Source: Bacteroidota bacterium (lineage in GTDB: Bacteria; Bacteroidota; Bacteroidia; AKYH767-A; 2013-40CM-41-45). From it: a stretch of 55,137 nucleotides of DNA. Positions 1 to 55,137 of the stretch are shown here, piece by piece. The DNA is taken from positions 1 through 55,137 of the forward strand of contig JAYTXY010000056.1 of NCBI GenBank assembly GCA_043742705.1, written 5' to 3'. Made by a program: the position numbers and the translations under genes. Positions within the stretch are counted from its first letter, which is position 1; the number at the start of each line of letters is the position of its first letter. The notes below the pieces were generated by a model that was given only the letters and a program-made list of their open reading frames with translations, ran no database searches and had not been told where the DNA came from.

Positions 1-324
1 ATCGGCAAAGAAGTAAGACGGTTTAAATTCAACGGAGAAGAAAAAGAGTACCTGATGGAATATGCTTTTGAGCCGGAGTTCTCCATTGTAAAAGCATGGA
101 AAGGTGATGCACATGGAAATTTAGTTTTCCGGTTGACGGCACGCAACTTCAATCCGCTCGTTGCTATGGCGGGAAAAACAACAATAGCTGAAGTGGAAGA
201 ACTTGTTGAGCCGGGCGAACTTGATCCGCAACAGATTCATGTTCCCGGAATTTATGTTCACCGGATTTTTAAAGGAGAAAACTTTGAGAAGCGGATTGAG
301 CAGAGAACGGTACGAAAAAAATAA
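1..324 (+). CDS. scoA: 3-oxoacid (succinyl-CoA:3-ketoacid) CoA-transferase subunit A, C-terminal part; the 5' end lies outside the window
   Basis: Frame 1 is open from nt 1. The tail AWKGDAHGNLVFRLTARNFNPLVAMAGKTTIAEVEELVEPGELDP is the conserved C-terminus of family I CoA-transferase alpha subunits. The beta subunit follows downstream. Confidence 0.9.
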   Translation: MGKEVRRFKFNGEEKEYLMEYAFEPEFSIVKAWKGDAHGNLVFRLTARNFNPLVAMAGKTTIAEVEELVEPGELDPQQIHVPGIYVHRIFKGENFEKRIEQRTVRKK

Positions 325-793
325 TTTGATAATTTGATGATGTGCTGATTTGATAATTTATTTTTACTATTTCAAACTTTTCTAAACTTAAAATTATGCA
401 AACTAACAAAGAAAACATTATCGTAAACCTTACTTTTGAATTTGCTCTTTCAGTGATTAAGTATACAGAAATATTAGAAGCAAAAAGAAAGTACAATGTA
501 TCCAATCAGTTGTTTCGTTCAGGGACATCCATTGGAGCTAACGTAAGAGAGGCTCAAAATGCAGAAAGTAAAGTCGACTTTATTCATAAATTAAAAATTG
601 CAGCTAAAGAAGCCGAAGAAACAGAATACTGGATCCTGCTATGTCAACAGTCCGAAAACTATCCCGAGCCAGGTCCATTACGCGATCAAATAGGTTCGAT
701 TCACAAGGTTCTTTCAAAAATTATCTCAAGCTCAAAAATTAAGAACTAAAGTATTCCATCACCAAATCAGCACATCATCAAATTACCAAATTA
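322..793. mobile_element. Candidate inverted-repeat-bounded single-gene cassette (cargo: four-helix-bundle gene) filling the scoA-scoB gap
   Basis: The left arm 322-354 (taatttgataatttgatgatgtgctgatttgat) is the reverse complement of 761-793 with 2 mismatches. The arms start at the scoA stop codon and end 1 nt before the scoB ATG. Confidence 0.5.
396..749 (+). CDS. Four-helix-bundle protein (23S rRNA intervening-sequence protein / S23p / Avd-like family)
   Basis: 117 aa with the family pattern QLFRSGTSIGANVREAQNAES..DFIHKLKIAAKEAEETEYWILLC. It sits alone between scoA and scoB and is bounded by a 33-nt inverted repeat. Confidence 0.85.
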   Translation: MQTNKENIIVNLTFEFALSVIKYTEILEAKRKYNVSNQLFRSGTSIGANVREAQNAESKVDFIHKLKIAAKEAEETEYWILLCQQSENYPEPGPLRDQIGSIHKVLSKIISSSKIKN

Positions 794-794
794 A

Positions 795-1454
795 ATGCTT
801 GACAAAAACGGAATCGCAAAAAGAATTGCAAAAGAAATTAAAGATGGATATTACGTAAACCTCGGAATTGGTATTCCTACGTTATGCGCGAATTATATTC
901 CTGCAGGAATGAACGTGGTGCTGCAATCGGAAAACGGAATTCTCGGCATGGGCGCTTTTCCGTACGAGGGAAATGAAGATCCTGATCTGATTAACGCAGG
1001 AAAACAAACGGTGACACTGCTGAATGGTTCATCTATTTTTGATTCTGCAATGAGTTTCGGAATGATCCGCTCACAGAAAGTGAACCTCACCATTTTAGGC
1101 GCGATGGAAGTAAGCGAAGATGGCGACATCGCCAACTGGAAAATTCCCGGGAAGATGGTGAAAGGTATGGGCGGAGCAATGGATTTGGTGGCTTCTGCAA
1201 AAAATATTATTGTTGCAATGCAGCATGTCAACAAAGCAGGAGAATCCAAGTTACTTCCGAAATGTGAGTTGCCTTTGACAGGAAAACGTTGTGTGAAAAG
1301 AATTGTAACCGAACTTGCCGTGGTGGATGTATTGCCGCAGGGAGGATTCAAATTAATTGAACGCGCTCCGGGAGTAAGTGTTGAAGAAATAAAAAAAGCG
1401 ACAGCAGGAAGACTGCTCGTTGAAGGCGATATTCCAGAAATGAAAATTGACTGA
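795..1454 (+). CDS. scoB: 3-oxoacid CoA-transferase subunit B
   Basis: 219 aa. Contains the catalytic-Glu motif [11 protein letters not shown] and GGAMDLV, typical of beta subunits. Confidence 0.93.
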
Positions 1455-1479
1455 CCTTTTTAAACTGAAGCATCTTCAC

Positions 1480-2202
1480 ATGACTACAATTACTAAACTT
1501 TCCATCATCATTCCGTGTTACAACGAAGAACGAACTGTTCATCTCATTCTTGACAAGGTTATCAAGGTTCAACTTAGAAATAACATTCAGAAAGAACTCA
1601 TCATTGTAAATGATTGTTCAAAAGACAGCACGAAAGAAACCATTGAAAATTATTTTCGAAATCATCCCGGTGTTGATTACAAACTTTTCAATCATGAAGT
1701 GAATAAAGGAAAAGGTGCTGCCATTCACACAGGAATAACAAAGGCAACGGGAGAATACCTTATCATACAGGATGCGGATCTGGAATACGATCCGAATGAA
1801 TATAATTTATTGCTGCAACCCATCCTTGATGGTTTTGCAGATGTTGTTTTCGGTTCACGATTCATGGGAGGAAATCCTCACCGCATTTTATTTTTCTGGC
1901 ATTCCATCGGTAACAAATTACTGACTACGCTGTCGAACATGCTCACCAACATGAACTTGACGGACATGGAGACCTGTTACAAACTTTTCAGAACCGACAT
2001 CATTCAGAAAATTGATCTCAAAGAAAAACGATTTGGTTTTGAACCGGAAGTCACTGCAAAAATTGCCCGCGTTCCCAAGGTTCGTGTTTACGAAGTTGGC
2101 ATTTCATATTACGGTCGTACATACGAAGAAGGAAAAAAGATCGGATGGAAAGATGGATTTAGGGCGATCTGGTGTATTTTGAAATACAATTTGTTTAGTT
2201 GA
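1480..2202 (+). CDS. Family 2 glycosyltransferase, polyprenol-phosphate sugar synthase-like (DPM1/ArnC/GtrB type)
   Basis: Motifs [19 protein letters not shown] and [11 protein letters not shown] (DxD). The ORF-track start at 1447 is TTG and overlaps scoB, so ATG at 1480 is preferred. Confidence 0.85.
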
Positions 2203-2240
2203 ATTTCTGACTGCGCATTCCGGAATAAAACAAGAAACTC

Positions 2241-4109
2241 ATGACTGCATTAAAATCAAAATCTTTTTTAACAACCATCTTTCTTGCCCTGCTGATTGCC
2301 TTTTGCTTTTTCAAAAACCCGCGCCAGGAGAACAATAAATATTTTACCAACGATCTTGAATGGGATGTGTTCTCTTACTACATGTACCTTCCCTATACTT
2401 TTGTTTATCACGATATGGGAATGAAGGATCCGAAAATCGTGGAGAACATTTTCAAAAAATATAATTTTCCGGGAACCTATTACCAGGCGTATAAACTGGA
2501 AAATGGAAACTATACTCCAAATTATACGATGGGTTTTGCATTGCTCTGGTCGCCTTTCTTTTTCATCGGGCATACCTGGGCGAAAGCCGGCGGCTATGAT
2601 GTAGACGGCTGGTCCTTTCCCTATCAATTCAGCATTGCTGTCGGAGTATTGTTTTACATTCTCATCGGCTTATTCTTTCTTCGAAAAATATTGCTTCATT
2701 TTTTTTCGGAGAATCTTACTTCACTGGTTTTACTGTTGACCGTTCTCGGTACAAATTATTTGCACGAGGCATTCAACGATTACATGCAGCCACATGCGCA
2801 GATTTTTACGGGCTATGCCGTACTGATCTATTATACCATTCGCTGGCACCAGGAGCAGAAAAAAAAGTACATGATGATTGCAGGACTCGTCATGGGTTTT
2901 ATGATTCTCGCAAGACCCAGTGAAATTCTGTGCCTCTTCATTCCGCTTTTGTGGAATGTATACGATAAAGAATCATTTCAAAAAAAGATTCAGCTGGTTC
3001 GTGCAAATCTTTTTCAGTGTCTCATCCTGATCGGATTTGCTTTCATTCCGTTCATTCCCCAGATCCTGTATTGGAAACACGTTACAGGTGCCTGGTTGTT
3101 TTACAGTTATCAACGTTACGAAGGATTTGATTTTCTGGCTCCGCATATTTTTAATTGTCTCTTCAGCTTTAAGAAAAGCTTATTCATTTATACACCGATC
3201 ATCATATTTCCAATCATCGGAATTTTCCTGATGAAGAAATACAATAAGATGATCTTTCTTCCTTTCCTCCTTTACTTTCTCTCCAATTTTTATTTGCTGA
3301 CAAGCTGGGCTGCCTGGTGGAATGGCGGAAGTTATGGCATGCGGTATTTTGTAGAATCGTATCCGGTGATGGCAATTTCATTCGGATATGTGCTCACCGA
3401 TATTTGGAAAAGGAAATGGTTGCTGAAGTCAATTACTTCTGTGCTGTTGGTTTTATTTACAGCCTTGAATCTTTTTCAGACCTGGCAGTACATGCACTGG
3501 ATCATTCCGGAAGACCGGATGAACTGGGCGTATTACAAACAAATCTTTTTGAAAACAAAAGTGACGGATGATGACCGTAAACTTATGGAAGTACAACGTT
3601 CGTATGACTACACGGAAAGTTTTACTAATCCTGAAGAATATAATCGCCATACAGTGGTTTACCTGAGCTTCGACAATGTCAACACCTCAGATTACGATGA
3701 ATCAAAAAAGGACACCGCTCTTTTTCTTTCCGCTCCTTCTTCTTTTAAAATGACGGAGAACGATGAGTGGGGACCTAATTGCAAGATTCAATACGATCAC
3801 TTGGTTCCTTCCGATAAAGATCATGCATGGCTGAAACTCAGCGCCTGGTATTATTCCGATGCTGACATCAAAGACAATGAGACAAACTTTGTCATCAACA
3901 TGCCTCACCATAAGTATAACCTGAAGTACCGCGCATTTAATTTTTCTCAGTTCCCGTGGAAAAAAGGCGAGTGGAATAAAGTGGAGTTTAATTATATGAC
4001 TCCATTCCCGTATTCCGAAAAAGATCATTTTGAAATTTACATCTGGCATCGCGGCAAACAAACCATGTGGTTAGATAACATGCATGTAGAGGCTTACCTC
4101 AAAAAATAA
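2241..4109 (+). CDS. Large polytopic membrane protein, GT-C-like (ArnT/PMT-like) putative glycosyltransferase with a C-terminal soluble jelly-roll/CBM-like domain
   Basis: 622 aa. About 12 hydrophobic segments are followed by a soluble tail of roughly 190 aa. It is a paralog of 7728..9548: shared DVFSYYMYLPYTFVYHD / DVHWYYAYLPAQFIYHD and WWNGGSYGMRYFVESYP / WWYGGTYGQRSMIDSFP. The functional family is inferred from architecture only. Confidence 0.65.
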   Translation: MTALKSKSFLTTIFLALLIAFCFFKNPRQENNKYFTNDLEWDVFSYYMYLPYTFVYHDMGMKDPKIVENIFKKYNFPGTYYQAYKLENGNYTPNYTMGFALLWSPFFFIGHTWAKAGGYDVDGWSFPYQFSIAVGVLFYILIGLFFLRKILLHFFSENLTSLVLLLTVLGTNYLHEAFNDYMQPHAQIFTGYAVLIYYTIRWHQEQKKKYMMIAGLVMGFMILARPSEILCLFIPLLWNVYDKESFQKKIQLVRANLFQCLILIGFAFIPFIPQILYWKHVTGAWLFYSYQRYEGFDFLAPHIFNCLFSFKKSLFIYTPIIIFPIIGIFLMKKYNKMIFLPFLLYFLSNFYLLTSWAAWWNGGSYGMRYFVESYPVMAISFGYVLTDIWKRKWLLKSITSVLLVLFTALNLFQTWQYMHWIIPEDRMNWAYYKQIFLKTKVTDDDRKLMEVQRSYDYTESFTNPEEYNRHTVVYLSFDNVNTSDYDESKKDTALFLSAPSSFKMTENDEWGPNCKIQYDHLVPSDKDHAWLKLSAWYYSDADIKDNETNFVINMPHHKYNLKYRAFNFSQFPWKKGEWNKVEFNYMTPFPYSEKDHFEIYIWHRGKQTMWLDNMHVEAYLKK

Positions 4110-4126
4110 ATCACATAAAAGTTTTC

Positions 4127-5650
4127 ATGAAAAAATACATTCTCTTTTTTCTTTTTTTATCTGCGTTTGCATCTCTTTGTTTGTTATTCCCGGGTGAATC
4201 AACGGATGATTTTGTTTCAGTGGATAAAAACAAATTTAAAAAAGATGACTTTGTCTCCATTGGCAAACATTCCTTTCAGATGAACGGAAAAGATTTCTTT
4301 CCGGTTACTGTCAACTACATGGTGCACATGCAAACAGACGGAAAGGACTTTTGGGCGCGCCCGGCCATTGATTACACTGCCGATACAATACATGAAAATA
4401 AAACGAAAGAAACCTGTCTGAAAGAGTTGGGTACTGACTTTAAATTGATAAAACAGTTAGGATTTAATTCGGTGCGGGTTATCTCCATCGGTGAGGTAAA
4501 AATAGAAAATGATAGTGATCGGTTCAGCCCAATTTCATTCGGATATTTTGCAGGAGACCATAACGTTGCTTACTCTCCGCTTGCCGATGAGAATAGTTAC
4601 AAAAAATATTTTGAAACACTTTCTCAATTGCTGAACGAAGCCAACAATGCCGGGCTGAAAGTAATTTTAGTGGTGAGAATTCGTCCGCAGGTATTTACAA
4701 CAGAATTTTTCCTCGACAGAATCACCAAGTATTTCCGGAACGATGCAACCCTGATGGCGTATGATTTATTCAACGAGCCGTTATATTTTGATAAGCAGGC
4801 AAGGAACAAAGAAGAGATTAATGTAATCACAAGAAGGTGGAAAAAATTGTGTCATCAAAATGCACCGCATCAATTGATGACAATCGGGCTGGAAGGAATC
4901 CGGGAAGCATTTGCATGGGATCCGTCTATTATCAATGTTGATTTCGTTTCATTTCACCCTTATGAACATGAGCCTGACCAGGTACGAAATGAAATATACT
5001 GGTACAGCAAACATGTGAACAAACCATGGGTCATCGGAGAAACATCTATTCCTGCAGATAATGACTCAATCAAATATGACGAACAAAAATTATTTGCACA
5101 CAAAACACTAGTGCAAGCGCATAACTGCGGAGCGTGGGGTTACTCGTGGTGGCAGTATAAAGATGTTCGTTGGAAAACATATCATTCAAGATACATGGGA
5201 GTGGTTAACTGGAATGGAGAAACGCATGTACAAAATGAAAATCTTGCCGTGTACGGAACAGTAAAACCTGTTGCAGAAGAATTTAAAAACTTTGATCCGG
5301 CAACCGTGAAAGGAGAATGTGCGTGTTTGACAAATTACTACAACTATTCTCAATTCCACGATAGCAGAATTAAAGGACGATTGGTAGATGAAAAAAATAA
5401 TCCGGTTGAAGGCGGAGTTATTATGGCGTGGGACAAATCCTGGGTGATGCCCTATCACACCATCACAAAAGCAGATGGAAGTTTTGAACTCTTAGGCAAT
5501 GTTCCTTTTTATCATTGGATTGCATCTGCCAATGCCCACTCTATGATTCGCGGAGAGCTTTTGCCCGATACTGCAAAACAGGCTGCGGATAAAATTCCAA
5601 CGCTGGATCTCGGGGATTTAAAAATTAAGACGCTCCCGTTTGGGGATTGA
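4127..5650 (+). CDS. Secreted glycoside hydrolase, GH5 (clan GH-A) like, with a C-terminal carboxypeptidase-regulatory-like beta-sandwich
   Basis: N-terminal signal peptide. Contains LMAYDLFNEP (acid/base Glu in NEP) and WVIGETS (nucleophile Glu). The C-terminal GRLVDEKNNPVEGGVIMA...TKADGSFEL resembles a CarboxypepD_reg domain. Confidence 0.75.
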   Translation: MKKYILFFLFLSAFASLCLLFPGESTDDFVSVDKNKFKKDDFVSIGKHSFQMNGKDFFPVTVNYMVHMQTDGKDFWARPAIDYTADTIHENKTKETCLKELGTDFKLIKQLGFNSVRVISIGEVKIENDSDRFSPISFGYFAGDHNVAYSPLADENSYKKYFETLSQLLNEANNAGLKVILVVRIRPQVFTTEFFLDRITKYFRNDATLMAYDLFNEPLYFDKQARNKEEINVITRRWKKLCHQNAPHQLMTIGLEGIREAFAWDPSIINVDFVSFHPYEHEPDQVRNEIYWYSKHVNKPWVIGETSIPADNDSIKYDEQKLFAHKTLVQAHNCGAWGYSWWQYKDVRWKTYHSRYMGVVNWNGETHVQNENLAVYGTVKPVAEEFKNFDPATVKGECACLTNYYNYSQFHDSRIKGRLVDEKNNPVEGGVIMAWDKSWVMPYHTITKADGSFELLGNVPFYHWIASANAHSMIRGELLPDTAKQAADKIPTLDLGDLKIKTLPFGD

Positions 5651-5686
5651 GATCATTTATAATTTTCGATGTTGGCGTAGTGGAAC

Positions 5687-7684
5687 TTATTCCTTCTTCA
5701 CCTCAATCACCTTGAAGGTTTCATTTTTTCCGATGGAAGTGCTACGTGCAAAAAGTCGGAATGATTTTTCATCCACCGTTATGTATTTGCCATTAACGCC
5801 AATAAAAGCAGCGTGCTCTTTATCAAGCCATACCAGTTTAAATGTTTCCCACCCAAGAACGGTCGGTCGTGTAGCAGTGATTTCTTCACCACTTCCCAGT
5901 TCTTCGCATAAAAATCTGTCGTCATAAGCACGGATTGCACATTTGCTGCTGTCAAATAAAATTAAGGTAAATGTTTCCCATTGGTAAGCATCTCCGCGAT
6001 TTGCAATTATCCTGTCCTCTATTGTTTTGTCAGCACAGGCATACATACCATTCATCGCCTGGAGATGTATGCGTGATCTGCCCCTCTCTCGCTTTCCAAA
6101 ATCATTAATGATTTGCAGCCTGCTCATATCCAAGTGGCTGGATTCGCTCCACTTTCTTAAACCATCATAATTGACATTGTCAAAAAAGGAACTGTAATTT
6201 CCCGGATGAGCCCCTGAGTATGCATTGACACATGGAATGTTCAGCTCCTGGGCAGCCAGCATAACATTAAGATGCGTTATTACATTTTCCTTCAGCACTG
6301 ATGGCACGTAAGCTATCGCAGTATAATTTTTATCGTACTGATTTTTTATTTTCTCTTTTAAGACATCTATTTGTTTCTGCGACTCCGACTTGTCATATCG
6401 TTTAACTTCTTCCGGGTTAATAAGATTATCCGCAACGATTAAAAATGGAAAACTCAGCAACATCATTTTCGCAGCGCGGCTATATTTCTGAATCTCATTA
6501 AAAACAAAAACAAATATCAGAATAAAGAACATGACCTCCGTATTAATCACCCTGTTAATAGATCGCATGGAAGAAAATCCCGGCAACTGAAAAATGATTT
6601 TATACAATGTGATCCCCCTAATGTTTAAACAGAAAATGAAACTCAGAAAAAGTCCGAGCGAAAGGAAACCGATGAACTTTCTTTTCTCTCGCTCTATCTT
6701 TTTTGACAAAAGGATGAATGGAAGAATAAGAACTCCTAACCAAGGAAGCGCACCCATAAATAGAAAATGACACCACCAGTCTTTTAAGGACATTCCATGT
6801 TCTGACAATAAACTCGCCCACAATATCGGAGCCTTCGAGGTAAAAAAATAGGACCGCCAGGTTGGGATAGAACTGTATGCATCTTCAAATGTTCGCATGC
6901 CCAGCGTATGTGCAATTTCTATATACGGCATCATCAAGGGTGCAGACAAAATGCAGGCAAGTAAAATCACAGCTACGTGATAGCTCAGTGTTTTTATTTT
7001 CCTGAACTGATTAAAGAGTTCCCAGTCTCTGTATACGGAAATGTAAGCAATGAGTAGAAAAAGCAACGTGTACAGTAAAAAGAACCCGAGGTAGATGCCG
7101 CAATAAAACTGGTAGACAATTCCAAGCATGAGCAACAGAAAATATTTCAATTGCTTTTGTTGTAAATATTCCCAACTCCAGTAAAATATTAACGGAACCA
7201 TAAACCGTGGAAAGACCTGCACGTTTGTTATATGTCCAAGTATGAAAATGGAAAAAGCAAAAATGTAAGCTCCGGTCGCTGATAAAATTGAATTCCCTGA
7301 CCACTTTTTCAGAACCCAGTAACAAAAAATATAATTCAATAAAAACAAACTGAGGAGCCAAAACTGAAATGCACTTTCTCTATCTTGTCCAAATATCCTG
7401 AACATGGAATAGATTGGAACGGTTCCCAATAAATTATCTGATAATGCAATTACATTGTGATATGGATACATAAATGGAGCATCCCAATATTTATGAACGT
7501 CACCGATCAGGTATTTGTGACCGTGTTCGAGGATATAATTATTAAACCTGGCATCTCCCATATCTCCGGGGATTTTTGAAAAATCAGGTCCAAAAATTTT
7601 CATTGGAACTAAGTATAAACCGGCGACAAGAAGAATAGCGGGAAGTAAAAAAGATTTTATCTTTTTCATACGATCAGAATTCAT
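5687..7684 (-). CDS. Large polytopic membrane protein (GT-C-like candidate) with a C-terminal three-repeat WETF beta-trefoil (fascin/MIR-like) module
   Basis: 665 aa. The N-terminus reads GDMGDARFNNYILEH and is followed by many TM segments. The C-terminal ~125 aa has three repeats containing ANRGDAYQWETF, ATRPTVLGWETF and IGKNETF. Confidence 0.65.
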   Translation of the reverse strand: MNSDRMKKIKSFLLPAILLVAGLYLVPMKIFGPDFSKIPGDMGDARFNNYILEHGHKYLIGDVHKYWDAPFMYPYHNVIALSDNLLGTVPIYSMFRIFGQDRESAFQFWLLSLFLLNYIFCYWVLKKWSGNSILSATGAYIFAFSIFILGHITNVQVFPRFMVPLIFYWSWEYLQQKQLKYFLLLMLGIVYQFYCGIYLGFFLLYTLLFLLIAYISVYRDWELFNQFRKIKTLSYHVAVILLACILSAPLMMPYIEIAHTLGMRTFEDAYSSIPTWRSYFFTSKAPILWASLLSEHGMSLKDWWCHFLFMGALPWLGVLILPFILLSKKIEREKRKFIGFLSLGLFLSFIFCLNIRGITLYKIIFQLPGFSSMRSINRVINTEVMFFILIFVFVFNEIQKYSRAAKMMLLSFPFLIVADNLINPEEVKRYDKSESQKQIDVLKEKIKNQYDKNYTAIAYVPSVLKENVITHLNVMLAAQELNIPCVNAYSGAHPGNYSSFFDNVNYDGLRKWSESSHLDMSRLQIINDFGKRERGRSRIHLQAMNGMYACADKTIEDRIIANRGDAYQWETFTLILFDSSKCAIRAYDDRFLCEELGSGEEITATRPTVLGWETFKLVWLDKEHAAFIGVNGKYITVDEKSFRLFARSTSIGKNETFKVIEVKKE

Positions 7685-7727
7685 GTGTCAGGATTGAAGC
7701 TGTTATCAAAAGCTACTGCTATTTATT

Positions 7728-9548
7728 TTACTTAAACAGTATTTTAAATTTTTCCTTATCTCCTATCTCATCACTCGTTGCGAAAACCTGTCCCCCCATT
7801 TTTTTTTCATCCACAGTAAAATATTTTCCATCTACGGCTTTAAAGGCAACATAATCATTGGCAAAATCGATGCGTGTAAAACTCTCCCACCCACCCATGT
7901 CGGGCCTGGTCGCTGTAATTTCTGAATCTTCGTTCAACTCAACCGACAGGAAAAGATTTTTAAATGATTGAATGACACATTCATTATTTTCAAATGTAAC
8001 CAGTGAGAACGTTTCCCAGTTGCCTGTGTCGTCCCGGTTAGCAACAACAAAGTCCGAATTGGCTTCATCCGCACAAAGAAATTTATTATTAAACGCTTTG
8101 AAACAAACTCGCTTTTTGCTGAGAACTTTTTTCTTATTGTAGTTATTTTCACCGCCGGAGTTTGAAAGATCTGATAACTGGTTTTCGGAGCGCTCTCCTC
8201 TTTTTGCTGCTTCAGAACTTGGAACCTTTACCCACTTATAAAAATCTTTGATCGGGTCGAGCTTGCCGAATTGTTTCACGTACAATTCTTTTGTCATTCC
8301 ATCCCAGTGCAAAGAAGAAAATTCAAACTGATACGTTTGAAAAATATTCAACCAAATAAAAAAGACAGCTATGCAAATAAACAGTCCTTTATAAATCCAT
8401 TTTCTCCCGGATAAATATTGTACAAAGGAAGCGAATGGAATTGCGAGGATGGGGAATGAGTCAATCATGCTGCGTTGTCCGTATGTTCCGCCATACCACC
8501 AACACCACCATGAAAAAATAATATAGACGTTGACAACAAAGAACAGGATGATTGGTAGCCGTAACTTTTTCACAACTCCCTTCATCAAAAATAATCCAAC
8601 GAGGGAAAATGCCATCATGGGCGTATAAAGCAACCAGCCTTTTCGAAAGCCGAAAAAGCCGGACAGAATTTTAGGTTGCCCAAAAAAGAAACTTTCTCCG
8701 GGGTAAGAATCACACAGGTAATTTCCCGTAGTTGCTTTCCAGTACATGAATTGAGGAACCCAGATCAGGAAAGCAAAAAATCCAATTACATTAATGAGAA
8801 ACCAGTCTCTTTTCAAAAAGGTCATTCTCTCTTTTAATTCAGCAACTGTTGAAACACCGTAGAGAAAGAAAAAGATAAGGATGATTCCATTGGAAGGTCT
8901 GATCAATGAAATCAGACCCAGCGTCAATCCGAGAATGATGGTATTCTTTGCAGACTGAGATTCGTACCATCGTATGGTGTAAAAAATAAAAACCGCGAAG
9001 AGGAAAAAATTGTAAACATGCGGCATGGGAGCTGATTGCGAAGCGTAGCACAATAAATTTGTTCCAAGCCCAATCAGCAATAGCGTAATTGCAATGTGTG
9101 CTTCGGAAAAATTATAGTGTCGTAATATTTTTCGCACATAATCCAGCCCGACAAACAGGTAGAAGACGGCACTCAGCAAAAGAAAAATTTTATATGGCTC
9201 GGAAAAACCATTCTCTGCATAGTTGGTGAAATGAGCAAAGGTATGCGCAACAAAAAAGAACGGAGCGTAAAGTATTGATAGCCCCAGTGTTGACTTAATT
9301 ACATTTTTGCCTTCGGGAGTTTGGACTGTCCAAAACAAATCATGGAGATCTCCATACTTGTAATTAATGTTACTTAACGTTATGTCGTGATAAATAAATT
9401 GAGCCGGCAAATACGCATAGTACCAATGAACATCGTGTTCAATAACCCGGTTGCTTTTGTTCCAACTCTTTAAATCAAAATCAATCCACAGGGATGCAAA
9501 TACAATAATGGCAATTGCGATTGTAGAGAATTGAATTTTCCCTTTCAT
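7728..9548 (-). CDS. GT-C-like polytopic membrane protein (paralog of 2241..4109) with a C-terminal WETF beta-trefoil module
   Basis: 606 aa. The TM core is homologous to 2241..4109. The C-terminal repeats ANRDDTGNWETF, ATRPDMGGWESF and IGDKEKF closely match the tail of 5687..7684. Confidence 0.65.
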   Translation of the reverse strand: MKGKIQFSTIAIAIIVFASLWIDFDLKSWNKSNRVIEHDVHWYYAYLPAQFIYHDITLSNINYKYGDLHDLFWTVQTPEGKNVIKSTLGLSILYAPFFFVAHTFAHFTNYAENGFSEPYKIFLLLSAVFYLFVGLDYVRKILRHYNFSEAHIAITLLLIGLGTNLLCYASQSAPMPHVYNFFLFAVFIFYTIRWYESQSAKNTIILGLTLGLISLIRPSNGIILIFFFLYGVSTVAELKERMTFLKRDWFLINVIGFFAFLIWVPQFMYWKATTGNYLCDSYPGESFFFGQPKILSGFFGFRKGWLLYTPMMAFSLVGLFLMKGVVKKLRLPIILFFVVNVYIIFSWWCWWYGGTYGQRSMIDSFPILAIPFASFVQYLSGRKWIYKGLFICIAVFFIWLNIFQTYQFEFSSLHWDGMTKELYVKQFGKLDPIKDFYKWVKVPSSEAAKRGERSENQLSDLSNSGGENNYNKKKVLSKKRVCFKAFNNKFLCADEANSDFVVANRDDTGNWETFSLVTFENNECVIQSFKNLFLSVELNEDSEITATRPDMGGWESFTRIDFANDYVAFKAVDGKYFTVDEKKMGGQVFATSDEIGDKEKFKILFK

Positions 9549-9566
9549 ATTTTCAGTTTGATTTTT

Positions 9567-9932
9567 TCACCAGGGATTCTCAAGGTCTTCTCGGGTATAA
9601 ACATGATCACGGACGGTATAATACGAATTGCCTGATGTCTTTTTCAGCTGCAACGAATCCTTTTTAATAAACAACCTTGAGAGCAACGCGATTGGAAACA
9701 GGAAAACAAAAAACACCACGGAAAGAATAACTTTCGACATCACCGTTCCCATGACGTGGGAAAGTTTCATCCACAGCCAATGAATTTTTTCCGTCAGGTA
9801 GTTACTGAATAAACCAATTGAAGAAACAATCACAATCGCAGGAAGCAAGTAATGATTCTTTGTCACCCAATAGATGACAGCCAAACCGAGTACAATACTC
9901 AAGATGGTTTCTAACTGTTTCTCCCGTTTCAT
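9567..9932 (-). CDS. SxtJ-family small membrane protein
   Basis: 121 aa with 3-4 TM segments and a C-terminus ...REDLENPW. It lies directly downstream of a carbamoyltransferase and a DUF5989 mini-ORF, the arrangement known from sxtI-sxtJ-sxtK. Confidence 0.75.
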   Translation of the reverse strand: MKREKQLETILSIVLGLAVIYWVTKNHYLLPAIVIVSSIGLFSNYLTEKIHWLWMKLSHVMGTVMSKVILSVVFFVFLFPIALLSRLFIKKDSLQLKKTSGNSYYTVRDHVYTREDLENPW

Positions 9933-9938
9933 GCGTGA

Positions 9939-10088
9939 TTAAAAAAGTGTGTAAATAAACGGTGCCAGCGCAGATCCTCCGCCGATCACAATCAGGATGC
10001 CTAGCAAAAGCAATACGATGATGAGCGGAGCAAGCCAGAATTTTTTCCGGGCTCTTAGAAATTTCCAGAGGTCTTTTAAGAAATCCAT
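9939..10088 (-). CDS. DUF5989 (SxtK-like) small membrane protein, 49 aa; absent from the ORF track
   Basis: Manual translation of the minus strand gives MDFLKDLWKFLRARKKFWLAPLIIVLLLLGILIVIGGGSALAPFIYTLF*. ATG is at 10088 and TAA at 9939-9941, 6 nt upstream of the SxtJ start. Confidence 0.75.
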   Translation of the reverse strand: MDFLKDLWKFLRARKKFWLAPLIIVLLLLGILIVIGGGSALAPFIYTLF

Positions 10089-10092
10089 CTTC

Positions 10093-10125
10093 TACGAATT
10101 ACGAATCGGTTACGAATATACGAAT
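10093..10125. repeat. Four direct copies of tacgaat in the carbamoyltransferase-DUF5989 spacer
   Basis: tacgaat occurs at 10093, 10100, 10111 and 10119. The same heptamer builds the arms of the hairpin elements at 36987 and 49801. Confidence 0.8.
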
Positions 10126-10139
10126 ACACAACTATTTGA

Positions 10140-12005
10140 CTAATCGAGCTTGAACTCTTTTTTCCATTCATCGGGAGCTTCCTTCCATGCGGGTTGTTCC
10201 TTCTTTGAAAACAAATAATTGTTAATGACTAAGTAATCCATTTCTGTACGCATGAAACAACGGTATGAGTCTTCGGGCTTACAAACAATCGGTTCTCCAC
10301 GCACGTTGAAGCTTGTATTCACCACTACTCCGTAACCTGTTTTCTCTTTGAACTTACTGATCAGTTTCCAGTATCGTGGATTGGTATTTTTATGAACTGT
10401 TTGTACGCGTGCGGAAAAATCAAGGTGCGTGATGGACTGCACGTCTGATCGTTTTGTATACAAACGTTCCATCAACGGAAGATGGTTATAATTTCCAGGA
10501 AGCGTTGCTCTTCTTTCCTTTACAACATCAGCAACAATCAGCATGTAAGGAGAAATTGAATCCAGCTCAAAAAACTTTGATGAATCCTCTGCCAGAACTG
10601 AAGGAGCAAACGGTCTGAAACTTTCTCTGTATTTAATTTTCAGGTTTAATTTTTTCTGCATCTCATCGTTTCGCGCATCTCCTAAAATACTTCTGTTCCC
10701 CAATGCGCGTGGACCAAACTCCATTCTTCCCTGGTGCCATCCAACCACATTTCCTTCCGACAAAACGGTAGCAACTTTATCCGAAAGCTCATCGAAATTT
10801 TCAATCTTGTGATAAACTGCTTTGTAACGCTTCGCCATCATTTCAATTTCTTTATCAGAATCTTCCGGACCTAGATAAGAACCTTGCATTTCATCCTGTT
10901 CACCGGAATGAACTCTTTCCTTTTTAAAAGAAATGTAATACGCAGCCAACGCAGCTCCTAATGCCCCTCCTGCATCGCCCGCTGCAGGCTGAATGTAGAT
11001 ATTCTTAAATATTTTCTTGCGAAGAAGTTTTCCGTTTGCAACACAATTCAGCGCCACTCCACCAGCCATGCAAAGATTTTCCGAATTCGTTAAACGCTTC
11101 GCTTCTTCTGCCATTTTAAAAACAATCTCTTCAGTGACTTGTTGTATGGCAAGACCTAAATCACAATGATGTTGTTCCAGGTTCTCCTCCGATTCCCTTA
11201 CCGGAAATCCAAAAATCTTTTCAAACTTATCATCATAAACCATTCGCAAACCCGTGGAGTAATTAAAATATTCCTGGTTCAGCCACACTGATCCATCTTC
11301 TTTGATATCAACTAATTTTTCCTTGATGATGTTCACATATCTTTTTACTTCTTCCGATTCCGGATTTCCATAGGGGGCAAGTCCCATCAATTTATACTCG
11401 CCTGAATTAACGCGGAAGCCGAGATAGTATGTAAATGCGGAATAGAGAAGTCCAAGTGAGTGCGGAAACTTCAGCTCTTTCAGAATTTTAATTTCGTTTT
11501 TATTTCCATGACAGATTGAAGCAGTCGCCCATTCACCGACACCGTCAATGGTAAGAATCGCTGAATCTTCATACGGTGAAGGATAAAACGCGCTCGCTGC
11601 ATGCGACAAATGATGTTCAGGAAAGAGAAGCTTTACTTTTTTCTTATCGTACTCCTGGATTTCTTTCAGCTCGTCATAAATCAATCGCTTCAAAAACATT
11701 TTCTCTTTCAGCCAAACGGGAATTGACATGAGAAATGATTTTAATCCCTTCGGAGCAAAACCATAATACGTTTCAAGCAACCGCTCAAGTTTCAACAAAG
11801 GTTTGTCATAAAAAACGATGGCATCCAGATCGTCAATTGTCAACCCTGAAAATTCAAGACAATATTTTACTGCATTGGTTGGAAAAGCAGGATCGTGCTT
11901 TTTACGGGTGAACCGTTCTTCCTGCGCAGCAGCCACAATTTTTCCATCCTGTACCAGCGCGGCAGCAGAATCATGATAGAAGGCAGAAATACCGAGAATG
12001 TTCAT
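10140..12005 (-). CDS. Carbamoyltransferase, NodU/CmcH/SxtI family
   Basis: 621 aa. Contains the N-terminal ILGISAFYHDSAAALV motif and MAGGVALNCVANG, plus the C-terminal YrdC/Kae1-like carbamoyltransferase domain (VNTSFNVRGEPIV). Confidence 0.9.
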   Translation of the reverse strand: MNILGISAFYHDSAAALVQDGKIVAAAQEERFTRKKHDPAFPTNAVKYCLEFSGLTIDDLDAIVFYDKPLLKLERLLETYYGFAPKGLKSFLMSIPVWLKEKMFLKRLIYDELKEIQEYDKKKVKLLFPEHHLSHAASAFYPSPYEDSAILTIDGVGEWATASICHGNKNEIKILKELKFPHSLGLLYSAFTYYLGFRVNSGEYKLMGLAPYGNPESEEVKRYVNIIKEKLVDIKEDGSVWLNQEYFNYSTGLRMVYDDKFEKIFGFPVRESEENLEQHHCDLGLAIQQVTEEIVFKMAEEAKRLTNSENLCMAGGVALNCVANGKLLRKKIFKNIYIQPAAGDAGGALGAALAAYYISFKKERVHSGEQDEMQGSYLGPEDSDKEIEMMAKRYKAVYHKIENFDELSDKVATVLSEGNVVGWHQGRMEFGPRALGNRSILGDARNDEMQKKLNLKIKYRESFRPFAPSVLAEDSSKFFELDSISPYMLIVADVVKERRATLPGNYNHLPLMERLYTKRSDVQSITHLDFSARVQTVHKNTNPRYWKLISKFKEKTGYGVVVNTSFNVRGEPIVCKPEDSYRCFMRTEMDYLVINNYLFSKKEQPAWKEAPDEWKKEFKLD

Positions 12006-12065
12006 AGAAAGAAGTGTGGCAAAAATAGAAGAATATTCGAAGAAGAAACCAACTGCTGAAAAGGA

Positions 12066-13376
12066 TTAATGCAGGGTTTTATGTTCAGAAAAACTTGAAG
12101 AACCTTCTTCAACATAATTAAGGATCACTTTACCTATTGCCTCTGATTTCATCTTTCGCCCTTCGTCACTGACATGACCAAGATCTTTGAAAATTTCATT
12201 GTGTTTTCCTGTGATCATAGAATCAAGATCAACAAAAAATATTTTGTCTTTAAACTCTTCTCCCAGCTTTCGGTTGATGGCATTGCATTGATCGATGGAT
12301 TTCGAAGAAGAATACATTGAAATAGAAGTATCCGTGCTGTGAGGAAGGGTTGTAAGAATCACTTTTATCCTTCTTAACAGTGCGACATCAATCATATTTT
12401 CAAGATTCCGTTCGAAAGGTTTTAGTTCAGTCAAGTTTGAAAAACCCGAACTCCTCTCTTTATGTTCAACTTGTATCGATGTTCCAAGTGATGTCCACGA
12501 AGGTGTCTTATCAATCCTGAATTTTAACCAACGATAAATTGTACTTACGCGAATCAGGTAACGATCATACACTGTTGGCGGACTAAATGATTTGAAAGCA
12601 TGTGTGTAATCGCCACGAAATTCTTCCGGTGATGCATTTCGAATCTTTGCTTCATTCCAACCATGATGAATTACAACGTAGTCAGGATGAAAATCAAGAA
12701 CGTTTAATAAAAAATTCACCAGTGAATGATTCGTGGTCCAGTAAGCTTGCCCGAAGTTCATCACTTCAAAATGTTTTGCTTTGTTGCTGCGATTGCTGTT
12801 TAGATAAGTCTCCAGAACTGCGGGATAACCATCTGCCGTGGTCGATTCTCCGATGCATGCAATACGAATCACATCGCCCGGTTTTTCGTAATTGAAATCA
12901 TGTCCGACAAAACCAAAATTGTTGAATGGAGGAAGATCTCCAAGTGCTTCGTTGCCTTTCAACGCAGCAGAAGGTTTTCCTGTAAACTGAAGAAACGGAT
13001 GACCGACATATGCGGTGTGAGCAGGATACGACCAGTTGCATTGTTCACTCAATTTATTTTTCGCTTCGGGATTGGCAATCAGCTTTATCGAAGTCCGTGC
13101 TACGAGTTCAATGAACATCAGAATCAACAAAATAAAAAACAGGAAAGAGAAAGTCGCGCGGATCCTTTCTTTCATGAAAAGAAAAAGAATAGAAAAACAA
13201 AGCAAAAGAATACTTGCAATAAGAAGATAGCGTGATTCATTGTAAACGAATTCTCCTACGGTGAACATTTTCCCACAGATAAAAGGAAATAATAAGATGC
13301 TGAAACAGATTCCCGTTTTCCCCAGGAAAGAATTAAAACGCACAGAGAAATCTTTTTTTTCAGTTTGATTGTTCAT
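12066..13376 (-). CDS. Membrane-anchored SGNH/GDSL-type hydrolase (putative glycan esterase/acyltransferase)
   Basis: 436 aa. N-terminal TM segments are followed by IRIACIGESTTADGYP (block I Ser), HHGWNE and DLGHVSDEG (DxxH-like block V). Confidence 0.6.
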   Translation of the reverse strand: MNNQTEKKDFSVRFNSFLGKTGICFSILLFPFICGKMFTVGEFVYNESRYLLIASILLLCFSILFLFMKERIRATFSFLFFILLILMFIELVARTSIKLIANPEAKNKLSEQCNWSYPAHTAYVGHPFLQFTGKPSAALKGNEALGDLPPFNNFGFVGHDFNYEKPGDVIRIACIGESTTADGYPAVLETYLNSNRSNKAKHFEVMNFGQAYWTTNHSLVNFLLNVLDFHPDYVVIHHGWNEAKIRNASPEEFRGDYTHAFKSFSPPTVYDRYLIRVSTIYRWLKFRIDKTPSWTSLGTSIQVEHKERSSGFSNLTELKPFERNLENMIDVALLRRIKVILTTLPHSTDTSISMYSSSKSIDQCNAINRKLGEEFKDKIFFVDLDSMITGKHNEIFKDLGHVSDEGRKMKSEAIGKVILNYVEEGSSSFSEHKTLH

Positions 13377-13411
13377 CGGTCAACTTTAATATCCGTATCA
13401 GCTTCTTTCTT

Positions 13412-15202
13412 TCACGCAATCGTATTTCTTTTCGAAAAAGCGTTTTGGATATCTTCAAGTCGCCCTTTAGGAATGGCTGCGATCAATCGTTTCGTATAAT
13501 CTGTTTTCGGAGAATTATAAATTTCATCTGCATCTCCCATCTCTTCTATTTTTCCTTTATTCATCACCACCATTCTGTCACTCATAAATTTCACAACAGA
13601 TAAATCGTGAGAAATAAAAATGTAGGTGAATTCGAAATCACGCTTGAGTTCATTGAGAAGATTCAAGACCTGTGCTTGTATGGAAACATCAAGTGCGGAA
13701 ACTGATTCATCACAAATGATAAACTGCGGCTGCAATGCGAGTGCACGTGCAATACAGATTCGTTGTCGCTGCCCTCCGCTGAATTCATGTGGGTAACGGT
13801 TGTAATGCTCTTCTTTCATGTTGACACGCGAAAGTAATTCCATCACTTTTTCTTTCCGCTGCTTATCTCCGTCATGAAGTCCGTGTACTTTCATAGGTTC
13901 AAAAATAGCTTCGCCAATTGTCATTCTCGGATTGAGTGATGAATACGGATCCTGGAAAATAATCTGGATATGTTTTCTCATTTGACGCAACTCTTTCCCT
14001 TCAAGTATTGCAAAATCTTTTCCTTTGAATATTACCTGTCCTGATTTCGGTTCCGTCAGACGAATGATTGTTCTTCCCAATGTAGTTTTTCCGCAACCGC
14101 TTTCGCCCACCAAACCCAGCGTTTCACCCGGATACACATCAAAGCTGACATCGTCAACTGCTTTCACATAATCCGTTACTCGTCCAAAGACTCCTTTGCG
14201 AATCGGGAAATATGTTTTCAGGTTCTTTACTTCCAGCATTGGCTGCTGTGCGTAAAGTTTCTGATGATGAGTTGTTGTTTCCTCTTTAGTCACAACAAGA
14301 TTTCCAATCGTTTCATCAACTGTCTTTTTGATTTCAATAAACGAACCATCCTTTTCTTCTTTCATGAAATCAGAAATGGTTGGCAGTACACGCAATCGTT
14401 TTTCAAGTGGAGGGCGACATGCGAGTAACCCTTTTGTATAAGGATGTTGAGGATTGGAAAATATTTCGAGCACAGTTCCTTGTTCAACAATTTTTCCTTT
14501 GTACATCACCACAACTTTATCAGCCAGCTCTGCTATGACACCAAGATCGTGCGTAATGAAAATCAAACCCATTCCTGTTTCCTGCTGAAGCTGGCGCATT
14601 AAGTCGAGAATTGTTGCCTGTACAGTAACATCGAGTGCAGTGGTCGGTTCATCAGCAATAAGCAAGGAAGGATCACAGCTCATCGCCATGGCAATCATCA
14701 CACGCTGCTTTTGTCCGCCACTGAGTTGATGAGGATAGCTGTCAAAGATATTTGCCGGCCGTGGAAGTTTTACTTTTTCAAAAAGCGAAATAGTTTTTTC
14801 ACGCGCTTCCTTTTTCGACATTTTTTTGTGAAGTATCAGTGCTTCCGCAACCTGGTTGCCGCAGGTGAAAACAGGATTGAGCGAAGTCATCGGCTCCTGG
14901 AAGATCATGGCGATTTCGTTGCCGCGATACGATCTCATTTCTTTTTCCGGGAGAGAAAGTAAATTCACAGCACCTCTCTTTTCCGAATAAAAAATAATTT
15001 CTCCACCGGAAATTTTTCCGGGAGAAGAAATCAAACGCATGATCGATAACGATGTCACTGATTTACCCGAACCTGATTCTCCGACAACGCCAACGGTTTC
15101 TCCCTTGTTCACGGAAAAGCTGATTCCATTCACTGCCTTCACTACGGATTCTTCCGTTTGAAATTCGGTGATGAGATTTTTTAGTTCGAGCAGTTTATTC
15201 AT
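13412..15202 (-). CDS. ABC transporter ATP-binding protein with two fused NBDs (Dpp/Opp/YejF-GsiA type)
   Basis: Walker A GESGSGKS and GESGCGKT; signature LSGGQKQR and FSGGQRQR; two Walker B/D-loops. No permease or substrate-binding gene is adjacent. Confidence 0.9.
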
Positions 15203-15228
15203 TTAGCTATTTCAAAATGAGCGATTAT

Positions 15229-15253
15229 AACCGGTCGCAAATTGCGACCAGTT
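15229..15253. terminator. Short hairpin between the exonuclease stop and the ABC ATPase start
   Basis: aac-c-ggtcgc aaatt gcgacc-a-gtt. The stem is 6+3 bp with a weak U-tract. The function is uncertain. Confidence 0.3.
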
Positions 15254-15271
15254 GATTTTTCTCAGCAGGCA

Positions 15272-16009
15272 TTAATCCATGAATACAATATGTTCATCTG
15301 AAATAATCTCAACCTCAGAATCAGTCAATATTTTTTTTCCTTTAAACCTTAGCACAACTTGTGCAACGGTGAGGACATCCTTCTGACAATATGTTACAAT
15401 GCGTGCAAGATTTTTTTCCTTCCAGTAAACTTCCCATACCATACTTCCGTCAATATCATCCTTCGGAGTTGGGATGCCAAGTATCGTAGCAAGTAGCAAG
15501 AGTGATGTGTAGGATTTGTAATCTCCGAACTTCCAGAGTTCCATCGTGTCTAGGTGATTCACTTCCCAGGGTTTCTTCCCGGCGATGTTCAATGCTGTAG
15601 GAAGCTTGATGTTGTTGACAATCATTCTGCGGGAGAGAAAAGGAAAATCAAATTCCTTTCCGTTGTGCGCGCACAGTTGTTTGTCGCTTTTTGAAAAAAA
15701 TTTGTTGAGCATCGCTGCAAATTCTTCTAAGATGATTTTTTCATCGTCTCCATAAAACGATTTGATACGAAATTTTTTATCCGGAGAAAAATACCCGCAG
15801 GAAATGCAGATGACTTTTCCGAATTCCGCATAGATGCCGGCTTGTCGGTAAATAGAATCAGGCGTTTCATCATTCTCCCTGGTAAGGAATCTTGATTTCT
15901 TCTCCCACAAGTTCTGAATTACTTTTGGGGCTTCATCAAAAGATGAGTGCTGCGGTACCGTTTCAATGTCGAGGAAAAGGATGTTCGCAAGGTTGGTGTT
16001 TTCTAACAT
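15272..16009 (-). CDS. RNase H-fold 3'-5' exonuclease (PolB-exonuclease-like, DEDD type)
   Basis: 245 aa. Contains ILFLDIETVP (Exo I), CAHNGKEFDFPFL (Exo II) and YCQKDVLTVAQV (Exo III-like). Confidence 0.75.
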   Translation of the reverse strand: MLENTNLANILFLDIETVPQHSSFDEAPKVIQNLWEKKSRFLTRENDETPDSIYRQAGIYAEFGKVICISCGYFSPDKKFRIKSFYGDDEKIILEEFAAMLNKFFSKSDKQLCAHNGKEFDFPFLSRRMIVNNIKLPTALNIAGKKPWEVNHLDTMELWKFGDYKSYTSLLLLATILGIPTPKDDIDGSMVWEVYWKEKNLARIVTYCQKDVLTVAQVVLRFKGKKILTDSEVEIISDEHIVFMD

Positions 16010-16100
16010 GATTATAAAGGATTAAAAGTTAAAATGAAAAAGTTAAAAATAGCATTTGTCATTATTCAAAAGTAATAAAAACATTTTTCTACATCTACGC

Positions 16101-16134
16101 ATCTGCACATTTTCCAATCTGCACATCAATTACC
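16101..16134. repeat. Direct repeat atctgcacat x2, resembling the arm of the 4HB cassette
   Basis: atctgcacat occurs at 16101 and 16117. ccaatctgcacatcaattacc (16114-16134) compares with ccaaatcagcacatcatcaaattacc (762-787). Confidence 0.5.
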
Positions 16135-16534
16135 TGATCATCACCCCCTTCTTCCCCAGCACCGGAATCACCGTTAAATTGTCGTCCGTGATACTCTCCG
16201 GGAGAAAGATGTATTTCTTGTCGTACAGTTTTTTATTCAGGTAAAAACTTACCCAGTATTCATTGCTTAGTCCGAACACGTTTGTCATGATCGGTTCTAT
16301 TTTCGCATAGTCATGCGGATCAACTTCCCCGATCATATGCCGAAGCACCGTGGTTTTTACATCGCGCCCCTCATAACTTCCGTATCCTTTCGAACTTACC
16401 AAAACGCCTTCAATTTTATCGTTGTATAGATTGACGAGGTACACGTTCCAAACCCACTCGTCTTCTTCGTTCAATTCTTTCACTACGGCTATTACAATAT
16501 TTTCAACAACTAATTGTGGAATATCTTTCAGCAT
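16130..16534 (-). CDS. Hypothetical protein, 134 aa, soluble
   Basis: Clean ORF with an ATG start and no recognisable motif. It is bounded by related AT-rich repeat arms (see the repeat features). Confidence 0.6.
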   Translation of the reverse strand: MLKDIPQLVVENIVIAVVKELNEEDEWVWNVYLVNLYNDKIEGVLVSSKGYGSYEGRDVKTTVLRHMIGEVDPHDYAKIEPIMTNVFGLSNEYWVSFYLNKKLYDKKYIFLPESITDDNLTVIPVLGKKGVMIR

Positions 16535-16616
16535 TTTTTATCTCTAACTTAAAATTTAAAAGTTAAATAGAATGAAAGAGAGTTGTCTTAAACTTTTTAG
16601 TTTTCACTTTTAACCT

Positions 16617-17777
16617 CTACTTACTATACATCTTCAATACCTCATCAATGTAAACCACAAGGTCAGAAAGTCTGTGATCCGCTCCAGGTGTACCTCGCTT
16701 TTTTCCAAGACGGACAAAAATAATTTGTTGATCAGGAATACAAACGATGTATTGGCCGCTCAAGCCACGGGCATAAAAAATTTTGTGTCCTTTTTGTTCC
16801 GTCAACCACCATTGGTAGCCGTAACAATTCGGTTCGCTACCCTCAAAATCAAGCGGTGCCGGAGTCAACGACTCCCGAACATAATTTCGTGAAACAAGTT
16901 GTTGCCCATTCCACATTCCGCTGTCGAGATATAATTTTCCGAAGCGGGCAAAGTCGCGTGCATCAGAATAAAAGCAACAGTATGCTTTTTCATCTCCGTT
17001 GGTATGATCAAGCGACCACTGCGCGGAATGCTCTGCTCCTATTCGTTTCCAGATTTTTTCAGAAGCATACGCACTCAACGTCTTTCCCGTTGCTTTCTCG
17101 ACAATTAATGCAAGCATCTGGGTATTGCCGCTCATGTAATCAAATTTTTTCCCGGGCTCGTTCACGACATTCAAACCATTAATCAGTTTTTGAAGATTGG
17201 TTCCATAATAGGCTTTGGTGGTCACGCTGAAAAGACTGGAATAACTTTCATCCCAATTCAACCCCGCACTCATCTCAAGCAAATGACGAATGGTCAATTT
17301 CGAATTCTGTCCTTCTTTGAAATGCGGAAGATAATTTCCAACGGGATCATCGATGCTTTTAATTTTACCCTCATCAATTGCAACGCCCACCAGCAAACTC
17401 ACAATACTTTTCGCTACCGAAAAAGAATTGCTGAATGAATTCTGATCATAATGATCCCAATATTGCTCATGCCTGATGGAATCATTTTTAATAACCAGGA
17501 AAGCTACGCTCTGATTTTTTTCAAGTTCTTCGAGAAGGATTTTCGGAAGAGTTGCTTTGTTATAATCCGGTGCTGTCGCCCACGGTTGAGGAGTTGCATT
17601 TTCAACAACACGTGTATCGAAAATATCAAGGTCGTCAATATCAGCGTAGTTATAAATAACCGCTTTATAGATGTACGAGTTCCCGGTAATCTGGATCGCC
17701 ACATTTACACTCACAAAAAGAATGAGCAATGCCCCGAGAATTTTCGTCCACACCGATATTTTTTTTCTCCTGCTCAT
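16617..17777 (-). CDS. Serine hydrolase, beta-lactamase/PBP (class C-like) family, membrane anchored
   Basis: 386 aa. Has an N-terminal TM segment and the SxxK motif FSVAKS within a beta-lactamase-like length and pattern. Confidence 0.8.
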   Translation of the reverse strand: MSRRKKISVWTKILGALLILFVSVNVAIQITGNSYIYKAVIYNYADIDDLDIFDTRVVENATPQPWATAPDYNKATLPKILLEELEKNQSVAFLVIKNDSIRHEQYWDHYDQNSFSNSFSVAKSIVSLLVGVAIDEGKIKSIDDPVGNYLPHFKEGQNSKLTIRHLLEMSAGLNWDESYSSLFSVTTKAYYGTNLQKLINGLNVVNEPGKKFDYMSGNTQMLALIVEKATGKTLSAYASEKIWKRIGAEHSAQWSLDHTNGDEKAYCCFYSDARDFARFGKLYLDSGMWNGQQLVSRNYVRESLTPAPLDFEGSEPNCYGYQWWLTEQKGHKIFYARGLSGQYIVCIPDQQIIFVRLGKKRGTPGADHRLSDLVVYIDEVLKMYSK

Positions 17778-17898
17778 CTGTCATTTTAATGAGCAACAAA
17801 GTACGAAAAGAAAGCCAGTGATCTTAAACAGAAAATCGAATTTTTTCAAGGCAGATTGTTAAACTTTGCTTAACAGGCTACAAAGGTCTTAGTAAAAT

Positions 17899-18621
17899 TT
17901 AGTTCGAAGAAGAAACGGATTCCATCAGTTCCATCTCAAAAAGATCAGCCAAATGTTTTTTTACTTTTTCTTTCACTTCGCTGATGTCAACCTTGCGCCC
18001 GAGTTCTTTTTCAAGTGATGTAACTGCCTTGTCGTTGATGCCGCATGGAACTATGTTTCCGAAATAACTTAAATCAGTGTTCACATTAAAAGCAAAACCA
18101 TGCATTGTCACCCACCTTGAACAGCGCACACCGAATGCGCAGATCTTTCGCGCACGGATTTTATCCTCCGGATCCATCCAAACTCCCGTGAGCCCCGGAA
18201 TTCTTCCTGCTTCAATTCCATATTCTTTCAGTGTAAGAATAATTGCCTCTTCCAGATAGCGGAGATATTTATGAATGTCTGTGAAAAAATTATCCAGGTC
18301 TAAAATCGGGTATCCTACAATTTGTCCGGGACCATGATACGTAATATCTCCTCCGCGATTGTTCTTGTAAAAAGTTGCATCAATGGTTTTCAATGCTTCA
18401 TCATCAACCAATAAGTTCTTTTCATCACCGCTTCTGCCGAGAGTATATACATGTGGATGCTCACAGAATAGAAGATGGTTGGGAGTCGGGAGTTGTGAGT
18501 CGGGGAATGAATCGCGATTGGAAATTTTTTGAGTAACAATTTCCGCATGCAATTTTTCCTGCAAATCCCAGGAGGATTTGTAATCAATAAGCCCAAGGTC
18601 CCGGAAGATTACGGATTGCAT
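17899..18621 (-). CDS. lipB: Lipoyl(octanoyl) transferase
   Basis: 240 aa. Contains the RGGDITYHGPGQIVGYPI and KICAFGVR motifs. Confidence 0.92.
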   Translation of the reverse strand: MQSVIFRDLGLIDYKSSWDLQEKLHAEIVTQKISNRDSFPDSQLPTPNHLLFCEHPHVYTLGRSGDEKNLLVDDEALKTIDATFYKNNRGGDITYHGPGQIVGYPILDLDNFFTDIHKYLRYLEEAIILTLKEYGIEAGRIPGLTGVWMDPEDKIRARKICAFGVRCSRWVTMHGFAFNVNTDLSYFGNIVPCGINDKAVTSLEKELGRKVDISEVKEKVKKHLADLFEMELMESVSSSN

Positions 18622-18630
18622 GAGAGATGA

Positions 18631-18715
18631 GAATGAAAATTGAAGAATGAAAATTGAAGTTTAATAAAAATCGATTTTGTCTGAATATTCATTATTCAAT
18701 CTTCACTATTCAATG
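18631..18715. repeat. Intergenic hairpin with 14-nt duplicated-unit arms (lipB start / PGI-PMI stop)
   Basis: The left arm is (aatgaaaattgaag)x2 at 18632-18659. The right arm 18688-18715 is the imperfect reverse complement (units attgaatagtgaag / attgaataatgaat, 10-11 of 14 each). Confidence 0.6.
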
Positions 18716-18716
18716 A

Positions 18717-19709
18717 TTAGATTTTCGCCAACGAACTTTTCAAATGATTAATTACCTCAATCTCCATCGCATCCACGTTATTTTTATCTGCGAGGTAACA
18801 GGAAACCCAATCAGTCAGATTAATTAAATAGATACTGCGTTCAAGCTGCGAATTTCCTTTCGACCAAAGTTCATAAACATGAGGAGTGTATTTCGGAAAA
18901 ACTTCTTTGCAGATTTCAATGCGTGTCTGCGTACGTGAGTAATCTGTTTTATTACGAAGAAGAATTACTCCCAGATCACTCCATCCTCCTGCCCAACCCA
19001 CCAGTTCATTGTGGTTCATTTCAGGAATGATGTGATGCCAGCACAATACCTTGCTGTTTTCATTCAACTGCTGGCGAAACCGCGTTGCTACACCGTTGTA
19101 GCCATCGACAGCATAGATGACAGGAATTTTCTTGTACAGGAATTCAGCCATCTTCATCGCTTCTTCTTTGATGTTTTTTTCTTCCGAAGTGATTAATTCA
19201 ACAGCGCCTTTCAATTGCGCTTTAAACGAATCACCAATCAGTTTCATTCCGTGAAGAACAAAAAATAATTGTGTTAATGAATATCCGAGGCAGGCGCGTG
19301 GAGGCATTCCACCGGGAATAGTGATCAGTCCGCAGTTGTTGGCTTTTGCCATTTCGGAAATTTTTCCTCCGGAAGAAATGCAGACAATCGTTGCTTTCGC
19401 CTTCAAAGCAGCCTCCATGGCCTGGATGGTTTCTTCCGTGTTTCCTGAATAAGAGGAAACAATCACCAGCGTATTTTCATTTACAAAAGCCGGAAGAAAA
19501 TAATCTTTGTTGACAAGAATCGGAACCGAACATTCCTGCGCTACAATTTCTGAAACGATTGTGCCGCCAATGCCGGAACCGCCGAGTCCTGTAATCATAA
19601 CATTGCGGATTGCGGATTGCGGATTTTGGATCGTAGATTTTCCTCCGATTTCAATCGCTTCGCGAAGTTGATTGGGAAAATTTTGCACTAATTGTTTCAT
19701 CTCACTCAT
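18717..19709 (-). CDS. Bifunctional phosphoglucose/phosphomannose isomerase (SIS domain family)
   Basis: 330 aa. Contains [11 protein letters not shown] and SYSGNTEET (SIS motifs) and a C-terminal PGI/PMI-type domain. Confidence 0.85.
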
Positions 19710-19789
19710 GTAAAAAGATTTGTTTTAATTTCAGGGGGCAAAGATAAGAATTATGAGGGGTTTAACAGCAGGTCAACTATCTCAAATCT

Positions 19790-19819
19790 ATCCGCAATTT
19801 TAGATTCGAAATCCGCAAT
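19790..19819. repeat. atccgcaat x2 direct repeat in the PGI-PMI/lysS divergent region
   Basis: Copies lie at 19790-19798 and 19811-19819. They are complementary to (attgcgg)x3 at 19602-19622 inside the PGI/PMI CDS and closely resemble the right arm of the 32552-32625 hairpin. Confidence 0.7.
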
Positions 19820-19826
19820 CTCTGTA

Positions 19827-19834
19827 TATCTTTG
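19827..19834 (+). promoter_or_regulatory. Candidate Bacteroidota -7 promoter box for lysS
   Basis: TATCTTTG matches TAnnTTTG and lies 23 nt upstream of the lysS ATG. Confidence 0.45.
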
Positions 19835-19856
19835 CGCCCCTATTACTCTTATTTAT

Positions 19857-21395
19857 ATGGAACTCTCTGAACAGGAAATCATCCGCAGGCAAAAATTAGA
19901 CGACCTCATCAAACTCGACATCAATCCGTATCCGGCTGATTTATGGGAAGTTTCCCATTCGTCAAAATACATTCTCGATGTATTTGATACCAACCCTGAT
20001 GAGTTGAAAACCATTTCTTTTGCCGGTCGCATCATGAGTGTGCGTGATATGGGAAAAGCTGCATTTGCTGTACTTCAGGATAGCGCAGGAAAAATTCAGA
20101 TTTATGTGAAGCGGGATGAAATTTGTCCTGGAGAAGATAAGATGTTGTACGATGTTGTCTGGAAAAAAATGCTTGACATCGGTGACATCATCGGTGTAAA
20201 AGGATATGCATTCCGCACTAAAACAGGTGAGATTTCCATTCATGCGAATGAAGTTCGGCTGCTTACCAAATCACTTCGCCCTCTTCCTGTCGTAAAGAAA
20301 GATGCTGAAGGAAATATCTTTGATGCATTTACAGATCCTGAGCAGCGTTACCGTCAGCGTTATGTAGATTTAATTGTAAATCCTGAAGTGCGTGAAGCGT
20401 TTATCAAACGAACGCAGCTCACCAATTCAATGCGGTCTTACCTGAATGACAAGGGATATCTTGAAGTTGAAACTCCAATTCTTCAGCCATTGTATGGCGG
20501 TGCTGCAGCGCGTCCATTCAAAACACATCACAACACGCTTGATATGACGCTCTATTTGCGCATTGCCAATGAGCTCTACCTGAAACGCCTGATTGTTGGC
20601 GGATTTGACGGTGTATATGAATTTTCAAAAGATTTCAGGAATGAAGGAATGAGTCGTTTCCACAATCCTGAATTCACTCAAATGGAGTTGTATGTAGCTT
20701 ACAAGGATTACGAGTGGATGATGAACCTCGTGGAAGAAATGGTTGAAAAAATTGCACTCGACCTTCATAGAAAAACAGATATCACAGTTGGTGAACATGT
20801 GATTAATTTCAAACGTCCGTGGAAACGGTTTACGATGTACGAAGCCATTGCTCATTATTCAGGTGTTGACATCACCGATATGAATGAAGAGCAACTCGCT
20901 GCCGCTGCGCGTGGCATGGGAGTTCACATCGACAAGACGATGGGTCGCGGAAAAATGATTGATGAAATTTTCGGAGAGAAGTGTGAACCGCATCTCATCC
21001 AACCGACTTTTATTACGGACTATCCTGTAGAGATGAGTCCGCTTGCGAAGAAGCACCGTAGCAAACCCGGAATGGTGGAGCGTTTTGAAGCCATCTGCAA
21101 CGGAAAAGAAATCTGCAATGCATTCTCAGAATTAAATGATCCAATTGATCAGCGGAAACGTTTTGAAGAACAACTCGAGCTTGGAAAAAGAGGTGATGAA
21201 GAAGCGATGCAACTTGACGAAGATTTTCTGCGCGCCATCGAATACGGAATGCCTCCAACAGCAGGACTGGGTATCGGTATTGATCGTTTGACGATGATTA
21301 TGACGAACTCTGCTTCCATTCAGGATGTTTTGTTCTTTCCGCAAATGCGGCCCGAACATAAAGTTGAAATTGAGAATATCGGGACGCATTCATGA
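19857..21395 (+). CDS. lysS: Lysine--tRNA ligase (class II)
   Basis: The conserved N-terminus [17 protein letters not shown] starts at ATG 19857. Contains the motifs [20 protein letters not shown] and GLGIGIDRL. The track ORF start at 19692 overlaps the divergent gene and is rejected. Confidence 0.93.
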
Positions 21396-21405
21396 ACATC
21401 TTCTA

Positions 21406-21424
21406 AGCTACCTGTCAGGTAGCT
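21406..21424. terminator. Hairpin between convergent lysS and the AAA+ ATPase gene
   Basis: agctacct gtc aggtagct is a perfect 8-bp stem, followed by gttt. Confidence 0.55.
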
Positions 21425-21434
21425 GTTTCGCTAT

Positions 21435-22559
21435 TCACAATCTCTGCAACCACCTTGCAAAGAAAACATCATACACAAAATATTTTCCATCTTCCTGCAC
21501 AATCATTTCCCTTTCAAGCAATGCTTTGAGTGCCGTTCTTACAGAGCTGTTCGCCCCCAATTTATATTTGTGAATAAAGTCAGCTCCGCTGGGAGCTTTT
21601 ACTCCGTCTTCCTTTGCAACAGCCACTAAAAGATTCCATTGCTGCTGTGCAAGCAATGAGCGATAGTTAAAAAATCCTGCTTCGCGTTCTTTGATGATTT
21701 CGTAAAGCATTTCCCTGACCATCTCTGTTGTAAGGCTTTTTTCGTGACGGTAATACAACTTGTTGCAGACAGATTGAACGTAAAAAGTTACCGTTCTTGT
21801 CCAGTCTAATATGTACTGAATGTCTTCATCAGAAATTTTCTTCTCTCCTCTTTTGAAATGCATTTTAATAAAAGAAGAATAAACAGTGGCATTGATTTTA
21901 TTCAGCTCCATCAAATCCGTGCTTTGATAAAACGGACGCTTTGAATCAGTAAACATTTCCATCAACAGATGTTTCTGGCTCCCGGAAAAAATAAAAGAAA
22001 CATTCGGCAAAAACTGAATCTTTGAACGCAACAATGCTTCTGTATTTCTTTCAGGATAATCCAGCACCTGCTGGAATTCATCAATGGCAATAACTATTTT
22101 TGTTTTTCTGGAACGTTCTTTCAGGTATTTGAATATTTCCTCAAGCGTATGAACAGCTTCCTTTTCTGAACCGATGTCTATGGATATTTCCGGCTCTCCT
22201 GTAAGCGTATCATACGTTATTTTCGGGCGGAGCAATGAAATAATTTTCGTTGCCTTTTGCATGAGCTGAATTGCTTTCGCATCCAGTTTGCCAAGCACAG
22301 CTCCTGCAAATGCATTTACAAATTCCTTCAGGTTATTGGTGGCCATAATGTCGAGGTAAATCACTGCCGTGCTTTTCTTTTTTGAAAGCAGGTGAAATAC
22401 ATGTTGTATCAAGCCTGTCTTACCGATCTTTCTCTGGGCAAATAGCGTGATGTTTCTTTTGTTTTCGATGGACTTAAGAAGGGCTTGCGTTTCTTTCTCA
22501 CGGTCACAGAAATATTCCGGGCGTTCATAGCCGATCAGGGAAAACGGGTTATCAATCAT
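21435..22559 (-). CDS. AAA+ ATP-binding protein (Arch_ATPase/ATPase_2 plus DUF234-type wHTH tail)
   Basis: 374 aa. Walker A is AQRKIGKTG and Walker B is VIAIDEFQ. The C-terminal ~80 aa resemble the DUF234 winged helix. Confidence 0.75.
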   Translation of the reverse strand: MIDNPFSLIGYERPEYFCDREKETQALLKSIENKRNITLFAQRKIGKTGLIQHVFHLLSKKKSTAVIYLDIMATNNLKEFVNAFAGAVLGKLDAKAIQLMQKATKIISLLRPKITYDTLTGEPEISIDIGSEKEAVHTLEEIFKYLKERSRKTKIVIAIDEFQQVLDYPERNTEALLRSKIQFLPNVSFIFSGSQKHLLMEMFTDSKRPFYQSTDLMELNKINATVYSSFIKMHFKRGEKKISDEDIQYILDWTRTVTFYVQSVCNKLYYRHEKSLTTEMVREMLYEIIKEREAGFFNYRSLLAQQQWNLLVAVAKEDGVKAPSGADFIHKYKLGANSSVRTALKALLEREMIVQEDGKYFVYDVFFARWLQRL

Positions 22560-22572
22560 TTATCGCGGGTTT

Positions 22573-22607
22573 TACGTAGCGTACTTTATGTAGCGTAAAT
22601 TACGCTA
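22573..22607. promoter_or_regulatory. Candidate operator: repeated gtagcgta half-sites including a perfect 8-1-8 palindrome
   Basis: tacgtagcgta lies at 22573-22583. tagcgtaa-a-ttacgcta lies at 22591-22607, in the divergent region between the ATPase/wHTH gene and the M28-PDZ peptidase. Confidence 0.4.
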
Positions 22608-22668
22608 TTAAATATTTATTCTGCAACTTTTTTAAAGATTTTCTTACTTTGCATCAAATTCCCCTATC

Positions 22669-24357
22669 ATGTTTTACAAATACAGGCATTTTTTCTATTC
22701 TTTCCTGGTCGGCTCTTTCTTCTTTTCATGCAGCACCTCACAACATCTTCCCATTACCGATGATCAGTTAAAAATCAGCCTGAAGAAACATATTTCCACA
22801 CTTGCTTCCGATGCTTTCGAAGGACGTGAAACAGGGACGAACGGGGAACGGCTTGCTTCAGATTACATCATCTCTCAATTCAAAGAGATCGGGTTGAAAC
22901 CCAAAGGTGAAAAAAAATTCATCCAGGAATTTCCGTTTACAGAAGGTGCTGAGATTGGTAAGAGCACACAGCTTTACATCAACGCACGATCTTACAAACT
23001 CGACACTGATTTTTTCCCGCTGCAATATTCCGGAAATGGAATCGTAACCAATTACATTACGCGTGTTGGTTTTGGAATTTACGCTCCCGCTCTCAAGCAC
23101 GATGACTACGATGGAAAAATGAATCTCAACAAGAGAATTTTCCTGATTGAATCATCTTCTCCGGATGGAAGCAATCCGCACGGTAAATATGGAGATTATG
23201 ATTTGGCACAGCGTGTTGAGTATGCAAAATCGCGCGGAGCTGCTGCTGTAATTTTCATCAACTCCGATACAACCGTTGATAATCCGAAAGCGGATTTCAT
23301 GCATAAGTTTAAAGCGTCAACCATTCCTGTTCTTTTTGTAACCGGTCATGCAGCAAAAATTCTGAAAGACAGTGTGGTGACGAATTGCACCGTTGGTGCA
23401 GAAATTCATAAGATTGAAAAGGTCGGACACAATGTGATCGGTTTTCTCAATAATCAATCAGCAACAACCATAGTTATTGGCGCGCATTACGATCATCTTG
23501 GATATGGCGGAGAAGGTTCCTTGTATCGCGGTGAACGGGCCATTCACAACGGTGCCGATGACAATGCAAGCGGGACAGCTGCGTTGATTGAAATTGCAAG
23601 ACGATTAAAAAGTTCCGGTGACAAAAAAAATAATTACCTCTTCATCGCTTTCAGTGGTGAGGAAAAAGGATTGCTTGGTTCAAATTATTTTGTGAAACAT
23701 CCGACCATTGATTTAAGGTCTGTCAATTACATGATCAACATGGACATGGTCGGACGACTTAAGCCGGAAGAAAAAGTTTTGCAAGTGCATGGAATCGGAA
23801 CTTCTCCATTATGGAAAACAGTAGTTGATACTTTGGCTGATGGTATTAAAATTAAAGCCTTAGAATCAGGTGTTGGCCCTTCTGATCATACTTCTTTCTA
23901 TCTCGAAAATATTCCTGTGCTTCATTTTTTCAGTGGCACACATTCCGATTATCACAAGCCAAGTGATGATGAAGCATTAATCAATTATGACGGAGAAATT
24001 TCCATCGTAAAAATAATTCTGAAAACGATTGATCGCTTGAATGATTCCGGGAGACTTGTATTCGTCAAAACAAAAGATGACAGCAATGATGACGCTCCGA
24101 AATTCAAAGTAACGCTGGGCGTAATTCCTGATTATGCATTTGAAGGAGAGGGCATGCGCATTGATGGCGTAAGTGACGGAAGACCTGCAGCAAAAGCGGG
24201 ATTACTGAAAGGTGATGTTGTTCTCCAATTAGGCGAACATAAAATAACCGACATGATGACGTACATGAAAGCGCTCGGTAAATTTTCAAAAGGAGGAACA
24301 ACGAAAGTGAAAGTGAAACGAGAGAATCAAGTACTAGAGAAAGATATTACATTTTAA
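22669..24357 (+). CDS. M28 family metallopeptidase with PA domain and C-terminal PDZ domain
   Basis: Lipoprotein-like signal (FFFSCS). Contains HYDHLGYG, GADDNASG, FSGEEKGLLGS, NMDMVG and PSDH. The C-terminal GMRIDGVSDGRPAAKAGLLKGDVVLQLG is a PDZ domain. Confidence 0.88.
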   Translation: MFYKYRHFFYSFLVGSFFFSCSTSQHLPITDDQLKISLKKHISTLASDAFEGRETGTNGERLASDYIISQFKEIGLKPKGEKKFIQEFPFTEGAEIGKSTQLYINARSYKLDTDFFPLQYSGNGIVTNYITRVGFGIYAPALKHDDYDGKMNLNKRIFLIESSSPDGSNPHGKYGDYDLAQRVEYAKSRGAAAVIFINSDTTVDNPKADFMHKFKASTIPVLFVTGHAAKILKDSVVTNCTVGAEIHKIEKVGHNVIGFLNNQSATTIVIGAHYDHLGYGGEGSLYRGERAIHNGADDNASGTAALIEIARRLKSSGDKKNNYLFIAFSGEEKGLLGSNYFVKHPTIDLRSVNYMINMDMVGRLKPEEKVLQVHGIGTSPLWKTVVDTLADGIKIKALESGVGPSDHTSFYLENIPVLHFFSGTHSDYHKPSDDEALINYDGEISIVKIILKTIDRLNDSGRLVFVKTKDDSNDDAPKFKVTLGVIPDYAFEGEGMRIDGVSDGRPAAKAGLLKGDVVLQLGEHKITDMMTYMKALGKFSKGGTTKVKVKRENQVLEKDITF

Positions 24358-24807
24358 CTTTTTTCACGCAAAGGCGCAAAGTGCGCAAAGTTTTTTACAA
24401 TGACAGAGAATGATATTGCTAAAATTTTAGTCGATATTTTTTTGAATGTGCATAAAAAATTGGGGCCCGGTTTGTTGGAGTCTGTTTATGAAGAAGTAAT
24501 TTGCTATGAATTGAAACAAGCGGAATTAAATTACCTTCGTCAACAAGGAATCCGGGTAATGTATGACGATGTTGCTATGGATTTAGGATTTAGAGCAGAC
24601 ATTATTGTCGAAAACAAAGTTATCATTGAAATAAAATCCATAGACACAATTGCTCCTGTTCATAACAAACAACTTCTCACTTACCTCAAACTTTCAAATA
24701 TTAAACTGGGATTGCTCGTCAACTTCAATGTTGAATTAATAAAGGATGGAATAAAGAGGCTCGTAAACAATCTATAACTCTTTGCGCCTTTGCGCGAAAT
24801 AAAAAAA
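24358..24807. mobile_element. Candidate inverted-repeat-bounded single-gene cassette (cargo: GxxExxY gene) filling the peptidase-gpsA gap
   Basis: cacgcaaaggcgcaaag (24365-24381) and ctttgcgcctttgcgcg (24780-24796) are reverse complements, 16/17. They are extended by a T-run (24359-24364) pairing with an A-run (24797-24807). The unit gcgcaaag is repeated 2-3 times per arm. Confidence 0.5.
24400..24777 (+). CDS. GxxExxY protein (PD-(D/E)XK nuclease superfamily mini-protein)
   Basis: 125 aa. Contains GPGLLESVYEEVICYEL (GxxExxY) and RADIIVENKVIIEIKS (D...ExK). It is bounded by gcgcaaag-unit inverted repeats. Confidence 0.85.
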   Translation: MTENDIAKILVDIFLNVHKKLGPGLLESVYEEVICYELKQAELNYLRQQGIRVMYDDVAMDLGFRADIIVENKVIIEIKSIDTIAPVHNKQLLTYLKLSNIKLGLLVNFNVELIKDGIKRLVNNL

Positions 24808-24810
24808 CAC

Positions 24811-25809
24811 ATGGCTAATAAACCAACCGTATCAGTTATTGGAAGCGGAAGCTGGGCAACTGCTATTGTGAAAATACTTTCCAACAACGTAAACAAAATA
24901 CATTGGTGGTTCCGGAATCCAGAGACGGTTGAGTTTGTAAAAAAATATCATCACAACCCGAATTACCTTAGTGATGTTGCCATTGACCTCAAAAAAGTTG
25001 TCGTGAACAACGATCTTACTCATTCTATCAAAGAAGCCGACATTGTCATTCTCGCTGTTCCTTCTGCCTTTTTAAAATCTGCTCTTGAAAAAATAAAGCC
25101 GGAAGACTTCGGAGGCAAAATAGTTTTTTCCGCTATCAAGGGAATTGTTCCTGACGACCTGATGATCATCGGTGATTTTATGCATCATCAATACAAAGTT
25201 CCGATCAATAAAATTGGTGTCATCACGGGACCTTGTCATGCAGAAGAAGTAGCGATGGAACGCTTGTCTTACCTCACGCTTTCCTGCACCGATACTGCAA
25301 ACGCTTCTCTCCTGGCAGGACTAATGAATTGTCGTTACATTAAAACAACTGTGAGTGATGACATTTACGGAACAGAATATTCTGCAGTCTTGAAAAACGT
25401 GATTGCCATTGCAAGCGGAATTTGTCATGGTGTAGGTTTTGGCGATAACTTCCAGGCTGTGCTTGTATCGAATGCCATCCAGGAAATAAAACGATTTGTG
25501 GATGCTGTGCATCCGATCAGCCGCGACATCAACGACTCTGCTTACCTCGGAGATTTATTGGTGACTGCATATTCTCAGTTCTCGCGAAACAGGATGTTCG
25601 GTACAATGATCGGTAAAGGATACTCTGTGAAATTCGCGCAGCTTGAAATGAACATGATTGCAGAAGGATATTACGCCACGAAATGTATTCATGAGATAAA
25701 CAAAAAATTTAAAATTCACATGCCGATTACTTCTGCTGTGTATCACGTGTTGTATGAAAAAATTTCCCCTCGTATTGAGACCAAACTTCTCGCTGATCAA
25801 TTAAGTTGA
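24811..25809 (+). CDS. gpsA: NAD(P)H-dependent glycerol-3-phosphate dehydrogenase
   Basis: The GSGSWATA Rossmann motif lies near ATG 24811, and the GpsA C-terminal domain (AEGYYATK) is present. The track start at 24790 lies inside the repeat arm. Confidence 0.9.
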   Translation: MANKPTVSVIGSGSWATAIVKILSNNVNKIHWWFRNPETVEFVKKYHHNPNYLSDVAIDLKKVVVNNDLTHSIKEADIVILAVPSAFLKSALEKIKPEDFGGKIVFSAIKGIVPDDLMIIGDFMHHQYKVPINKIGVITGPCHAEEVAMERLSYLTLSCTDTANASLLAGLMNCRYIKTTVSDDIYGTEYSAVLKNVIAIASGICHGVGFGDNFQAVLVSNAIQEIKRFVDAVHPISRDINDSAYLGDLLVTAYSQFSRNRMFGTMIGKGYSVKFAQLEMNMIAEGYYATKCIHEINKKFKIHMPITSAVYHVLYEKISPRIETKLLADQLS

Positions 25810-25813
25810 GATC

Positions 25814-27820
25814 ATGGCTTTTCCAAAAAAAAATTTTCCGGAAACATTTTTCTTTTTTCTTATTGTCGGATTCCTGAGTTATTGGCTGTATGTCAGCCGG
25901 ATCAGTTTATTTCCTTCCTTCATTCATGCATGGACACAGAGTGATCGTTACGCTCTTGCATTGGGATTTCTCAACAACGGTTTTGATTTCTTCCACCCGC
26001 AGACTTTCAATCTCATTACTGTAAACGGAATCACACAGGTTGATTTTCCGATTCACGAATATGTTGTTGCGTTGCTAATGAAACTCTCGGGAATTCACGA
26101 ACCGGTAGTTTTCAGGATGTATACGCTTTGTTATGGAGTAGTTGGATTGTATTTTATTTTTCGCCTTGTGAAAGATTTCGGAGGAACATTCTTCCATGGT
26201 TTGTTTGTGGCACTATTTATAATGACGTGTCCTGTTTTCACGTATTACCTCGATGGATTTCTTCCTTCCATTCCATCTTTCGCAAATGCGATGATTGGTT
26301 ACTATTTTTTCTTTCGGTATAAAAGAGACTCCGTCCGGAGAGATTTTATTCTCTCTATTCTTTTCTTCACATTGGCTGCGTTGGCACGTTTGCCATTTAT
26401 CATTTTCCTTTTTGCGATTTGTGCCCAACAACTCCTGGACTATCTCCGGAGAAAAAAGATGAATCGTCCTGAACTTTCACTGATGGCAGGCGGATTAGGG
26501 TTTGTTCTGCTTTATTTATTCTACAACATCTTCCTTGCGAAAAAATACGGCTCTCAGTTTCTGCTTGCTTTAATGCCTGCGGAAAGCATTGCTGACTTCA
26601 AAGAACTCTTCTCCCGTGTAATTGCGCAGTGGAAGTATGAATATTTTTCAACCTTCCATTATTACACCTTGGTCGTGATTCTTGTTTTTACAATTTCTTT
26701 CATCCTGATTAAAAAAACAATTTCAGAAAACAAGTTCATGCTTACGCAACTAGTCATTGCATTCTGCGGAAGCGCTCTTTATTTAATTTTGATGACACAA
26801 CAATTTCCGGAACACGATTATTATTTCATTGACTCCTTTTATCCTGTTGTTGCTTTGCTTCTTGTTTACTGCATACTCAGAATACAAACACCTTCTCCCT
26901 TATCGAAGATCTTTTTTACGCTTGTCACCTGCTTGATGATTTATTTTTTCAGCACTGCGACAAGCAAGGTGCAGGATGAACGATACAAATTCCAAACGTG
27001 GGACCGGACAGAAATAACGCGACAGAATTTTACAGGTGCTGAACATTTTATTGATTCCATCGGAATTTCAAAAGATGCAAAAATGCTCGTGCTGGATGCA
27101 TATACGACCAACACTTCCTTGATCCTGATGAACAGAAAAGGCCATACACTGTTGTGGACAACAAAAGAAAATATAGACACCTTTCTGAAAAAAGATGTTG
27201 ATTATGTTGTCATGCAAAATTGCTTTCTTCCTTCCGACATCATTCATTTTGATCCTGAAATTATTGCGCAACTCGAAAAAGTGGCTGATAACGGAACCAT
27301 CAGCATTTATCGAAAAGAGAAAAAAGAAAATCGAACCCTGGACGAATTTCTTGGAATTAAAAAGGAAACAACTTTATACAATTGCTTTAATGATTTTGAA
27401 AGCGACAGTTCCTGTAAGAATGCAGACTTATCAAAACGATCCTCCGAAAATAAATTTGACGGAACATCTTCCCTGCTCGTGGACGGCATGACTGAAGATT
27501 CTCCGACATTTCATTTTGTTAAAACAGATCTTCCGTTTGTAAAGTCAACACAGGTTTTAATTCATTCGATGATCTTTCGGGAAAACGACATGAAAGATAT
27601 TTATGTGGTCGCATCACTGATTCACGGAAACGAAACTTATTTCTACAGAGACTTCAGCATGAATCAATACATTGGAAACACCACAGGCTGGCAGGAAATC
27701 ATGTTTCAATTTGTACTTCCAGAAATAAAAAGCAACGAAGATCGGTTAAGTATTTATTTCTCGAATAAAAGTAAAAGCAGATTTTATCTCGATGACTTCA
27801 GGCTGACGATGCACCGCTGA
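25814..27820 (+). CDS. GT-C-like (ArnT/GT39-83-like) polytopic membrane protein with a C-terminal jelly-roll/CBM-like domain
   Basis: 668 aa. Many TM segments are followed by a soluble tail of roughly 240 aa ending ...SRFYLDDFRLTMHR (a CBM-like final strand). The family is inferred from architecture. Confidence 0.6.
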   Translation: MAFPKKNFPETFFFFLIVGFLSYWLYVSRISLFPSFIHAWTQSDRYALALGFLNNGFDFFHPQTFNLITVNGITQVDFPIHEYVVALLMKLSGIHEPVVFRMYTLCYGVVGLYFIFRLVKDFGGTFFHGLFVALFIMTCPVFTYYLDGFLPSIPSFANAMIGYYFFFRYKRDSVRRDFILSILFFTLAALARLPFIIFLFAICAQQLLDYLRRKKMNRPELSLMAGGLGFVLLYLFYNIFLAKKYGSQFLLALMPAESIADFKELFSRVIAQWKYEYFSTFHYYTLVVILVFTISFILIKKTISENKFMLTQLVIAFCGSALYLILMTQQFPEHDYYFIDSFYPVVALLLVYCILRIQTPSPLSKIFFTLVTCLMIYFFSTATSKVQDERYKFQTWDRTEITRQNFTGAEHFIDSIGISKDAKMLVLDAYTTNTSLILMNRKGHTLLWTTKENIDTFLKKDVDYVVMQNCFLPSDIIHFDPEIIAQLEKVADNGTISIYRKEKKENRTLDEFLGIKKETTLYNCFNDFESDSSCKNADLSKRSSENKFDGTSSLLVDGMTEDSPTFHFVKTDLPFVKSTQVLIHSMIFRENDMKDIYVVASLIHGNETYFYRDFSMNQYIGNTTGWQEIMFQFVLPEIKSNEDRLSIYFSNKSKSRFYLDDFRLTMHR

Positions 27821-27860
27821 TTCAGGGTTGCTAAACAACCTTTAATCTCGTATTTCATTT

Positions 27861-27890
27861 CATAGCCCACGGATTAATCCGTGGGCTATG
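27861..27890. terminator. Perfect 13-bp hairpin between the convergent GT-C-like gene and uvrC
   Basis: catagcccacgga ttaa tccgtgggctatg. Confidence 0.6.
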
Positions 27891-27929
27891 TTGGAATAGA
27901 ATTTATAGCACAATGGATTTATCCATTTC

Positions 27930-29741
27930 TTATTGAAGAGAAGAACCTTTCGGATGAAAAAAAAGATATACAATTGTTGTTTTCGATTTACCAATCGTTG
28001 CTTCCAATTCTTCAATAGTCGCTTCCTTTATTTTCTTCACCGACTTAAAATGCCTGAGCAATTCTTCCGCTGTTTTTTCTCCGATTCCTTTAATCTCTGA
28101 TAGTTCTGTTTTCACTACACCTTTACTTCTCCGATTCCGGTGGTGCGTGATTCCGAAACGGTGAACTTCATCACGTAACTGCTGAATGATATGAAGCGTC
28201 TGACTTTTCTTATCAATGTACAACGGAACAGAATCTCCCGGATAATAAATTTCTTCAAGTCGCTTTGCAATTCCAATGACAGCAATCTTCCCGACCAGAT
28301 TCAATTTTTCTAAACTTGTCATCGCAGAACTTAATTGTCCTTTGCCGCCATCAATTACAATGAGTTGAGGAAGCTCCATTGCTTCATCGATCATCCGTTT
28401 ATACCTGCGATACACCACTTCTTCCATGGAAGCGAAATCATCCGGACCTTCCACAGTTTTAATGTTAAAATGGCGATAATCCTTCTTGCTCGGTTTTCCG
28501 TTTTTGAAAACACTCATCGCTGCAACAGGATAAGCTCCCTGGAAATTTGAGTTGTCGAAACATTCAATGTGTCGTGGCAATTCGGACAAGCGTAAATCCT
28601 TTTTCATTTGTTCCATCAGCTTCAAGACTTTGTTCTCAGGATTTTGTTTCTCCTGTTGAAGTTCTTTCTCCCGCATGTAATTGATAACATTCTTTTCAGA
28701 GAGTAATAACAAGTGCCTTTTATCTCCGATTTTTGGAACAGTAAAAACCAGTGAAGCATCTTCCATCTGCATTTCGAAAGGAACAAGAATTTCTGTTGCA
28801 TCACTTTGAAAGCGTGTACGCAAATCAGCGATGGCAATTTCCAAAAGTTCCTCTGGAGTCTCATCCAACTTTCGTTTCAGTTCAATAGTATGTCCCTGGA
28901 TGATTGAACCGTTCATCACTTTTAAAAAGTTTACGTAACCATAATCGTCTTCTGTTTTGATGGAGAAGACATCTACGTTATGAATGGCAGGATTCACCAC
29001 GACTGACTTGCTTCTGAATTTTTCCAGCAACTCCAGTTTCTCTTTGACAAGATGAGCGTCTTCAAATTTCATTTCCGTTGAAAACTGCTGCATCATTTCC
29101 TTCAGGTGATTGATGACCGAGCTGATGTTCCCTTTCAGAATGCTCCGAATTTCTTTAATGCTTTGTTCGTACTCGTCAAACGATTGCAATCCTTCGCATG
29201 GACCTTTGCAATTGCCGAGATGAAACTCCAGACACACTTTGAATTTTTTCTTTAAAATATTTTCTTCTGATAAATTCAGCGCGCAGTTGCGTAACTTGTA
29301 AAGCTGTGTAATCATATCCAATAACATGTGGACCATCTTCACCGAAGTATATGGACCGAAATATTCCGAACCGTCACGAATGAGTTTACGTGTGGAAAAA
29401 ATTCGTGGGAAACGTTCCTTCTTTATGCATATCCACGGAAATGTTTTGTCGTCTTTCAGGTTTGCATTGTAACGTGGTTGATATTTTTTGATAAGATTAT
29501 TTTCCAGCAACAACGCATCCATTTCCGTATCAACAACAATTGTTTTGATGTCGGCAATTTTTCTGACAAGCATCGTTGTTTTTCCACTCTCATGTCGGTC
29601 TTTTTGAAAATAGCTGCTGACGCGCTTCTTCAGCGACTTCGCTTTCCCTACATAAATTATCTTACCGTCTTTATCAAAATACTGATAGACTCCGGGTTTA
29701 TCGGGAAGGGTGGAAAGGATGGATTCGATTTGAGTGCTCAC
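27930..29741 (-). CDS. uvrC: Excinuclease ABC subunit C
   Basis: GIY-YIG N-terminus (GVYQYFDKDGKIIYVGKAKSLKKRVSSY), UVR domain, endonuclease V-like domain and C-terminal HhH2. The start is GTG. Confidence 0.93.
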   Translation of the reverse strand: MSTQIESILSTLPDKPGVYQYFDKDGKIIYVGKAKSLKKRVSSYFQKDRHESGKTTMLVRKIADIKTIVVDTEMDALLLENNLIKKYQPRYNANLKDDKTFPWICIKKERFPRIFSTRKLIRDGSEYFGPYTSVKMVHMLLDMITQLYKLRNCALNLSEENILKKKFKVCLEFHLGNCKGPCEGLQSFDEYEQSIKEIRSILKGNISSVINHLKEMMQQFSTEMKFEDAHLVKEKLELLEKFRSKSVVVNPAIHNVDVFSIKTEDDYGYVNFLKVMNGSIIQGHTIELKRKLDETPEELLEIAIADLRTRFQSDATEILVPFEMQMEDASLVFTVPKIGDKRHLLLLSEKNVINYMREKELQQEKQNPENKVLKLMEQMKKDLRLSELPRHIECFDNSNFQGAYPVAAMSVFKNGKPSKKDYRHFNIKTVEGPDDFASMEEVVYRRYKRMIDEAMELPQLIVIDGGKGQLSSAMTSLEKLNLVGKIAVIGIAKRLEEIYYPGDSVPLYIDKKSQTLHIIQQLRDEVHRFGITHHRNRRSKGVVKTELSEIKGIGEKTAEELLRHFKSVKKIKEATIEELEATIGKSKTTIVYLFFHPKGSSLQ

Positions 29742-29885
29742 AGAAACAAAGGTGAAAAGAATTTTGAAACTAGCTCACTTTTGATCAGATTATGAAATAT
29801 TAAATAAAACATTCACCAGCAATAATGCTCTGATTAGCTCACCGTCAACCCTCAATCTTGTGCGGAACACATTTCTCGCACACCA

Positions 29886-30275
29886 CTAATCTATCTTGAA
29901 AAAGAATGCTGTCAATAAAGAAACGAAACTTAAAAAAATAAAAAGTAGAACCATTGAATAGGTCTTCCATCTATTTTGTGGTAGGCTTAAATAGCTAAAT
30001 TTTGGTAAGAGTTTTTGAAATTTCCCGTTTCTAATAAATATAAAATAATTAACGAACATTGGAAGTAAAGCACAAATCAGTGTTATTGATTTTAGCTTAT
30101 TATCAAAATACAATATTTTGAATACGACTGTTTTCAATGAAATCAGAATTACTATCCAGTAAAAATTAAGAATATACTGTGCATTTAATTGGGGACTATT
30201 CTTTTCACCCAAATTATATGCTGTCCAATAACCACAAAAGAATAGATAATAATAGAGATCGGTTACCCTCTTCAT
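29886..30275 (-). CDS. Hypothetical small membrane protein, 129 aa, in a markedly AT-rich segment
   Basis: Four hydrophobic segments. The start lies 2 nt downstream of the stop of the M28 peptidase gene. No recognisable motif. Confidence 0.55.
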   Translation of the reverse strand: MKRVTDLYYYLFFCGYWTAYNLGEKNSPQLNAQYILNFYWIVILISLKTVVFKILYFDNKLKSITLICALLPMFVNYFIFIRNGKFQKLLPKFSYLSLPQNRWKTYSMVLLFIFLSFVSLLTAFFFKID

Positions 30276-30277
30276 AA

Positions 30278-31657
30278 TTAGAGACCGTAAAAGGACAGCA
30301 AATAAATCAACGAAGTCATCGCAGCAGTTCCAAGATGTAATTCGCGCTTGTTCACGTTTTCGATAACATCGGTTGCTGCATGATGAATTTCAAAGTAACG
30401 CTGCGAGTCAACCTGCAAACCTATACCGGGAAGTTTTCCATCTTCCGTCATCGGTGAAATATCTGCGCCATCACCGTCTCCTCCCCAATGCCAGATCAGG
30501 TAAGGAAGAAAGAGATCTTTCCATAGGAGAATTTTTTCCTTTTTTTCAGCGTTCATGTTTAATCCAAATCCGTATGGAGTAAATCCTCCCGCATCGCTTT
30601 CAATTGCCACAATATGTTTCTCGTGATTTTTCTCAGCGAGTTCTGCATATTTTTTTCCTCCACACAAACCGTTTTCTTCATTCATAAACGCAACACAGCG
30701 AATCGTTCGTTTTGGTTTGATGTGTAATGTTTTGAAAAGCCGCAGCACTTCCATCGACTGAACAACTCCGGCTCCGTCATCGTGCGCGCCTTTTCCGGTC
30801 TCCCATGAATCGAGATGTCCGCCAACCACAATAATTTCTTCCGGATGTTCTGTTCCTTTTATTTCTCCGATCACGTTGTAAGATAAAACGCTGTCCTCGA
30901 AATGGCAATTTTGTTTCAGGAAAAACTTTGTTTTGGGATCTGCTTTCAAAATCCTACTGAGAAGATTTGCTCCGTTCGTGCTGATCGCAGCACAAGGAAT
31001 TTCAGGAAGTGAATCATTGTATCGCTGCGCTCCCGTGTGCGGAAAATCATTGTCAGATGTTGACATGCTTCTCACGATTGATGCAACTGCTCCGTAACGT
31101 GAGGCTTCGCTTGCTCCGATGTAACGGTATTTTGCCGCTTCTCCATACGCTTCAAAAGTGTTTACAAAAGTCTGGTCAAACGGGTGGTTGTAGAAAACGA
31201 TTTTTCCTTTTATCTTTTCTGTTCCCAGTTTTTTTAATTCATCATAATCATGCACTTCAATAATCGCTGCCGTAATTCCGCTTTTTGCAGTTCCGATACT
31301 CATACCCAAAGCTGTTACAGGAACTTCCTGCCTCGCTCCATTCGACTGAATGATTTCTCCTTTTTCTTTTTCTCCGCGGACCCAATGCGGAACCATGACT
31401 TCCTGCAGCCACACGGAATCAGCGCCTGTCTCTTTCATTTTTTTTTCCGTCCACTTCACTGCCATTGCTGCTTGAGGAGATGCCGTCAATCGTGCACCAA
31501 TTCTCTCTGTCAGATCATACAGCCAGTAATATCCTTTACCATTCAGCAACTCTTCGTTGTAAATTCTCTTTAGCGTTGCGGAATCTGATTGAGAAAACAA
31601 ATCGTGAAAAGATAAGACACCAAAAATAAATATGAAGATTGGAAATATTTTTCTCAT
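30278..31657 (-). CDS. M28 family aminopeptidase with PA domain (secreted)
   Basis: 459 aa with a signal peptide. Contains GGHLDSW, AHDDGAGV, FMNEENGLCGG and IESDAGG motifs. Confidence 0.88.
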   Translation of the reverse strand: MRKIFPIFIFIFGVLSFHDLFSQSDSATLKRIYNEELLNGKGYYWLYDLTERIGARLTASPQAAMAVKWTEKKMKETGADSVWLQEVMVPHWVRGEKEKGEIIQSNGARQEVPVTALGMSIGTAKSGITAAIIEVHDYDELKKLGTEKIKGKIVFYNHPFDQTFVNTFEAYGEAAKYRYIGASEASRYGAVASIVRSMSTSDNDFPHTGAQRYNDSLPEIPCAAISTNGANLLSRILKADPKTKFFLKQNCHFEDSVLSYNVIGEIKGTEHPEEIIVVGGHLDSWETGKGAHDDGAGVVQSMEVLRLFKTLHIKPKRTIRCVAFMNEENGLCGGKKYAELAEKNHEKHIVAIESDAGGFTPYGFGLNMNAEKKEKILLWKDLFLPYLIWHWGGDGDGADISPMTEDGKLPGIGLQVDSQRYFEIHHAATDVIENVNKRELHLGTAAMTSLIYLLSFYGL

Positions 31658-31720
31658 TGTTGAATGCTTTATTATCCAAAAGTAAAATTTTAACCGACAA
31701 ATTCAATAGATAAAAACATG

Positions 31721-31844
31721 TTCTCCTGCATGGTCATGCAGGAGAAGGCTTCTCACAAAGTCATTCAGGAGGAAGCTATTCAAAAAGTGGTAGTCGTGTT
31801 AATGTTGATACAATTAATCAAAAAGATTCCTCCTGAATGACTTT
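31721..31844. repeat. Compound palindromic element of the gtcatKcaggag family, copy 1
   Basis: Hairpin ttctcctgcatg-gt-catgcaggagaa lies at 31721-31746. A perfect 18-bp inverted repeat follows: aaagtcattcaggaggaa (31757-31774) and ttcctcctgaatgacttt (31827-31844). Confidence 0.75.
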
Positions 31845-31885
31845 CGAAATCAATATTGTAGTGAAAACCGAATATTATTCAATAT

Positions 31886-32551
31886 TCAATTTTCTGCAAT
31901 AGGTTCCTGCAAAGAAGTTTCTACGGATGAAGTCGGCTCAGCATCTTCCGCCTTCTTCTCATGCTTGTAAAACTTCTTCTGAAAAATTAAGAGCAGAGCA
32001 ACGCCTACTGTAATGGAAGAATCTGCTATGTTGAAGACTTCACGGAAAAACGAAAACTGTTGTCCGCCCCAAACAGGAGACCATTGCGGGAAATGCCCAT
32101 CAAACAACGGGAAGTAAAACATGTCCACTACTCTGCCATGAAATAAATGCGAGTAACCGCCTTCAGCGGGAAAAAGTGTTGCCACTCCTGCATTGCTCTC
32201 TGAAAACATCAGTCCATAAAAAATGCTGTCAATAATGTTTCCGATGGCGCCTGCAAACACAAGTGAAAAACAAACGATCAATCCTTTGTGAGCATTGGTT
32301 TTGATAAGCCGCAAAAGATACCAGCCAATTCCGAAAACCAGAACAATGCGGAAAATGCTGAGAAAAAGTTTTCCAAAACTTCCGCCAAACTCTAGGCCGA
32401 AAGCCATGCCGTTATTTTCCGTAAAGTGAATGAGAAACCAATTACCAAAAACATGAAACTCCTGGCCGAGGTACATGTGCGTCTTGATCCAGATTTTAAC
32501 GACCTGGTCAATGAGCAGAATCAAAAAAATAATAAGGAGTGATTTTCTCAA
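31886..32551 (-). CDS. lspA: Lipoprotein signal peptidase II
   Basis: Contains ENNGMAFGL and FNIADSSITVG motifs and 4 TM segments. The start appears to be TTG. The C-terminal ~30 aa tail is extra. Confidence 0.88.
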   Translation of the reverse strand: MRKSLLIIFLILLIDQVVKIWIKTHMYLGQEFHVFGNWFLIHFTENNGMAFGLEFGGSFGKLFLSIFRIVLVFGIGWYLLRLIKTNAHKGLIVCFSLVFAGAIGNIIDSIFYGLMFSESNAGVATLFPAEGGYSHLFHGRVVDMFYFPLFDGHFPQWSPVWGGQQFSFFREVFNIADSSITVGVALLLIFQKKFYKHEKKAEDAEPTSSVETSLQEPIAEN

Positions 32552-32625
32552 TTTCGAATTGCGGATTTTAAATTGCGGATTGAGGAGATATTAATTCGCA
32601 ATTTAAAATCCGAAATCCGCAATTG
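32552..32625. repeat. Intergenic hairpin with duplicated aattgcggat(ttt) units (lspA start / dksA-like stop)
   Basis: The left arm is cgaattgcggattttaaattgcggatt. The right arm is aattcgcaatttaaaatccgaaatccgcaatt. They are imperfect reverse complements, and the loop is gaggagatatt. Confidence 0.65.
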
Positions 32626-32640
32626 GTTGAAATGAAAAAC

Positions 32641-33435
32641 TCAGTCTCTGTATTGATTGAGCTTCGCTTCAATACTTTGCGTGGTATGCGGAACAGCGCG
32701 CAAACGTTCTTTCGGAATCAACTTGCCTGTTACGCGGCAAATTCCGTAGGTTTTATTTTCAATTCTCACCAATGCGTTTTCCAATTGCTCAATGAATTTC
32801 CGCTGGCGGCTTGCAAGCTGTCCTGCTTCTTCCTTTGCAAGACTGTCTGAACCGTCTTCCAACATTTTAAATGTGTTGGCTGTATCGTCAGTGCCATGCT
32901 CATTCGCACTGGTAAGTTGTGCCTGAAGAGTAACGAGTTCTTTTCTTGCTGCTTCCAGTTTTTTATTAATGATGGCTCTGAATTCTTCCAGTTCCATATC
33001 AGAATATCTTGTCTTGTTCGGATCTGCCGGAGTATGCTTTCTGATGATCCGAACGTTTTCACGTTCTCTCTTGTATGGTATTTTACCAACAGTTACCGGT
33101 GGTTTTGCAGGCGCAACGGTTGCAGGTTTTTTAACAACTACTTCTTTTGGTGCAACCTGTTTTGGCGCAGCTGCTTTTGCAACAGGCTTCACTTTTACAG
33201 GTGCTGCTTTCTTAACTACTTTTTGTTTTGCTTTCGCAACAGGTTTTGCCTTTGCCTTTGCCTTTGCTTTTACTTTTACTTTTGGTTTAGCTTTCGCAAC
33301 AACTTTAGCTTTGGGCTTGGCTTTGGATTTAACTTTTGTTTTCACCGCAACTTTTTTCTTCACTACCTTTTTAGCAACAGCTTTTTTTGCCGGCTTTGAT
33401 TTCGGTTTCGCTTTCGACTTGTTCGTTTTTTTCAT
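32641..33435 (-). CDS. DksA/TraR-family protein with a ~135-aa N-terminal histone-H1-like Lys/Ala/Pro/Val-rich extension
   Basis: The C-terminal 125 aa (KTRYSDMELEEF...IENKTYGICRVTGKLIPKERLRAVPHTTQSIEAK) match the Bacteroidota DksA/TraR protein usually found next to ileS. The N-terminus consists of KAKPKAK/AKKVVKK repeats. ATG at 33435 is preferred over TTG at 33441. Confidence 0.8.
   Translation of the reverse strand: MKKTNKSKAKPKSKPAKKAVAKKVVKKKVAVKTKVKSKAKPKAKVVAKAKPKVKVKAKAKAKAKPVAKAKQKVVKKAAPVKVKPVAKAAAPKQVAPKEVVVKKPATVAPAKPPVTVGKIPYKRERENVRIIRKHTPADPNKTRYSDMELEEFRAIINKKLEAARKELVTLQAQLTSANEHGTDDTANTFKMLEDGSDSLAKEEAGQLASRQRKFIEQLENALVRIENKTYGICRVTGKLIPKERLRAVPHTTQSIEAKLNQYRD
33248..33283. 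repeat. In-frame hexamer microsatellites inside the Lys-rich extension of the DksA-like gene
   Basis: (gccttt)x3 then (ttttac)x2, encoding KAKAKAKAKVKVK on the minus strand. Confidence 0.8.
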
Positions 33436-33478
33436 AAGCAAAAGGGGTTGATTAAATACTGCAATCTCACTTTACAGG

Positions 33479-36400
33479 TCAATTTACCCGCAAAGCTTCG
33501 TTCTTTTTAATGGATATAGTTGTTCGTAAATCTTCGTCAACCTCAATGTTGACAGCATCTTTGTCATTTAATGAATCAACAAATTCAAGCGAAGTCGCTA
33601 AAATTTCCGCGCAAATATATACTTTATTATTTAATATGGAGGTCTTGATGGCTGCGTGATTCAGGACTTTCAGGTCGATTTTATCGGTCACTTCAAAACC
33701 CTTGTCTTTTCGTAAATTCTGAATCCTGTTAACGAATTCCCGGGCTATTCCTTCTTCCCGAAGTTGCTCATCAATTTTGATGTCGAGCGCAACAGTCAAC
33801 TTGCCTTCCGTGGCGACTTCCCATCCCGGAATGTCTTCGGAGAGGATTTCAACGTCTTCTTCTGAAAGAGATACAATTGTACCGTTCACCTGCAGATCAA
33901 ATTTTTTCTCCGCTTCTAACTGAAGAATATCTTCCTGTGAAAAATTCTGAACAGCTGCGGCAACATCTTTCATCAGTGCTCCGACTTTTTTTCCAAGTAC
34001 TTTAAAATTAGGTTTGATTTTCTTGACAAGAATTCCGGAAGTGTCTGTGATGTATTCAACTTGCTTCACATTTACTTCTGCAAGAATTAATTCTTTTATC
34101 GAATCTACTTTCGACTGAAACGATTTATCCAAAACAGGAACAAGGATTTTATTCAAAGGCTGACGAACACGGATATTTACTTTCTTTCGTAAAGACAATA
34201 CCATCGAAGAAATTTTCTGCGCCAGTTCCATTCGTTCTTCAAGCAACTTATCAATCAGTTGATCGTTGCTCACAGGAAAATCTCCAAGATGAACAGAAGA
34301 AACATTTTTCCGCTTTGCGATGTTGTTCAGATCCGTAAACAAACGATCGGAATAAAACGGTGCCACCGGTGACATCAGCAATGCAATGCTTTCAAGACAT
34401 GTGTACAACGTTTGGTAAGCAGCAGTTTTATCTTCTGAATAATCTCCTTTCCAGAATCTTCTCCGGCACAAACGAACGTACCAATTACTCAGGTGCTCCG
34501 TTACAAAATCCTGGATGGCGCGTGTAGCTTTTGTGGGTTCGTAATCTGCATAGCATTCATCCACGAATTTGATGAGTGAATTCAACTCTGATAAAATCCA
34601 TCGATCAATTTCAGGTCGTGCTGAAACAGGAATTTCCTTTTCAGCATACGCGAATCCGTCAATGTTTGCATACAATGCAAAAAAGGAATACGTGTTGTAA
34701 AGTGTTCCGAAAAATTTTCGCTGCACTTCACCGATTCCATCCACATTAAATTTCAGGTTGTCCCACGGCTGCGCATTGCTGATCAGGTACCATCGTGTTG
34801 CATCAGGTCCGTATTTCTCAATCGTCTCAAACGGATCAACAGCATTGCCTAAACGCTTCGACATTTTATTTCCGTTCTTGTCGAGTACCAAACCGTTACT
34901 CACCACATTTTTGAAAGCAACGGAATCGAACAACATCACAGCAATCGTATGAAGTGTGAAAAACCATCCGCGTGTCTGGTCAACTCCTTCAGCAATAAAA
35001 TCTGCGGGGAAAGCCCCTCCCTGACCCTCCCCAAAAGGGAGGGAACGAGGTTCTCCCATATAATGGTATTGTGCATACGGCATGGCACCGCTGTCGAACC
35101 ACACATCGATGAGATCCGCCTCACGGATCATTTTCTTTCCTGAATCAGAAACCAAAATAATGTTGTCGACATAAGGACGATGTAAATCAAAATCCGGTTT
35201 TGATGCATCCACATGTTCAAGATGAGATTTGTCCATGAACCCTGCAGCGATGGATTTCTCAATTTCCTTTTTCAATTCTTCAATGGAGCCAATGCATTTT
35301 TCTTCCTTCAAATCTTCGGTTCTCCAGATCGGAAGCGGAATTCCCCAAAAGCGTGAACGGGATAAATTCCAGTCGACCAAATTTTCAAGCCAGTTTCCAA
35401 AACGACCAGTTCCCGTGGACTCAGGTTTCCAGTTAATGGTTTTATTAAGTTCAATAAGTCTGTCCTTCGCTGCCGTTGTTTTGATGAACCATGAATCCAG
35501 CGGATAATAAAGAACAGGTTTATCAGTGCGCCAGCAATGCGGATAGCTGTGTTCGTACTTCTCAACTTTGAATGCTTTGTTTTCTTTTTTCAGTTTGATG
35601 GAAATGCGTTCATCCACCGATAAATATTTTTCTCCGCCTTGTTTCTTTCGTTCTGCTTCCTTTTCTTCTTCTGTTAAGTATTGTTCTTTCACATACTCAT
35701 TCGCAAAGTCTGTTACTTCAGAAACGAAGCGTCCTTGCTTGTCAACGAGCGTGAGTGAGCCTAAACCATTTTGTTTTGCTGTGCGAAAATCGTCTGCGCC
35801 AAAACTCGGAGCGATGTGAACGATTCCTGTTCCGTCTTCTGTCGTTACAAAATCTCCAAGCACCACTTTGAATGCTTCGCCATCGTTCGGCTTCACATAC
35901 GGAAGTAATTGATCGTAACGAATTCCTTCGAGTTCTTTTCCTTTAAATTCTGCAATGACTCTATATGGTATCAGCTTGTCGCCTTCTTTGTAATCTTCCA
36001 GTTTCAATTCAACATTCTTCTCTGAAAAATATTTTCCAAAAAGATCATTCGCAAGAATAACCGTGATCGGTTTGTGCGTATATTGATTAAACGTTTTTAC
36101 AGCGACATACGGAATGTCTTTCCCAACAGCAAGTGCAGTGTTCGAAGGTAGCGTCCATGGTGTGGTCGTCCAGGCAAGAAAAAATAAATCTCCTTCCAGC
36201 CCAACCAACTGAGAACTGTTGACTACAGATCGCACCTGAAATTGCGCAACAACGGTTGTATCTCTCACCATTTTGTACGTTCCCGGCTGATTCAGTTCAT
36301 GCGAACTCAATCCTGTTCCTGCTGCAGGAGAATATGGTTGAATGGTATATCCTTCGTACAACAATCCTTTCTTGTAAAGTTCCTTCAGCAAATACCAGCA

Positions 36401-36877
36401 GGTTTCGATGTAGTTGTTTTCAAACGTCACATACGGATGTTCGAGATCAACCCAATAACCCATCTTACGTGTGAGATCATCCCACACGTTTTTATATTTC
36501 ATGACTTCCTTGCGGCAAGCCTTGTTATAATCTTCAATCGAAATTTTTTTTCCGATGTCTTCCTTACGAATGCCCAATGTTTTCTCCACACTCAGTTCAA
36601 TCGGTAACCCGTGTGTATCCCATCCGCCTTTGCGTTTCACCTGGAAACCTTTCAATGTTTTGTAACGGCAGAAAATATCTTTGATCGCACGCGCCATCAC
36701 GTGATGAATGCCGGGCAAACCATTCGCTGATGGCGGACCTTCATAAAACGTAAAAGCAGGTTTACCTTCGCGGGTCGTCACACTTTGCTCAAAAGTTCTT
36801 TCCTTGTCCCATCGCAGCAATTCTTCTTTGCCGACAGAACCAAGATCAAGCTGTTTATATTCTCTGTACTTACTCAT
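33479..36877 (-). CDS. ileS: Isoleucine--tRNA ligase (long, type 2)
   Basis: 1132 aa. Contains PSANGLPGIHHVMARA (HIGH region), the editing CP1 domain, KMSKRLGN (KMSKS) and FPADFIAEGVDQTRGWF. Confidence 0.95.
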   Translation of the reverse strand: MSKYREYKQLDLGSVGKEELLRWDKERTFEQSVTTREGKPAFTFYEGPPSANGLPGIHHVMARAIKDIFCRYKTLKGFQVKRKGGWDTHGLPIELSVEKTLGIRKEDIGKKISIEDYNKACRKEVMKYKNVWDDLTRKMGYWVDLEHPYVTFENNYIETCWYLLKELYKKGLLYEGYTIQPYSPAAGTGLSSHELNQPGTYKMVRDTTVVAQFQVRSVVNSSQLVGLEGDLFFLAWTTTPWTLPSNTALAVGKDIPYVAVKTFNQYTHKPITVILANDLFGKYFSEKNVELKLEDYKEGDKLIPYRVIAEFKGKELEGIRYDQLLPYVKPNDGEAFKVVLGDFVTTEDGTGIVHIAPSFGADDFRTAKQNGLGSLTLVDKQGRFVSEVTDFANEYVKEQYLTEEEKEAERKKQGGEKYLSVDERISIKLKKENKAFKVEKYEHSYPHCWRTDKPVLYYPLDSWFIKTTAAKDRLIELNKTINWKPESTGTGRFGNWLENLVDWNLSRSRFWGIPLPIWRTEDLKEEKCIGSIEELKKEIEKSIAAGFMDKSHLEHVDASKPDFDLHRPYVDNIILVSDSGKKMIREADLIDVWFDSGAMPYAQYHYMGEPRSLPFGEGQGGAFPADFIAEGVDQTRGWFFTLHTIAVMLFDSVAFKNVVSNGLVLDKNGNKMSKRLGNAVDPFETIEKYGPDATRWYLISNAQPWDNLKFNVDGIGEVQRKFFGTLYNTYSFFALYANIDGFAYAEKEIPVSARPEIDRWILSELNSLIKFVDECYADYEPTKATRAIQDFVTEHLSNWYVRLCRRRFWKGDYSEDKTAAYQTLYTCLESIALLMSPVAPFYSDRLFTDLNNIAKRKNVSSVHLGDFPVSNDQLIDKLLEERMELAQKISSMVLSLRKKVNIRVRQPLNKILVPVLDKSFQSKVDSIKELILAEVNVKQVEYITDTSGILVKKIKPNFKVLGKKVGALMKDVAAAVQNFSQEDILQLEAEKKFDLQVNGTIVSLSEEDVEILSEDIPGWEVATEGKLTVALDIKIDEQLREEGIAREFVNRIQNLRKDKGFEVTDKIDLKVLNHAAIKTSILNNKVYICAEILATSLEFVDSLNDKDAVNIEVDEDLRTTISIKKNEALRVN
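35012..35059 (-). repeat. In-frame palindromic insert-like segment in ileS encoding MGEPRSLPFGEGQGGA
   Basis: The coding strand reads tccctcccttttggggagggtcagggaggggct (stem ccctccc/gggaggg). The 33-nt core at 35012-35044 is very similar to 54619-54650 in aspS. Confidence 0.6.
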
Positions 36878-36910
36878 AAAGCAGTATCACACGGGTTTGA
36901 AAAAGGTCAG

Positions 36911-36918
36911 CAAAAGTA
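36911..36918 (-). promoter_or_regulatory. Candidate -7 promoter box for ileS
   Basis: The minus strand reads TACTTTTG, matching TAnnTTTG, 34 nt upstream of the ileS ATG. Confidence 0.45.
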
Positions 36919-36986
36919 AGCATTTAAGACGTAGTTTCAGCAATGAAAAACAAGTAGTGCTTCGGTTTGATTATTATGCAATCGCT

Positions 36987-37064
36987 ATCTACGAATTACG
37001 AATTGATACTAATATACCTATCAAAGCGCATTCGTAAATTCCGACAAATTCGTAATTCGTAGAT
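36987..37064. repeat. Cargo-less hairpin element with perfect 18-bp tacgaat-unit arms, copy A
   Basis: atctacgaattacgaatt (36987-37004) and aattcgtaattcgtagat (37047-37064) are exact reverse complements. The 42-nt loop gatactaatatacc...gcattcgtaaattc is shared with copy B. Confidence 0.85.
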
Positions 37065-37109
37065 TGGATGTCACGTATCAAATTGGGATACTGCAACCAA
37101 CTTAAAATC

Positions 37110-39053
37110 TCAATGAACCTGTCGGTTTTTGATCATGGATTGCATGGTCTGAAGAGCTGCCTTGGTAAAGGTGATCATACTGTCGCTCCGTTGAGGATCA
37201 CCCATCATATCACAGCAACGCTCATCATTCCAAAGACGGAAAAGAGTTGTCTTTTCTTTTTGCTGAATGCAAAAACAATCTTTTGAAATACAACCCAGTT
37301 CATCGTCATAGGTGAACGGAAGAAATTTTCGTTCTTCCTTAAAAAGATTTACTCCGAAAGAGTTATTCGTATATGACAAGTTCAACAAACTCATCACCGT
37401 TGGAAATACATCAATCTGTCCGCCGAGCTTTTCAATGATTTGTGCTTTCAGAATTTTCGGAGCATACATAATAAGCGGAACGTGGTGATACGACAAATAA
37501 TGATCTGTCTGATCGTCAAGTATCGCTCCGTGATCTCCGGTAAAAACAAAAATCGTGCTGTCGAACCAATTTTGCGAAGAACATTCTTTCAGAAAATTTC
37601 CAATCGACCAGTCTGCATATTCTGTAGCTTGTTTTTTTTTGTCTGATGAGAGCGGATGAAAAGGAATGTCTGTCGGAATTTTGTAAGGACCGTGATCGCT
37701 CCCTGTCATGAATGCTGCAAAGAATGGTTTTCCATTTTGATGAAGCGTGTTGAATCGTGTCACCGCATCTTCAAACATCACATGATCGGGAACACCGAGT
37801 GTGCTCAATACTTTGTCCTGCGGATAATTCCGTTCGCTCACAATATTTTGAAAACCATTCGGCAAAAGAAATCCTGCCATGTTATCAAACTGATCATCGT
37901 GCGTTGTAAAAAAAACAGTCTGGTAATTTTCTTTTGAAACTATTCTTGCTATTCCTTCATACGGTTGCTGGTTCGCAAGATCTTTCATGTGATGAACCAT
38001 CGGAAGAGAAGGCATGCCGAACAAGGTTGAATAAATTCCATTGAAGGTGTGAATACCGTCTGAATAAACAGAGTTGAACAACACTGCATTTTTTGAAATG
38101 CTGTCAAGGCATGGAGTTAAATGATCTTTGTTTCCAAAGATTCCCATCTTCCTTGATGTCATGCTTTCCATGATAACAAGAACAACATTTAATTTTCGCG
38201 GCTCATTCGATGAAACAACTTTCCTTGCAACCGGAGAATACAACTTTTCATTCGGAGAAATTCCCAACGCGTTCTGAATCGTTTGAATGGCAAGTGCTTC
38301 ATCCATGTAATGAATGTCATTGCTCTTTCTGTTCTTCTGATCCAGCCAGCTTTGCATGAATGTGTAAACAGGATTCAGTCCGAGTTGATTCGTCAGGTTG
38401 TGCTGGCTTACAAAGGCTGTTCCCCAGCGAATCGGAGATTTGATAGCAATTCGCCCTCGAATTCCTAAAAACATAAATCCACAAGCCAGTAAATAAAAAA
38501 CTATTGCAGATGTTATTGATTTTTTTTCTTCCTGCTGTTCCAATGTTTTGTTCCTGATTTCTTTCATCGTTCCATAAAGAAGGATCAGCAACACAACATA
38601 TGCGATGAGAAAAGGGTAATTCTGAATGTCTTCGAAAATAATTTTAATCATCATTCCCGGAGTATTTGTCCATTGCAAGGATGCAACGGTCAATCTGGTT
38701 TGCTGATGATTGAACCATGGAATGTCAGCACAAACAATAAAAATTCCGACTGCATATATTAAGAAGATAAAAGCAAAAATAATTTTCTCTAAAAAAATAA
38801 TTCGTCTTTTAAAAAAAGAGAAAAGGAAAAACAGCACCAATGGAATTGCAAGAAAATAACCACTGATGACAGCATCGAAACGGATTCCTAAAACAAAAGC
38901 CTGAAGAACATACCTTGAGGGAATTGTTTTGATTTCGTTGAAGTGAAAAATAAAAAGCAATATCCGCAGCAATGAAAACACAATCATTCCACTTCCGTAA
39001 ATCAATACAATGAATTGCATTGGTCGTGGAAGTTTTTTGAAAAAAGATTTCAT
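37110..39053 (-). CDS. LTA synthase/sulfatase-family (alkaline phosphatase superfamily) membrane phosphotransferase
   Basis: Five N-terminal TM segments are followed by VVLVIMESMTS and FTGDHG motifs. ATG at 39053 is preferred over TTG at 39074, which overlaps the ridA-like stop. Confidence 0.8.
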   Translation of the reverse strand: MKSFFKKLPRPMQFIVLIYGSGMIVFSLLRILLFIFHFNEIKTIPSRYVLQAFVLGIRFDAVISGYFLAIPLVLFFLFSFFKRRIIFLEKIIFAFIFLIYAVGIFIVCADIPWFNHQQTRLTVASLQWTNTPGMMIKIIFEDIQNYPFLIAYVVLLILLYGTMKEIRNKTLEQQEEKKSITSAIVFYLLACGFMFLGIRGRIAIKSPIRWGTAFVSQHNLTNQLGLNPVYTFMQSWLDQKNRKSNDIHYMDEALAIQTIQNALGISPNEKLYSPVARKVVSSNEPRKLNVVLVIMESMTSRKMGIFGNKDHLTPCLDSISKNAVLFNSVYSDGIHTFNGIYSTLFGMPSLPMVHHMKDLANQQPYEGIARIVSKENYQTVFFTTHDDQFDNMAGFLLPNGFQNIVSERNYPQDKVLSTLGVPDHVMFEDAVTRFNTLHQNGKPFFAAFMTGSDHGPYKIPTDIPFHPLSSDKKKQATEYADWSIGNFLKECSSQNWFDSTIFVFTGDHGAILDDQTDHYLSYHHVPLIMYAPKILKAQIIEKLGGQIDVFPTVMSLLNLSYTNNSFGVNLFKEERKFLPFTYDDELGCISKDCFCIQQKEKTTLFRLWNDERCCDMMGDPQRSDSMITFTKAALQTMQSMIKNRQVH

Positions 39054-39060
39054 GCAGAAA

Positions 39061-39483
39061 TTAAACAGTGGCAATTACCTTCAACTCAATGGCAATCGGA
39101 GTTGGCAAACAATTAATTTCAAGCGTAGTTCTGCACGGAGGATTGTCTTTGAAATATTCAGCCCACAATTTATTATAAATAGGAAAATCATTTTTCATGT
39201 TCGTGAGATAAACTGTTACATCTACAATTTTATCCCACGATGTTCCGGCATCTTCAAGAATCAGTTTTACATTTTTAAAAACAGAATGACATTGCGTGGC
39301 GATATCATAGCTGATGATTTTTCCATTTGCATCCTGTTCAACTCCGGGAATTTTTTTTGTTCCGCGTTCGCGCGGACCAACTCCTGAAAGAAAAAGTAAG
39401 TTGCCGACTTTTCTTGCATGCGGATACAAGCCAACCGGCTCGGGAGCCTTACCGGAATTGATGGAAGAGTTTTCTGCTGTCAT
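39061..39483 (-). CDS. RidA/YjgF/L-PSP family protein
   Basis: 140 aa. Matches the typical RidA pattern: GLYPHARKVGNLLFLSGVGPR...VTVYLTNMKDF...PCRTTLE. Confidence 0.85.
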   Translation of the reverse strand: MTAENSSINSGKAPEPVGLYPHARKVGNLLFLSGVGPRERGTKKIPGVEQDANGKIISYDIATQCHSVFKNVKLILEDAGTSWDKIVDVTVYLTNMKNDFPIYNKLWAEYFKDNPPCRTTLEINCLPTPIAIELKVIATV

Positions 39484-39576
39484 TGTTTTAAAAAATCAGG
39501 AATTCATTTAATGAATTACGAAGATCAAGGTTTATTCGGGAATTGCGAAAAAATATTTCACTATAAAAATCAGCTT

Positions 39577-39646
39577 GTCATGCAGGAGGCATCCATTTAT
39601 GAATTGGTTCCACAACTGACTTAAAAATAGATTCCTCCTGAATGAC
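39577..39646. repeat. gtcatKcaggag-family palindromic element, copy 2
   Basis: gtcatgcaggagg (39577-39589) pairs with cctcctgaatgac (39634-39646), 12/13. The 3' end aaaatagattcctcctgaatgac is nearly identical to aaaaagattcctcctgaatgac at 31821-31841. Confidence 0.75.
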
Positions 39647-39696
39647 ATCTTGAGCCATTCCGTTCTTGAATTCACAAACCGTTTATTAAGAAAAGC

Positions 39697-40491
39697 CTAC
39701 TGAATATTTTCAGCAATTTTTTTTGAAAGCTCTTCTCCGGAAATTGCTCCGTTGTATTTCCATTTCTGCACTCCGCTTTTAAACAGGATGAAAACAGGAA
39801 CTCCCCGGATCTGGTATTTCGTTGCAACTTCTTTGCTGTTGTCAACATCGATTCGGATTACAACTGCTTTGCCTTTGAAATCCTCCGCAATTTTTTCCAC
39901 CACAGGAATCATCTTTCTGCAGGGCGCACACCATTTCGTGTGAAAGTCGACCAACACAGGTTGTTTCGTTTTCAGCATTTGATTGAATTCCGCCAACGTG
40001 AGTTGTTTAATATTTTCATCTTTTACGCTTTCGGGTTTTGTCACAGCAAATCCTTTTCCTGACCATGCAGTCAATCCACCTTCGAGGTTATATACTTTTT
40101 TAAAACCGTTCTTCTTCATGATCTCCGCTGCCTGTGCACTTCGTCCGCCCATTTTACAATACACATAAACCGGCTTGTCTTTCGGAATCAGATTCACCTT
40201 GCTTGCAAAATCATCATCATAAAAATCAATTGTGCTGGCTCCGCCAATATAACCTTGTTCAACTTCTTCGGAGGTGCGAACATCCAGCAATACACCTATT
40301 CCAGATTCAACAAGTTGTTTGAATTTTTCCGGAGTTGCGTTTTCAACAATCTGAGATTGGTTTTGTCCACTCGCAAAAGTGAAAATAAACAGTGCGATGA
40401 TTAAAGTAACAAGTTGTTTAATTGTTTTCACGGTTCTTGATTTATCTTTCAGTCTTGTCTCTTGATTCTTGCCTCTTGGTTCTACAAACAA
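39697..40491 (-). CDS. Exported rhodanese-thioredoxin fusion protein
   Basis: Rhodanese active-site loop YCKMGGRS, then a thioredoxin domain with WCAPC. The track start is TTG at 40491. An alternative GTG at 40430 gives a clean signal peptide (KTIKQLVTLIIALFIFTFASG). Confidence 0.8.
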   Translation of the reverse strand: MFVEPRGKNQETRLKDKSRTVKTIKQLVTLIIALFIFTFASGQNQSQIVENATPEKFKQLVESGIGVLLDVRTSEEVEQGYIGGASTIDFYDDDFASKVNLIPKDKPVYVYCKMGGRSAQAAEIMKKNGFKKVYNLEGGLTAWSGKGFAVTKPESVKDENIKQLTLAEFNQMLKTKQPVLVDFHTKWCAPCRKMIPVVEKIAEDFKGKAVVIRIDVDNSKEVATKYQIRGVPVFILFKSGVQKWKYNGAISGEELSKKIAENIQ

Positions 40492-41490
40492 TCATAGCCA
40501 TCCATTCGCCTTGTACCAGTCGATCGTTTCTTTCAGTCCGCGATCAAGATCGTATGCTGCACGAAAACCTATCTCGTCTTTTAACGGTGTTGTATCAACA
40601 CTCCAGTTGCGCGCTTCAAATTCATTCACACGTTCGCGGTTCAATGTTGCAATGTTTCCAAAAATGGAAGCAATGGTTTCCGTAACGAATGCAATCGGAC
40701 GTACAACAGCAGTAGGAACAGTAACGGAGATCGTTTTTTTACCTAGATGTTTTTTTGCAATGATGTTGAATTCTTTTGAATCATAAATGGATCCGTCCGA
40801 AACGAAATAATCTTTTTGTTTCAGTGGTGATTCCATTGCAAGAAAAATTGCGCTAACCAAATCTTTCACGAACACAAAACTCAACACTTGTTTTCCGAAA
40901 CCGATGTATGCCTCCACGTGTTTGTTGAGCATTTTCAATAAAATAAAAATGTCTTTGTCGCGCGGACCATACACTGCTGTAGGACGAATTATGATGTAAG
41001 GAAATCCATTCAGCGAACGCAGATAATTTTCCGATTCCAGTTTGCTCCTTCCATAGGAGGTCACCGGTTTTTGTTCATCCGTTTGCTTTATCGGATTTTG
41101 TGTTGTTCCGGGACCATGCGCAGCAAGACTACTCATGTAAACAAATTTTTCAGGAACGTTATTACTACTGATCAATCCATCCACAAAATTTTTCGTGTAC
41201 TGCGAGTTGACTGTAAAAAAATCCTGAATTGCTTTTGCTTTGGTGATTCCTGCATTATGAATGACGTAATCAAACTTGCCGTGCTTGCTGCTGAAATCAG
41301 AAATCTGATCTTTGAGTTTTTGAGAATCTGTGAAATCCAGTTCGAAGAATTTTATCCGCTCATCAGCGAGGTATTTCCTGCTACTGCTTTTACGAACACC
41401 GGCATATACCTCATACCCGCGTTTCAATGCTTCTTCAATCAGAGAACTTCCGATGAATCCGCTGGCGCCTGTGATGAGGATTTTTTTCAT
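40492..41490 (-). CDS. NAD-dependent epimerase/dehydratase-family SDR (candidate 3-keto reductase of the adjacent lipid operon)
   Basis: 332 aa. Has the ILITGASGFIGS Rossmann motif and an extended-SDR layout (YGRSK catalytic YxxxK). Confidence 0.8.
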   Translation of the reverse strand: MKKILITGASGFIGSSLIEEALKRGYEVYAGVRKSSSRKYLADERIKFFELDFTDSQKLKDQISDFSSKHGKFDYVIHNAGITKAKAIQDFFTVNSQYTKNFVDGLISSNNVPEKFVYMSSLAAHGPGTTQNPIKQTDEQKPVTSYGRSKLESENYLRSLNGFPYIIIRPTAVYGPRDKDIFILLKMLNKHVEAYIGFGKQVLSFVFVKDLVSAIFLAMESPLKQKDYFVSDGSIYDSKEFNIIAKKHLGKKTISVTVPTAVVRPIAFVTETIASIFGNIATLNRERVNEFEARNWSVDTTPLKDEIGFRAAYDLDRGLKETIDWYKANGWL

Positions 41491-41523
41491 GAGACGTTTT
41501 ACCTGTCTTCTAAAAATACATAA

Positions 41524-41622
41524 TCCCGCGTTATGCGGGACTACAAGTTAAATCGTGTGTTGGCAGGTGTTTCACCTACCACTTTTTTTTCACCTACCAG
41601 CGTTGCTTTCGGGTGAAACACC
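41524..41622. promoter_or_regulatory. Structured intercistronic spacer between the GNAT-like and SDR genes
   Basis: Hairpin tcccgc gttat gcggga lies at 41524-41540. An 11-bp inverted repeat ggtgtttcacc (41566-41576) / ggtgaaacacc (41612-41622) encloses a direct repeat tcacctacca x2 and a T8 run. Confidence 0.45.
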
Positions 41623-41635
41623 CGTCAGCACTTAA

Positions 41636-42772
41636 TCATTTCAACGGCAATTCGTAAACACGATACTTCTTGTAAACTTTTCCGCCAATGTGAAGCAATG
41701 CTTTGTTCATCATGTGGTTGTTTTCAAGAATCCATGATGCTTCTCCGTAGTTGATGCCTTTTCTGGCTGCAGCTTCTAAATTCATCGCATAAAAACAGGC
41801 ATCAATTCCGGCTTTACGATATCCTTCGATGACACCAAGTGTAATGATACGAACACTCTTTACTTTTTTCTGATTCATCAGAATCTTAAAAAGTCCGGTT
41901 GGAAATAATCGCCCCCGTTTAATCTTGATTGTGACTTCATTCAGATTGGGAATCGTCAATCCAAAACCAATTGCTTTGCCGTTGTGTTCGGCAACGTAAG
42001 CGAAATCGGTATCTACAATCGCTTTCATGTCGGACGCTGCAAAACGAAATTCGTCTTTTGTCATGGGAACAAAACCCCAGTTCTTTTCCCAGGCGGCATT
42101 GTAGACGTCATGGAGTTTATCCACTTCCTCTTTGAATTTTTTCATGTTGAACTTGCGGATGATGATACCGTCTCTCTTCAACCGATTTTCAAGAGAAGGA
42201 CGCAACGCAATCACACGCTGGTTCATATTTTCTTTCGTTCCGATTTTGTACGCGAGCATGTCCATCTTTTTCCGGAAACCGTAACGTTCCATGAAATCGT
42301 TGTAATACTTTTTGTTGTACGTCATCAGGATGACGGGAGGAACATCGTAACTGTCGATTAGCATTCCGCAGGTATCGTTCGTGGAAAAATTAACAGGACC
42401 AATAATTCCTGATAATCCTTTTTGCTTGCACCAATCCTTTACGGTATTGAGCAATGCTTCAGCTACAGCGTAATCTTCGATCACATCAAAGAATCCGAAA
42501 AAGCCATCGTTGTTGCCGGTGAATTTTTTGTACCCTCCGTTATCAACAGCAGCAACACGACCAACGATTTTTCCATCCCTGTATGCAAGAAAAAGATCTA
42601 CTTCCGCATGCTGGAAGAATGGATTTTTCTTCCGGTTAAAAAGTTTCTCCTGGGATATGTAAAGTTCCGGAACGTAATTGGAATCACCTGAATACAGATC
42701 GTGAGGAAAGTCGATGAACTTCTTTACCTCACCACCCGAAGATGCAATTTTCTTAACGGTGATTTGTGCCAT
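41636..42772 (-). CDS. GNAT-fold acyltransferase, about 380 aa (candidate N-acyltransferase)
   Basis: The C-terminal GNAT core reads LGVIEGYRKAGIDACFY...ASWILENNHMMN. The start overlaps the upstream alpha-oxoamine synthase stop by 20 nt. Confidence 0.65.
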   Translation of the reverse strand: MAQITVKKIASSGGEVKKFIDFPHDLYSGDSNYVPELYISQEKLFNRKKNPFFQHAEVDLFLAYRDGKIVGRVAAVDNGGYKKFTGNNDGFFGFFDVIEDYAVAEALLNTVKDWCKQKGLSGIIGPVNFSTNDTCGMLIDSYDVPPVILMTYNKKYYNDFMERYGFRKKMDMLAYKIGTKENMNQRVIALRPSLENRLKRDGIIIRKFNMKKFKEEVDKLHDVYNAAWEKNWGFVPMTKDEFRFAASDMKAIVDTDFAYVAEHNGKAIGFGLTIPNLNEVTIKIKRGRLFPTGLFKILMNQKKVKSVRIITLGVIEGYRKAGIDACFYAMNLEAAARKGINYGEASWILENNHMMNKALLHIGGKVYKKYRVYELPLK

Positions 42773-43982
42773 TGGCGATCATTTCCTGTAAAGCGAAAAC
42801 TCCCAGTTCTTTAGCCACCTTATGTATTTTATCAATCGCCTGTTCAATTTGTGCGATAGAGTGTGTAGCCATTAATGACATACGGATCAGTGATGAATCG
42901 CTTTTTACTGCAGGCGAAACAACAGGATTCACAAACACACCCTCTTCAAACAAACGGTTGGTAAATTTAAACGTGGTCATGTCATCACGAATGTAAATCG
43001 GGATGATTGGAGTCTCGGTTTTGCCAATGTCAAAGCCAAGGTTTTTTAAAGTCTCAGTGGCGTAACGCGTGTTTGCCCAAAGATGATCGAGACGATCCGG
43101 CTCACTTTGAATGATTTCAAGAGCAGCCAACGCAGCAGCTGCAGCTGACGGAGGAATGCTCGCGCTGAAAATCATCGAGCGTGCATTATGTTTGAGGTAA
43201 TTGATAATGTCTTTGTTACTTGCAACGAATCCGCCGAGTGATGCCAACGATTTGCTGAATGTGCTCATGATGAGATCAACCTCATTCGTCAATCCGAAAT
43301 GAGCAGCTGTCCCTTCACCATGTTTTCCGAGAACACCCAATGCATGCGCATCATCTACCATCAAAGCAGCACCATATTTATTGGCAAGCTTAACGATGGA
43401 AGGTAAATCAGCAATGTCACCTTCCATACTGAAGATTCCATCCACCACAATCATTCTTATCCTGTCATCATCAATTGAACGAAGTTGATTTTCAAGTTCG
43501 TTCATATCGTTGTGAGCAAATTTCAGAACTCTTGAAAAAGACAAACGGCTTCCTTCAATAATAGAAGCGTGGTCGAGTTCATCCAATAATAAAACTCCAT
43601 GACGACCGGTAAGCGTAGCTACAACACCTAAATTGGTTTGATAACCTGTGCTGAAAACCAACGCAGCTTCTTTGCCGACAAAGTCAGCCAGCCTTTCTTC
43701 CAACTCGATATGGAGCTTAGAGGTCCCGTTCAGGAAACGTGAGCCGGAGCAGCTGCTTCCATAACGTTCGAGAGCAATGCTCGCAGCTTCTTTCACCTTT
43801 GGGTGATTGGTTAAGCCCATGTAGCTGTTTGATCCGAACATCAGAACCCGCTTTCCCCCTATTGTAACTTCCGTATCGTGATTTTCCTCAATGGGCCTGA
43901 AGTAAGGATAAATACCTGCCTTCTTTAACTCGGCAGGTATTGTAAACTTCTTCATTTTCTGGTGAAGAGTAGTTGAAACCAT
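42753..43982 (-). CDS. PLP-dependent alpha-oxoamine synthase, serine palmitoyltransferase / cysteate-acyl transferase-like
   Basis: 409 aa. Contains YPYFRPIE, SNSYMGLTNHPKV, GSSCSGSRFLNGT (SPT-like rather than BioF/KBL-like), DDAHALG and the STFSKSLASLGG PLP-lysine motif. Confidence 0.8.
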   Translation of the reverse strand: MVSTTLHQKMKKFTIPAELKKAGIYPYFRPIEENHDTEVTIGGKRVLMFGSNSYMGLTNHPKVKEAASIALERYGSSCSGSRFLNGTSKLHIELEERLADFVGKEAALVFSTGYQTNLGVVATLTGRHGVLLLDELDHASIIEGSRLSFSRVLKFAHNDMNELENQLRSIDDDRIRMIVVDGIFSMEGDIADLPSIVKLANKYGAALMVDDAHALGVLGKHGEGTAAHFGLTNEVDLIMSTFSKSLASLGGFVASNKDIINYLKHNARSMIFSASIPPSAAAAALAALEIIQSEPDRLDHLWANTRYATETLKNLGFDIGKTETPIIPIYIRDDMTTFKFTNRLFEEGVFVNPVVSPAVKSDSSLIRMSLMATHSIAQIEQAIDKIHKVAKELGVFALQEMIANGTNHR

Positions 43983-44630
43983 TCTGTCTAATTTATGTTT
44001 TTAACCAGTTATTATCTAAATTCAATTAACCCTACTGCAAAGACAATCAAATCCTAAAACCTGACAAATAAATAACCCGCTGCCTTGTAAGGGCAAATTT
44101 TGGGTGCTCAAAATAAAGGATAAAAAAAGAAATGACCAAAGCAAATATCATGTGTGTTGATAACCAGTCGATTAGTTTGTAATCCATTATCATTTTAAGT
44201 CAGATAAACCTATCTGACTATTTAAGGGGATGAATATACAACGATTTCTTTGAACTCAAAATGTTCTTTAAGGCAACTGCTGCCTTTTCAACCCTTTCGT
44301 CAAAAATTCACGCAAAGAAATTCAATTTACAATGAATGTAAGATGATGGAAATCATCGAGCCACTTATAATGTAAAACCCGTTCAGGAAAGCTTTCTATC
44401 AATAAAGTATTTCCGGACTTTCGCCAAAGAGTTTCATGCTTTCGAGACGATGGCGGGAAACGAGAAAATTGTTTTTATTTCATAATATCTCAAAAAAGGA
44501 AACGTTATTTTGCAGCCGAAGTATAAGAACCTTAATTTTGAAGTAAAAACTGAAAGAATTACGATCAAATTAAGTTGACAAGACTCCGTTAAGATTGTAT
44601 CTTATAGAGAATTAGAAGATTAGCAAGGAC

Positions 44631-46121
44631 ATGAAAACTGCAAAAAGAAAACATACGTTTCTGAACACCATTTGTCTCGGTGTATGTTTACTCTTTTCTT
44701 TTATTTTGCCAGGCTCTTTTGCTTCAGGAAAAACTCCTGCTGATACTACTGCAATCATTAATTTTTATAATCCGGCAGGAAGTTTTTTATTCCAGCCTGA
44801 TGCTTCCATCTCTGTGAACGAAAGAGAAATGAGAGCCGGACTTCTTTACGATCTGGAGAATAAAAAAATAGTGTGGCAAAAAGAGATGAGCATGCCTTAC
44901 CCGATTGCATCACTTACAAAAATGATGGTTGCCTTGATTACCGTTGAAGATATTCACGCCGGAAAAGTCAACTGGACAGACAATGTTCACTGGACACGCG
45001 AAATCAGGATGGGAAGAGGAAAAAAGAAACGCACCGTTACTGAAAACGTAAATTATTCCCTACTCGATATTTTTAAAGCAGCCATGATTGCTTCCAATAA
45101 CGAAGCTGCAGAACAAATGGCGCGATATGTTGGCGGAGATGTTCAGTCGTTTGTTGATCGCATGAATACACGTGCAAGAGAAATAAACATGAACAGTACG
45201 TACTATGGAAATCCTACAGGACTCCCTGCCAGCGGAAAACTGTTCGACAATTCTGCTTCACCTACTGACTTGCTCATCCTCACTCTTGAAATGCTGAAGT
45301 ACGATGAGATTCTTCAGGTAACCGGAATGGGTTATGCAGACATCAACAACGGACGCAGCACCAGTGTGATCAGAAATCATAATCACCTTACTATTGATTA
45401 CAAAGGTGAAGTTGACGGAATGAAAACCGGTTACACGAAAAGAGCCGGGTTTTGTCTCGCTGCCACTTCCAACAAATGCGATCATCGGTTGATCAGCATT
45501 GTCCTTGGCTCCCGTTCTCCGAATCTCCGTAACGAAGTTGTAAAGGACATGATCAATGATTACTACAGTTCCATTGGTCTTGACAAATTAGGTCCGTATT
45601 GTGAGGCTCCTTCTTCCGTAAAATCTGTTTCGAGCATAACTCACGTTGTGAAGCACGGTGAAACGCTTGCTTCTGTTGCTTATAAATACAATTGCTCCGA
45701 AACAGATATTAAATCCTGGAACAAACTTCGTAAAGGAAGAATTGCTCCCGGACAAAAACTGACCATCGCGTCTTCTGCCAACGAGCAAGTTGCTGTTGTG
45801 AAGAGTAGTGAAGAAGATACGGAAGGAAGTGAGCAATTGGCATCCTCCGAAGAAAATCAATCAATCGATGCAACTGAAGAAACTGTTGACGTTCCAAAAG
45901 CTGTGACAACAGTATCGAAAGCAAAAGCAAAGTCTACGGTTAAGTCAGACAAATCAACTTCGAAGTACATTATTTACGTGGTGCAACCCGGCGACACGCT
46001 TTTCAGCATTGCCAAGCGTTATGACCTTGCTAACATCAACCAATTGAAAGCGGTGAACAAAATTTCCAAGGGCCATGTTTTGAAAGCCGGAGCGAAGATC
46101 AAGGTTCCTGTTAACAGCTGA
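44631..46121 (+). CDS. D-alanyl-D-alanine carboxypeptidase (S11, PBP5/6-like) with two C-terminal LysM domains
   Basis: Contains ASLTKMM (SxxK), ASNN (SxN) and KTGYT. Two LysM repeats are present (HVVKHGETLASVAYKY..., YVVQPGDTLFSIAKRY...). Confidence 0.88.
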   Translation: MKTAKRKHTFLNTICLGVCLLFSFILPGSFASGKTPADTTAIINFYNPAGSFLFQPDASISVNEREMRAGLLYDLENKKIVWQKEMSMPYPIASLTKMMVALITVEDIHAGKVNWTDNVHWTREIRMGRGKKKRTVTENVNYSLLDIFKAAMIASNNEAAEQMARYVGGDVQSFVDRMNTRAREINMNSTYYGNPTGLPASGKLFDNSASPTDLLILTLEMLKYDEILQVTGMGYADINNGRSTSVIRNHNHLTIDYKGEVDGMKTGYTKRAGFCLAATSNKCDHRLISIVLGSRSPNLRNEVVKDMINDYYSSIGLDKLGPYCEAPSSVKSVSSITHVVKHGETLASVAYKYNCSETDIKSWNKLRKGRIAPGQKLTIASSANEQVAVVKSSEEDTEGSEQLASSEENQSIDATEETVDVPKAVTTVSKAKAKSTVKSDKSTSKYIIYVVQPGDTLFSIAKRYDLANINQLKAVNKISKGHVLKAGAKIKVPVNS

Positions 46122-46194
46122 TTTTTTTCCGGGTTAATCATCACCTGTCATTCAGATTTTTCATTTAGTTTTACAACTCAAAACTATTCTTGTA

Positions 46195-46758
46195 ATGAAA
46201 AAACTGTCGATTGCATTTCTACTTCTTTCTGTTGTAACAATCCGCGTGAATGCACAAAAGCAACCCGCTGCTGTTGTTCAACTGCATATTGATTCCATCA
46301 CAAAGCTAATTACATATGAAGGCGTGACGGAAGTTGGCAACATAAAAGCAGATGTTCTTTACAAGCGGGCATTGAGTTGGTTCAACACTTTTTATAAAAA
46401 CCCGACAGAAGTCATTCGCGAAAACGATGAGTTGAAATTTAAGATTGTCGGAAAACCGCGTTTTAAAATCTATAATACTCCGGATAAAGATGGTTCGAAA
46501 TCAGATGCCGGACTGATTCAATACACAATTACCGTTGCTGCAAAAGATGGTCGCTTCAAATACGAGATTACGGAGTTTAACCTGAAACAAACATCCTATT
46601 TTCCCTGCGAGCGATGGATGGATGTGAAGACACAAACGTCACTTCCGGCTTATACCGGTTATCTCCAACAGCTCAACCAGTACACACTGGAACTTATCAG
46701 AGATCTGAAAAAAGCTGTAATGAATGAGAAGCCTGTAAAGGATAAAGACAGTTGGTAA
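46195..46758 (+). CDS. DUF4468-like secreted protein
   Basis: 187 aa with a signal peptide. The pattern ...KRALSWFNTFYKNPTEVIRENDELKFKIVGKPRF... resembles DUF4468. The family name is recalled from memory, not verified. Confidence 0.6.
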   Translation: MKKLSIAFLLLSVVTIRVNAQKQPAAVVQLHIDSITKLITYEGVTEVGNIKADVLYKRALSWFNTFYKNPTEVIRENDELKFKIVGKPRFKIYNTPDKDGSKSDAGLIQYTITVAAKDGRFKYEITEFNLKQTSYFPCERWMDVKTQTSLPAYTGYLQQLNQYTLELIRDLKKAVMNEKPVKDKDSW

Positions 46759-46779
46759 AAAAGCATCTAAAACTGCAAA

Positions 46780-46808
46780 GTCTGTGACAAAATCACAGGC
46801 TTTTTTTA
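46780..46808 (+). terminator. Rho-independent terminator after the DUF4468-like gene
   Basis: gtctgtga caaaa tcacaggc is an 8-bp stem with one G-U pair, followed by ttttttta. Confidence 0.75.
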
Positions 46809-46838
46809 TTTGATTACTTTTACAAAAAAATTCTTCCC

Positions 46839-47732
46839 ATGGATGCTTCTTCTACCTTAAGTTTTTCGCCGGTGATTATCGGTGTGATCGTGTTGTTCTT
46901 TCTTGGTGTCCGAATTGTTCGTCCTACTCACCGCGGATTAATCGAACGACTTGGAAAATACCATCACTTTGCGGTTCCTGGATTTCACTGGATTATTCCT
47001 TTTATCGATCGCATGTACCAGATTAATACAACAGAACAAATGATCAATGCCGAATCGCAGGAGATCATCACGTTCGACAACCTGAACGCGCGTGTGGATG
47101 CACAGGTTTATTTCAAAATTAAAATTGACGAAGACAGTGTTAAGAATTCACAATACAACGTCAACAACATTTCTTACCAGATCGTGAATCTTGCGCGAAC
47201 CACGTTAAGAAATATCATTGGTACGATGACGCTTAAATCTGCAAACAGCGAGCGTGGAAAAATCAACAAGAGTTTGTACGCAACCTTGCTGGAAGAAACG
47301 CATGATTGGGGAATTGAAATTGTACGGACAGAGTTGAAAGAAATTGATCCTCCAAAAGATGTTCAGGAAACGATGAATAAAATCGTGAAAGCGGAAAATG
47401 AAAAAATGGCTGCCATCGATTTTGCAACTGCCGTTGAAACCCGTGCTGATGGCGAGAAACGTGCAGAGATAAAAAAAGCGGAAGGAATCAAGATTGCAAA
47501 TATTTTACGTGCCGAAGGTGAAGCGCAGGCAATTGCATTGGTAAATGAAGCTGCAGAAAAATATTTTGTCGGTAATGCACAAACACTTCGCAAACTGGAA
47601 GCGTTGGAAAAAGCGCTTTCAAACAATTCAAAGATTATTGTTCCGTCCGACAAAGAACTGATTAATGTGATTGGTGAAATGGCGGGAGTTCTTCCGATGC
47701 CTCGAAGAAAAGAAGATGGCGGACAATCGTAA
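46839..47732 (+). CDS. SPFH/Band 7 (stomatin/prohibitin-like) protein
   Basis: An N-terminal TM segment, an SPFH core (VDAQVYFKI..., WGIEIVRTELKEIDPP) and a coiled-coil tail rich in A/E/K. Confidence 0.88.
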   Translation: MDASSTLSFSPVIIGVIVLFFLGVRIVRPTHRGLIERLGKYHHFAVPGFHWIIPFIDRMYQINTTEQMINAESQEIITFDNLNARVDAQVYFKIKIDEDSVKNSQYNVNNISYQIVNLARTTLRNIIGTMTLKSANSERGKINKSLYATLLEETHDWGIEIVRTELKEIDPPKDVQETMNKIVKAENEKMAAIDFATAVETRADGEKRAEIKKAEGIKIANILRAEGEAQAIALVNEAAEKYFVGNAQTLRKLEALEKALSNNSKIIVPSDKELINVIGEMAGVLPMPRRKEDGGQS

Positions 47733-47757
47733 GCATTAAAAAATGAATTCTAAAAGC

Positions 47758-47788
47758 GCAGGAAAAACTTCCTGCACTTTTTTATTTT
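47758..47788 (+). terminator. Rho-independent terminator after the SPFH gene, overlapping the ispD stop
   Basis: gcaggaa aaac ttcctgc followed by acttttttatttt. Confidence 0.75.
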
Positions 47789-48462
47789 CGGGGAAAATAT
47801 TTTTGGAGAATTAATTCTCCCGTGATCATGTCGAATGGATAAGTGATTTTAATATTCTCACGTTCTCCTTCAACAAGGTGTATTTTTTTTCCGGAATGCT
47901 CCACTACACTTGCATCATCTGTAAAAGTTGTTTGATACGTTAGTTCATACGCAGCCTTCAGAATTTCCGAATCGAAACATTGCGGAGTTTGAACAATTAC
48001 AAATGAAGAACGGTCTGCTATTGAATTCTTATCTCCTTCTGTTTTTCGGATGGAATCATTCAATGAAATTGCGGGAACAGCGCTTCCGTTTTTCTCAGCT
48101 TCTGTAAAGCATTTATTGATTAAAGCAGGACTTGCAAAAGGTCTGACTCCGTCATGAATTGCAACAATGGATTTTTCTTTAACAAAAGCTAATCCATTCT
48201 TCACAGAATGAAAACGCGTTTCTCCACCTTCAACAACAGTATGAGCAATTGAAAAGGAATATTTTTCACACAACGCTTTCCATCCATCGATTTCATTCTT
48301 CGGAAGAACAACAATGATCTCGATGGAAGCATCCGCTTCAGCAAAGCGCTGAGTGGTATGCATCAGGATTGGCTTTCCACCAAGCAAAACAAACTGCTTA
48401 GGAATGCCGGCATTCATCCTGTTTCCGCTTCCACCTGCAACGATGATGACACTTTGTTCCAT
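47782..48462 (-). CDS. ispD: 2-C-methyl-D-erythritol 4-phosphate cytidylyltransferase
   Basis: 226 aa. Contains IIVAGGSGNRM and IHDGVRPF motifs. Confidence 0.9.
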   Translation of the reverse strand: MEQSVIIVAGGSGNRMNAGIPKQFVLLGGKPILMHTTQRFAEADASIEIIVVLPKNEIDGWKALCEKYSFSIAHTVVEGGETRFHSVKNGLAFVKEKSIVAIHDGVRPFASPALINKCFTEAEKNGSAVPAISLNDSIRKTEGDKNSIADRSSFVIVQTPQCFDSEILKAAYELTYQTTFTDDASVVEHSGKKIHLVEGERENIKITYPFDMITGELILQKYFPRK

Positions 48463-48509
48463 TCCGGATAGTAATTTGAATCTTGACTTTATTCTCTTTT
48501 AACTTAAAT

Positions 48510-49751
48510 TTATTCGTCTGCTCTCACAGCTTGCAACGAAATCTTTTTCTCCACCAGCTTCTTTGCAGGATACCATGCTGCAAGCAATCCAATGATGGAC
48601 ACTGTGATGAAGACATAGATAAAATCAGTTGCCTGCATCTGTACAGGATACGCATCGATCACAAACGAACCGCTTCCGCTTAATTTTATCAACCCGAATT
48701 GTTGCTGAAGGAAACAAACCAATCCTCCTGTTACCAAACCGATGACTGCTCCGATAAATGTGATGAACAATCCTTCAGCGAGAAATATTTTTCGAAGCAA
48801 TTGTGTGTCTGCTCCCATGCTGTGAAGGATGGCAATGTCTTTTTGCTTTTCGATGATGAGCATGGTAAGCGAAGCGATGACATTAAAAGTAGCGATGAGT
48901 AAAATGAAGGCAAGAATAAGAAACACCGCCCATTTTTCACTCTTCATAATTTTATAAAGGATGGCATGCTGTTCATACCGGTCTTTTACATTGAACTTTT
49001 CTCCGAGTGTCTTTTTTATTTGCTGCTTTACATCCTGCACATCGGCATCCGGTTGCAATGCAATTTCAAGCGCTGACAATTGTGAGTCATATTCCAGTAT
49101 CTCTCTCGCAAAACGTAACGGGACAATCACATACTTTGTATCAAACTCCTGCTGCACGGCAAACGTTCCCGATGGTGTAATAAACCTGCGGTTAAATGCT
49201 TCTTCAGGATTTGACAACGAAGACGCGTTTCTTTTCGGTGCATAAATTTCAAGTTGGCTCATGAAATCACCGATGTTCATTTTCAGATTGTATGCAATCG
49301 CTCCACCAACAATTGCATAATCCGTATCGCCACGTTGAAGTAAAAAGCTTCCATCAGAAATCATGGAATCGAGCCCGCTTGTTTTTTGAAAATCATCGCT
49401 CACTCCCTTCACCGTAACAATGTATTGTTTGTCTCGGTATTTCACGAGTGCGTTTTCTTCCAACACTTCAGTTATCGCCTTCACCCCTTTCATTGACTTC
49501 AGTGAGGAAAGCGGAATTGTATTGGCATCAAATGTTTTTCCTTCATTCAGCGTAATTTTAATTCCGGGATCGAATGAGTTGTAAAGCGAAACGACCAGTT
49601 TTTCAAACCCATTGAAGACAGATAATACGATGATGAGTGCACCGGTGCCAATCATCACACCCAACACTGAGATCAGCGAAATGATGTTGATCGCACGCTG
49701 CGACTTCTTCGAAAAAAAATACCGCCTGGCAATGAAAAGGTGAAACGTCAT
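48510..49751 (-). CDS. FtsX/LolE-like ABC transporter permease
   Basis: 413 aa. One N-terminal TM segment, a large periplasmic loop, and a C-terminal FtsX 3-TM bundle (IASLTMLIIEKQKDIAILHSMGA). Confidence 0.85.
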   Translation of the reverse strand: MTFHLFIARRYFFSKKSQRAINIISLISVLGVMIGTGALIIVLSVFNGFEKLVVSLYNSFDPGIKITLNEGKTFDANTIPLSSLKSMKGVKAITEVLEENALVKYRDKQYIVTVKGVSDDFQKTSGLDSMISDGSFLLQRGDTDYAIVGGAIAYNLKMNIGDFMSQLEIYAPKRNASSLSNPEEAFNRRFITPSGTFAVQQEFDTKYVIVPLRFAREILEYDSQLSALEIALQPDADVQDVKQQIKKTLGEKFNVKDRYEQHAILYKIMKSEKWAVFLILAFILLIATFNVIASLTMLIIEKQKDIAILHSMGADTQLLRKIFLAEGLFITFIGAVIGLVTGGLVCFLQQQFGLIKLSGSGSFVIDAYPVQMQATDFIYVFITVSIIGLLAAWYPAKKLVEKKISLQAVRADE

Positions 49752-49797
49752 GAATGAATCTGAATTATTCGGAACGAATGTACGAATTGAATTTTCA

Positions 49798-49876
49798 CTC
49801 TACGAATTACGAATATATACTAATATACAAATCAGGTGCATTCGCAAATTCAAAACTGATTCACAATTCGCAAACC
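49798..49876. repeat. tacgaat-unit hairpin element, copy B (degenerate right arm)
   Basis: tctacgaattacgaat-atatactaatatac-aaatcaggtgcattcgcaaattc aligns with copy A over about 60 nt. The arms tacgaattacgaat (49801-49814) and attcacaattcgca (49859-49872) match 11/14. Confidence 0.75.
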
Positions 49877-49955
49877 GGATATCAAGAATCAAATTGAGAC
49901 ACAACCGAATGTCCGCTAACCTTTTCTATCCTTGAAAAAATTTAAAGTGCCTGAA

Positions 49956-50444
49956 TCAATACATCAATTGCATCATGTGGACATCAATGAACTTTCCAAA
50001 CTTGAATCCCACTTCTTTCATTACACCGATGTGACGGTAACCAAATTTTTCATGCAAATGAATACTGGCTTCATTTCCCTGCGCAATCCGTGAAATAACC
50101 GTATGGTTCTTTACTTTTTTTCCTTCGAGCGTTACCATTTCCAGCAGCTTTGATCCAATGCCTTGCTCACGAAAATCCTTGTGAACATATACTGACACTT
50201 CAACCGTTGTATCATAAGCACAACGGTCGCTCCACGGACTCAACGATGACCAGCCAATTACCTGTTTGTTCTCCACGGCAACAAACACAGGATGATTTTT
50301 TTTATGTTTTCTAAACCACTCCAACTGCTTTTCAAACGTTCTCAGATCTGTATCAAATGTTGCAGTCGTGTTGATCACAGCATCGTTGTATATATCGAGA
50401 ATGGCTTGCTGATCGGAATCGGTGGAGGGACGAATGTTAACCAT
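49956..50444 (-). CDS. GNAT N-acetyltransferase, phosphinothricin/methionine-sulfoximine acetyltransferase-like
   Basis: 162 aa. Contains IRPSTDSDQQAILDIYNDAVINTTATFD and REQGIGSKLL (the acetyl-CoA loop). Confidence 0.8.
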   Translation of the reverse strand: MVNIRPSTDSDQQAILDIYNDAVINTTATFDTDLRTFEKQLEWFRKHKKNHPVFVAVENKQVIGWSSLSPWSDRCAYDTTVEVSVYVHKDFREQGIGSKLLEMVTLEGKKVKNHTVISRIAQGNEASIHLHEKFGYRHIGVMKEVGFKFGKFIDVHMMQLMY

Positions 50445-50517
50445 TGAAACAATTGTTTGAATGCATATGTTAATTTAACAGTTGAATGTTTTGTAACGTC
50501 AATAAGGTGATCTGTAT

Positions 50518-50525
50518 TATATTTG
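50518..50525 (+). promoter_or_regulatory. Candidate -7 promoter box for the DUF885 gene
   Basis: TATATTTG matches TAnnTTTG, 53 nt upstream of the ATG. A TTG at 50491 is a possible -33 element. Confidence 0.4.
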
Positions 50526-50578
50526 CAATGTCACATTCGAATCAAAAGTAAAAACTTTCACTCACAATTTTTATCTGC

Positions 50579-52423
50579 ATGAAAAAAAGTAATTTATTTC
50601 TCGCTGCTATTTCAGTAACAGCAATGGTTGCCTGTCATTCTAATAAAACCCCGGGGCAAAAAAATTTCTCTGCGGAAGAAATTGCGTTGGAATCTGATCG
50701 TGTAAATGTTTTTTTTGACAGCACGTATGACGAAGCGGTAAACCGGAATCCTGAACGGCAAACATACCTGGGAATTAAAAAGGATTACGATTCATGGACG
50801 GATCGTTCTGATGAGTGGGCAGGAAAAGAAAATGAGATCACAAAAAAGGAACTTGAGCAATTGCGTAAGAGTTTCGATTTTGACAAACTTGACCAACAAA
50901 CAAAATTGAGTTACCGTTATTTTGAATACAATGCTCAGCAGGAACTCGATAATTTTAAATGGCGTTTTCACAATTACCCGGTTAACCAGATGGATGGAAT
51001 TCAATCCGGGCTTCCCGCTTTCCTCATTAACATGCATCGCGTTGACACAATTACAGACGCGCTTGCTTACATCGCTCGCCTTAACAAAGTAGGGCAGGTT
51101 TTCGAACAGGTGTTAGTTGGTTTAAAAATGCGCGACAGCATGAACATCATTCCCCCGAAGTTTGTTTTCCCGATGGTACAAAATGATTGTAAGAATGTAA
51201 TCATGGGTCAACCGTTTGATAACTCCTCTCAAAAAAGTCCGTTGTTTGATGATTTTATTTCGAAAGTCAACGACTTGAAAAATGTGGATGGAGCAACGAA
51301 GAGCAGGTTGATACAGGATGCAAAGAGTGCTTTAGTTAACGTGGTGAAACCAGCATATGAAAAACTTTCCGCTTTCCTCCGTGAAGAAGAGAAAAAATCA
51401 ACAACCGATGACGGAGCATGGAAATTTCCCAATGGTGACAAATTTTATGCGGCAGCGTTGAAGGTTACCACTACTACTGATATGACTCCTGATGAAATTT
51501 TTGAAACCGGAGAAAGGGAAGTGAAACGCATTCATGATGACATGAAGGCAATCATGAAACAGGTGAACTGGAAGAATGATAACCTGCATGAATTTTTCGA
51601 GTTCATGCGTACTGACAAACAATTTTATTTTCCCAATACTCCGGAAGGAAAAAAAGCATACAAGGACAAAGCAACTGCTATCATCGATACGATGCGCGCA
51701 AAGCTTGATCTTTTGTTTGTTACAAAACCGAAAGCGGATATCCTTGTGAAAGCCGTTGAACCCTTCCGTGAAAAATCTGCGGGCGGAGCATTTTACGAAG
51801 ACCCTTCTGAAGATGGAAAACGTCCGGGGACTTATTACATCAACCTGTACAACATGGACGATCAGCCGATTTATCAGATGGAATCACTCGCTCATCACGA
51901 AGGAATTCCCGGTCATCACATGCAGATTGCCATTGCACAGGAATTGAAAAACATTCCGAAGTTTCGTAAACATGGAGGCAACGTAGCGTACGTAGAAGGA
52001 TGGGCGCTGTATTCAGAACTTATTCCGAAAGAAATCGGTTTGTACAAAGATTCGTATTCTGATTTCGGTCGACTTGCCAATGAAGTTTTTCGCGCAGCAA
52101 GATTGGTGGTAGATGTCGGCATTCATTATAAGAAGTGGACGCGTCAGCAGGCGCTCGATTATTTTCTCACGAACACTCCGAATCCTGAGGGTGACAGCAG
52201 GAAAGAAATTGACCGTTATACAGTATGGCCTTCACAGGCTACCGGTTATAAAATCGGGATGCTTAAAATTCTTGAGTTGCGCGAGAAAGCAAAAAGAGAT
52301 CTCGGTGAAAAATTCGACCTGCGTGAATTTCATGATGTAATCCTCACCAATGGTTCGCTGCCATTAAATCTGCTTTCTGAAAATGTAAATAGCTGGATTG
52401 AGAAAAAGAAAAGAGGAAGTTGA
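50579..52423 (+). CDS. DUF885 family lipoprotein (putative metallopeptidase-like)
   Basis: Lipobox (MVACHS), HEGIPGHHMQ and YVEGWALY motifs, and a DUF885-typical length of 614 aa. Confidence 0.85.
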   Translation: MKKSNLFLAAISVTAMVACHSNKTPGQKNFSAEEIALESDRVNVFFDSTYDEAVNRNPERQTYLGIKKDYDSWTDRSDEWAGKENEITKKELEQLRKSFDFDKLDQQTKLSYRYFEYNAQQELDNFKWRFHNYPVNQMDGIQSGLPAFLINMHRVDTITDALAYIARLNKVGQVFEQVLVGLKMRDSMNIIPPKFVFPMVQNDCKNVIMGQPFDNSSQKSPLFDDFISKVNDLKNVDGATKSRLIQDAKSALVNVVKPAYEKLSAFLREEEKKSTTDDGAWKFPNGDKFYAAALKVTTTTDMTPDEIFETGEREVKRIHDDMKAIMKQVNWKNDNLHEFFEFMRTDKQFYFPNTPEGKKAYKDKATAIIDTMRAKLDLLFVTKPKADILVKAVEPFREKSAGGAFYEDPSEDGKRPGTYYINLYNMDDQPIYQMESLAHHEGIPGHHMQIAIAQELKNIPKFRKHGGNVAYVEGWALYSELIPKEIGLYKDSYSDFGRLANEVFRAARLVVDVGIHYKKWTRQQALDYFLTNTPNPEGDSRKEIDRYTVWPSQATGYKIGMLKILELREKAKRDLGEKFDLREFHDVILTNGSLPLNLLSENVNSWIEKKKRGS

Positions 52424-52441
52424 AAGTAGTATAAAAGATTG

Positions 52442-52495
52442 TTTATTGGTTCACTAGTTCATTGGTGGGAATACAAATGAACTAATGAACTAAAT
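52442..52495. repeat. Hairpin with tagttcattgg-type arms between the convergent DUF885 gene and pgk (likely a bidirectional terminator)
   Basis: tggttcactagttcattgg pairs with caaatgaactaatgaacta (about 16/19). The loop is tgggaata. Confidence 0.65.
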
Positions 52496-52497
52496 TA

Positions 52498-53709
52498 CTA
52501 CTCAACAATCGCTTTTACTCCGGGCAAAACTTTCCCTTCGAAATATTCCAGCAATGCTCCTCCACCGGTGGAAACATAACTTACTTTATCCGCCAATCCA
52601 AACTTGCTGATGGCAGCGGCAGAATCTCCTCCTCCTATTAGTGAGTAAGATCCTTTTGATGTTGCTTCCGCAATGGCTTCAGCCATTTTACGTGTTCCGT
52701 TTTCAAATTTTTTCATTTCAAAAACGCCCATCGGTCCGTTCCACAAAATAGTTTTCGAATTTTTTATCACATCACAAAATTCAGCAACGGCTTTTGGACC
52801 AAGATCCAATCCCATCCAGCCTGCTGGAATATTGTTGTTTTCTGCGACTGATGTGTTCGCTTCATTATCAAATTTATCTCCGATAATAGAATCAAACGGA
52901 AGAATAATTTCGCAATTTTTCTCCTCTGCTTTTTCTAACAGTTGTTTTGCGAGACCGAGTTTATCTTCCTCCACCAATGAATTTCCGACCTTCCCTCCCA
53001 ATGCTTTAAAGAAAGTGTAAGCCATTCCTCCGCCAATGATGATGTTGTCGGCTTTATCCAAAAGGTTTTCGATGATCAATATTTTATCAGACACTTTTGC
53101 TCCGCCCATTACAGCCGTGAACGGATGTTGTGCATTGTAAATAACCTTGTCGGCATTTGTCAATTCACTTGCCATGAGATAACCGAAGAACTTTTTTTCA
53201 GGAAAAAATTTTGCAATCACTGCCGTTGAAGCATGTGCACGATGAGCTGTTCCGAATGCATCATTCACATAAACGTCTCCATGAGCTGAAAGCTTTTTCG
53301 CAAACCCTTCGTCTCCTTTTTCTTCCTCTTTGTAAAAGCGGAGATTTTCCAATAACAAAACTTCTCCGGCTTTTAAATTGTGTGATAAATTAAATGCTTC
53401 GTCACTGATGCAGTCATTCGCAAACTTTACTTCGCGCCCAAGCAACTCTGCTGTTTTTTTAACGGTATGATTCAATGTGAATTTTTGAAAATCAACGGTA
53501 CCGTCTTCTTTCAATTTCTTCAACGGCCTTCCGAGATGGCTCATTAGTACCACACTTCCACCATCTTTTAGAATTTTGTTGATCGTTGGTAATGCACCGC
53601 GAATGCGGCTATCGTCTGTAACGTTGAATTGCTTATCAAGCGGAACGTTGAAGTCAACACGAACCAGGGCTCTGTGTCCCGAAAAATTATATTGATCGAT
53701 GGTTTTCAT
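52498..53709 (-). CDS. pgk: Phosphoglycerate kinase
   Basis: Contains [20 protein letters not shown] and [10 protein letters not shown] motifs. Confidence 0.95.
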
Positions 53710-53779
53710 TAGTTCATTGGTTTATTAGTTCATTGGTTCATTGGTAATCTTCACCAACGAACTAATGAACTATTGAACT
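53709..53779. repeat. Hairpin of the same tagttcattgg family between the aspS stop and the pgk start
   Basis: ttagttcattggtttattagttcattggttcattggt pairs with caccaacgaactaatgaactattgaact (about 17/20 in the core). The loop is aatctt. It abuts the pgk ATG. Confidence 0.65.
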
Positions 53780-53781
53780 GA

Positions 53782-55137
53782 TTACTTTACGTTAACGTTG
53801 ATACCCAATTCCTTCAACTGATCAGTATGAAGCGATGACGGAGCATCAATCATCACATCTCTTCCTGAATTATTTTTCGGAAAAGCAATGTAATCGCGGA
53901 TTGAGTCAGAACCTCCAAACAACGAACAAAGTCTATCAAAGCCAAAAGCAATACCTCCATGCGGTGGTGCTCCGAATTCAAATGCATTCATTAAAAAACC
54001 GAATTGGCTTTGCGCATCTTCCGGAGTAAACCCAAGAATGGAAAACATTTTTTGTTGCAACTCTTTGTTGTGAATACGAATAGAGCCTCCGCCCACTTCT
54101 GTTCCATTGATCACCATGTCGTACGCATTCGCTCTCACTTCACCCGGATTTTTTCCGAGCAATGCAATGTCTTCCGGTTTCGGTGACGTAAACGGATGAT
54201 GCATAGCATGCCAACGTTTTGTTTCATCGTTGTATTCCAGCAATGGAAAATCAAGCACCCACAATGCTTTGTACTCATCTTTGTTTCGCAAGCCAAGACG
54301 GTTTCCCATTTCAAGGCGAAGCTCACTCATCGCTTTGCGGGTTTTATTTTTTTCTCCGGCTAAAATCAAAATTAAATCTCCTTGCTGTCCTCCGCAGTTT
54401 TCAAACCATTTTTTTTGAGCGTCTGTGTCATAGAATTTATCTACTGATGATTTCAAAGAATCATCCGTGTTCCATCGTGCATACACCAATCCCGTTGCTC
54501 CAATCTGCGGACGCTTTACCCATTCTGTCAATTCATCCAGTTGTTTGCGTGTATACTCCACACATCCTTTTGCACAAATTGCAACAACTAATTCTGCATC
54601 ATCAAAGACTTTGAAACCAGCCCCACCTAAATCCTCCCCAAAGGGAAGGACTTTTCCGCCAGCGTTTACAGGTGGTTTCAATTCAACCAACTTCATCTCG
54701 AAACGAATGTCAGGCTTATCGTTTCCATATTGTTTCATTGCATCTTCAAACGTCATGCGCGGTAAAGAAGGAACATCCACTCCTTTCACTGTTTTAAAAA
54801 GATGACGAATCATTCCTTCAAATGTTTGAAGAATATCTTCTTGCTCAATAAAACTCATCTCGCAGTCAATCTGTGTGAACTCAGGTTGACGGTCGGCTCG
54901 CAAATCTTCATCACGAAAACATTTCACAACCTGGTAATATTTGTCCATTCCCGCCACCATCAATAACTGTTTAAATGTTTGGGGAGATTGCGGCAGCGCA
55001 TAAAATTCCCCCTGGTTCATGCGAGAAGGAACTACAAAATCACGCGCTCCTTCCGGAGTTGATTTAATAAGTACGGGAGTCTCCACTTCAACAAAATTTA
55101 TGGCGTTGAGATAATTTCTTGTTTCAGCAGCAACGCG
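53782..55137 (-). CDS. aspS: Aspartate--tRNA ligase, C-terminal ~450 aa; the N-terminus lies beyond the window end
   Basis: The frame stays open to nt 55137 (upstream reads ...[21 protein letters not shown]). Contains [18 protein letters not shown] (motif 2), GGGSIRIH and GIAFGFDRL (motif 3). Confidence 0.93.
54616..54678 (-). repeat. In-frame palindromic insert-like segment in aspS encoding [21 protein letters not shown]
   Basis: The coding strand reads ccacct...tccttccctttggggaggatttaggtggggct. There is an inner palindrome tccttccc/ggggagga and an outer 6-bp inverted repeat ccacct/aggtgg. The core at 54619-54650 matches 35012-35044 in ileS. Confidence 0.6.

Follow-up and report, generated by a model that had tools for sequence, protein, structure and literature searches.

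What are the repetitive hairpins that lie between the genes of this Bacteroidota contig, and why do some of them hold a small gene in the loop? The window (the whole stretch of DNA that was analysed, 55,137 nucleotides) had been described from its letters as containing at least eleven intergenic gaps in which a short tandem unit is answered, across a loop, by its reverse complement, and the design was likened to the intervening sequences (IVS) of 23S rRNA. We read out the sites by an inverted-repeat search of the window and inspection of all its intergenic gaps, and folded the joined arms of each against 100 dinucleotide shuffles.

Hairpins of the window and their cargo

322–357, + strand: 5' arm of cassette A, four 8-nt units (TAATTTGA TAATTTGA TGATGTGC TGATTTGA TAAT), its first TAA being the scoA stop codon
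396–749, + strand: cargo of cassette A, a 117-aa four-helix-bundle (4HB) protein, PF05635/TIGR02436
758–793, + strand: 3' arm of cassette A, C/A-rich and G-poor, ending 1 nt short of the scoB ATG (795)
10101–10125: K, a solo direct array of four tacgaat units, of the G/H left-arm type (z −0.3)
16010–16616, − strand: B, a resident 134-aa gene (16130–16534) between weak aaaagtt-unit modules (16019–16050 and 16540–16612), with a gatgtgc-type array at 16075–16128
18631–18713: C, a weak hairpin or pair of arrays (aatgaaaattgaag twice / attcaat-type units) in the gap between the genes for a phosphoglucose-isomerase-like SIS-domain protein and a lipoyl ligase
19602–19640 and 19790–19820: D, inverted arms of gattgcg units flanking a 150-nt divergent intergenic region
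24365–24390, + strand: 5' arm of cassette E, three 8–9-nt units (CACGCAAAG GCGCAAAG TGCGCAAAG), starting 7 nt past the peptidase stop codon (24355–24357)
24400–24777, + strand: cargo of cassette E, a 125-aa GxxExxY protein, PF13366 with a PD-(D/E)XK fold, TIGR04256
24778–24796, + strand: 3' arm of cassette E (CTCTTTGCGCCTTTGCGCG), ending 14 nt short of the true gpsA ATG (24811)
32549–32625: F, an empty hairpin of aattgcggat units in the gap between a dksA/traR-like gene and lspA, from the lspA start codon
36987–37064: G, an empty hairpin of tacgaat units with a 42-nt loop, upstream of ileS
49795–49885: H, a further copy of G in degenerate form, its 3' arm decayed
52442–52493: I, an empty hairpin of ttcattgg/ccaatgaa units where the DUF885 gene and pgk converge, its arm polarity reversed
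53705–53779: J, an empty hairpin with units as in I, occupying the whole gap from the aspS stop to the pgk start

Seven of these sites are strong. The arms of A, D, E, F, G, I and J consist of tandem 7–14-nt units, and their folds lie at z of −4 to −12 relative to the shuffles (A −10.3, D −5.4, E −5.7, F −6.0, G −4.1, I −5.0 and J −7.9). Those of A (322–357/758–793) are 36 nt long and 92% complementary, those of F (32549–32581/32593–32625) 33 nt and 88%, and those of I (52446–52466/52473–52493) 21 nt and 86%; J has arms at 53705–53745/53753–53779, and the inverted-repeat search placed those of G at 36987–37017/37034–37064. The arms are AT-rich, and at A, E, F and J they run directly into start codons. 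The remaining sites did not hold up as well: B, C and H are weak and barely beat shuffled sequence (z of −2.7, −0.4 and −1.3 on the + strand and −1.8, −2.7 and −2.2 on the − strand), and K is a direct array only, with no inverted partner found in the window. C has an exact 14-nt unit in two copies and an inverted-arm score of 29. The direct-only tacgaat array at 10101–10125 and the gatgtgc-type array at 16075–16128 were absent from the sequence-only reading. Hairpins of the ordinary kind, G+C-rich with a T-run after them, are also present in the window (31721–31746, 41519–41545, 46777–46803 and 47758–47775), and a scan of 31000–50999 for intrinsic (Rho-independent) terminators flagged such ordinary hairpins and none of F, G and H.

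The idea that every locus has its own unit is only partly correct, as unit families are common to several loci and genomes (tacgaat at G, H and K; ttcattgg at I and J; gattgcg at D and F). Within the available 55 kb of this genome, H is 82% identical to G across arms and loop and J is 77% identical to I, and D and F form a further family; at least one family of empty hairpins, that of G and H, is dispersed. The units of the window's empty hairpins are unlike both of its cargo arm types.

Three hairpins had been credited with cargo, and two of them do carry it. The ORF in cassette A matches PF05635 (E 1.5e-21) and TIGR02436 (E 1.6e-25), as well as PDB entry 2rld (E 1.3e-21), an entry of five chains, and it has at least 7993 homologs. 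The ORF in cassette E is a GxxExxY protein (PF13366/TIGR04256, E 8.5e-39); in an alignment of nine homologs of 45–70% identity D67, E77 and K79 are invariant together with G24, E27 and Y30, so that the D...E-x-K catalytic motif of a putative PD-(D/E)XK nuclease is conserved. At the gpsA start, tblastn matches begin at about residue 7 of the TTG-extended ORF. The third candidate, the 134-aa ORF of site B, was rejected as cargo: it is a conserved resident gene, which 7 relatives keep beside the same neighbours (47–83% identity) and without consistent arms.

Junctions in relatives and the anatomy of the cassettes

Comparison of orthologous junctions, here cited by L-numbers, showed that the loaded hairpins are real insertions, since scoA/scoB and peptidase/gpsA are both polymorphic. 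The states encountered are tight and empty, loaded, loaded with decayed cargo, and empty hairpin. The peptidase/gpsA gap is 0–15 nt in 12 relatives; it is loaded in the window and in L005, L006, L007, L013, L023, L027 and L173, whereas in L004 the GxxExxY gene is half-deleted between intact arms and in L003 an empty hairpin of cgcagag units remains. The 5' arm of cassette E itself recurs in L004, L005, L007 and L173. The scoA/scoB junction is loaded in the window and in L163 (cargo ORF cut to 94 aa), L087, L103, L112, L115 and L124, has an empty hairpin with 4HB-style arms in L164, and is a plain gap of 29–72 nt in L168–L170. Cassettes are thus present or absent junction by junction while persisting within lineages, and cargo decays by frameshift or internal deletion with the arms kept, which leaves empty hairpins. 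The proposed link between empty and loaded forms is borne out directly by L164 at scoA/scoB and by L003 and L004 at peptidase/gpsA. It had been suggested that the cassette colonises, or creates, hairpins; creation by decay is the better supported of the two, because the ancestral junctions of 0–15 nt have no hairpin to colonise. Two other junctions were also compared: a hairpin or array with differing units is found between the dksA-like gene and lspA in all eight relatives examined, and other arrays are present in relatives at the junction of C.

The arrangement is general. Significant inverted arms flank 55 of 78 PF05635 genes from metagenomes and 2 of 110 control genes, and tandem-unit inverted arms recur at GxxExxY genes. 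A blind scan of 763 small genes yielded 49 with strong flanking inverted repeats, 40 of which encode 4HB or GxxExxY proteins by family models; a further one (L123) is a divergent PF05635 gene that those models missed, and its GACAACAGAC/GACAGAA arms resemble the GACAGAT of Coxiella. The order is a G/T-rich 5' arm of three to four tandem 7–8-nt units, the small gene, and a C/A-rich reverse-complement 3' arm. The 5' arm begins at or a few nucleotides from the upstream stop codon, often supplying it, and the 3' arm ends 0–15 nt before the downstream start; both distances are mostly within ±15 nt. The neighbours of PF05635 cassettes are co-oriented with them (upstream 52/53, downstream 45/49). Arms have a median length of 34 nt, 86% complementarity and, in most metagenomic cases, a period of 7–8. 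C makes up 3.8% and G 21% of left arms, with right arms the mirror image; stops occur in all three frames of 33/55 left arms and in no frame of 25/55 right arms. The arm motif is specific to the cargo family, PF05635 arms having RATTTGA-, AATGTGC- or GATTAGC-type units (GACAGA-type in the divergent subfamily) and GxxExxY arms having the form TCTCGCA(A/G)AG...CT(T/C)TGCGAGA with conserved termini.

How the cassettes may have arisen

The published ORF-bearing IVS of Coxiella 23S rRNA has a 28-bp terminal stem, two to three tandem GACAGAT heptamers in its 5' arm, in copy numbers that vary among strains, and an S23p/PF05635 ORF in the loop, and RNase III cleaves it in mid-stem (PMC4990558). The PF05635 cassettes match this design, as had been proposed: cassette A has complementary termini suited to a stem of ~20–30 bp and a PF05635 (23S_rRNA_IVP) ORF (396–749) in the loop, and tandem units like the heptamers stand in the 5' arms of both cassettes (8 nt × 4 in A, 8–9 nt × 3 in E). 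The location differs, as Rfam found no rRNA in the window and the hosts are scoA/scoB and peptidase/gpsA rather than the tip of an rRNA helix. Our search found no paper describing such cassettes outside rRNA.

These observations suggest that IVS-type cassettes probably colonise operon junctions and decay there into hairpins, the window holding two complete cassettes and their cargo-less relatives. A cassette sits co-directionally in a formerly tight operon junction and would be transcribed by read-through from the host operon. Its arms, by analogy with the IVS stem, would pair in the transcript as a duplex of ~25–45 bp, bringing the upstream stop beside the downstream start, and RNase III, as in experiments on rRNA IVS, would cut that duplex, freeing the cargo RNA and leaving both host cistrons usable. 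Such an insertion would be nearly harmless to its host and so be retained. Because arms are cargo-specific, the cargo protein may bind its own arms and take part in spread or retention: the 4HB protein would be a putative pentamer that binds nucleic acid and is related to the diversity-generating-retroelement accessory protein Avd, and the GxxExxY protein a putative nuclease, to judge from its intact D-E-K motif.

Several observations count against this IVS-type reading. Stem length would suffice for RNase III, but sense-strand G.U pairs are not overrepresented among the arm mismatches (51 G.U, 61 A.C), and all three mismatches of cassette A are A.C on that strand. At D each arm is a C/A-rich array 5' of one of two divergent starts; with the divergent promoter region lying between the arms, neither of the two mRNAs should contain both. 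Enclosure of the gene is not obligatory: L013 and L023 have the entire hairpin 5' of the GxxExxY gene, and Carboxylicivirga (L044) and L171 have a complete hairpin module on either side of it, the modules being in direct orientation. At orthologous junctions of L007 and L036 some arrays lack any complementarity, and arrays may be functional in themselves. The conserved arm termini point to recognition of a specific sequence, a requirement that RNase III lacks. No mobility mechanism or transposase was identified at 55 loci, and no direct repeats indicative of target-site duplication were present at the outer arm boundaries of these loci.

Some of the same facts suit a DNA-level system, which is a considerably less probable competitor. 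REP denotes a repetitive extragenic palindrome, REPIN an inverted pair of REPs and RAYT a REP-associated transposase. By analogy the hairpin modules would be the replicating entity, moving as single-stranded hairpins or cruciforms, with the RNA stem incidental and the enclosed genes acting in trans, GxxExxY nicking DNA and the 4HB protein binding it. The lack of G.U bias, the inability of site D to act as an RNA hairpin, the cargo-specific motifs and conserved GxxExxY termini, and the invariance of D67, E77 and K79 are all congenial to this idea, as are the dispersal of the G/H family with its conserved loop and the occurrence, in each of L132 and L150, of three empty hairpins of the loaded-cassette arm type within ~6 kb. 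The layout resembles that of a RAYT gene flanked by inverted REPs with dispersed REPINs (PMC3116915, PMC3337134). Purely DNA-level elements would not be expected to show co-orientation with host transcription (52/53) or the stop/start geometry, however, and neither a target-site duplication nor a conserved target motif was seen at 55 loci. Instead of a single master gene for each repeat family there are many diverse cargo genes whose arms differ somewhat from one to the next; the window's empty hairpins differ in unit from both cargo arm types, and 4HB proteins have, to our knowledge, no catalytic activity. The cargo proteins belong to PF05635 and PF13366 only and include no RAYT (IS200/IS605-type Y1 HUH transposase).

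It is rather unlikely that arrays and hairpins are regulatory features of Bacteroidota operons in which small genes have merely accumulated. Those operons lack Shine-Dalgarno sequences, and a G-poor C/A-rich array could be an unstructured translation leader whose complement after the stop codon completes a hairpin, thereby coupling translation or stabilising the mRNA. This would accord with the hairpin at the dksA-like/lspA junction in 8/8 relatives despite unrelated sequences, with arrays that abut start codons, with the leader-like arms of the two divergent genes at D, and with the mRNA polarity kept by the non-complementary arrays of L007 and L036 (rich in purine/G downstream of the stop and in C/A ahead of the ATG); TAACTGA heptamers 1 nt upstream of starts have likewise been proposed as sites for a translational regulator (PMC4679880). 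Against it, most relatives have no hairpin at peptidase/gpsA (0–15 nt) or in their short plain scoA/scoB gaps, so the structure is not needed by the host. Arms come together with cargo and are specific to it, cargo in decay and arms that are duplicated or nested (L004, L163, L176) have the look of element turnover, and the more distant Bacteroidota sampled (Carboxylicivirga and others) have mostly ordinary hairpins, with tandem-unit ones at a few loci (for example L074). A neutral origin, in which AT-rich intergenic DNA gains low-complexity quasi-palindromes by replication slippage and template switching between inverted repeats and encloses genes by coincidence, is very improbable. Unit number and order do vary among relatives and between the arms of one element (L163, L087), heptamer number differs among Coxiella strains (PMC4990558), and B, C and H are barely above shuffles; yet the enrichment at two gene families (55/78 against 2/110), the cargo-specific motifs with termini conserved across distant genomes, the strict orientation and polarity, and tight ancestral junctions with no intergenic DNA to grow from leave it strongly disfavoured as a sole explanation.

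Comparison with known systems

The REP/REPIN–RAYT systems of Pseudomonas and E. coli also place short extragenic palindromes inside or at the ends of operons, disperse hairpin-forming inverted pairs and flank a small gene with its own inverted repeats. Unlike theirs, the cargo here is not an HUH/Y1 transposase, and the arms are internally tandem-repetitive, with many arm sequences per genome, thousands of cargo variants and strict co-orientation. The TAACTGA heptamers of Beggiatoaceae, Cyanobacteria and some Bacteroidetes (MacGregor 2015, PMC4679880) are tandem 7-nt units in two to six or more copies, intergenic and oriented, that end a few nucleotides from starts, contain stop codons in the forward orientation and are missing from the same junction in relatives; those repeats have a single unit sequence, no enclosed gene and one inverted set against 169 direct ones (PMC4679880).

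MITEs and DNA transposons likewise end in inverted repeats, occur between genes and come in a loaded (autonomous) and an empty (non-autonomous) form. The cassettes differ in their tandem-unit arms and exact placement and orientation between stop and start codons, and neither transposase nor target-site duplication was found at 55 loci. Integron gene cassettes are likewise small promoter-less genes with imperfect palindromes (attC) of variable sequence and constant structure, and empty ones exist; here there is no integrase and no single-site array, the elements are dispersed in housekeeping operons, and the halves of the palindrome stand on either side of the gene, not together at one end.

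ORF-bearing 23S rRNA IVS occur in Coxiella burnetii (helix 45), Leptospira, Xanthomonas and Brucella. The cassettes described here depart from them in lying at protein-coding operon junctions, with arms that abut stop and start codons, and in having a second cargo family, GxxExxY, with its own arm family; cargo-less hairpins are abundant, and an RNase III cut is predicted for the cassettes. The two nevertheless have much in common: inverted repeats at the termini that can pair as a stem of ~28 bp, 5'-arm tandem heptamers of variable copy number, a PF05635/S23p ORF of ~120 aa that fills the loop, co-transcription with the host gene, as predicted for the cassettes, and a sporadic distribution with decaying cargo ORFs; the IVS is regarded as selfish (PMC4990558).

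Tandem-unit hairpins in the window

The window is the entire contig (55,137 bp, about 40% G+C) of an uncultured Bacteroidota genome whose closest gpsA relatives are freshwater and soil MAGs at 73-85% identity, Ca. Pollutiaquabacter aromativorans among them. Its genes are ordinary housekeeping genes (scoAB, gpsA, ileS-lspA, pgk, aspS and others). A repeat search together with inspection of all gaps bore out the core of the sequence-only reading: many gaps contain an inverted repeat, each arm of which is built from 2-4 tandem copies of a 7-14-nt unit. We compared the folding of each site with that of 100 dinucleotide shuffles, joining the arms by a short linker where a gene intervenes.

Table. 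Hairpin sites of the window and their fold z-scores
Site A, 322/758, loaded with a four-helix-bundle (4HB) gene at scoA/scoB: strong, z -10.3
Site D, gene-less: strong, z -5.4
Site E, 24365/24778, loaded with a GxxExxY gene at peptidase/gpsA: strong, z -5.7
Site F, 32549, gene-less: strong, z -6.0
Site G, 36987, gene-less: strong, z -4.1
Site I, 52442, gene-less: strong, z -5.0
Site J, 53705, gene-less: strong, z -7.9
Site B: weak, z -2.7 on the + strand, -1.8 on the - strand
Site C: weak, z -0.4 on the + strand, -2.7 on the - strand
Site H: weak, z -1.3 on the + strand, -2.2 on the - strand

A further array, tacgaat x4 at 10101-10125, has no inverted partner. Given these scores, the weakness of B, C and H and the solo array, about seven of the eleven or more hairpins originally claimed are solid. 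The units had also been described as different at each locus; they instead group into families. Site H, 82% identical to G with the loop included, is its decayed copy, and I and J have arms in common at 77% identity.

Hairpins between genes might simply be transcription terminators, and classical G+C-rich hairpins followed by a T-run do occur in the window; a terminator scan picks these and leaves F, G and H unflagged, while A, E and J, to judge from their sequence, lack a T-run and have arms that abut start codons, so that the terminator reading was rejected for all six. A promoter reading of the TTTG-rich arms would start from the TAATTTG units, which are one base short of the Bacteroidetes -7 consensus, TAnnTTTG. 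An Rfam scan of the entire window (E <= 1) returned chance microRNA- and sRNA-like matches on the hairpins and nothing else. The pgk gene (52498-53709), a conceivable large cargo with I and J on either side, was ruled out because it is a housekeeping gene. Host genes lying between two adjoining modules yield an equal signal.

Several other features of the window were recorded. A second hairpin family, gtcat(t/g)caggagg ... (g)attcctcctgaatgac, lacks tandem units; its arms measure 24 nt and its loops 26-40 nt, and its two copies (31757-31844 and 39576-39647) lie in intergenic gaps of the - strand, the former adjoining a classical terminator at 31721-31746. Within the 207-nt gap at 9933-10139 there appears to be an uncalled - strand ORF, which starts near 10098 and would encode a hydrophobic product of about 50 aa; the tacgaat array lies directly upstream of it and an SxtJ-like gene (9567-9932) downstream. 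As listed, ORF 18717-19709 is probably too long: alignments with homologs begin at about residue 4 of an ATG start at 19597, which places the gattgcg array in the 5' leader, outside the coding sequence. The gpsA start is ATG 24811 and not TTG 24790. For a 129-aa ORF (29886-30275), otherwise without annotation, NCBIfam gives only a faint match, below threshold, to the Bfi1 immunity protein family (E 0.0028; 17.6 bits, where the cut-off is 100).

Loaded, decayed and empty junctions

The sequence-only reading had proposed a comparison of loaded and empty orthologous junctions, and in relatives both scoA/scoB and peptidase/gpsA proved polymorphic. For peptidase/gpsA, synteny was mapped in gpsA +/-10 kb from 80 species (L-numbers denote loci from relatives or metagenome contigs). 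The gap measures 0-15 nt in 12 relatives; the GxxExxY gene occupies it in the window and in L005, L006, L007, L013, L023, L027 and L173; L004 retains both cgcaaag arms around a GxxExxY gene whose 5' half is deleted; and in L003 the sole content is a 97-nt empty hairpin of ctctgcg/cgcagag units. A comparison of ScoB homologs and metagenome loci gave a similar range of states for scoA/scoB, which is loaded in the window, L163 (cargo ORF shortened to 94 aa), L087, L103, L112, L115 and L124, carries an empty 112-nt hairpin of 4HB-style units in L164 (from the same MAG as L004), and is a plain gap of 29-72 nt in L168-L170. Judged by these comparisons, the loaded hairpins in the window are insertions. 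In L166, where scoB lies behind truB and not scoA, a solo array of 3'-arm type (gcacatt, catcaaatt, atcaaatc; 1445-1500) precedes its ATG, and the 3' arm seems to have moved along with its downstream gene when the region was rearranged.

Empty hairpins are also found away from these junctions. A scan of 809 intergenic gaps yielded 82 hairpins, those with tandem units (period 7-8) being concentrated in the clade of the window and on 4HB-bearing contigs; more distant Bacteroidota have mostly ordinary hairpins. Within about 6 kb, L132 and L150 each have one loaded cassette and three empty hairpins. The latter are found mostly where the two flanking genes are co-oriented, at a distance of a few nt from stop and start codons and with the G-rich arm first. 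At the dksA-like/lspA and SIS-domain (phosphoglucose-isomerase-like)/lipoyl-ligase junctions, relatives have hairpins or arrays of other units, some of the arrays not complementary; since units differ at orthologous junctions, the architecture is kept while the sequence turns over.

More complex arrangements were seen at individual loci. The GxxExxY gene of L176 (1095-1763) has its 5' arm in two copies and its 3' arm in three or four, and the same segment of about 25 nt, ending in a stop codon, precedes each extra 3' arm. Cassettes seem to have inserted here serially or one within another, the older cargo being lost, and the nested arms hint that empty hairpins may act as landing sites. At peptidase/gpsA in L027 (8016-9998), the GxxExxY gene is separated from a cacagag-unit hairpin by an ORF of about 350 aa, a putative transposase to judge by its sequence alone. 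In L005 (1307-1367) and L006 (2346-2406), the convergent junction immediately after gpsA holds an almost perfect hairpin whose polarity is reversed (CTTTGCG x3 ... CGCAAAG x3, 3-nt loop); its units are those of the GxxExxY cassette on the upstream side of gpsA.

Arms and cargo compared across loci

We found 80 metagenome 4HB loci via an alignment of 35 homologs, 78 of them testable by aligning the 120 nt upstream of the gene to the reverse-complemented 120 nt on its downstream side and comparing the result with shuffles. Inverted arms exceeded every shuffle by a margin at 55 of the 78, against 2 of the 110 other genes examined from those contigs, and had a median length of 34 nt and 86% complementarity. 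Left arms contain 21% G and 3.8% C, proportions that right arms mirror; all three frames have stop codons in 33 of 55 left arms, and 25 of 55 right arms have none. The left arm begins at the upstream stop codon or overlaps it, the right arm typically ends 0-15 nt before the next ATG, and the neighbouring gene is co-oriented with the 4HB gene upstream (52/53) and downstream (45/49). Five further GxxExxY loci have three 8-nt units per arm and conserved termini, TCTCGCA(A/G)AG...CT(T/C)TGCGAGA. The arms are cargo-specific, because 4HB flanks carry about three RAT[TG][TAC]G units each and zero of the C[AG]C[ATC][AG]AG type, and GxxExxY flanks the reverse. A blind scan that took in 763 genes of up to 260 aa gave 49 with strong flanking inverted repeats, and the family models assigned 40 of these to 4HB or GxxExxY; the remainder were mostly host genes sandwiched between adjoining modules, as pgk is in the window, together with one divergent PF05635 gene in a leu operon (L123) with GACAACAGAC/GACAGAA arms.

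Nearly all junctions of that leu operon (L123, 1-4100) are occupied, by two different PF05635 cassettes and an empty hairpin:
1027-1380, cassette before leuC, GACAGA-type arms
2980-3333, cassette between leuC and leuD, AATGTGCC-type arms
3974-4070, empty hairpin after leuD
Separately, in the Carboxylicivirga-like L044 (11000-11660) and L171 (1830-2520) a GxxExxY gene lies between modules of about 80 nt in direct orientation, [atcagcg x3]-gggaa...ttccc-[cgcagat x3], each an imperfect hairpin with regular A.A mismatches.

Three cargo genes had been proposed for the window, of which two stand: ORF 396-749, a 4HB protein (PF05635/TIGR02436), and ORF 24400-24777, a GxxExxY protein (PF13366/TIGR04256). 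The third, a 134-aa ORF (16130-16534) with no match in Pfam, NCBIfam, PADLOC or PDB, was rejected as cargo because seven relatives keep it (47-83% identity, arms inconsistent) next to the same neighbours, lipoyl-ligase or aminotransferase genes; it is a resident gene sitting between two weak modules. The G-x-x-E-x-x-Y motif and residues D67, E77 and K79 are invariant in nine GxxExxY homologs (45-70% identity), as expected for an active PD-(D/E)XK nuclease, the predicted activity. Protein searches returned at least about 8000 homologs for each family (at least 7993 for 4HB); viral contigs scanned for GxxExxY gave only two loci. Looking up the 4HB protein of the window by exact match retrieved no record. 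In a neighbour-joining tree of the 4HB protein (117 aa), groups from orthologous junctions cluster partly and scoB-junction copies are scattered, a pattern in which poor resolution is inseparable from repeated insertion.

Probable intervening-sequence-like cassettes in operons

Our findings show, on comparative grounds, that the cassettes inserted as discrete units into tight junctions of operons and share the orientation of the host genes, that their complementary, cargo-specific arms span the distance from stop codon to start codon, and that they decay to empty hairpins. We suggest that a cassette is transcribed by read-through and that its arms pair in the RNA, which would juxtapose the stop and start codons; RNase III, by analogy with the intervening sequences (IVSs) of rRNA genes, would cut the paired arms, and the host genes would therefore stay expressed. 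The stop-rich 5' arm may close the upstream ORF and the G-poor 3' arm may act as an unstructured leader for the next gene. Pairing may instead matter at the level of DNA: a comparison of G.U with A.C arm mismatches, a test for selection at the RNA level, found no sense-strand G.U bias, site D brackets a divergent promoter region, and some genes lie beside complete modules and not inside one.

The original finding is real in its core, with corrections of detail (three weak sites, one false cargo), and its suggestion of an IVS-like element is the best-supported explanation. On this explanation, IVS-type elements reside in operons, have two arm families, each specific to its cargo, and leave relic hairpins behind them. 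A wider proposal, which we consider rather improbable, is that IVS-type cassettes form a self-contained mobile class at home in any highly transcribed, pairing-tolerant junction, be it an operon stop/start or an rRNA helix tip; each cargo, 4HB pentamer or GxxExxY nuclease, would recognise its own tandem-octamer arms and drive copying or retention, relic hairpins would be the chief RNA elements between cistrons in these Bacteroidota, and 23S rRNA IVSs would be the visible tip. If elements of this type do sit by the thousand in Bacteroidota operon junctions, the IVS question becomes testable in many natural series of insertion, decay and empty site, with cultivable Flavobacteria usable; two very large 'hypothetical' families would gain a concrete context, hairpins otherwise annotated as terminators or noise would be explained, and a route would exist for inserting a gene into an operon without breaking it.

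The literature that we searched, in which subscription journals are sparsely covered so that an earlier report is possible, contains no description of stem-bounded PF05635 or GxxExxY cassettes outside rRNA; a Flavobacterium columnare genome paper (PMC5524665, Table 5) tabulates, uncommented, a 4HB gene that has gmk on one side and nadD on the other, with gaps of about 35 nt. REPIN/RAYT systems share this layout, with a small gene between inverted copies of a dispersed hairpin repeat, but the associated gene is of a different kind. MITEs differ because no target-site duplications accompany the cassettes (55 4HB loci), and integron cassettes differ because there is neither integrase nor array here. 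Direct repeats of the heptamer TAACTGA that adjoin start codons (PMC4679880) resemble our solo arrays. The closest counterpart is the 23S rRNA IVS of Coxiella, a 428-nt 'selfish' element whose terminal inverted repeats pair into a stem of 28 bp, with 2-3 tandem GACAGAT heptamers in the 5' arm (the number varying by strain), a decaying S23p (PF05635) ORF in the loop and RNase III cleavage in mid-stem; the origin, mobility and function of rRNA IVSs and their conserved ORF have been open questions since the early 1990s (PMC4990558). The cassettes described here have the same anatomy, and this match gives the IVS analogy of the sequence-only reading far firmer support.

Follow-up and report, generated by a model that had tools for sequence, protein, structure and literature searches.

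Do the glycosyltransferase and carbamoyltransferase genes at positions 1480-13376 of this Bacteroidota DNA form a single pathway, in which a glycosylation product is perhaps also carbamoylated, as a first-pass annotation proposed? The remainder of the window (the whole stretch of 55,137 nt that was analysed) consists of housekeeping genes. We find that the locus is two functionally distinct modules inside one hypervariable envelope island, not a single co-evolving pathway: the proposed unity fails because glycosyltransferase core and carbamoylation cassette are not co-conserved, only 1 of 86 loci of the C family carrying the cassette.

The genes lie in two convergent arms with intergenic gaps of 6-60 nt; the facing stop codons, at 5650 and 5687, are 36 nt apart. 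The plus arm (1480-5650) encodes a GT2, then polytopic protein A, then a GH5-like hydrolase, and the minus arm is one co-directional run of SGNH, carbamoyltransferase (CT), DUF5989, SxtJ, C and B. The convergent arrangement noted earlier thus holds, with nine genes rather than the eleven counted then (that text itself names nine):

1480-2202, plus strand: GT2 glycosyltransferase, 240 aa, no TM helix (Pfam Glycos_transf_2, 5e-31)
2241-4109, plus strand: A, polytopic, 622 aa, a GT-C-like protein paralogous to C whose C-terminal domain is not a trefoil
4127-5650, plus strand: exported GH5-like (clan GH-A) hydrolase, 507 aa, with an N-terminal signal or anchor and a C-terminal CarboxypepD_reg-like beta-sandwich
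5687-7684, minus strand: B, polytopic, 665 aa, with a membrane domain of GT-C fold (OST/STT3-like), an alpha/beta domain in the periplasm and, at the C terminus, a CBM92-type beta-trefoil
7728-9548, minus strand: C, polytopic, 606 aa, with a GT-C-fold membrane domain and a C-terminal CBM92-type beta-trefoil
9567-9932, minus strand: SxtJ-family small membrane protein, 121 aa, ~3 TM helices (Pfam SxtJ, 2.7e-6)
9939-10088, minus strand: DUF5989 (SxtK-like) protein, 49 aa, single-pass membrane (Pfam DUF5989, 7.9e-27)
10140-12005, minus strand: TobZ/NodU-type O-carbamoyltransferase (CT), 621 aa, cytoplasmic (Carbam_trans_N, 3e-96; Carbam_trans_C, 4e-72)
12066-13376, minus strand: SGNH/GDSL hydrolase or transferase (SxtL-like), 436 aa, membrane-anchored (Lipase_GDSL_2, 1e-9)

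Pfam bears out the earlier family assignments for the GT2, CT, DUF5989, SxtJ and SGNH proteins, while the GH5 assignment receives no Cellulase match in the locus copy. No Pfam match at E<=0.01 to Wzx, Wzy, initiating phosphoglycosyl-transferase or nucleotide-sugar families was found in 1480-13376, in agreement with the earlier statement that the locus has no obvious polymerase, flippase or nucleotide-sugar genes and does not follow Wzx/Wzy logic. Nor could a flippase, priming enzyme or export component be identified at the locus.

The glycosyltransferase core

The ATG at 1480 was taken as the GT2 start, because the alternative TTG at 1447 would overlap the upstream gene. The protein scores far under every NCBIfam equivalog cut-off, its top matches (AglJ, PgfS, PpgS, ArnC and a Dol-P-hexose transferase) included. 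Its best PDB matches are DPMS 5mlz (8e-14, residues 5-221), GtrB 5ekp and ArnC 9bhc, placing it closest, among solved structures, to Pyrococcus DPMS, GtrB and ArnC; it has a DAD motif at residues 98-100 but, by TM prediction, lacks the TM helices of those three. From its sequence it is a candidate polyprenyl-phosphate hexose synthase. Homology and adjacency to GT-C genes suggest that this soluble enzyme would make polyprenyl-phosphate hexose at the cytoplasmic face, the lipid-linked sugar then being flipped across the membrane by some further protein.

The first-pass annotation had labelled A and C GT-C-like and B polytopic. A GT-C fold holds for B and C, whose AlphaFold models are confident (pLDDT 95.2 and 90.5) and, outside the trefoil, match only GT-C enzymes in Foldseek, with TM-scores of ~0.4 and large rmsd. 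The B model matches PglB 3rce/6gxc (TMq 0.40-0.44), STT3 6s7o (0.43) and AglB, and its membrane part has no sequence match in Pfam or PDB. The C model matches PglB 6gxc (E 4e-5), Pmt1/2 6p25, ALG12 9s6t (TMq 0.40, TMt 0.49) and AglB 7e9s. For A, which has at least 7 predicted hydrophobic helices, GT-C status follows from its 35% identity to C (431 aligned columns, E 2e-80), since the model of C shows the fold; its own matches are weak, to PMT_2 (24 bits, under the gathering score) and to the LA_3751/2 family (51 bits). Full-length orthologues of A, ~50% identical, occur in the loci L007 and L091. The B family comprises at least 1,419 clusters (50% identity, E<=1e-30), and the 1,563 homologues of C are all unnamed proteins from Bacteroidota MAGs.

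The models and alignments define the following features within B and C:

5690-6088, minus strand: beta-trefoil of B, residues ~533-665, CBM92/DUF7910 type (DUF7910, 5e-13)
7523-7567, minus strand: first extracytoplasmic loop motif of B, G40-D41-x-G-D44-A-R46...E53-H54, with candidate catalytic or metal-binding acidic residues
7731-8120, minus strand: beta-trefoil of C, residues ~477-606, CBM92/DUF7910 type (DUF7910, 5e-11)
9384-9440, minus strand: first extracytoplasmic loop motif of C, E37-H-D39...Y43-Y44-x-Y46-L-P48...D55

Both loop motifs fall between TM1 and TM2 of their models (helices 2-31 and 102-129 in B, 7-26 and 89-107 in C). Among 72 homologues of B, G40, D41, R46, E53 and H54 are invariant and D44 is conserved in at least 90%, with a like pattern in 48 divergent representatives; among 72 sequences of the C family, D55, Y44, Y46, L47 and P48 are invariant and E37 and D39 reach at least 90%. 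D38 and D58 of A (nt 2352-2414) align with D39 and D55 of C. Structure prediction with Foldseek, which had been suggested as a check, thus returned for B and C a GT-C fold whose first outward loop carries conserved acidic motifs. The three GT-C-fold enzymes would move the lipid-linked sugar onto an acceptor glycan on the outer side of the cytoplasmic membrane, and to judge from fold and motifs this transfer may use the acidic residues of that loop.

The first-pass annotation did not mention the CBM92/fascin-type trefoils. That of B matches PDB 7zoi (3e-14) and, in Foldseek, 7zoh, 7zoi and 7zon (TMt 0.87-0.90); that of C matches 7zon, 7zoh and 7zoi (TMt 0.85-0.89). The two are 39% identical, and each keeps two of three WExF sites, the subdomains ending in WETF, WETF and NETF in B and in WETF, WESF and KEKF in C. 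These domains could hold the acceptor or product glycan, much as the lectin or CBM domains of Emb, AftD and PMT enzymes do. The ligands known for CBM92 modules are for the most part beta-glucans; the family's founding member binds carrageenan. A GT2 acting with an inverting GT-C enzyme ordinarily produces alpha-linkages, and the trefoil ligand is therefore not simply transferable from CBM92.

The GH5-like protein, with a single N-terminal hydrophobic helix, was earlier called a secreted GH5. The locus copy has no Pfam Cellulase match even at E<=0.1, and its PDB profile matches to GH5 enzymes are weak (E 0.02-0.03); we keep the GH5 call because four of six orthologues (49-53% identical) match PF00150, the best at 2.5e-9, and because FNEPLYFD (E217) and GET (E305) are invariant. 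The orthologue in L001 is 48% identical. The exported enzyme may trim or release the glycan, as hydrolases do in other exopolysaccharide systems.

That a GH5 enzyme sits beside CBM92 domains, which elsewhere are found attached to secreted glycoside hydrolases, with beta-1,6- and beta-1,3-glucans as ligands, could alternatively mark a foraging set that degrades environmental beta-glucan; L093 also has a GH16. We consider this catabolic role very improbable. The trefoils here are fused to GT-C-fold membrane proteins of 8-13 helices, not to hydrolases, the GT-C has a DPMS-like GT2 partner, and a SusC/SusD pair, sugar transporter and regulator are absent in or beside the locus.

The GT2 partnership is a stable one: of the 36 C-family loci that span 15 kb or more, 30 contain a GT2 like the locus copy, and the GT2-to-GT-C gap has a median of ~50 nt and is <=100 nt in 40/68. 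Together with the GT2 relatives and the folds of B and C, this tight co-conservation upholds the ArnC/ArnT- or DPM1/PMT-like logic suggested at first. The core genes are often accompanied by GH5 and trefoil proteins; at an unrelated site, a Flavobacteriales MAG has a compact convergent locus of trefoil protein, GT2, C, B, a further polytopic trefoil protein and GH5. All homologues of these families are annotated as hypothetical and come from uncultured bacteria.

Might the acceptor be protein, polyprenyl-phosphate hexose serving PMT-like O-glycosylation of Ser/Thr in secreted or outer-membrane proteins and not the building or extension of a polysaccharide? The weak PMT_2 match of A, the match of C to Pmt1/Pmt2 6p25 and the likeness of B to the oligosaccharyltransferases PglB, STT3 and AglB point that way, as does a bona fide PMT_2 protein in L007 (48 bits). 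A beta-trefoil (MIR) domain is found in eukaryotic PMTs as well. Against it stand the several paralogous GT-C enzymes per locus, the glycan-binding-type trefoils that keep WExF sites, the dedicated GH5 (and the GH16 of L093) and, in sister islands, MBOAT+AlgX machinery for polymer O-acetylation; in B, moreover, inspection by eye shows no region resembling the WWDYG motif that oligosaccharyltransferases typically have. We rate a protein acceptor as improbable.

The carbamoylation cassette

The cassette is made up of the four families of sxtI/J/K/L: CT, DUF5989, SxtJ and SGNH. The CT matches GdmN, decarbamoylnovobiocin carbamoyltransferase (9s2t) and TobZ in the PDB (~1e-82 to 1e-87); both its domains are intact, the His/Asp and TSFN motifs are invariant, and it has no TM helix. 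The SGNH protein has three N-terminal TM helices (22-40, 50-68 and 74-92), and among cassette SGNH proteins G176, S178 and H401 are invariant, the catalytic Ser and His thus included, with N241 at 91%. Together these proteins would O-carbamoylate an envelope substrate.

The cassette is autonomous and portable across many phyla. CT, DUF5989 and SxtJ occur together in 74 of 82 CT loci (SxtJ in 77, DUF5989 in 76), spanning Bacteroidota, Pseudomonadota (including Rickettsiales and Pelagibacteraceae), Nitrospirota, Cyanobacteria, Acidobacteriota, Bacillota and Parcubacteria. SGNH is present in 46-50/82; what had been read as an independent esterase-like addition is therefore a frequent fourth member, as in sxtI/J/K/L. 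Within 5-10 kb of the cassette, none of 79 species-level genomes has an A/C-type GT-C, and a GT2 or GT4 is detectable in only 18-20. The trio is thus independent of glycosyltransferases in most of the 79 genomes, an outcome the first-pass annotation had itself listed as telling against its proposal. Gene-neighbourhood conservation, another check it named, gave a split answer: the GT2/GT-C pair is kept together and the cassette is separate from A/C-type GT-C proteins.

The variable island and its proposed decoration slot

The island lies between an ABC-ATPase gene and CoA-transferase genes. The same flanks (beta-lactamase, exonuclease and ABC ATPase on one side, CoA-transferase and PBP on the other) enclose differing contents in L001, L003, L005, L007, L092, L093, L103 and L178. 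After C, L001, L003 and L092 have MBOAT and an AlgX-trefoil protein; the L093 island has AT3 and MBOAT, and the L092 island Methyltransf_24. AlgX-type proteins act on polysaccharides. The cassette would hold the slot filled in sister islands by MBOAT+AlgX (O-acetylation), AT3 or a methyltransferase, and it is contiguous and co-directional with glycosyltransferase genes in this locus, L007 and L103.

It is thus plausible that the cassette decorates the island's glycan in this lineage. Because it is co-directional with C and B and fills the decoration slot, its likeliest substrate here is the glycan or lipid-linked sugar of the core; that the core (GT2, A, GH5-like, B and C) performs lipid-carrier-dependent extracytoplasmic glycosylation and the cassette decorates its product has, in our judgement, about an even chance of being right. 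Counting against it are the low NCBIfam scores of the GT2 and its missing TM helices, the Foldseek TM-scores of ~0.4 for B and C, and the failure to identify a flippase, priming enzyme or export component. The best reading of the locus is that a surface glycan undergoes lipid-linked glycosylation in the periplasm and that carbamoylation is an exchangeable decoration.

Since in the 79 genomes, which belong to other lineages, the cassette usually has no glycosyltransferase nearby, it may instead act on some envelope molecule that many bacteria share, for example peptidoglycan, a polyprenyl-linked precursor, or LPS or another lipid, the cassette having merely landed in a hypervariable island. The prevalence of the trio over many phyla fits this, as do CT identities of 53-75% across phyla (73-86% to 120 Bacteroidota homologues) and an almost invariant DUF5989 (FLKDLW..RKK.WL.P...GSA.APFIYTLF), which suit a common substrate. 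Outside the cassette no recurrent family turned up among the neighbours, the largest cluster being present at 7/79 loci, and 130 neighbours gave 173 different Pfam families, with only three GT2 and three GT4. At the corresponding island site, L178 carries the closest cassette copy (CT 86% and DUF5989 100% identical) without A, B, C, GH5 or SGNH, and in L009 a four-gene cassette lies beside a PglF/WbpM-like dehydratase, MurA and LptC. We nevertheless think a target apart from the core rather unlikely and prefer decoration of the island's glycan: the cassette is inside the variable island in 4/4 cases in this lineage (this locus, L007, L103 and L178), in three of them shares its direction with GT-C or GT genes at a distance of 20-400 nt, and stands in place of known glycan O-acetylation modules. 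GT2 and GT4 proteins also make up ~6% of cassette neighbours within 10 kb, which may be above a typical genome average.

Gene content and the polytopic proteins

Nine reading frames lie in two convergent arms at window positions 1480-13376; the count of 11 genes in the first-pass annotation was a miscount.

Reading frames of the locus (window coordinates, strand, product)
1480-2202, plus: GT2 glycosyltransferase, 240 aa
2241-4109, plus: polytopic membrane protein A
4127-5650, plus: exported protein (GH5-like), 507 aa
13376-12066, minus: SGNH protein
12005-10140, minus: carbamoyltransferase (CT)
10088-9939, minus: DUF5989 protein, 49 aa
9932-9567, minus: SxtJ
9548-7728, minus: polytopic membrane protein C
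7684-5687, minus: polytopic membrane protein B

The ends of the arms are separated by 36 nt. Gaps within the minus arm are only 6-60 nt, so this arm is probably one transcript. A scan of 1-16200 for promoters and terminators, which does not cover Bacteroidota promoters, returned 42 and 11, against 39.7 and 14.9 in shuffled controls, so there was no real excess in either. Pfam and NCBIfam matches in the span are GT2, Carbam_trans_N/C, DUF5989, SxtJ and Lipase_GDSL_2. No Wzx, Wzy, initiating phosphoglycosyl-transferase, chain-length/export or nucleotide-sugar family was matched by these nine products or by the 35 others of the 55-kb window, where the Pfam matches are to housekeeping families. 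A Wzx/Wzy-dependent capsule or O-antigen locus, already set aside in the first-pass annotation, is thus rejected.

The GT2 (PF00535, 5e-31) has a GT-A catalytic domain with a DxD motif (DAD, residues 98-100) and aligns full-length to DPMS-type enzymes. Its closest solved relatives, Pyrococcus dolichol-P-mannose synthase (5mlz, 8e-14, residues 5-221), GtrB and ArnC, all load sugar onto polyprenyl phosphate. The top NCBIfam matches (AglJ, PgfS, PpgS, ArnC and a Dol-P-hexose transferase) are all far under their equivalog cut-offs, the best being AglJ at 98.5 bits against 325. No hydrophobic or transmembrane (TM) helix was found across the 240 aa, and the C-terminal TM anchor of GtrB, ArnC and PfDPMS is absent; enzymes of the DPM1/PpgS type that have no TM helix exist, so the missing helices do not exclude this function.

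A and C are paralogous (35% identity, 431 aligned columns), and the similarity of B to C is confined to the C-terminal domain (39%, 151 aligned columns). Searches of the PDB with the membrane domains of all three, as single sequences and as profiles, gave no sequence match, and only fold comparison worked. AlphaFold models of B and C, built on 72-sequence alignments, have pLDDT values of 95.2 and 90.5; outside the C-terminal domain, Foldseek against the PDB returned GT-C enzymes as their sole matches, namely PglB, STT3 and AglB for B (E 4e-5 to 3e-4, TMq 0.38-0.44) and PglB, Pmt1/2, ALG12 and AglB for C (E 4e-5 to 1e-4, TMq 0.23-0.40). TM-scores of about 0.4 mean that B and C, as modelled, share the GT-C fold and not close kinship with these enzymes. 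A may be called GT-C-like through its 35% identity to C. In both modelled families, acidic residues are kept in the first extracytoplasmic loop after TM1, as placed by the model helices: E37 and D39 are at least 90% conserved and D55 is invariant in C; D41 and E53 are invariant in B, with D44 at least 90% conserved and H54 also kept. D38 and D58 of A align with acidic residues of C. The first-pass proposal of a GT2 charging a lipid carrier for periplasm-facing GT-C enzymes stands in its logic, given the DPMS/GtrB/ArnC kinship of the GT2 and the modelled folds.

Curated profiles say little of these proteins. A is below threshold for PMT_2 (24.0 bits vs 26.1) and for the LA_3751/2 family (51 bits vs 200), on which C scores 31 bits; the membrane domain of B matched nothing in Pfam or NCBIfam, and none of 48 B-family representatives has a solid Pfam match. 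The B profile gathers at least 1,400 clusters (1,419 at 50% identity, E<=1e-30), and the 1,563 homologues of C are all unnamed and all from Bacteroidota metagenome bins. Glycosylation in the periplasm by GT2 plus GT-C enzymes is of a known kind; what we regard as new are three sizeable GT-C-fold families (A/C and B) that have no annotation.

Two observations concern gene and domain limits. (i) The B gene call in the collection is 624 aa (P0121, 94% of the ORF) and begins about 41 codons past the first ATG (window 7562-7684), and B homologues align from residue 3. We take the 665-aa frame as correct, because the shorter call loses TM1 and begins inside the conserved PGDxGD loop motif. (ii) Residues ~466-601 of A (window 3636-4043) form a C-terminal domain that is not a trefoil and recurs in a 764-aa single-pass protein (12599-14893) of L178, a sister island at the same chromosomal site; that protein is 27% identical over 139 residues to the A-type orthologue of sister island L005. 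This recurrence marks the domain, for which there is no Pfam model, as a separable extracytoplasmic module.

Trefoils, the GH5-like protein and known GT-C systems

The C-terminal domain of B and C is a beta-trefoil matching the CBM92 modules of Chitinophaga pinensis (7zoi at 3e-14; structural TMt 0.85-0.90). CBM92 modules bind beta-1,6-/beta-1,3-glucans through the Trp of the WExF motif that closes each of their three subdomains; natural members in which one such site has no Trp are known, and their binding is weaker (PMC11039641). The subdomains end in WETF, WETF and NETF in B and in WETF, WESF and KEKF in C; with Trp present in two of three motifs, two WExF sites are intact per trefoil. CpCBM92A/B (PDB 7zoi/7zoh) thus share with B and C the fold and the WExF motif at the alpha and beta sites, whereas the gamma site here has no Trp. 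The Chitinophaga trefoils are joined to secreted hydrolases, those of B and C to GT-C membrane enzymes; such lectins on biosynthetic enzymes are a new context for CBM92.

The third plus-strand product itself has no PF00150 match at E<=0.1. Of six orthologues (49-53% identical), four match that family, with 2.5e-9 as the best value, and FNEP (E217) and GET (E305) are invariant in the protein and its orthologues. A PDB profile search with the orthologues gave weak GH5 matches (E 0.02-0.03) mixed with kinase noise. From the motifs and the PF00150 matches of the orthologues, 'GH5-like, clan GH-A' is a reasonable description. A catabolic role would make this hydrolase and the glucan-binding type of trefoil parts of a PUL; with the trefoils carried by GT-C membrane enzymes, we considered such a locus and rejected it, and find a catabolic role scarcely credible. 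In sister island L093, the stretch between the trefoil-bearing GT-C genes (5198-8055) encodes a GH16 and a Peptidase_S74 protein with a C-terminal tail for type IX secretion, a hint that the island makes a surface polymer resembling beta-glucan, or a product interacting with T9SS cargo.

Three known systems resemble this core of GT2, A, GH5-like protein, B and C. ArnC/ArnT (Ara4N modification of lipid A) and GtrA/GtrB/GtrC (glucosylation of O-antigen) show the same pairing, an ArnC/GtrB-related GT2 beside polytopic GT-C-fold transferases, which would work at the outer face of the membrane. Here, by contrast, there is no ArnA/B/D/E/F or GtrA homologue, the GT2 is without C-terminal TM helices, there are three GT-C proteins, two of them with lectin domains, plus a GH5-like protein, and none of the three has a sequence-level match to ArnT or to any solved GT-C enzyme. 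In mycobacteria, the paralogous GT-C enzymes EmbA/B/C, AftA-D and MptA/B, fed by polyprenyl-P-sugar synthases (Ppm1, DPA pathway), extend a polymer outside the membrane from lipid-P-monosaccharide donors, and their C-terminal carbohydrate-binding domains hold the acceptor. Our locus likewise has several paralogous GT-C proteins in one putative pathway and C-terminal domains of carbohydrate-binding type; one B-family member has a weak GT-C_AftD match (9e-4), and a GT87 protein is encoded in sister island L007. The phylum is another one, however, there is no sequence homology, and the lectin is a CBM92 beta-trefoil.

The third resemblance, to PMT with DPM1 of eukaryotes and actinobacteria, would make the core a protein O-glycosylation system. 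It consists in the pairing of a DPMS-like GT2 with GT-C proteins, the PMT_2-like signal in A and the Foldseek match of C to Pmt1/2. PMTs also carry a beta-trefoil accessory domain, MIR, but that domain lies within a loop, whereas the trefoils here are C-terminal and of CBM92 type; the PMT_2 score of A is sub-threshold, and the GH5-like protein and the AlgX genes of sister islands point to a polysaccharide. Glycosylation of protein is, in our judgement, decidedly improbable. We favour a core that would add or polymerise hexose onto a surface glycan from a polyprenyl-P-hexose donor, with trefoils that may hold the glycan and a GH5-like enzyme that may trim it. The GT-C families with their DPMS-like GT2 point to lipid-phosphate monosaccharides as the source from which uncultured Bacteroidota make or decorate a surface glycan, a strategy familiar above all in the cell walls of mycobacteria and in the modification of lipid A or O-antigen; a literature search on GT-C/polyprenyl glycosyltransferases of Bacteroidota found nothing.

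The hypervariable island

Homologues of C, B and CT were looked up on long contigs, and these revealed a common frame: a beta-lactamase, a 134-aa protein, an exonuclease and an ABC double ATPase on one flank, CoA-transferase subunits and a PBP on the other. The same flanks enclose differing gene sets in sister islands of related bins (L001, L003, L005, L007, L092, L093, L103 and L178). Between the ABC double-ATPase and CoA-transferase genes (window 1454-13412), each bin examined of this Bacteroidia lineage has its own set of polytopic, exported and decoration genes. Recurrent content is a GT2 of ~240 aa, one to five polytopic proteins (of the A/C superfamily or other families, many with a trefoil), a free-standing 160-aa trefoil protein and GH5. 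In a Flavobacteriales bin (L176), where the site is an unrelated one, the same gene set is packed into a convergent locus of six genes.

When the C alignment was used to scan metagenome contigs, 86 loci emerged. A GT2 like that of the window is present in 52, and in 30 of the 36 that reach at least 15 kb, at a median distance of ~50 nt from the nearest GT-C gene; this frequency and spacing make GT2 plus GT-C a conserved unit. The adjacency of a DPMS/GtrB/ArnC-like GT2 in those 30 long loci suggests a putative lipid-phosphate-linked donor for A, B and C. Trefoils (17 loci), GH5 (9) and B (4) are frequent accessories in the closer relatives of the window.

Decoration genes are swapped among the sister islands. 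MBOAT and AlgX genes, the AlgX protein ending in a trefoil, directly follow the C orthologue in L001, L003 and L092, a pair that is the classical O-acetylation machinery of extracytoplasmic polysaccharides; L092 additionally has a methyltransferase, and L093 has an AT3 acyltransferase with MBOAT. In the window, the carbamoyltransferase group sits in the probable C/B operon in place of these O-acetylation genes. L103 has, on one strand, C, a 619-aa trefoil protein, B, a 650-aa trefoil protein, SGNH, CT, SxtJ and DUF5989. In L007, GT2, STELLO, CT, DUF5989, SxtJ, a 208-aa protein and GT87 are on one strand, with GT2, PMT_2 and an A orthologue on the other. Glycan O-decoration modules are a known kind; new, we believe, is a hypervariable island in which acetyl, methyl and carbamoyl modules replace one another. 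It resembles a serotype-type hypervariable region, relevant to phage, predator and immune recognition.

A classical integrative element left no sign, with no tRNA genes in the window and neither flanking direct repeats nor a GC difference at the island borders. Separately, a 36-nt inverted repeat (92% complementary, arms 322-357 and 758-793) encloses a gene for a 117-aa protein (396-749, plus strand) of the 23S_rRNA_IVP four-helix-bundle family (PF05635, 1.5e-21). It separates two CoA-transferase subunit genes that are directly adjacent in the syntenic L003 and L005, and window 322-793 looks like a small insertion flanked by inverted repeats.

The proposed carbamoylation cassette

CT is a complete enzyme of the TobZ/NodU/GdmN type (Carbam_trans_N 323 bits, Carbam_trans_C 242 bits), itself a known kind, with PDB matches to GdmN, decarbamoylnovobiocin carbamoyltransferase (9s2t) and TobZ at 1e-82 to 1e-87. 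H11, D12, H131, H132, H135, D344 and N563-N567 are invariant. NodU itself is rejected (133 bits against a cut-off of 1000). CT is much better conserved than the GT-C proteins (73-86% identity to 120 Bacteroidota homologues, 53-75% across phyla), and at least 594 relatives turned up when one genome per species was scanned, the best 80 of them from many phyla.

Partners were sought within 6 kb of CT at 82 non-redundant loci, with an SxtJ profile built on ORFs of at most 300 aa. In varying orders, DUF5989 accompanies CT at 76 of the 82, SxtJ at 77, both at 74, a homologous SGNH at 50 and all three at 46; SGNH is thus missing from about 40% of cassettes. In the window the four genes are contiguous on one strand (9567-13376). 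Beyond the four cassette families no neighbour recurs: the largest neighbour cluster reaches 7 of 79 loci, and among 130 sampled neighbours 173 Pfam families are represented, GT2 and GT4 three times each. GT2 and GT4 genes make up roughly 6% of neighbours within 10 kb. At only 18-20 of 79 loci could either be detected within 5-10 kb of the cassette, and an A/C-type GT-C lies near it at none of the 79. The single 11-gene pathway of the first-pass annotation therefore does not hold: the trio of CT, DUF5989 and SxtJ mostly occurs independently of glycosyltransferases, which is one of the refuting conditions set in that annotation, and the locus comprises a conserved glycosylation core and a portable, self-contained cassette. 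The cassette is present in at least ~600 species representatives of many phyla, and cultured carriers include Lacibacter sp. MH-610 (L039), Pseudodesulfovibrio pelocollis SB368 (L042), Dyadobacter sp. CY326 (L051), Reyranella aquatilis KCTC 52223 (L059) and Magnetospirillum sp. UT-4 (L063); its breadth and autonomy appear new, and a literature search found no paper mentioning DUF5989 and none combining an O-carbamoyltransferase with SGNH.

This portability is what a cassette that is a mere neighbour of the core would show, its target being some other, widely shared envelope molecule. The closest copy, in L178 at the same island site (CT 86%, SxtJ 76% and DUF5989 100% identical), has no A, B, C, GH5 or SGNH gene adjoining. 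The operon structure and the replacement of O-acetylation modules argue, on the other side, for action on the core glycan or its lipid-linked precursor. We regard the neighbour explanation as the main rival and as somewhat doubtful. Our preferred reading, in which core, trefoils, GH5-like protein and cassette all act on one surface glycan, the cassette in this island carbamoylating that glycan or its lipid-linked precursor, carries a confidence that is evenly poised. The analysis shows which genes are present, their folds and motifs, how often they co-occur and how variable the island is; all catalytic activities, the sugar, the acceptor, the flippase and the carbamoylated position are inferred.

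The cassette parts appear to be on different sides of the membrane. CT is placed in the cytoplasm, since it depends on ATP and carbamoyl phosphate and contains neither a signal peptide nor a TM helix. In the SGNH proteins of the cassette, Ser and His of the active site are retained, and a single N-terminal anchor is usual; a PDB search with the window protein gave only weak, generic GDSL matches. By the positive-inside rule 26 anchors are N-in, 13 opposite and 9 ties, a charge bias that only leans towards an extracytoplasmic SGNH domain. Alignments of CT to TobZ (576 aa) and GdmN stop at about query residue 601-605, and this CT clade has an extra C-terminal tail with an invariant W614..E617-F618-x-L620-D621 (window 10140-10200), a candidate docking motif for membrane partners.

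A bolder reading, which we think quite unlikely, is that CT, SxtJ and DUF5989, with or without SGNH, form a phylum-spanning trans-envelope carbamoylation machine like MBOAT/AT3-SGNH or ArnD/ArnEF. Cytoplasmic CT would dock on the two small membrane proteins, perhaps via the W..EF.LD tail, and carbamoylate a polyprenyl-linked sugar or glycan; SxtJ and DUF5989 would flip or pass on the product; and the membrane-anchored, probably extracytoplasmic SGNH would transfer or edit the carbamoyl group. In the Arn pathway, ArnD edits the lipid-linked sugar, which the small membrane proteins ArnE/F then flip, and CT with SxtJ and DUF5989 could do the equivalent. O-acetylation systems (AlgI/J/F/X, PatA/B, OafA) likewise bring together a donor from the cytoplasm, one or more integral membrane components and an anchored SGNH-like enzyme, and MBOAT with the AlgX-trefoil protein fills the place of the cassette in sister islands. 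Their donor is acetyl-CoA, however, whereas here it would be carbamoyl phosphate plus ATP through a TobZ-type enzyme; neither SxtJ nor DUF5989 is related to MBOAT or AT3, and many cassettes have no SGNH.

The same four families (CT, SxtJ, SxtK/DUF5989-type and GDSL/SGNH) are clustered as sxtI-sxtJ-sxtK-sxtL in cyanobacterial saxitoxin loci, and Oscillatoriales, Tychonema and Microcoleus loci have the order CT-SxtJ-DUF5989-SGNH. Of the sxt genes, sxtJ and sxtK are uncharacterised and sxtL is merely a proposed decarbamoylase (PMC2684587, PMC2885083). The window has no further sxt gene and its surroundings are those of envelope glycosylation, so it is uninformative on toxin synthesis. A trans-envelope machine, if real, would explain sxtJ, sxtK and sxtL as a co-opted envelope cassette, and identifying the cassette substrate would reveal a new envelope modification and shed light on where sxtI-L came from.

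Two small features of the cassette proteins stand out. (i) The 49-aa DUF5989 protein (window 9939-10088; L178 11980-12129) retains across phyla the pattern FLKDLW..RKK.WL.P...GSA.APFIYTLF, an unusually strong constraint for a single-pass peptide. (ii) In cassette SGNH proteins, a conserved Glu (E90, 91%; window 13095-13109, residues 90-94) ends the last N-terminal TM helix, followed three or four residues on by Arg in most of 12 flanks (LEIGTR, LELFSR and, in the window, IELVAR), which could be a membrane-interface motif.

Follow-up and report, generated by a model that had tools for sequence, protein, structure and literature searches.

A GxxExxY nuclease-family gene bracketed by inverted CGCAAAG arrays between a peptidase gene and gpsA in a Bacteroidota genome

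A gene of the GxxExxY (PF13366/TIGR04256) family, located between a peptidase gene and gpsA in a Bacteroidota bacterium, is enclosed by inverted arrays of a short tandem word. The locus lies in a stretch of 55,137 nt (contig JAYTXY010000056.1 of GenBank assembly GCA_043742705.1), which is referred to here as the window. The analysis shows that the cassette is an insertion; it also shows the bracket, arm words specific to clades of the protein, purifying selection on the open reading frame (ORF), a bias in orientation relative to the neighbouring genes and copies of the repeats without a gene. The locus exemplifies a widespread design, in which a nuclease gene sits inside its own repeat and which we did not find described in the literature; likewise, no paper linking GxxExxY/PF13366 with repeats was found. 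The explanation that we rank first, and to which we give an even chance of being right, is that of a nuclease gene residing inside its cognate hairpin repeats, in the manner of the Ssn/NTS or RAYT/REP systems, with a build like that of the intervening sequences (IVS) of 23S rRNA.

The cassette and its protein

On the 5' side, the cassette is preceded by a gene for an M28 peptidase with PA and PDZ domains (22669-24357, + strand; Pfam Peptidase_M28, 1e-40, and PDZ_2), which ends with a TAA stop codon at 24355-24357. On the 3' side lies gpsA (24811-25809, + strand), encoding the NAD(P)H-dependent glycerol-3-phosphate dehydrogenase (NF000942, 270 bits; Pfam NAD_Gly3P_dh_N and NAD_Gly3P_dh_C). A 374-aa AAA ATPase of archaeal type (PF01637) is encoded just 5' of the peptidase gene, on the opposite strand (21435-22559, - strand). 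The cassette, read on the + strand throughout, has a T-run as its outer left end (24359-24364), followed by a left arm of three tandem units (24365-24390): CACGCAAAG at 24365-24373, GCGCAAAG at 24374-24381 and TGCGCAAAG at 24382-24390, the last of which has no partner on the right side. The cores of these units start 33, 25 and 16 nt 5' of the ATG, and these are the modal positions among 80 homologous loci. The GxxExxY (PDDEXK_3) gene itself occupies 24400-24777 and encodes 125 aa. The right arm (24780-24796) begins 2 nt past its stop codon and consists of two inverted units, CTTTGCGC (24780-24787) and CTTTGCGCG (24788-24796), after which AAATAAAAAAA (24797-24807) forms the outer right end and mirrors the left T-run.

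The two arms match at 16 of 17 positions (CACGCAAAGGCGCAAAG at 24365-24381 against CTTTGCGCCTTTGCGCG at 24780-24796), the sole mismatch being A24366 opposite C24795. They are extended by a T-run/A-run pair, in which TTT at 24362-24364 pairs with the AAA of GAAA at 24797-24799. The T-run starts at 24359, 2 nt past the TAA, and the A-run extends to 24807, 3 nt before the gpsA ATG. The 15-mer CGCAAAGGCGCAAAG has exactly two occurrences in the 55-kb window, one per strand and both in the cassette arms, for an expectation from shuffles of 0.10. Aligned with each other, the two flanks of the gene score 37; among 400 control genes, the mean score is 17.7 and the 99th percentile 31. Moreover, arm-arm pairing is present in both the minimum-energy and the centroid RNA folds (z = -3.4), where a stem of 19-20 bp encloses the ORF. 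Given the arm match, the uniqueness of the 15-mer and a fold in which a stem closes the ORF, an initial sequence-only reading, which had proposed near-perfect arms with a T-run/A-run extension tightly fitted between the two host genes, described the locus correctly.

Only 9 nt separate the left arm from the ATG in the window cassette, which leaves no space for a promoter. This suggests that the gene depends on read-through transcription, which would place both arms in one RNA. An intrinsic terminator was considered and rejected, since on either strand the stem is preceded by a T-run and followed by an A-run, and a U-tail after the stem is therefore absent. One weak 5-bp hairpin within the left arm looks incidental. 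A search of the window against Rfam detected no family, rRNA included, and gave one sub-threshold chance match at the locus.

The encoded protein matches TIGR04256 with 138.4 bits and PF13366 with 133 bits over its full length, above the curated cut-offs of 35 and 22 bits, respectively. It has the motif residues G24-L-L-E27-S-V-Y30 and the nuclease triad D67, E77 and K79; G24, E27, Y30, D67, E77 and K79 are invariant across 43 homologues. An AlphaFold2 model (pLDDT 94.5) shows a minimal PD-(D/E)XK core, for which LHK-Exo, Cas4 SSO0001 and lambda exonuclease are the nearest solved folds, all of them weak matches with a TM of about 0.5. In the two comparisons with homologues for which dS could be estimated, dN/dS was 0.06-0.11, and by this measure the ORF is under purifying selection. 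A PDB sequence search with the window protein retrieved no relative, PADLOC and PHROGs gave only faint Cas4-like matches and otherwise no defence system, and profile searches found neither a GIY-YIG match (cd10448 clade) nor a Y1_Tnp match in it. In a survey of PD-(D/E)XK proteins, the PF13366/TIGR04256 family is listed as of unknown function, with multiple transfers (PMC3424549). Among plasmid records, 6 of 72,556 matched the family, and phage records gave 0 matches. Near-identical GxxExxY genes (L036 and L037) were seen in two MAGs of one study, one belonging to Armatimonadota and the other to Cloacimonadota, which would be either a very recent transfer or a binning error.

The junction in relatives and the arm word

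For comparison of the junction, 20 relative loci were fetched, and the peptidase gene lies directly 5' of gpsA in 13 of them. In distant genera, the peptidase-gpsA spacers are hairpin-free and measure 2, 28, 29 and 52 nt (L017, L019, L013 and L014). Without 24359-24807, the window would have a spacer of about 4 nt, which is like the 2-52 nt of the cassette-free relatives. Because the more distant relatives have so little between the two genes, the cassette is, on this comparison, an insertion of about 450 bp in a formerly very short spacer. No direct repeat that would represent a target-site duplication flanks 24359-24807, and a profile search of the window ORFs revealed no transposase gene inside or next to the cassette; on both grounds, a MITE or a transposon with terminal inverted repeats was rejected.

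The same cassette, with CGCAAAG arms, is present at the junction in G008 and G030, both from another genus, with 70% and 74% amino-acid identity, respectively, and the G008 orthologue has three units in its right arm. Other junctions contain decayed forms. In G001, the first 81 codons of the ORF are gone and the arms are kept; in G015, most of the ORF is gone, the arms are again kept and both of them contain an identical novel CCCCATCGGGG segment. The junction of G011 has a gene-less hairpin with a polarity opposite to that of the cassette. In G003 (L001) and G002 (L004), of the same genus, the spacer contains no ORF; its array of TTGCCAACTGCC units is one-sided and is followed by GCGCGAAA. 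The latter looks like the leftover right tip of a CGCAAAG cassette, and these two spacers suggest that one junction may have been occupied in turn by different repeat families. The junction of G025 harbours a GxxExxY gene of just 47% identity with different arms. Phylogenetically, the window copy groups with that of G008 in a clade of moderate support (82/94) that includes other taxa, and the G025 copy belongs to a separate supported clade, which indicates that it was acquired independently. The divergence between the window and G008 cassettes is about that of host genes, and other GxxExxY genes adjoin gpsA in G019 and G009. As a separate observation, about 230 nt of extra sequence lie between the decayed cassette and gpsA in G001 (L003), bounded by two copies of CTTTGCGAGACA..GAAAAACCAACC, which duplicates the end of the right arm and the first gpsA codons. 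This extra segment may be the footprint of another insertion.

The exact window protein was found only at the same locus, in two other sequencing runs and with 100% identity over 1.2 kb. There was no second site for the identical gene and no empty allele in near-identical strains, and JGI metagenomes gave neither an empty nor an occupied allele of the junction. No movement of the cassette was seen, the locus being identical in the two other samples. The picture that these comparisons draw is one of long residence with occasional decay and replacement, rather than of frequent hopping.

The 80 closest homologues (50-77% identity) span about ten phyla, including Bacteroidota, Chlorobiota and Ignavibacteria, Acidobacteriota, Verrucomicrobiota, Planctomycetota, Chloroflexota and Latescibacterota. 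Most of them have three CGCAAAG-type units on each side of the ORF, with modal unit offsets of -33, -25 and -17 and of +2, +11 and +19, and the tip TTTTC(A/T)CGCAAAG is conserved on both arms of homologous cassettes in many phyla. Some homologues are positioned between two complete hairpins instead of inside one. Among the carriers of homologues are Flavobacterium collinsii CECT 7796 (L063), which is in culture, and Ferruginibacter sp. SUN002 (L033). Synonymous sites between the window ORF and its homologues are saturated (pS 0.73-0.91); that CGCAAAG-type units nevertheless recur argues for a constraint on the arm word.

The arms of one cassette are also matched to each other, with an arm-vs-arm score of 35.9 within a cassette versus 19.1 against the arms of other cassettes. 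Among 72 cassettes, the similarity of arm words rises with protein identity, from a cosine of 0.00 below 30% identity to 0.66 above 70% (Mantel r = 0.49, a value reached by none of 2000 permutations). Across the family as a whole, several words are in use (CGCAAAG, CACTAAG, CACATAG, CACGAAT, CACGGAT and others) and the frame CRCNNAK is kept. Tandem CRCNNAK words on both sides were found for 26 of 79 GxxExxY genes, for 1 of 1586 control genes and for none of the 14 four-helix-bundle (4HB, TIGR02436) genes of the source genome. The arms of the window gene had been described as unlike those of the scoAB 4HB cassette, and this holds at the level of the families: CRCNNAK words make up the arms of GxxExxY genes but not those of 4HB genes. 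Family- and clade-specific arm words fit a recognition by the cassette's own protein; alternatively, arm word and protein could co-vary through mere co-inheritance.

Bracketed genes and gene-less hairpins

To score a bracket, the 150 nt upstream of a gene were aligned to the reverse complement of the 150 nt downstream, with 400 control genes as reference. The source genome contains 4 GxxExxY and 14 4HB genes, and flank complementarity exceeds the 95th percentile of the controls for 15 of these 18 genes and the 99th percentile for 11, each copy having an individual arm word. When 79 GxxExxY genes, sampled over the diversity of the family, were surveyed in 60 related genomes, 49 exceeded the 95th percentile and 45 the 99th, and the bracket is absent in about 40% of them. 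A census of inverted repeats in the source genome gave bimodal loop lengths: 133 hairpins have short loops, and the second peak, at 350-550 nt, corresponds largely to gene cassettes. The packaging common to the scoAB 4HB cassette and the GxxExxY gene, for which coincidence had been doubted from the outset, is indeed not coincidental, as the brackets of 15 of 18 genes in the source genome and 49 of 79 in relatives testify; the converse prediction, that most other copies in the genome would be free of inverted repeats, fails on the same 15 of 18. Of the common mobilisation or processing mechanism suggested at the same time, the non-coincidental packaging stands, but a single mechanism acting on any stem is not what the evidence points to, as the words are family- and clade-specific and track protein identity.

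Other small genes of the source genome share this layout. Two Y1_Tnp genes (IS200-like, RAYT-like) and one DUF559 gene (Vsr-like) each lie within their own inverted hairpin repeats (C13:3841-4656, C186:1-741 and C185:15703-16214), which brings the number of unrelated small-gene families with a bracketed layout in this genome to at least five. A hairpin family with the sequence GTCATTCAGGAGGAATCyATTT, present in the window at 31757-31844 and in about 9 gene-less copies in the genome, also brackets a 100-aa GIY-YIG gene (C174:2037-2599); this gene and its repeat look like a pair of the Ssn/SRM type (cf. PMC11893778). A few host genes are seemingly bracketed by inverted arrays of reversed polarity (C145:9583-10113, which is ndk; C36:2106-2614; C30:2111-2520). 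The appearance arises because hairpins of one word family are present in the gaps on both sides of the gene, and this calls for caution with automated calls.

A loose CGCAAAG-array pattern gave 44 matches at 31 loci in the source genome, versus 11 in a shuffle. About 20 of the 31 loci look genuine, and the gene is present only at the window locus. The other loci are mostly hairpins of 60 nt whose loop brings the cassette tips together (...GTGAAA nnn TTTC...), with a polarity opposite to that of the cassette (for example C118:1152-1212, C24:41758-41819 and C98:3955-4017), as if both ends of a cassette had been joined. The simpler view that gene-less hairpins are cassettes minus their ORF was rejected for the source genome, since most have the opposite polarity; in relatives, both polarities were found. 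Of the 60 related genomes, 13 have a close ORF or a remnant of it, and 9 of these contain at least 10 CGCAAAG arrays, versus 9 of the 47 others (Fisher p = 0.001, an association confounded by phylogeny). Many CGCAAAG hairpins occur without a close intact ORF in the complete genomes G015, G003 and G025, and G059 and G054 have the ORF but, when the strict pattern is applied, hardly any arrays.

Counted over all unit families, of which there are about a dozen, gene-less intergenic hairpins number more than 130 in the source genome, and they are found in all intergenic contexts, between divergent and convergent genes included. Several families share their word with a bracketed gene. TACGAAT is the arm word of the GxxExxY genes on contigs C119 and C188 and of about 25 further hairpins, and the words GTTCAAAG, GAAAGTG, ATTGAAGA and GTTCATTRGTT are each shared with particular 4HB genes. 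Within the window, a gene-less TACGAAT-unit hairpin lies at 36987-37064, and gene-less GTTCATTRGTT hairpins at 52428-52519 and 53705-53778; the arms of a 4HB gene at C203:14231-14700 use the same word. Inverted GATTGCGGATT arrays are located at 19608-19820 (156-nt loop, 5' of lysS) and 32549-32625, and the assembly, which is 89% complete, yielded no gene with this word.

Known systems, competing explanations and meaning

The closest system in print is that of the Ssn proteins (Chenal et al. 2025, PMC11893778), small GIY-YIG nucleases that are flanked by, and cut, their own dispersed hairpin repeats. Both systems comprise a small single-domain nuclease gene with a hairpin repeat on either side, many gene-less copies of a cognate repeat dispersed in the genome and repeat variants that accompany protein variants. 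They differ in that Ssn is a GIY-YIG nuclease of the cd10448 clade, whereas the GxxExxY protein has a PD-(D/E)XK fold; in that Ssn repeats are single hairpin motifs, whereas inverted arrays of tandem 8-9-nt words are found here; and in that cutting of single-stranded DNA has been demonstrated for Ssn, whereas the GxxExxY protein described here is known from its sequence. Intergenic tandem 7-nt arrays (GGGAATC), often arranged as convergent inverted pairs and capable of forming stem-loops, have been described in Xanthomonas (Rehm et al. 2015, PMC4692102), but no gene family was named for those arrays.

In its construction, the cassette resembles the IVS of 23S rRNA known from Coxiella burnetii (helix 45) and Leptospira. 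The Coxiella IVS measures 428-444 nt, with a 28-bp stem cut by RNase III and three tandem GACAGAT heptamers before the ATG (PMC4990558). Similarly, the cassette is of about 430-450 nt, terminal inverted repeats form a long stem with the ORF in its loop, two or three tandem short repeats stand just 5' of the ATG, and decay of the ORF and a variable number of units are seen. In contrast to an IVS, it lies between two protein genes and not within a helix of 23S rRNA (the source assembly contains no LSU rRNA gene), it encodes a GxxExxY nuclease where the IVS ORF is the four-helix-bundle S23p protein, and its stem is a predicted substrate of RNase III, excision by this enzyme having been demonstrated for the IVS only.

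REP/REPIN-RAYT systems likewise have a gene within its own inverted repeats, a clade-specific repeat sequence, many gene-less intergenic hairpins and residence in the chromosome. RAYT, however, is an HUH Y1 (IS200-like) enzyme and the window ORF is not, separate Y1_Tnp genes with their own repeats being present elsewhere in the genome. Moreover, unrelated families (GxxExxY, 4HB, GIY-YIG and DUF559) here each have their own repeats in one genome, and the gene copy itself is gained, lost or replaced at a junction. The Correia/NEMIS elements of Neisseria, which are MITEs, form transcribed stems that are cut by RNase III; they have defined terminal inverted repeats, a TA duplication and no ORF. 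An integron gene cassette was rejected, as the repeats are on both sides of the ORF rather than in a single 3' attC and the neighbours are housekeeping genes instead of an integron integrase/attI platform. By analogy, the locus would function most like Ssn or RAYT, and it is built like an IVS.

In the explanation ranked first, the repeat would be a pair of inverted arrays in which units of 8-9 nt share the core CGCAAAG, with TTTTC...GAAAA as tips, and the gene would sit within one copy of it, being expressed via read-through from the upstream host gene. In analogy to Ssn/NTS and RAYT/REP, the GxxExxY protein would recognise the arrays in a sequence-specific manner and probably cut them, most likely when folded as a DNA hairpin. 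The same units would form the many gene-less hairpins in other intergenic gaps, in whose spreading the protein may have a role. In the read-through transcript, pairing of the arms would necessarily enclose the ORF in a stem of about 19-20 bp, an arrangement known from ORF-bearing 23S IVS, and this stem is a plausible substrate for RNase III, from which a processing of the RNA might follow.

A first alternative, possible but rather unlikely in our judgement, takes the arms to matter as RNA only: as in an IVS, RNase III would free a stem-capped mRNA and uncouple the flanking cistrons, and arm words would be common within a clade merely by descent. The size of about 430-450 nt, the ORF in a loop closed by a terminal stem and the three tandem units all match the RNase III-cut Coxiella IVS. 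Cassettes share the orientation of both neighbours in 59 cases and are opposite in 4 (p = 1e-13), with 15 and 1, respectively, in the source genome. The lack of promoter space between left arm and ATG, the pairing of the arms in both folds (z = -3.4), the complementarity kept between the arms of one cassette and the presence of rnc, which encodes RNase III, in the source genome also speak for it. However, the mismatches in the arms show no excess of G.U over A.C, either in cassettes (39 versus 49) or in gene-less hairpins between co-directional genes (26 versus 32). By this count, no sign of selection on the arms at the RNA level was seen, and the absence of a wobble bias fits pairing at the DNA level. 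In addition, the word is conserved despite saturated synonymous sites, which pairing alone would not require, hairpins with the same words occur also between divergent and convergent genes, and some homologues lie between two complete hairpins, not within one. We thus rank DNA-level recognition first, as there is no G.U excess and gene-less hairpins are present in all intergenic contexts. The RNA stem is a real consequence, which may or may not be important.

It is improbable that the gene and its arms form an autonomous mobile element of a new kind, that is, a selfish unit that would move or home through cuts made by its own nuclease at the arms or at empty target sites, and whose non-autonomous derivatives would be the gene-less hairpins. 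The patchy occupancy of the junction among relatives is what such an element would leave, as are the presence in G025 of a cassette from another clade at this junction, the other GxxExxY genes beside gpsA in G019 and G009, and the retention of arms in decayed copies, as in MITEs. Moreover, a Chlorobiota ORF is more similar to the window ORF (77% identity) than is the same-site copy of a sister genus (70%). On the other hand, the window and G008 copies share a clade (82/94, other taxa too) with a host-like divergence that fits long vertical residence, the locus is identical in two other samples and no target-site duplication was seen. Strand joining would be impossible for a PD-(D/E)XK nuclease alone, 4HB cassettes of the same design encode no nuclease, and plasmids and phages are almost devoid of the family. 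Finally, that the arrays are ordinary intergenic repeats of the host, in the loops of which small genes tend to land, is very improbable: the abundance of gene-less hairpins in intergenic gaps (over 130, from about a dozen unit families) is in line with it, as are host genes such as ndk that look bracketed where hairpins of one family occupy the gaps on either side. Against it, arm words track protein clades across genomes and phyla, G025 and G008 have ORFs of different clades and different arms at this junction, CRCNNAK arms go specifically with GxxExxY genes and the junction is hairpin-free in more distant relatives.

Several points count against the favoured explanation of a nuclease gene within its cognate repeats as well. 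The 4HB genes use the same packaging and yet are not nucleases, the GxxExxY family is nearly absent from plasmids and phages, and there is no target duplication. About 40% of the GxxExxY genes of relatives are unbracketed, arrays occur without a close intact ORF, and in some genomes the ORF comes with hardly any arrays by the strict pattern.

A broader generalisation, which we consider doubtful, is that GxxExxY proteins may constitute a large, so far unrecognised class of nucleases whose sequence specificity would be for tandem CRCNNAK words in DNA or RNA in folded form, tuned by clade, which together with their arrays would be self-propagating and whose landings in rRNA would have given rise to 23S IVS. 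If this were true, a function would be assigned to PF13366 and a set of new site-specific nucleases would become available. From the precedent of Ssn, nucleases of this sort are known to be able to influence natural transformation and to serve as useful tools (PMC11893778). Already if the proteins recognise the arrays that bracket their genes, the intergenic tandem-word hairpins of Bacteroidota would gain an origin, ORF-bearing intervening sequences of rRNA would become a special case of a general cassette design, and the very large PF13366/TIGR04256 family would gain a testable function.

Follow-up and report, generated by a model that had tools for sequence, protein, structure and literature searches.

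The in-frame segments within the ileS and aspS genes of the 55,137-nucleotide stretch of DNA analyzed here (the window) are interpreted as relic copies of Bacteroidota-wide, G/C-rich repeats of 33 to 36 nt that derive from a nuclease cassette, a reading to which we give slightly better than an even chance. Judged from sequence comparison, the two segments most likely represent footprints of such cassettes from which the nuclease is missing. The repeat would form the inverted ends of a small cassette of the homing type, composed of a left repeat, a nuclease open reading frame (ORF) that has neither a start nor a stop of its own, and a right repeat. Such a cassette would enter conserved sites of essential genes and be translated through with no splicing out, and the repeats would code for Gly/Pro-rich flexible linkers from which the nuclease loops out. 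The ileS copy of the window could then be the right-end footprint that was left after nuclease loss, and the aspS copy could be a miniature derivative with a degenerate left end and an intact right end, placed in the linker before the GAD domain. Both copies probably do nothing useful in this genome, and they may persist because removal from an essential gene needs a precise in-frame deletion.

A broader proposition, which we put forward more tentatively and at a little under even chance, is that Bacteroidota harbor a large, undescribed class of non-splicing, in-frame DUF559 homing elements bounded by G/C hairpin inverted repeats of ~30 nt that act as Gly/Pro linkers. This class would invade IleRS, MetRS, LeuRS, ValRS, RecG, MetH, IcmF, and others, and its members would stay in the mature enzyme as a looped-out domain. 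The cycle of the element may lead from nuclease decay to a footprint and on to reinvasion, with the window inserts as footprints, and the thousands of solitary 33-nt repeats may be solo ends or miniature derivatives of the nuclease element.

A variant linker in isoleucyl-tRNA synthetase

The ileS gene (positions 33479 to 36877, minus strand; from ORF and translation) encodes a class I isoleucyl-tRNA synthetase (IleRS) of 1,132 amino acids with the Pfam domains tRNA-synt_1, Anticodon_1, and DUF5915; its homologs are annotated as isoleucine--tRNA ligase. Comparison with orthologs delimits a variant linker, MGEPRSLPFGEGQGGA, at 35012 to 35059 on the minus strand. An earlier note on this DNA had described an in-frame palindromic segment at this place, and we find both its sequence and its coordinates as given there. 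The window protein reads HY-MGEPRSLPFGEGQGGA-FPADFI, with the 16-residue segment standing between HY and FPADFIAEGVDQTRGWF in place of the 11 residues of the canonical PFENKEEFxKA. The shorter HYPFENK-type linker that the note had ascribed to Bacteroidota orthologs is indeed the common form: HYPFENKEEFxKA is present in about 100 of 120 IleRS homologs, and related variants occupy the site in about 20 of the 120. A search of PDB sequences also finds the canonical linker, HYPFEHEEVFRES, in Thermus thermophilus IleRS (1ILE), and the empty site in the gene can be written as …CAYTAYCCNTTYGARAAY…TTYCCNGCNGAYTTYAT…. Element-free orthologs are shorter and different at this position, as exemplified by P0002, which is 85% identical to the window IleRS and has the linker HWPFEHVEEFKRS. 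Relative to the ortholog, 48 nt stand in for 33 nt of host sequence, a replacement and no clean insertion.

Within this linker, a 33-nt repeat unit, TCCCTCCCTTTTGGGGAGGGTCAGGGAGGGGCT (35012 to 35044, minus strand; nhmmer E=1.4e-10), is read as SLPFGEGQGGA and belongs to the Q variant of the GEG subfamily. The nhmmer profile used for the window units was built from the copies found in the genome scan described below. We interpret the ileS unit as a solo right terminal repeat, and no left repeat is recognizable beside the insert.

A second copy in aspartyl-tRNA synthetase

The aspS gene (53782 to beyond 55137, minus strand; from translation), whose 5' end is cut by the window edge, encodes a class II aspartyl-tRNA synthetase (AspRS); a full-length identical protein (P0121) has 595 amino acids and the Pfam domains tRNA-synt_2 and GAD. 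A filled-versus-empty comparison with L124 delimits an expanded linker of 21 amino acids (54616 to 54678, minus strand) just ahead of the GAD insertion domain, for which the Pfam match runs from residue 325. Here too an element-free ortholog is shorter and different, the empty AspRS P0123 (84% identical) having NDVTKGKN where the window has the 21 residues. The linker contains a 35-nt repeat unit of the GED subfamily, AAGTCCTTCCCTTTGGGGAGGATTTAGGTGGGGCT (54619 to 54653, minus strand; nhmmer E=1.2e-10), and the 10-residue counterpart of the ileS peptide, at 54619 to 54648, is read in the same frame. A rough complement of TTTAGGTGG in the right repeat, AACCACCTGTAAA, lies at 54664 to 54676 on the minus strand, and a reading of the sequence together with the analogy to L126 and L080 weakly suggests a possible remnant of a left terminal repeat.

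The aspS unit is identical at 31 of 33 positions to the copy in AspRS L126, a protein that is only 75% identical to that of the window. GED copies are present in the AspRS loop of both L126 and L127, and a further family (family 2) occupies it forward in L128 and reversed in L129. As such, this loop appears from the sequences to have received independent insertions, including other hairpin families in other lineages. Comparison of filled with empty alleles of ileS and aspS reveals no target-site duplication; the motif AAAGTC was considered as one for aspS and dropped, as it is part of the element consensus.

The AlphaFold2 models of IleRS and AspRS are mediocre (pLDDT of 66 and 72, from alignments of 41 and 36 sequences, respectively). 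AspRS residues 299 to 319 are modeled as coil, with pLDDT below 50 at 302 to 312 and a mean of 57 at 311 to 320, and the insert is placed at the boundary between the catalytic and GAD domains with low to moderate model confidence. The IleRS site lies within a long low-confidence stretch of its model; in orthologs, the same site takes up a whole 110-amino-acid domain.

DUF559 cassettes at the ileS site

At least 10 IleRS genes (P0011/L001, L026, L058, P0241, L139, L140, L142, L143, L161, and L179) carry an in-frame DUF559 domain, a Vsr-like PD-(D/E)xK nuclease domain, exactly at the site of the window's ileS insert. In these DUF559-bearing IleRS the right repeat lies 0 to 3 codons from FPADFI, and the site is occupied in Prolixibacteraceae, Flammeovirgaceae, and several metagenomic contigs. 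Inverted copies of the repeat bound DUF559 in L080, L139, L143, L144, and L145, and the flanks are complementary at z>3 in 34 of 53 cassettes. The stems vary between cassette families and pairing is retained, as with CCCTTTCC/GGAAAGGG in L058. In L140, the cassette lies upstream of a second, outer right repeat, which is identical at 32 of 33 positions to the ileS copy of the window in a protein of only 61 to 64% identity; this arrangement suggests reinvasion of a footprint-bearing allele.

The association extends to other hosts. DUF559 lies in frame within an ORF of at least 260 codons at 68 of 80 metagenomic loci, a proportion that is biased upward because the profile used to rank the loci by similarity was itself seeded with domains read in frame, and the hosts include IleRS, MetRS, LeuRS, ValRS, RecG, MetH, and others. 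Ten of the cassette host genes were verified by Pfam, and in the cases read the DUF559 domain ends near conserved host motifs. Pfam detected no intein domain in the host ORFs scanned, and no Rfam intron family was found in L026 or L058 at E<=1. DUF559 is absent from the 55-kb window and was seen in none of 120 AspRS homologs. The closest homologs of the domain by protein search are mostly free-standing genes of 120 to 140 amino acids. In an alignment of the domain, the D, ExD, and H columns of its putative catalytic core are invariant. A connection to nuclease cassettes was beyond the reach of the earlier note, which had only the letters of the window and its open reading frames to go by.

A repeat family across Bacteroidota

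Further copies of the ileS core, for which the earlier note had proposed a search, are numerous. A scan of GTDB genomes returned more than 120 further stretches that match an exact 22-base pattern, nearly all in Bacteroidota, including copies in housekeeping genes. The conserved unit is 33 to 36 nt long, with flanks that are unrelated between copies, and consists of an 8-bp hairpin, CCCTCCCC-TTT-GGGGAGGG, followed by a G-tract, GGGGTGGGGCT; the consensus sequences of two subfamilies are TCCCTCCCCTTTGGGGAGGGTTGGGGTGGGGCT and AAAGTCCTCCCTTTTGGGGAGGATTTAGGAGGGGCT. Its length is a multiple of three, and all six of its frames are open except where the variable triplet reads as a stop. As 99 of the 130 copies are outside long ORFs and 24 of 91 GEG copies have TAG in the variable triplet, the repeat is to be regarded as a unit of DNA and not as a peptide motif. 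The 31 copies inside long ORFs are read in frames s0, s1, s2, o0, o1, and o2, that is, in both orientations. Their hosts include genes for ValRS, LeuRS, IleRS, MetH, LpxB, proline racemase, and a TonB receptor, with class I tRNA synthetases appearing repeatedly. Among isolates, in-frame or start-proximal copies are carried at loci of Arenibacter sp. P308M17 (LeuRS, L016), Polaribacter porphyrae NBRC 108759 (L046), and Autumnicola edwardsiae F297 (L048).

In 183 kb of the window's own lineage, no intergenic copy was found. Only nine stretches with the pattern occur in viral contigs, and phages are therefore no obvious main reservoir. Rfam gave no real family match, only sub-threshold chance matches to microRNA and long noncoding RNA models. 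Arrays with a 60-nt period in L010 and L042 were considered as CRISPR, which was ruled out since the "spacers" are repeated too. Literature searches found neither an account of the repeat in Bacteroidota nor one of DUF559 cassettes inserted in frame; the earlier note likewise knew of no such description for tRNA-synthetase genes of the phylum.

Only 5 of the 130 copies lie within 1.5 kb of DUF559. The repeat was considered as a general 3' flank of DUF559 genes, an idea dropped at this count, and most copies may spread otherwise. This solitary distribution is an argument for the best-placed alternative, namely, that the repeats are REP- or MITE-like and are moved in trans by another enzyme (of the Y1/RAYT type or a DDE transposase), that their presence in aminoacyl-tRNA synthetases (aaRSs) reflects tolerance of a Gly/Pro-rich, frame-preserving insert, and that the DUF559 cassettes are separate entities landing beside, or capturing, the hairpins. 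The REP-like size and palindromy also favor it, as does one metagenome-assembled genome (MAG) with many composite units of left repeat, 17 nt, and right repeat that contain no ORF. Known REPs are G/C-rich palindromes of 20 to 40 nt that are mostly extragenic and bear GTAG or CGTC tags, and REPs within ORFs are documented in Proteobacteria, including in tRNA-synthetase genes of Xanthomonas, Erythrobacter, and Sphingopyxis (Di Nocera et al. 2013, PMC3733652). The present repeat resembles them as an imperfect palindrome of this length with many, mostly extragenic copies. However, its consensus has neither the GTAG nor the CGTC tag of the known REP superfamilies, no link to a RAYT is known for it, an unsystematic look noticed no transposase near the copies, and it is further distinguished by its G-tract tail and phylum-wide conservation. 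An inverted pair of repeats surrounds DUF559 in many independent hosts, with stems that differ by family and yet keep their pairing, and the codon junction occupied by the ileS copy of the window is also that of the right repeats in the cassettes. We consider this alternative rather unlikely, albeit one to be taken seriously. With regard to MITEs in particular, the composite units and the inverted ends of the cassettes are to be set against the window itself, where the ileS copy shows a single end and the left remnant of the aspS copy is doubtful.

Hairpins and a G-quadruplex motif

Folding of the ileS region identifies a 7-bp G/C hairpin on the minus strand (35025 to 35043), in which CCCTCCC at 35043 to 35037 and GGGAGGG at 35031 to 35025 enclose the loop TTTTG. 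As single-stranded DNA, the region forms both this stem and GGGG/CCCC; the energy of -11.8 kcal/mol (z = -2.3) was equaled by 3 of 200 shuffles. Both hairpins had been proposed in the earlier note, and the first stands. The second, GGGG CTTT CCCC, uses the host codons TTC CCC, which are TTT CCG in the 85%-identical ortholog; as it borrows host codons and is missing from that ortholog, it is incidental. A regular-expression scan of both strands places a G-quadruplex consensus, GGGGAGGGTCAGGGAGGGG, at 35014 to 35032 (minus strand, the mRNA-sense strand), with four runs of at least three G spaced 1 to 7 nt apart. No other such motif occurs in the 55-kb window, and the G runs of the aspS copy are limited to GG. 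The RNA of the ileS copy, GGGGAGGGUCAGGGAGGGG, is a candidate for either a G-quadruplex or a hairpin.

It could be speculated from these features that the segments serve a selected function of the synthetases or their mRNAs, through a Gly-rich loop or through a hairpin or G-quadruplex that tunes translation, and are no selfish relics. The sense-strand placement of the window's only G-quadruplex motif would fit such a role, as would strong predicted RNA hairpins, with -24.8 kcal/mol for the ileS element and -27.5 kcal/mol as the other strong value. Between orthologs, the element DNA is likewise more conserved than synonymous sites elsewhere in the gene, with 9 of 11 codons identical compared with 45% (P=0.014; P=0.04 to 0.11 in other pairs), a modest excess with P values of 0.01 to 0.1. 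Close orthologs nevertheless manage without the inserts, the repeat is mostly intergenic, contains stops, and is tied to no particular frame or orientation, and the same loops in other lineages hold unrelated hairpin families or decayed versions. We regard a selected function as improbable.

Significance of the ileS and aspS similarity

The ileS and aspS copies are identical at 8 of 10 amino acids, 23 of 30 nt, and 24 of 33 nt. Their relation was revealed by the aspS translation and missed both by a repeat search with default extension and by mismatch searches with cores of 39 and 19 nt. The earlier note had called the 33-nt core very similar to an aspS segment read in the same frame; the shared frame holds, whereas the DNA similarity is moderate, and the copies fall into separate subfamilies (GEG for ileS and GED for aspS). 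The two peptides are the only 10-mer pair with at least 8 of 10 matches between non-paralogous proteins of the window, and since our own estimate puts the chance expectation over all pairs at about 0.9, the pair alone is weak evidence. This expectation, the weak DNA identity once the peptides are given (P=0.07), and the fold of the whole aspS insert, which lacks significance (z=-0.87), would all be in keeping with ordinary, vertically inherited loop variants whose hairpin and mutual likeness are coincidences of Gly-rich coding sequence.

The significance of the window copies stems instead from their match to a consensus drawn from outside the pair, beyond what host codon usage predicts. Against a background of synonymous resampling with window codon usage, as the earlier note had proposed for the pair, where the similarity falls short, the ileS copy matches the phylum-wide consensus of more than 120 unlinked copies at 29 of 33 positions (P=6e-5) and the aspS copy at 30 of 33 (P=7e-4). 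The codons GGG and GAG are rare in the window (9% and 22%, respectively). The L140 copy that differs at a single position within a much more divergent IleRS argues in the same direction, as do variant and canonical linkers that are interleaved in the IleRS tree, with both alleles among relatives at 80 to 85% identity. The further copies and the consensus codon match effectively refute coincidental loop variants, for which we see very little probability. That the inserts are an artifact of assembly or binning, a concern with a metagenome-type contig, is hardly credible, as independent assemblies share them (P0003 in a Logan run; P0121, an AspRS 100% identical to that of the window, in Logan contigs; P0122; and two ENA cluster members).

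Relation to known elements

Rickettsia palindromic elements (RPEs) are about 100 to 150 bp long and form the families RPE-1 to RPE-8; they are thereby set apart from the G/C-rich unit of 33 to 36 nt in another phylum. No autonomous RPE form that carries a nuclease is known. The likeness lies in dispersed palindromes that are in frame in essential genes, keep the frame, and presumably leave the host protein functional. RPEs, as cited in PMC3733652, are dispersed palindromic repeats found in frame in essential genes and also in intergenic copies. The comparison to RPEs in the earlier note can be kept, and extended, for a mobile in-frame palindrome, and given up for the length of the unit, which is nearer to that of a REP or a solo terminal repeat.

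Among nuclease-bearing systems, the "ShiLan domain" of a phage methylase is an in-frame insertion devoid of intein or intron hallmarks, which is predicted to form a loop outside the host protein and hides an HNH endonuclease (Arsenault et al. 2025, PMC11855218). The DUF559 cassettes share with it an insert open in the host frame, the lack of splicing features, and a putative homing-type endonuclease. They differ in that the HNH gene there has a start and a stop of its own in another frame, whereas DUF559 follows the host frame, is flanked by hairpin inverted repeats, and is found across many housekeeping genes of cells. Vsr-like homing endonucleases have been described for fractured genes (Dassa et al. 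2009, PMC2677866) and as I-Bth0305I (Taylor et al. 2011, PMC3239194). As Vsr, DUF559, and I-Bth0305I are assigned to one group of the PD-(D/E)xK fold (PMC3424549), there is precedent in this fold for homing at conserved sites of essential genes. Those enzymes, however, are housed in group I introns or lie between the halves of split inteins, and no intron or intein was detected here.

As with inteins, the inserts are in frame at conserved sites of essential proteins, have forms with and without a nuclease (as do mini-inteins), and occupy the same site in distant hosts. Unlike inteins, they show no splicing domain in the Pfam scan, the junction ...GGA|FPADFI is by our reading unlike a splice junction, and the insert is presumably kept in the mature protein. 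With homing-endonuclease cassettes in general, they share a conserved site that is filled in distant hosts and both filled and empty alleles among close relatives; the window itself has no nuclease and so is no member, whereas orthologous IleRS sites carry one. Yeast mitochondrial GC clusters are short, mobile G/C-rich palindromes of a genome otherwise richer in A/T, and they are able to occupy a coding gene in frame (var1). They are organellar and unrelated in sequence, and no nuclease cassette flanked by them is known.

Implications

If correct, the proposed origin from nuclease cassettes would account for the recurrent odd Gly/Pro-rich peptides (LPFGEGWGGA, SPLGRVGVGL, and SPTPTLPKGEG) and nuclease domains in core Bacteroidota enzymes, and such inserts would affect gene calling, alignments, and marker-gene phylogenies. 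It would add a new route by which selfish DNA enters essential genes without splicing, beside inteins, introns, RPEs, and the phage ShiLan domain, and would provide a testable role for DUF559, a large family of unknown function. The sites could be natural permissive insertion points, with linkers, in aaRSs, RecG, and MetH for protein engineering, and the repeat could become a phylum-wide sequence tag to trace horizontal exchange of gene segments. With respect to gene calling, JGI labels on some 120-amino-acid DUF559 ORFs read "methionine synthase" and "methylmalonyl-CoA mutase."

In-frame hairpin segments in IleRS and AspRS

The ileS gene (33479-36877, minus strand) is a 1132-codon ORF whose protein reads YAQYHY-MGEPRSLPFGEGQGGA (35012-35059) directly ahead of the invariant FPADFIAEGVDQTRGWF block, the sense-strand DNA of the insert being ATGGGAGAACCTCGT TCCCTCCCTTTTGGGGAGGGTCAGGGAGGGGCT TTCCCC. 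The sequence, coordinates, and hairpin fold of the palindromic, in-frame LPFGEGQGGA segment described in an earlier note are thus borne out. Of the two hairpins proposed there, the CCCTCCC/GGGAGGG stem folds (-11.8 kcal/mol as DNA, z-score -2.3, equalled by 3/200 shuffles; -24.8 kcal/mol for the insert as mRNA). The GGGG CTTT CCCC mini-hairpin is incidental, because the host codons TTC CCC supply its CCCC side and an 85%-identical ortholog, with TTT CCG in their place, lacks it. The ileS copy also contains GGGGAGGGTCAGGGAGGGG; with both strands of the 55-kb window considered, no other (G≥3 N1-7)x4 motif exists.

The shorter HYPFENK-type linker that the same note gave for Bacteroidota orthologs, [WY]H[YFW]PFENKEEFxK[AS]-[FY]PADFI, is present in ~100 of the 120 best IleRS homologs, and Thermus thermophilus IleRS (1ILE) has a linker of this canonical type. 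Variant linkers occur in ~20/120, among them HYMGEPNSLPFGEGQGGA in P0003 (85% identical; P-numbers denote homologous proteins), SLPFAPGQERA, TAPFGATPA, SAPFGKGEHQA, a WGLD...FPFG.GW.GA type, and ~175 additional residues in P0011. A rough, poorly resolved neighbor-joining tree, built after masking the loop, intermixes variant with canonical alleles in the 80-85% identity clade to which the window protein belongs and places the canonical P0002 as the sister of the window IleRS. At the DNA level, 33 nt of the empty allele are replaced by 48 nt, with no clean insertion and no recognizable left repeat end in the window ileS insert. Structure prediction is unreliable at this site, but orthologs accommodate a whole folded domain here, implying a permissive site.

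The aspS gene, which runs on the minus strand from 53782 to the edge of the window, carries a ten-residue segment (54619-54648) whose reading frame matches that of the ileS peptide. The earlier note had called the two DNAs very similar. The shared frame and 8/10 amino acids stand, whereas the nucleotide likeness is moderate (24/33, P=0.07 given the peptides) and the copies belong to two subfamilies. Across all protein pairs in the window, no other 10-mer reaches 8/10 identity between non-paralogs, and we estimate that ~0.9 such matches would arise by chance; taken alone, the pair is weak evidence. The deciding comparison is with sequences from outside the window: when synonymous codons were resampled under the window's codon usage (GGG 9% of Gly codons, GAG 22% of Glu codons) and scored against the phylum consensus, the ileS unit matched at 29/33 positions (P=6e-5) and the aspS unit at 30/33 (P=7e-4), which places the signature in the DNA, beyond the peptide.

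Among 106 parsed AspRS homologs, the segment has a minimal length of 16 residues in 56, 20 residues in 26, and 21-30 residues with hairpin-type peptides in 24. The window's peptide recurs in P0122 (85% identical) and P0229 (75%), other hairpin-type peptides being SPLLWRGAGGEA, TPDPSPKERG, and LS[ED]GEG. P0123 (84% identical) is empty and shares a sequencing run with the ileS-positive P0003. Between the three carriers, the unit (GED subfamily) agrees at 30-32/33 positions, the remaining gene being near synonymous saturation, and identical residues are encoded by identical codons in 9/11 cases within the element versus 45% elsewhere in the gene (P=0.014; other carrier pairs, P=0.04-0.11). At the same loop, locus L128 carries a second repeat family (TCCCCTCTCCTTTGGAGAGGGGCCGGGGGTGAGGCT) of like architecture and L129 carries that family in reverse orientation (L-numbers denote DNA loci from genomes or metagenomic contigs). 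That a single loop has received independent insertions, forward as well as reverse, speaks for mobile DNA and against a selected peptide. At the domain boundary ahead of GAD, the structure model shows the AspRS insert as coil, its confidence being low to moderate.

A repeat dispersed across Bacteroidota

Further copies, which the earlier note had proposed to look for, are abundant. A scan of one genome per GTDB species with the pattern CCYTTTGGGGAGGRTNNNGGNGGGGC gave at least 120 stretches and at least 130 copies, and the matches listed are nearly all from Bacteroidota (Bacteroides, Prevotella, Flavobacteriia, Cytophagales, Chitinophagales, Saprospiraceae, and Prolixibacteraceae), the others being one Ignavibacteriaceae contig and one Hyphomicrobiales-labelled MAG with many copies. 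Conservation is confined to 33-36 nt, the flanks of the copies listed being unrelated, and two subfamilies are distinguished, GEG (TCCCTCCCCTTTGGGGAGGGTTGGGGTGGGGCT) and GED (AAAGTCCTCCCTTTTGGGGAGGATTTAGGAGGGGCT). The variable triplet of GEG is TGG in 28 of the matches listed, TAG in 24, CGG in 16, TTG in 14, and CAG in 5; the window ileS copy is the CAG variant of GEG and the aspS copy is GED. A profile search of 183 kb (the window and close relatives) found no copies beyond these two, so in the sampled DNA this lineage keeps the repeat solely in two genes.

Of the listed copies, 99/130 fall outside long ORFs and 31/130 lie within ORFs (≥50 codons either side) in six frame/orientation classes, encoding LPFGEG.GGA (11), reverse SPTPTLPKGEG (7), SPLGRVGVGL (6), and other peptides. 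Hosts assigned by Pfam or conserved motifs include ValRS (two), LeuRS (two), and IleRS at two sites; MetH, LpxB, an IcmF-like mutase, peptidase U32, and proline racemase; a TonB receptor, DUF554, and a cytochrome c assembly protein; and several restriction-modification enzymes. Class I aminoacyl-tRNA synthetases account for 7/31, and we estimate synthetase genes at ~1% of a genome. By inspection, all six frames of the consensus are open barring a stop in the variable triplet, the number of nucleotides per unit is divisible by three, and every frame gives a Gly/Pro-rich peptide, properties that make the repeat unusually tolerable within genes.

Several copies show further arrangements. The Hyphomicrobiales-labelled MAG (SRP141376_co4_174; L004, L033, L049, L052, L055, L061, L066, L073, L083, L101, L106, and L122), possibly mis-binned as its label conflicts with every other host, has many copies of a longer repeat (~150 nt aligned) comprising ACCCCRCCCC-GG-CCCTCCCCAAGGGGAGGG, a 17-nt spacer, and CCCTCCCTTTGGGGAGGGTTAGGGTGGGGC, a left-end/right-end pair with A/T-rich flanks and no ORF. 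Tandem arrays with a 59-60 nt period occur at L010:632-1546 and L042:1170-1373 in the uncultured Bacteroides sp. MAG SRP199465_co2_553, which has many copies genome-wide; CRISPR was ruled out, the intervening 27 nt being themselves repeated. GED copies lie directly upstream of genes or in their first 20-40 codons in L024, L046, L118, L012, L048, and L087 (Flavobacteriia and others), one example reading ...GGAGGATTTAGGAGGGGCT-ATG. The unit contains the Shine-Dalgarno-like AGGAGG; Shine-Dalgarno sequences are largely absent from Bacteroidota. The anticodon-binding region of the ValRS in L099:324-3230 has two distinct hairpin-type peptides inserted back to back (SPTQTLPKGEDSPHSFKEGQGVV), following the conserved WYLEMIKP.

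Nuclease cassettes bounded by the repeat

At exactly the window's ileS site, the IleRS of P0011 (L001), L026 (Prolixibacteraceae), and L058 (Flammeovirgaceae) contain an in-frame DUF559 domain (PF04480/PF18741), a Vsr-like nuclease, ending ...SLPFGEG[RW]GGA(L)-FPADFI; P0241 is another IleRS fragment with such an insert. At their left junctions the repeat reappears as a degenerate reverse complement, and L058 has the stem CCCTTTCC/GGAAAGGG in place of CCCTCCCC/GGGGAGGG, so that the sequence differs and pairing is maintained. In L080, an IcmF-like fusion, the nuclease has a reverse GEG unit on its left and a forward GED unit on its right.

A DUF559 profile retrieved 80 metagenomic loci, with hosts called from flanking conserved motifs and ten confirmed by Pfam. 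The domain lies within an ORF of ≥260 codons, in frame on both sides, in 68/80, a proportion that exceeds the general frequency since the profile against which the loci were ranked for similarity had itself been seeded from in-frame domains. Hosts are IleRS at the same site (6/80), RecG (~11), MetH (~20, two sites), MetRS (5), LeuRS (3), ValRS (3), and IcmF/MeaB (4), with adenine deaminase, DegT aminotransferase, and a polysaccharide-synthesis protein in addition. In the cases read, the right repeat is at most a few codons from a highly conserved host motif (for example FPADFIAEGVDQTRGWF, PPHVLVMTATPIPRT, ATVKGDVHDIGKN, VWFDAPIGY, TTRPET, or GITGTGGAGKS). The flanks are ~30-nt inverted repeats with outer ends AGCCCC... 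and ...GGGGCT, complementary above shuffles (z>3) in 34/53 cassettes tested. The conserved DUF559 core (ADF...E[IV]DG..H...RFTN) occupies positions that do not vary in alignment A3; it is intact in those cassettes read from IleRS and IcmF and decayed in the in-frame domain of Lutibacter LeuRS (L063:5287-7998), with EFSG instead of E[IV]DG. This LeuRS has a separate GED repeat ~430 codons downstream, just ahead of the KMSKS region, and Arenibacter LeuRS (L016) has the repeat at the same position.

In the metagenomic IleRS L140 (3300-3420), a complete cassette is followed by tandem right-end repeats, TCCCTTCCCCTTGGGGGAAGGGTTGGGGATGGGGC and then the outer TCCCTCCCTTTGGGGGAGGGTCAGGGAGGGGCT, which is 32/33 identical to the window ileS unit in proteins 61-64% identical. 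From the sequence, this looks like re-invasion of an allele already bearing a footprint, a nuclease-less repeat remnant. Pfam detected no intein domains in the host ORFs scanned and Rfam no intron families in L026 and L058, and the inserts are open into downstream host sequence; they are thus most simply translated through. P0251, P0256, and P0261 look like free-standing DUF559 proteins of 123-133 aa and bear the JGI label 'methylmalonyl-CoA mutase' or 'methionine synthase'; gene calling has probably cut them out of in-frame cassettes in host genes of those names.

Interpretation

We are inclined, by a modest degree, to derive both window segments, by loss of the nuclease, from DUF559 cassettes that are bounded by the repeat and aim at conserved sites in essential genes. 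Of the two, the ileS copy would be a right-end footprint and the aspS copy a miniature with a doubtful left remnant, and both would persist because removal needs a precise in-frame deletion; nuclease activity and homing of the cassettes and translation of the fusions are predicted. The main rival, which we consider a distinctly less probable though serious contender, is that some other enzyme moves the repeat, which would be REP/MITE-like, and that the DUF559 cassettes are elements in their own right associating with it. DUF559 lies within 1.5 kb of only 5/130 listed copies, the insert's nearest protein homologs are mostly free-standing genes of 120-140 aa, no DUF559 was seen in the window or among the AspRS homologs examined, and no target-site duplication was evident in filled versus empty comparisons; all five nearby domains are in-frame. 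A selected protein or mRNA function of the segments is improbable, as empty orthologs and stop-codon-bearing intergenic copies speak against it.

The RPE-like reading of the earlier note is supported and sharpened by the dispersed in-frame repeat, the empty orthologs, and the link to a nuclease. The mode of action resembles that of Rickettsia palindromic elements (RPEs), although size and host differ, and that of intragenic REPs (Di Nocera et al., PMC3733652), whose GTAG/CGTC tag is missing here. In their choice of sites the cassettes are like inteins and homing-endonuclease genes, and as with these, full and mini forms exist side by side, but the cassettes lack splicing elements. The nearest precedent for a non-splicing homing insert open in the host frame is the phage 'ShiLan' element, whose HNH nuclease is out of frame (PMC11855218), whereas DUF559 is in the host frame here. 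Vsr-like folds are documented as homing endonucleases (PMC2677866; PMC3239194; PMC3424549), and no description of an in-frame, repeat-bounded DUF559 arrangement was found in the searched literature mentioning DUF559. The arrangement is a new form both of the in-frame repeats typified by REPs and RPEs and of homing cassettes, and offers a substantial, testable lead.

Other repeats in the window

Just downstream of ileS, the minus-strand ORF 32641-33441 contains a degenerate tandem repeat (33217-33336; 6/12/18-nt period) coding for a Lys/Ala-rich tract (AKAKAKAKP...), and the syntenic counterpart in relatives has a zf-dskA_traR domain. A/T-rich short-repeat families (ATTGCGGATTGCGGATTTT, TCTACGAATTACGAATT, and GTTCATTGGTTTATTAGTTCATTGGT), bearing no relation to the G/C-rich element, form direct and inverted pairs mostly at or between ORF ends, at 19609-19639, 19785-19819, and 32549-32625; 36987-37066 and 49796-49834; 52441-52506 and 53704-53749; and 322-357 and 758-793.
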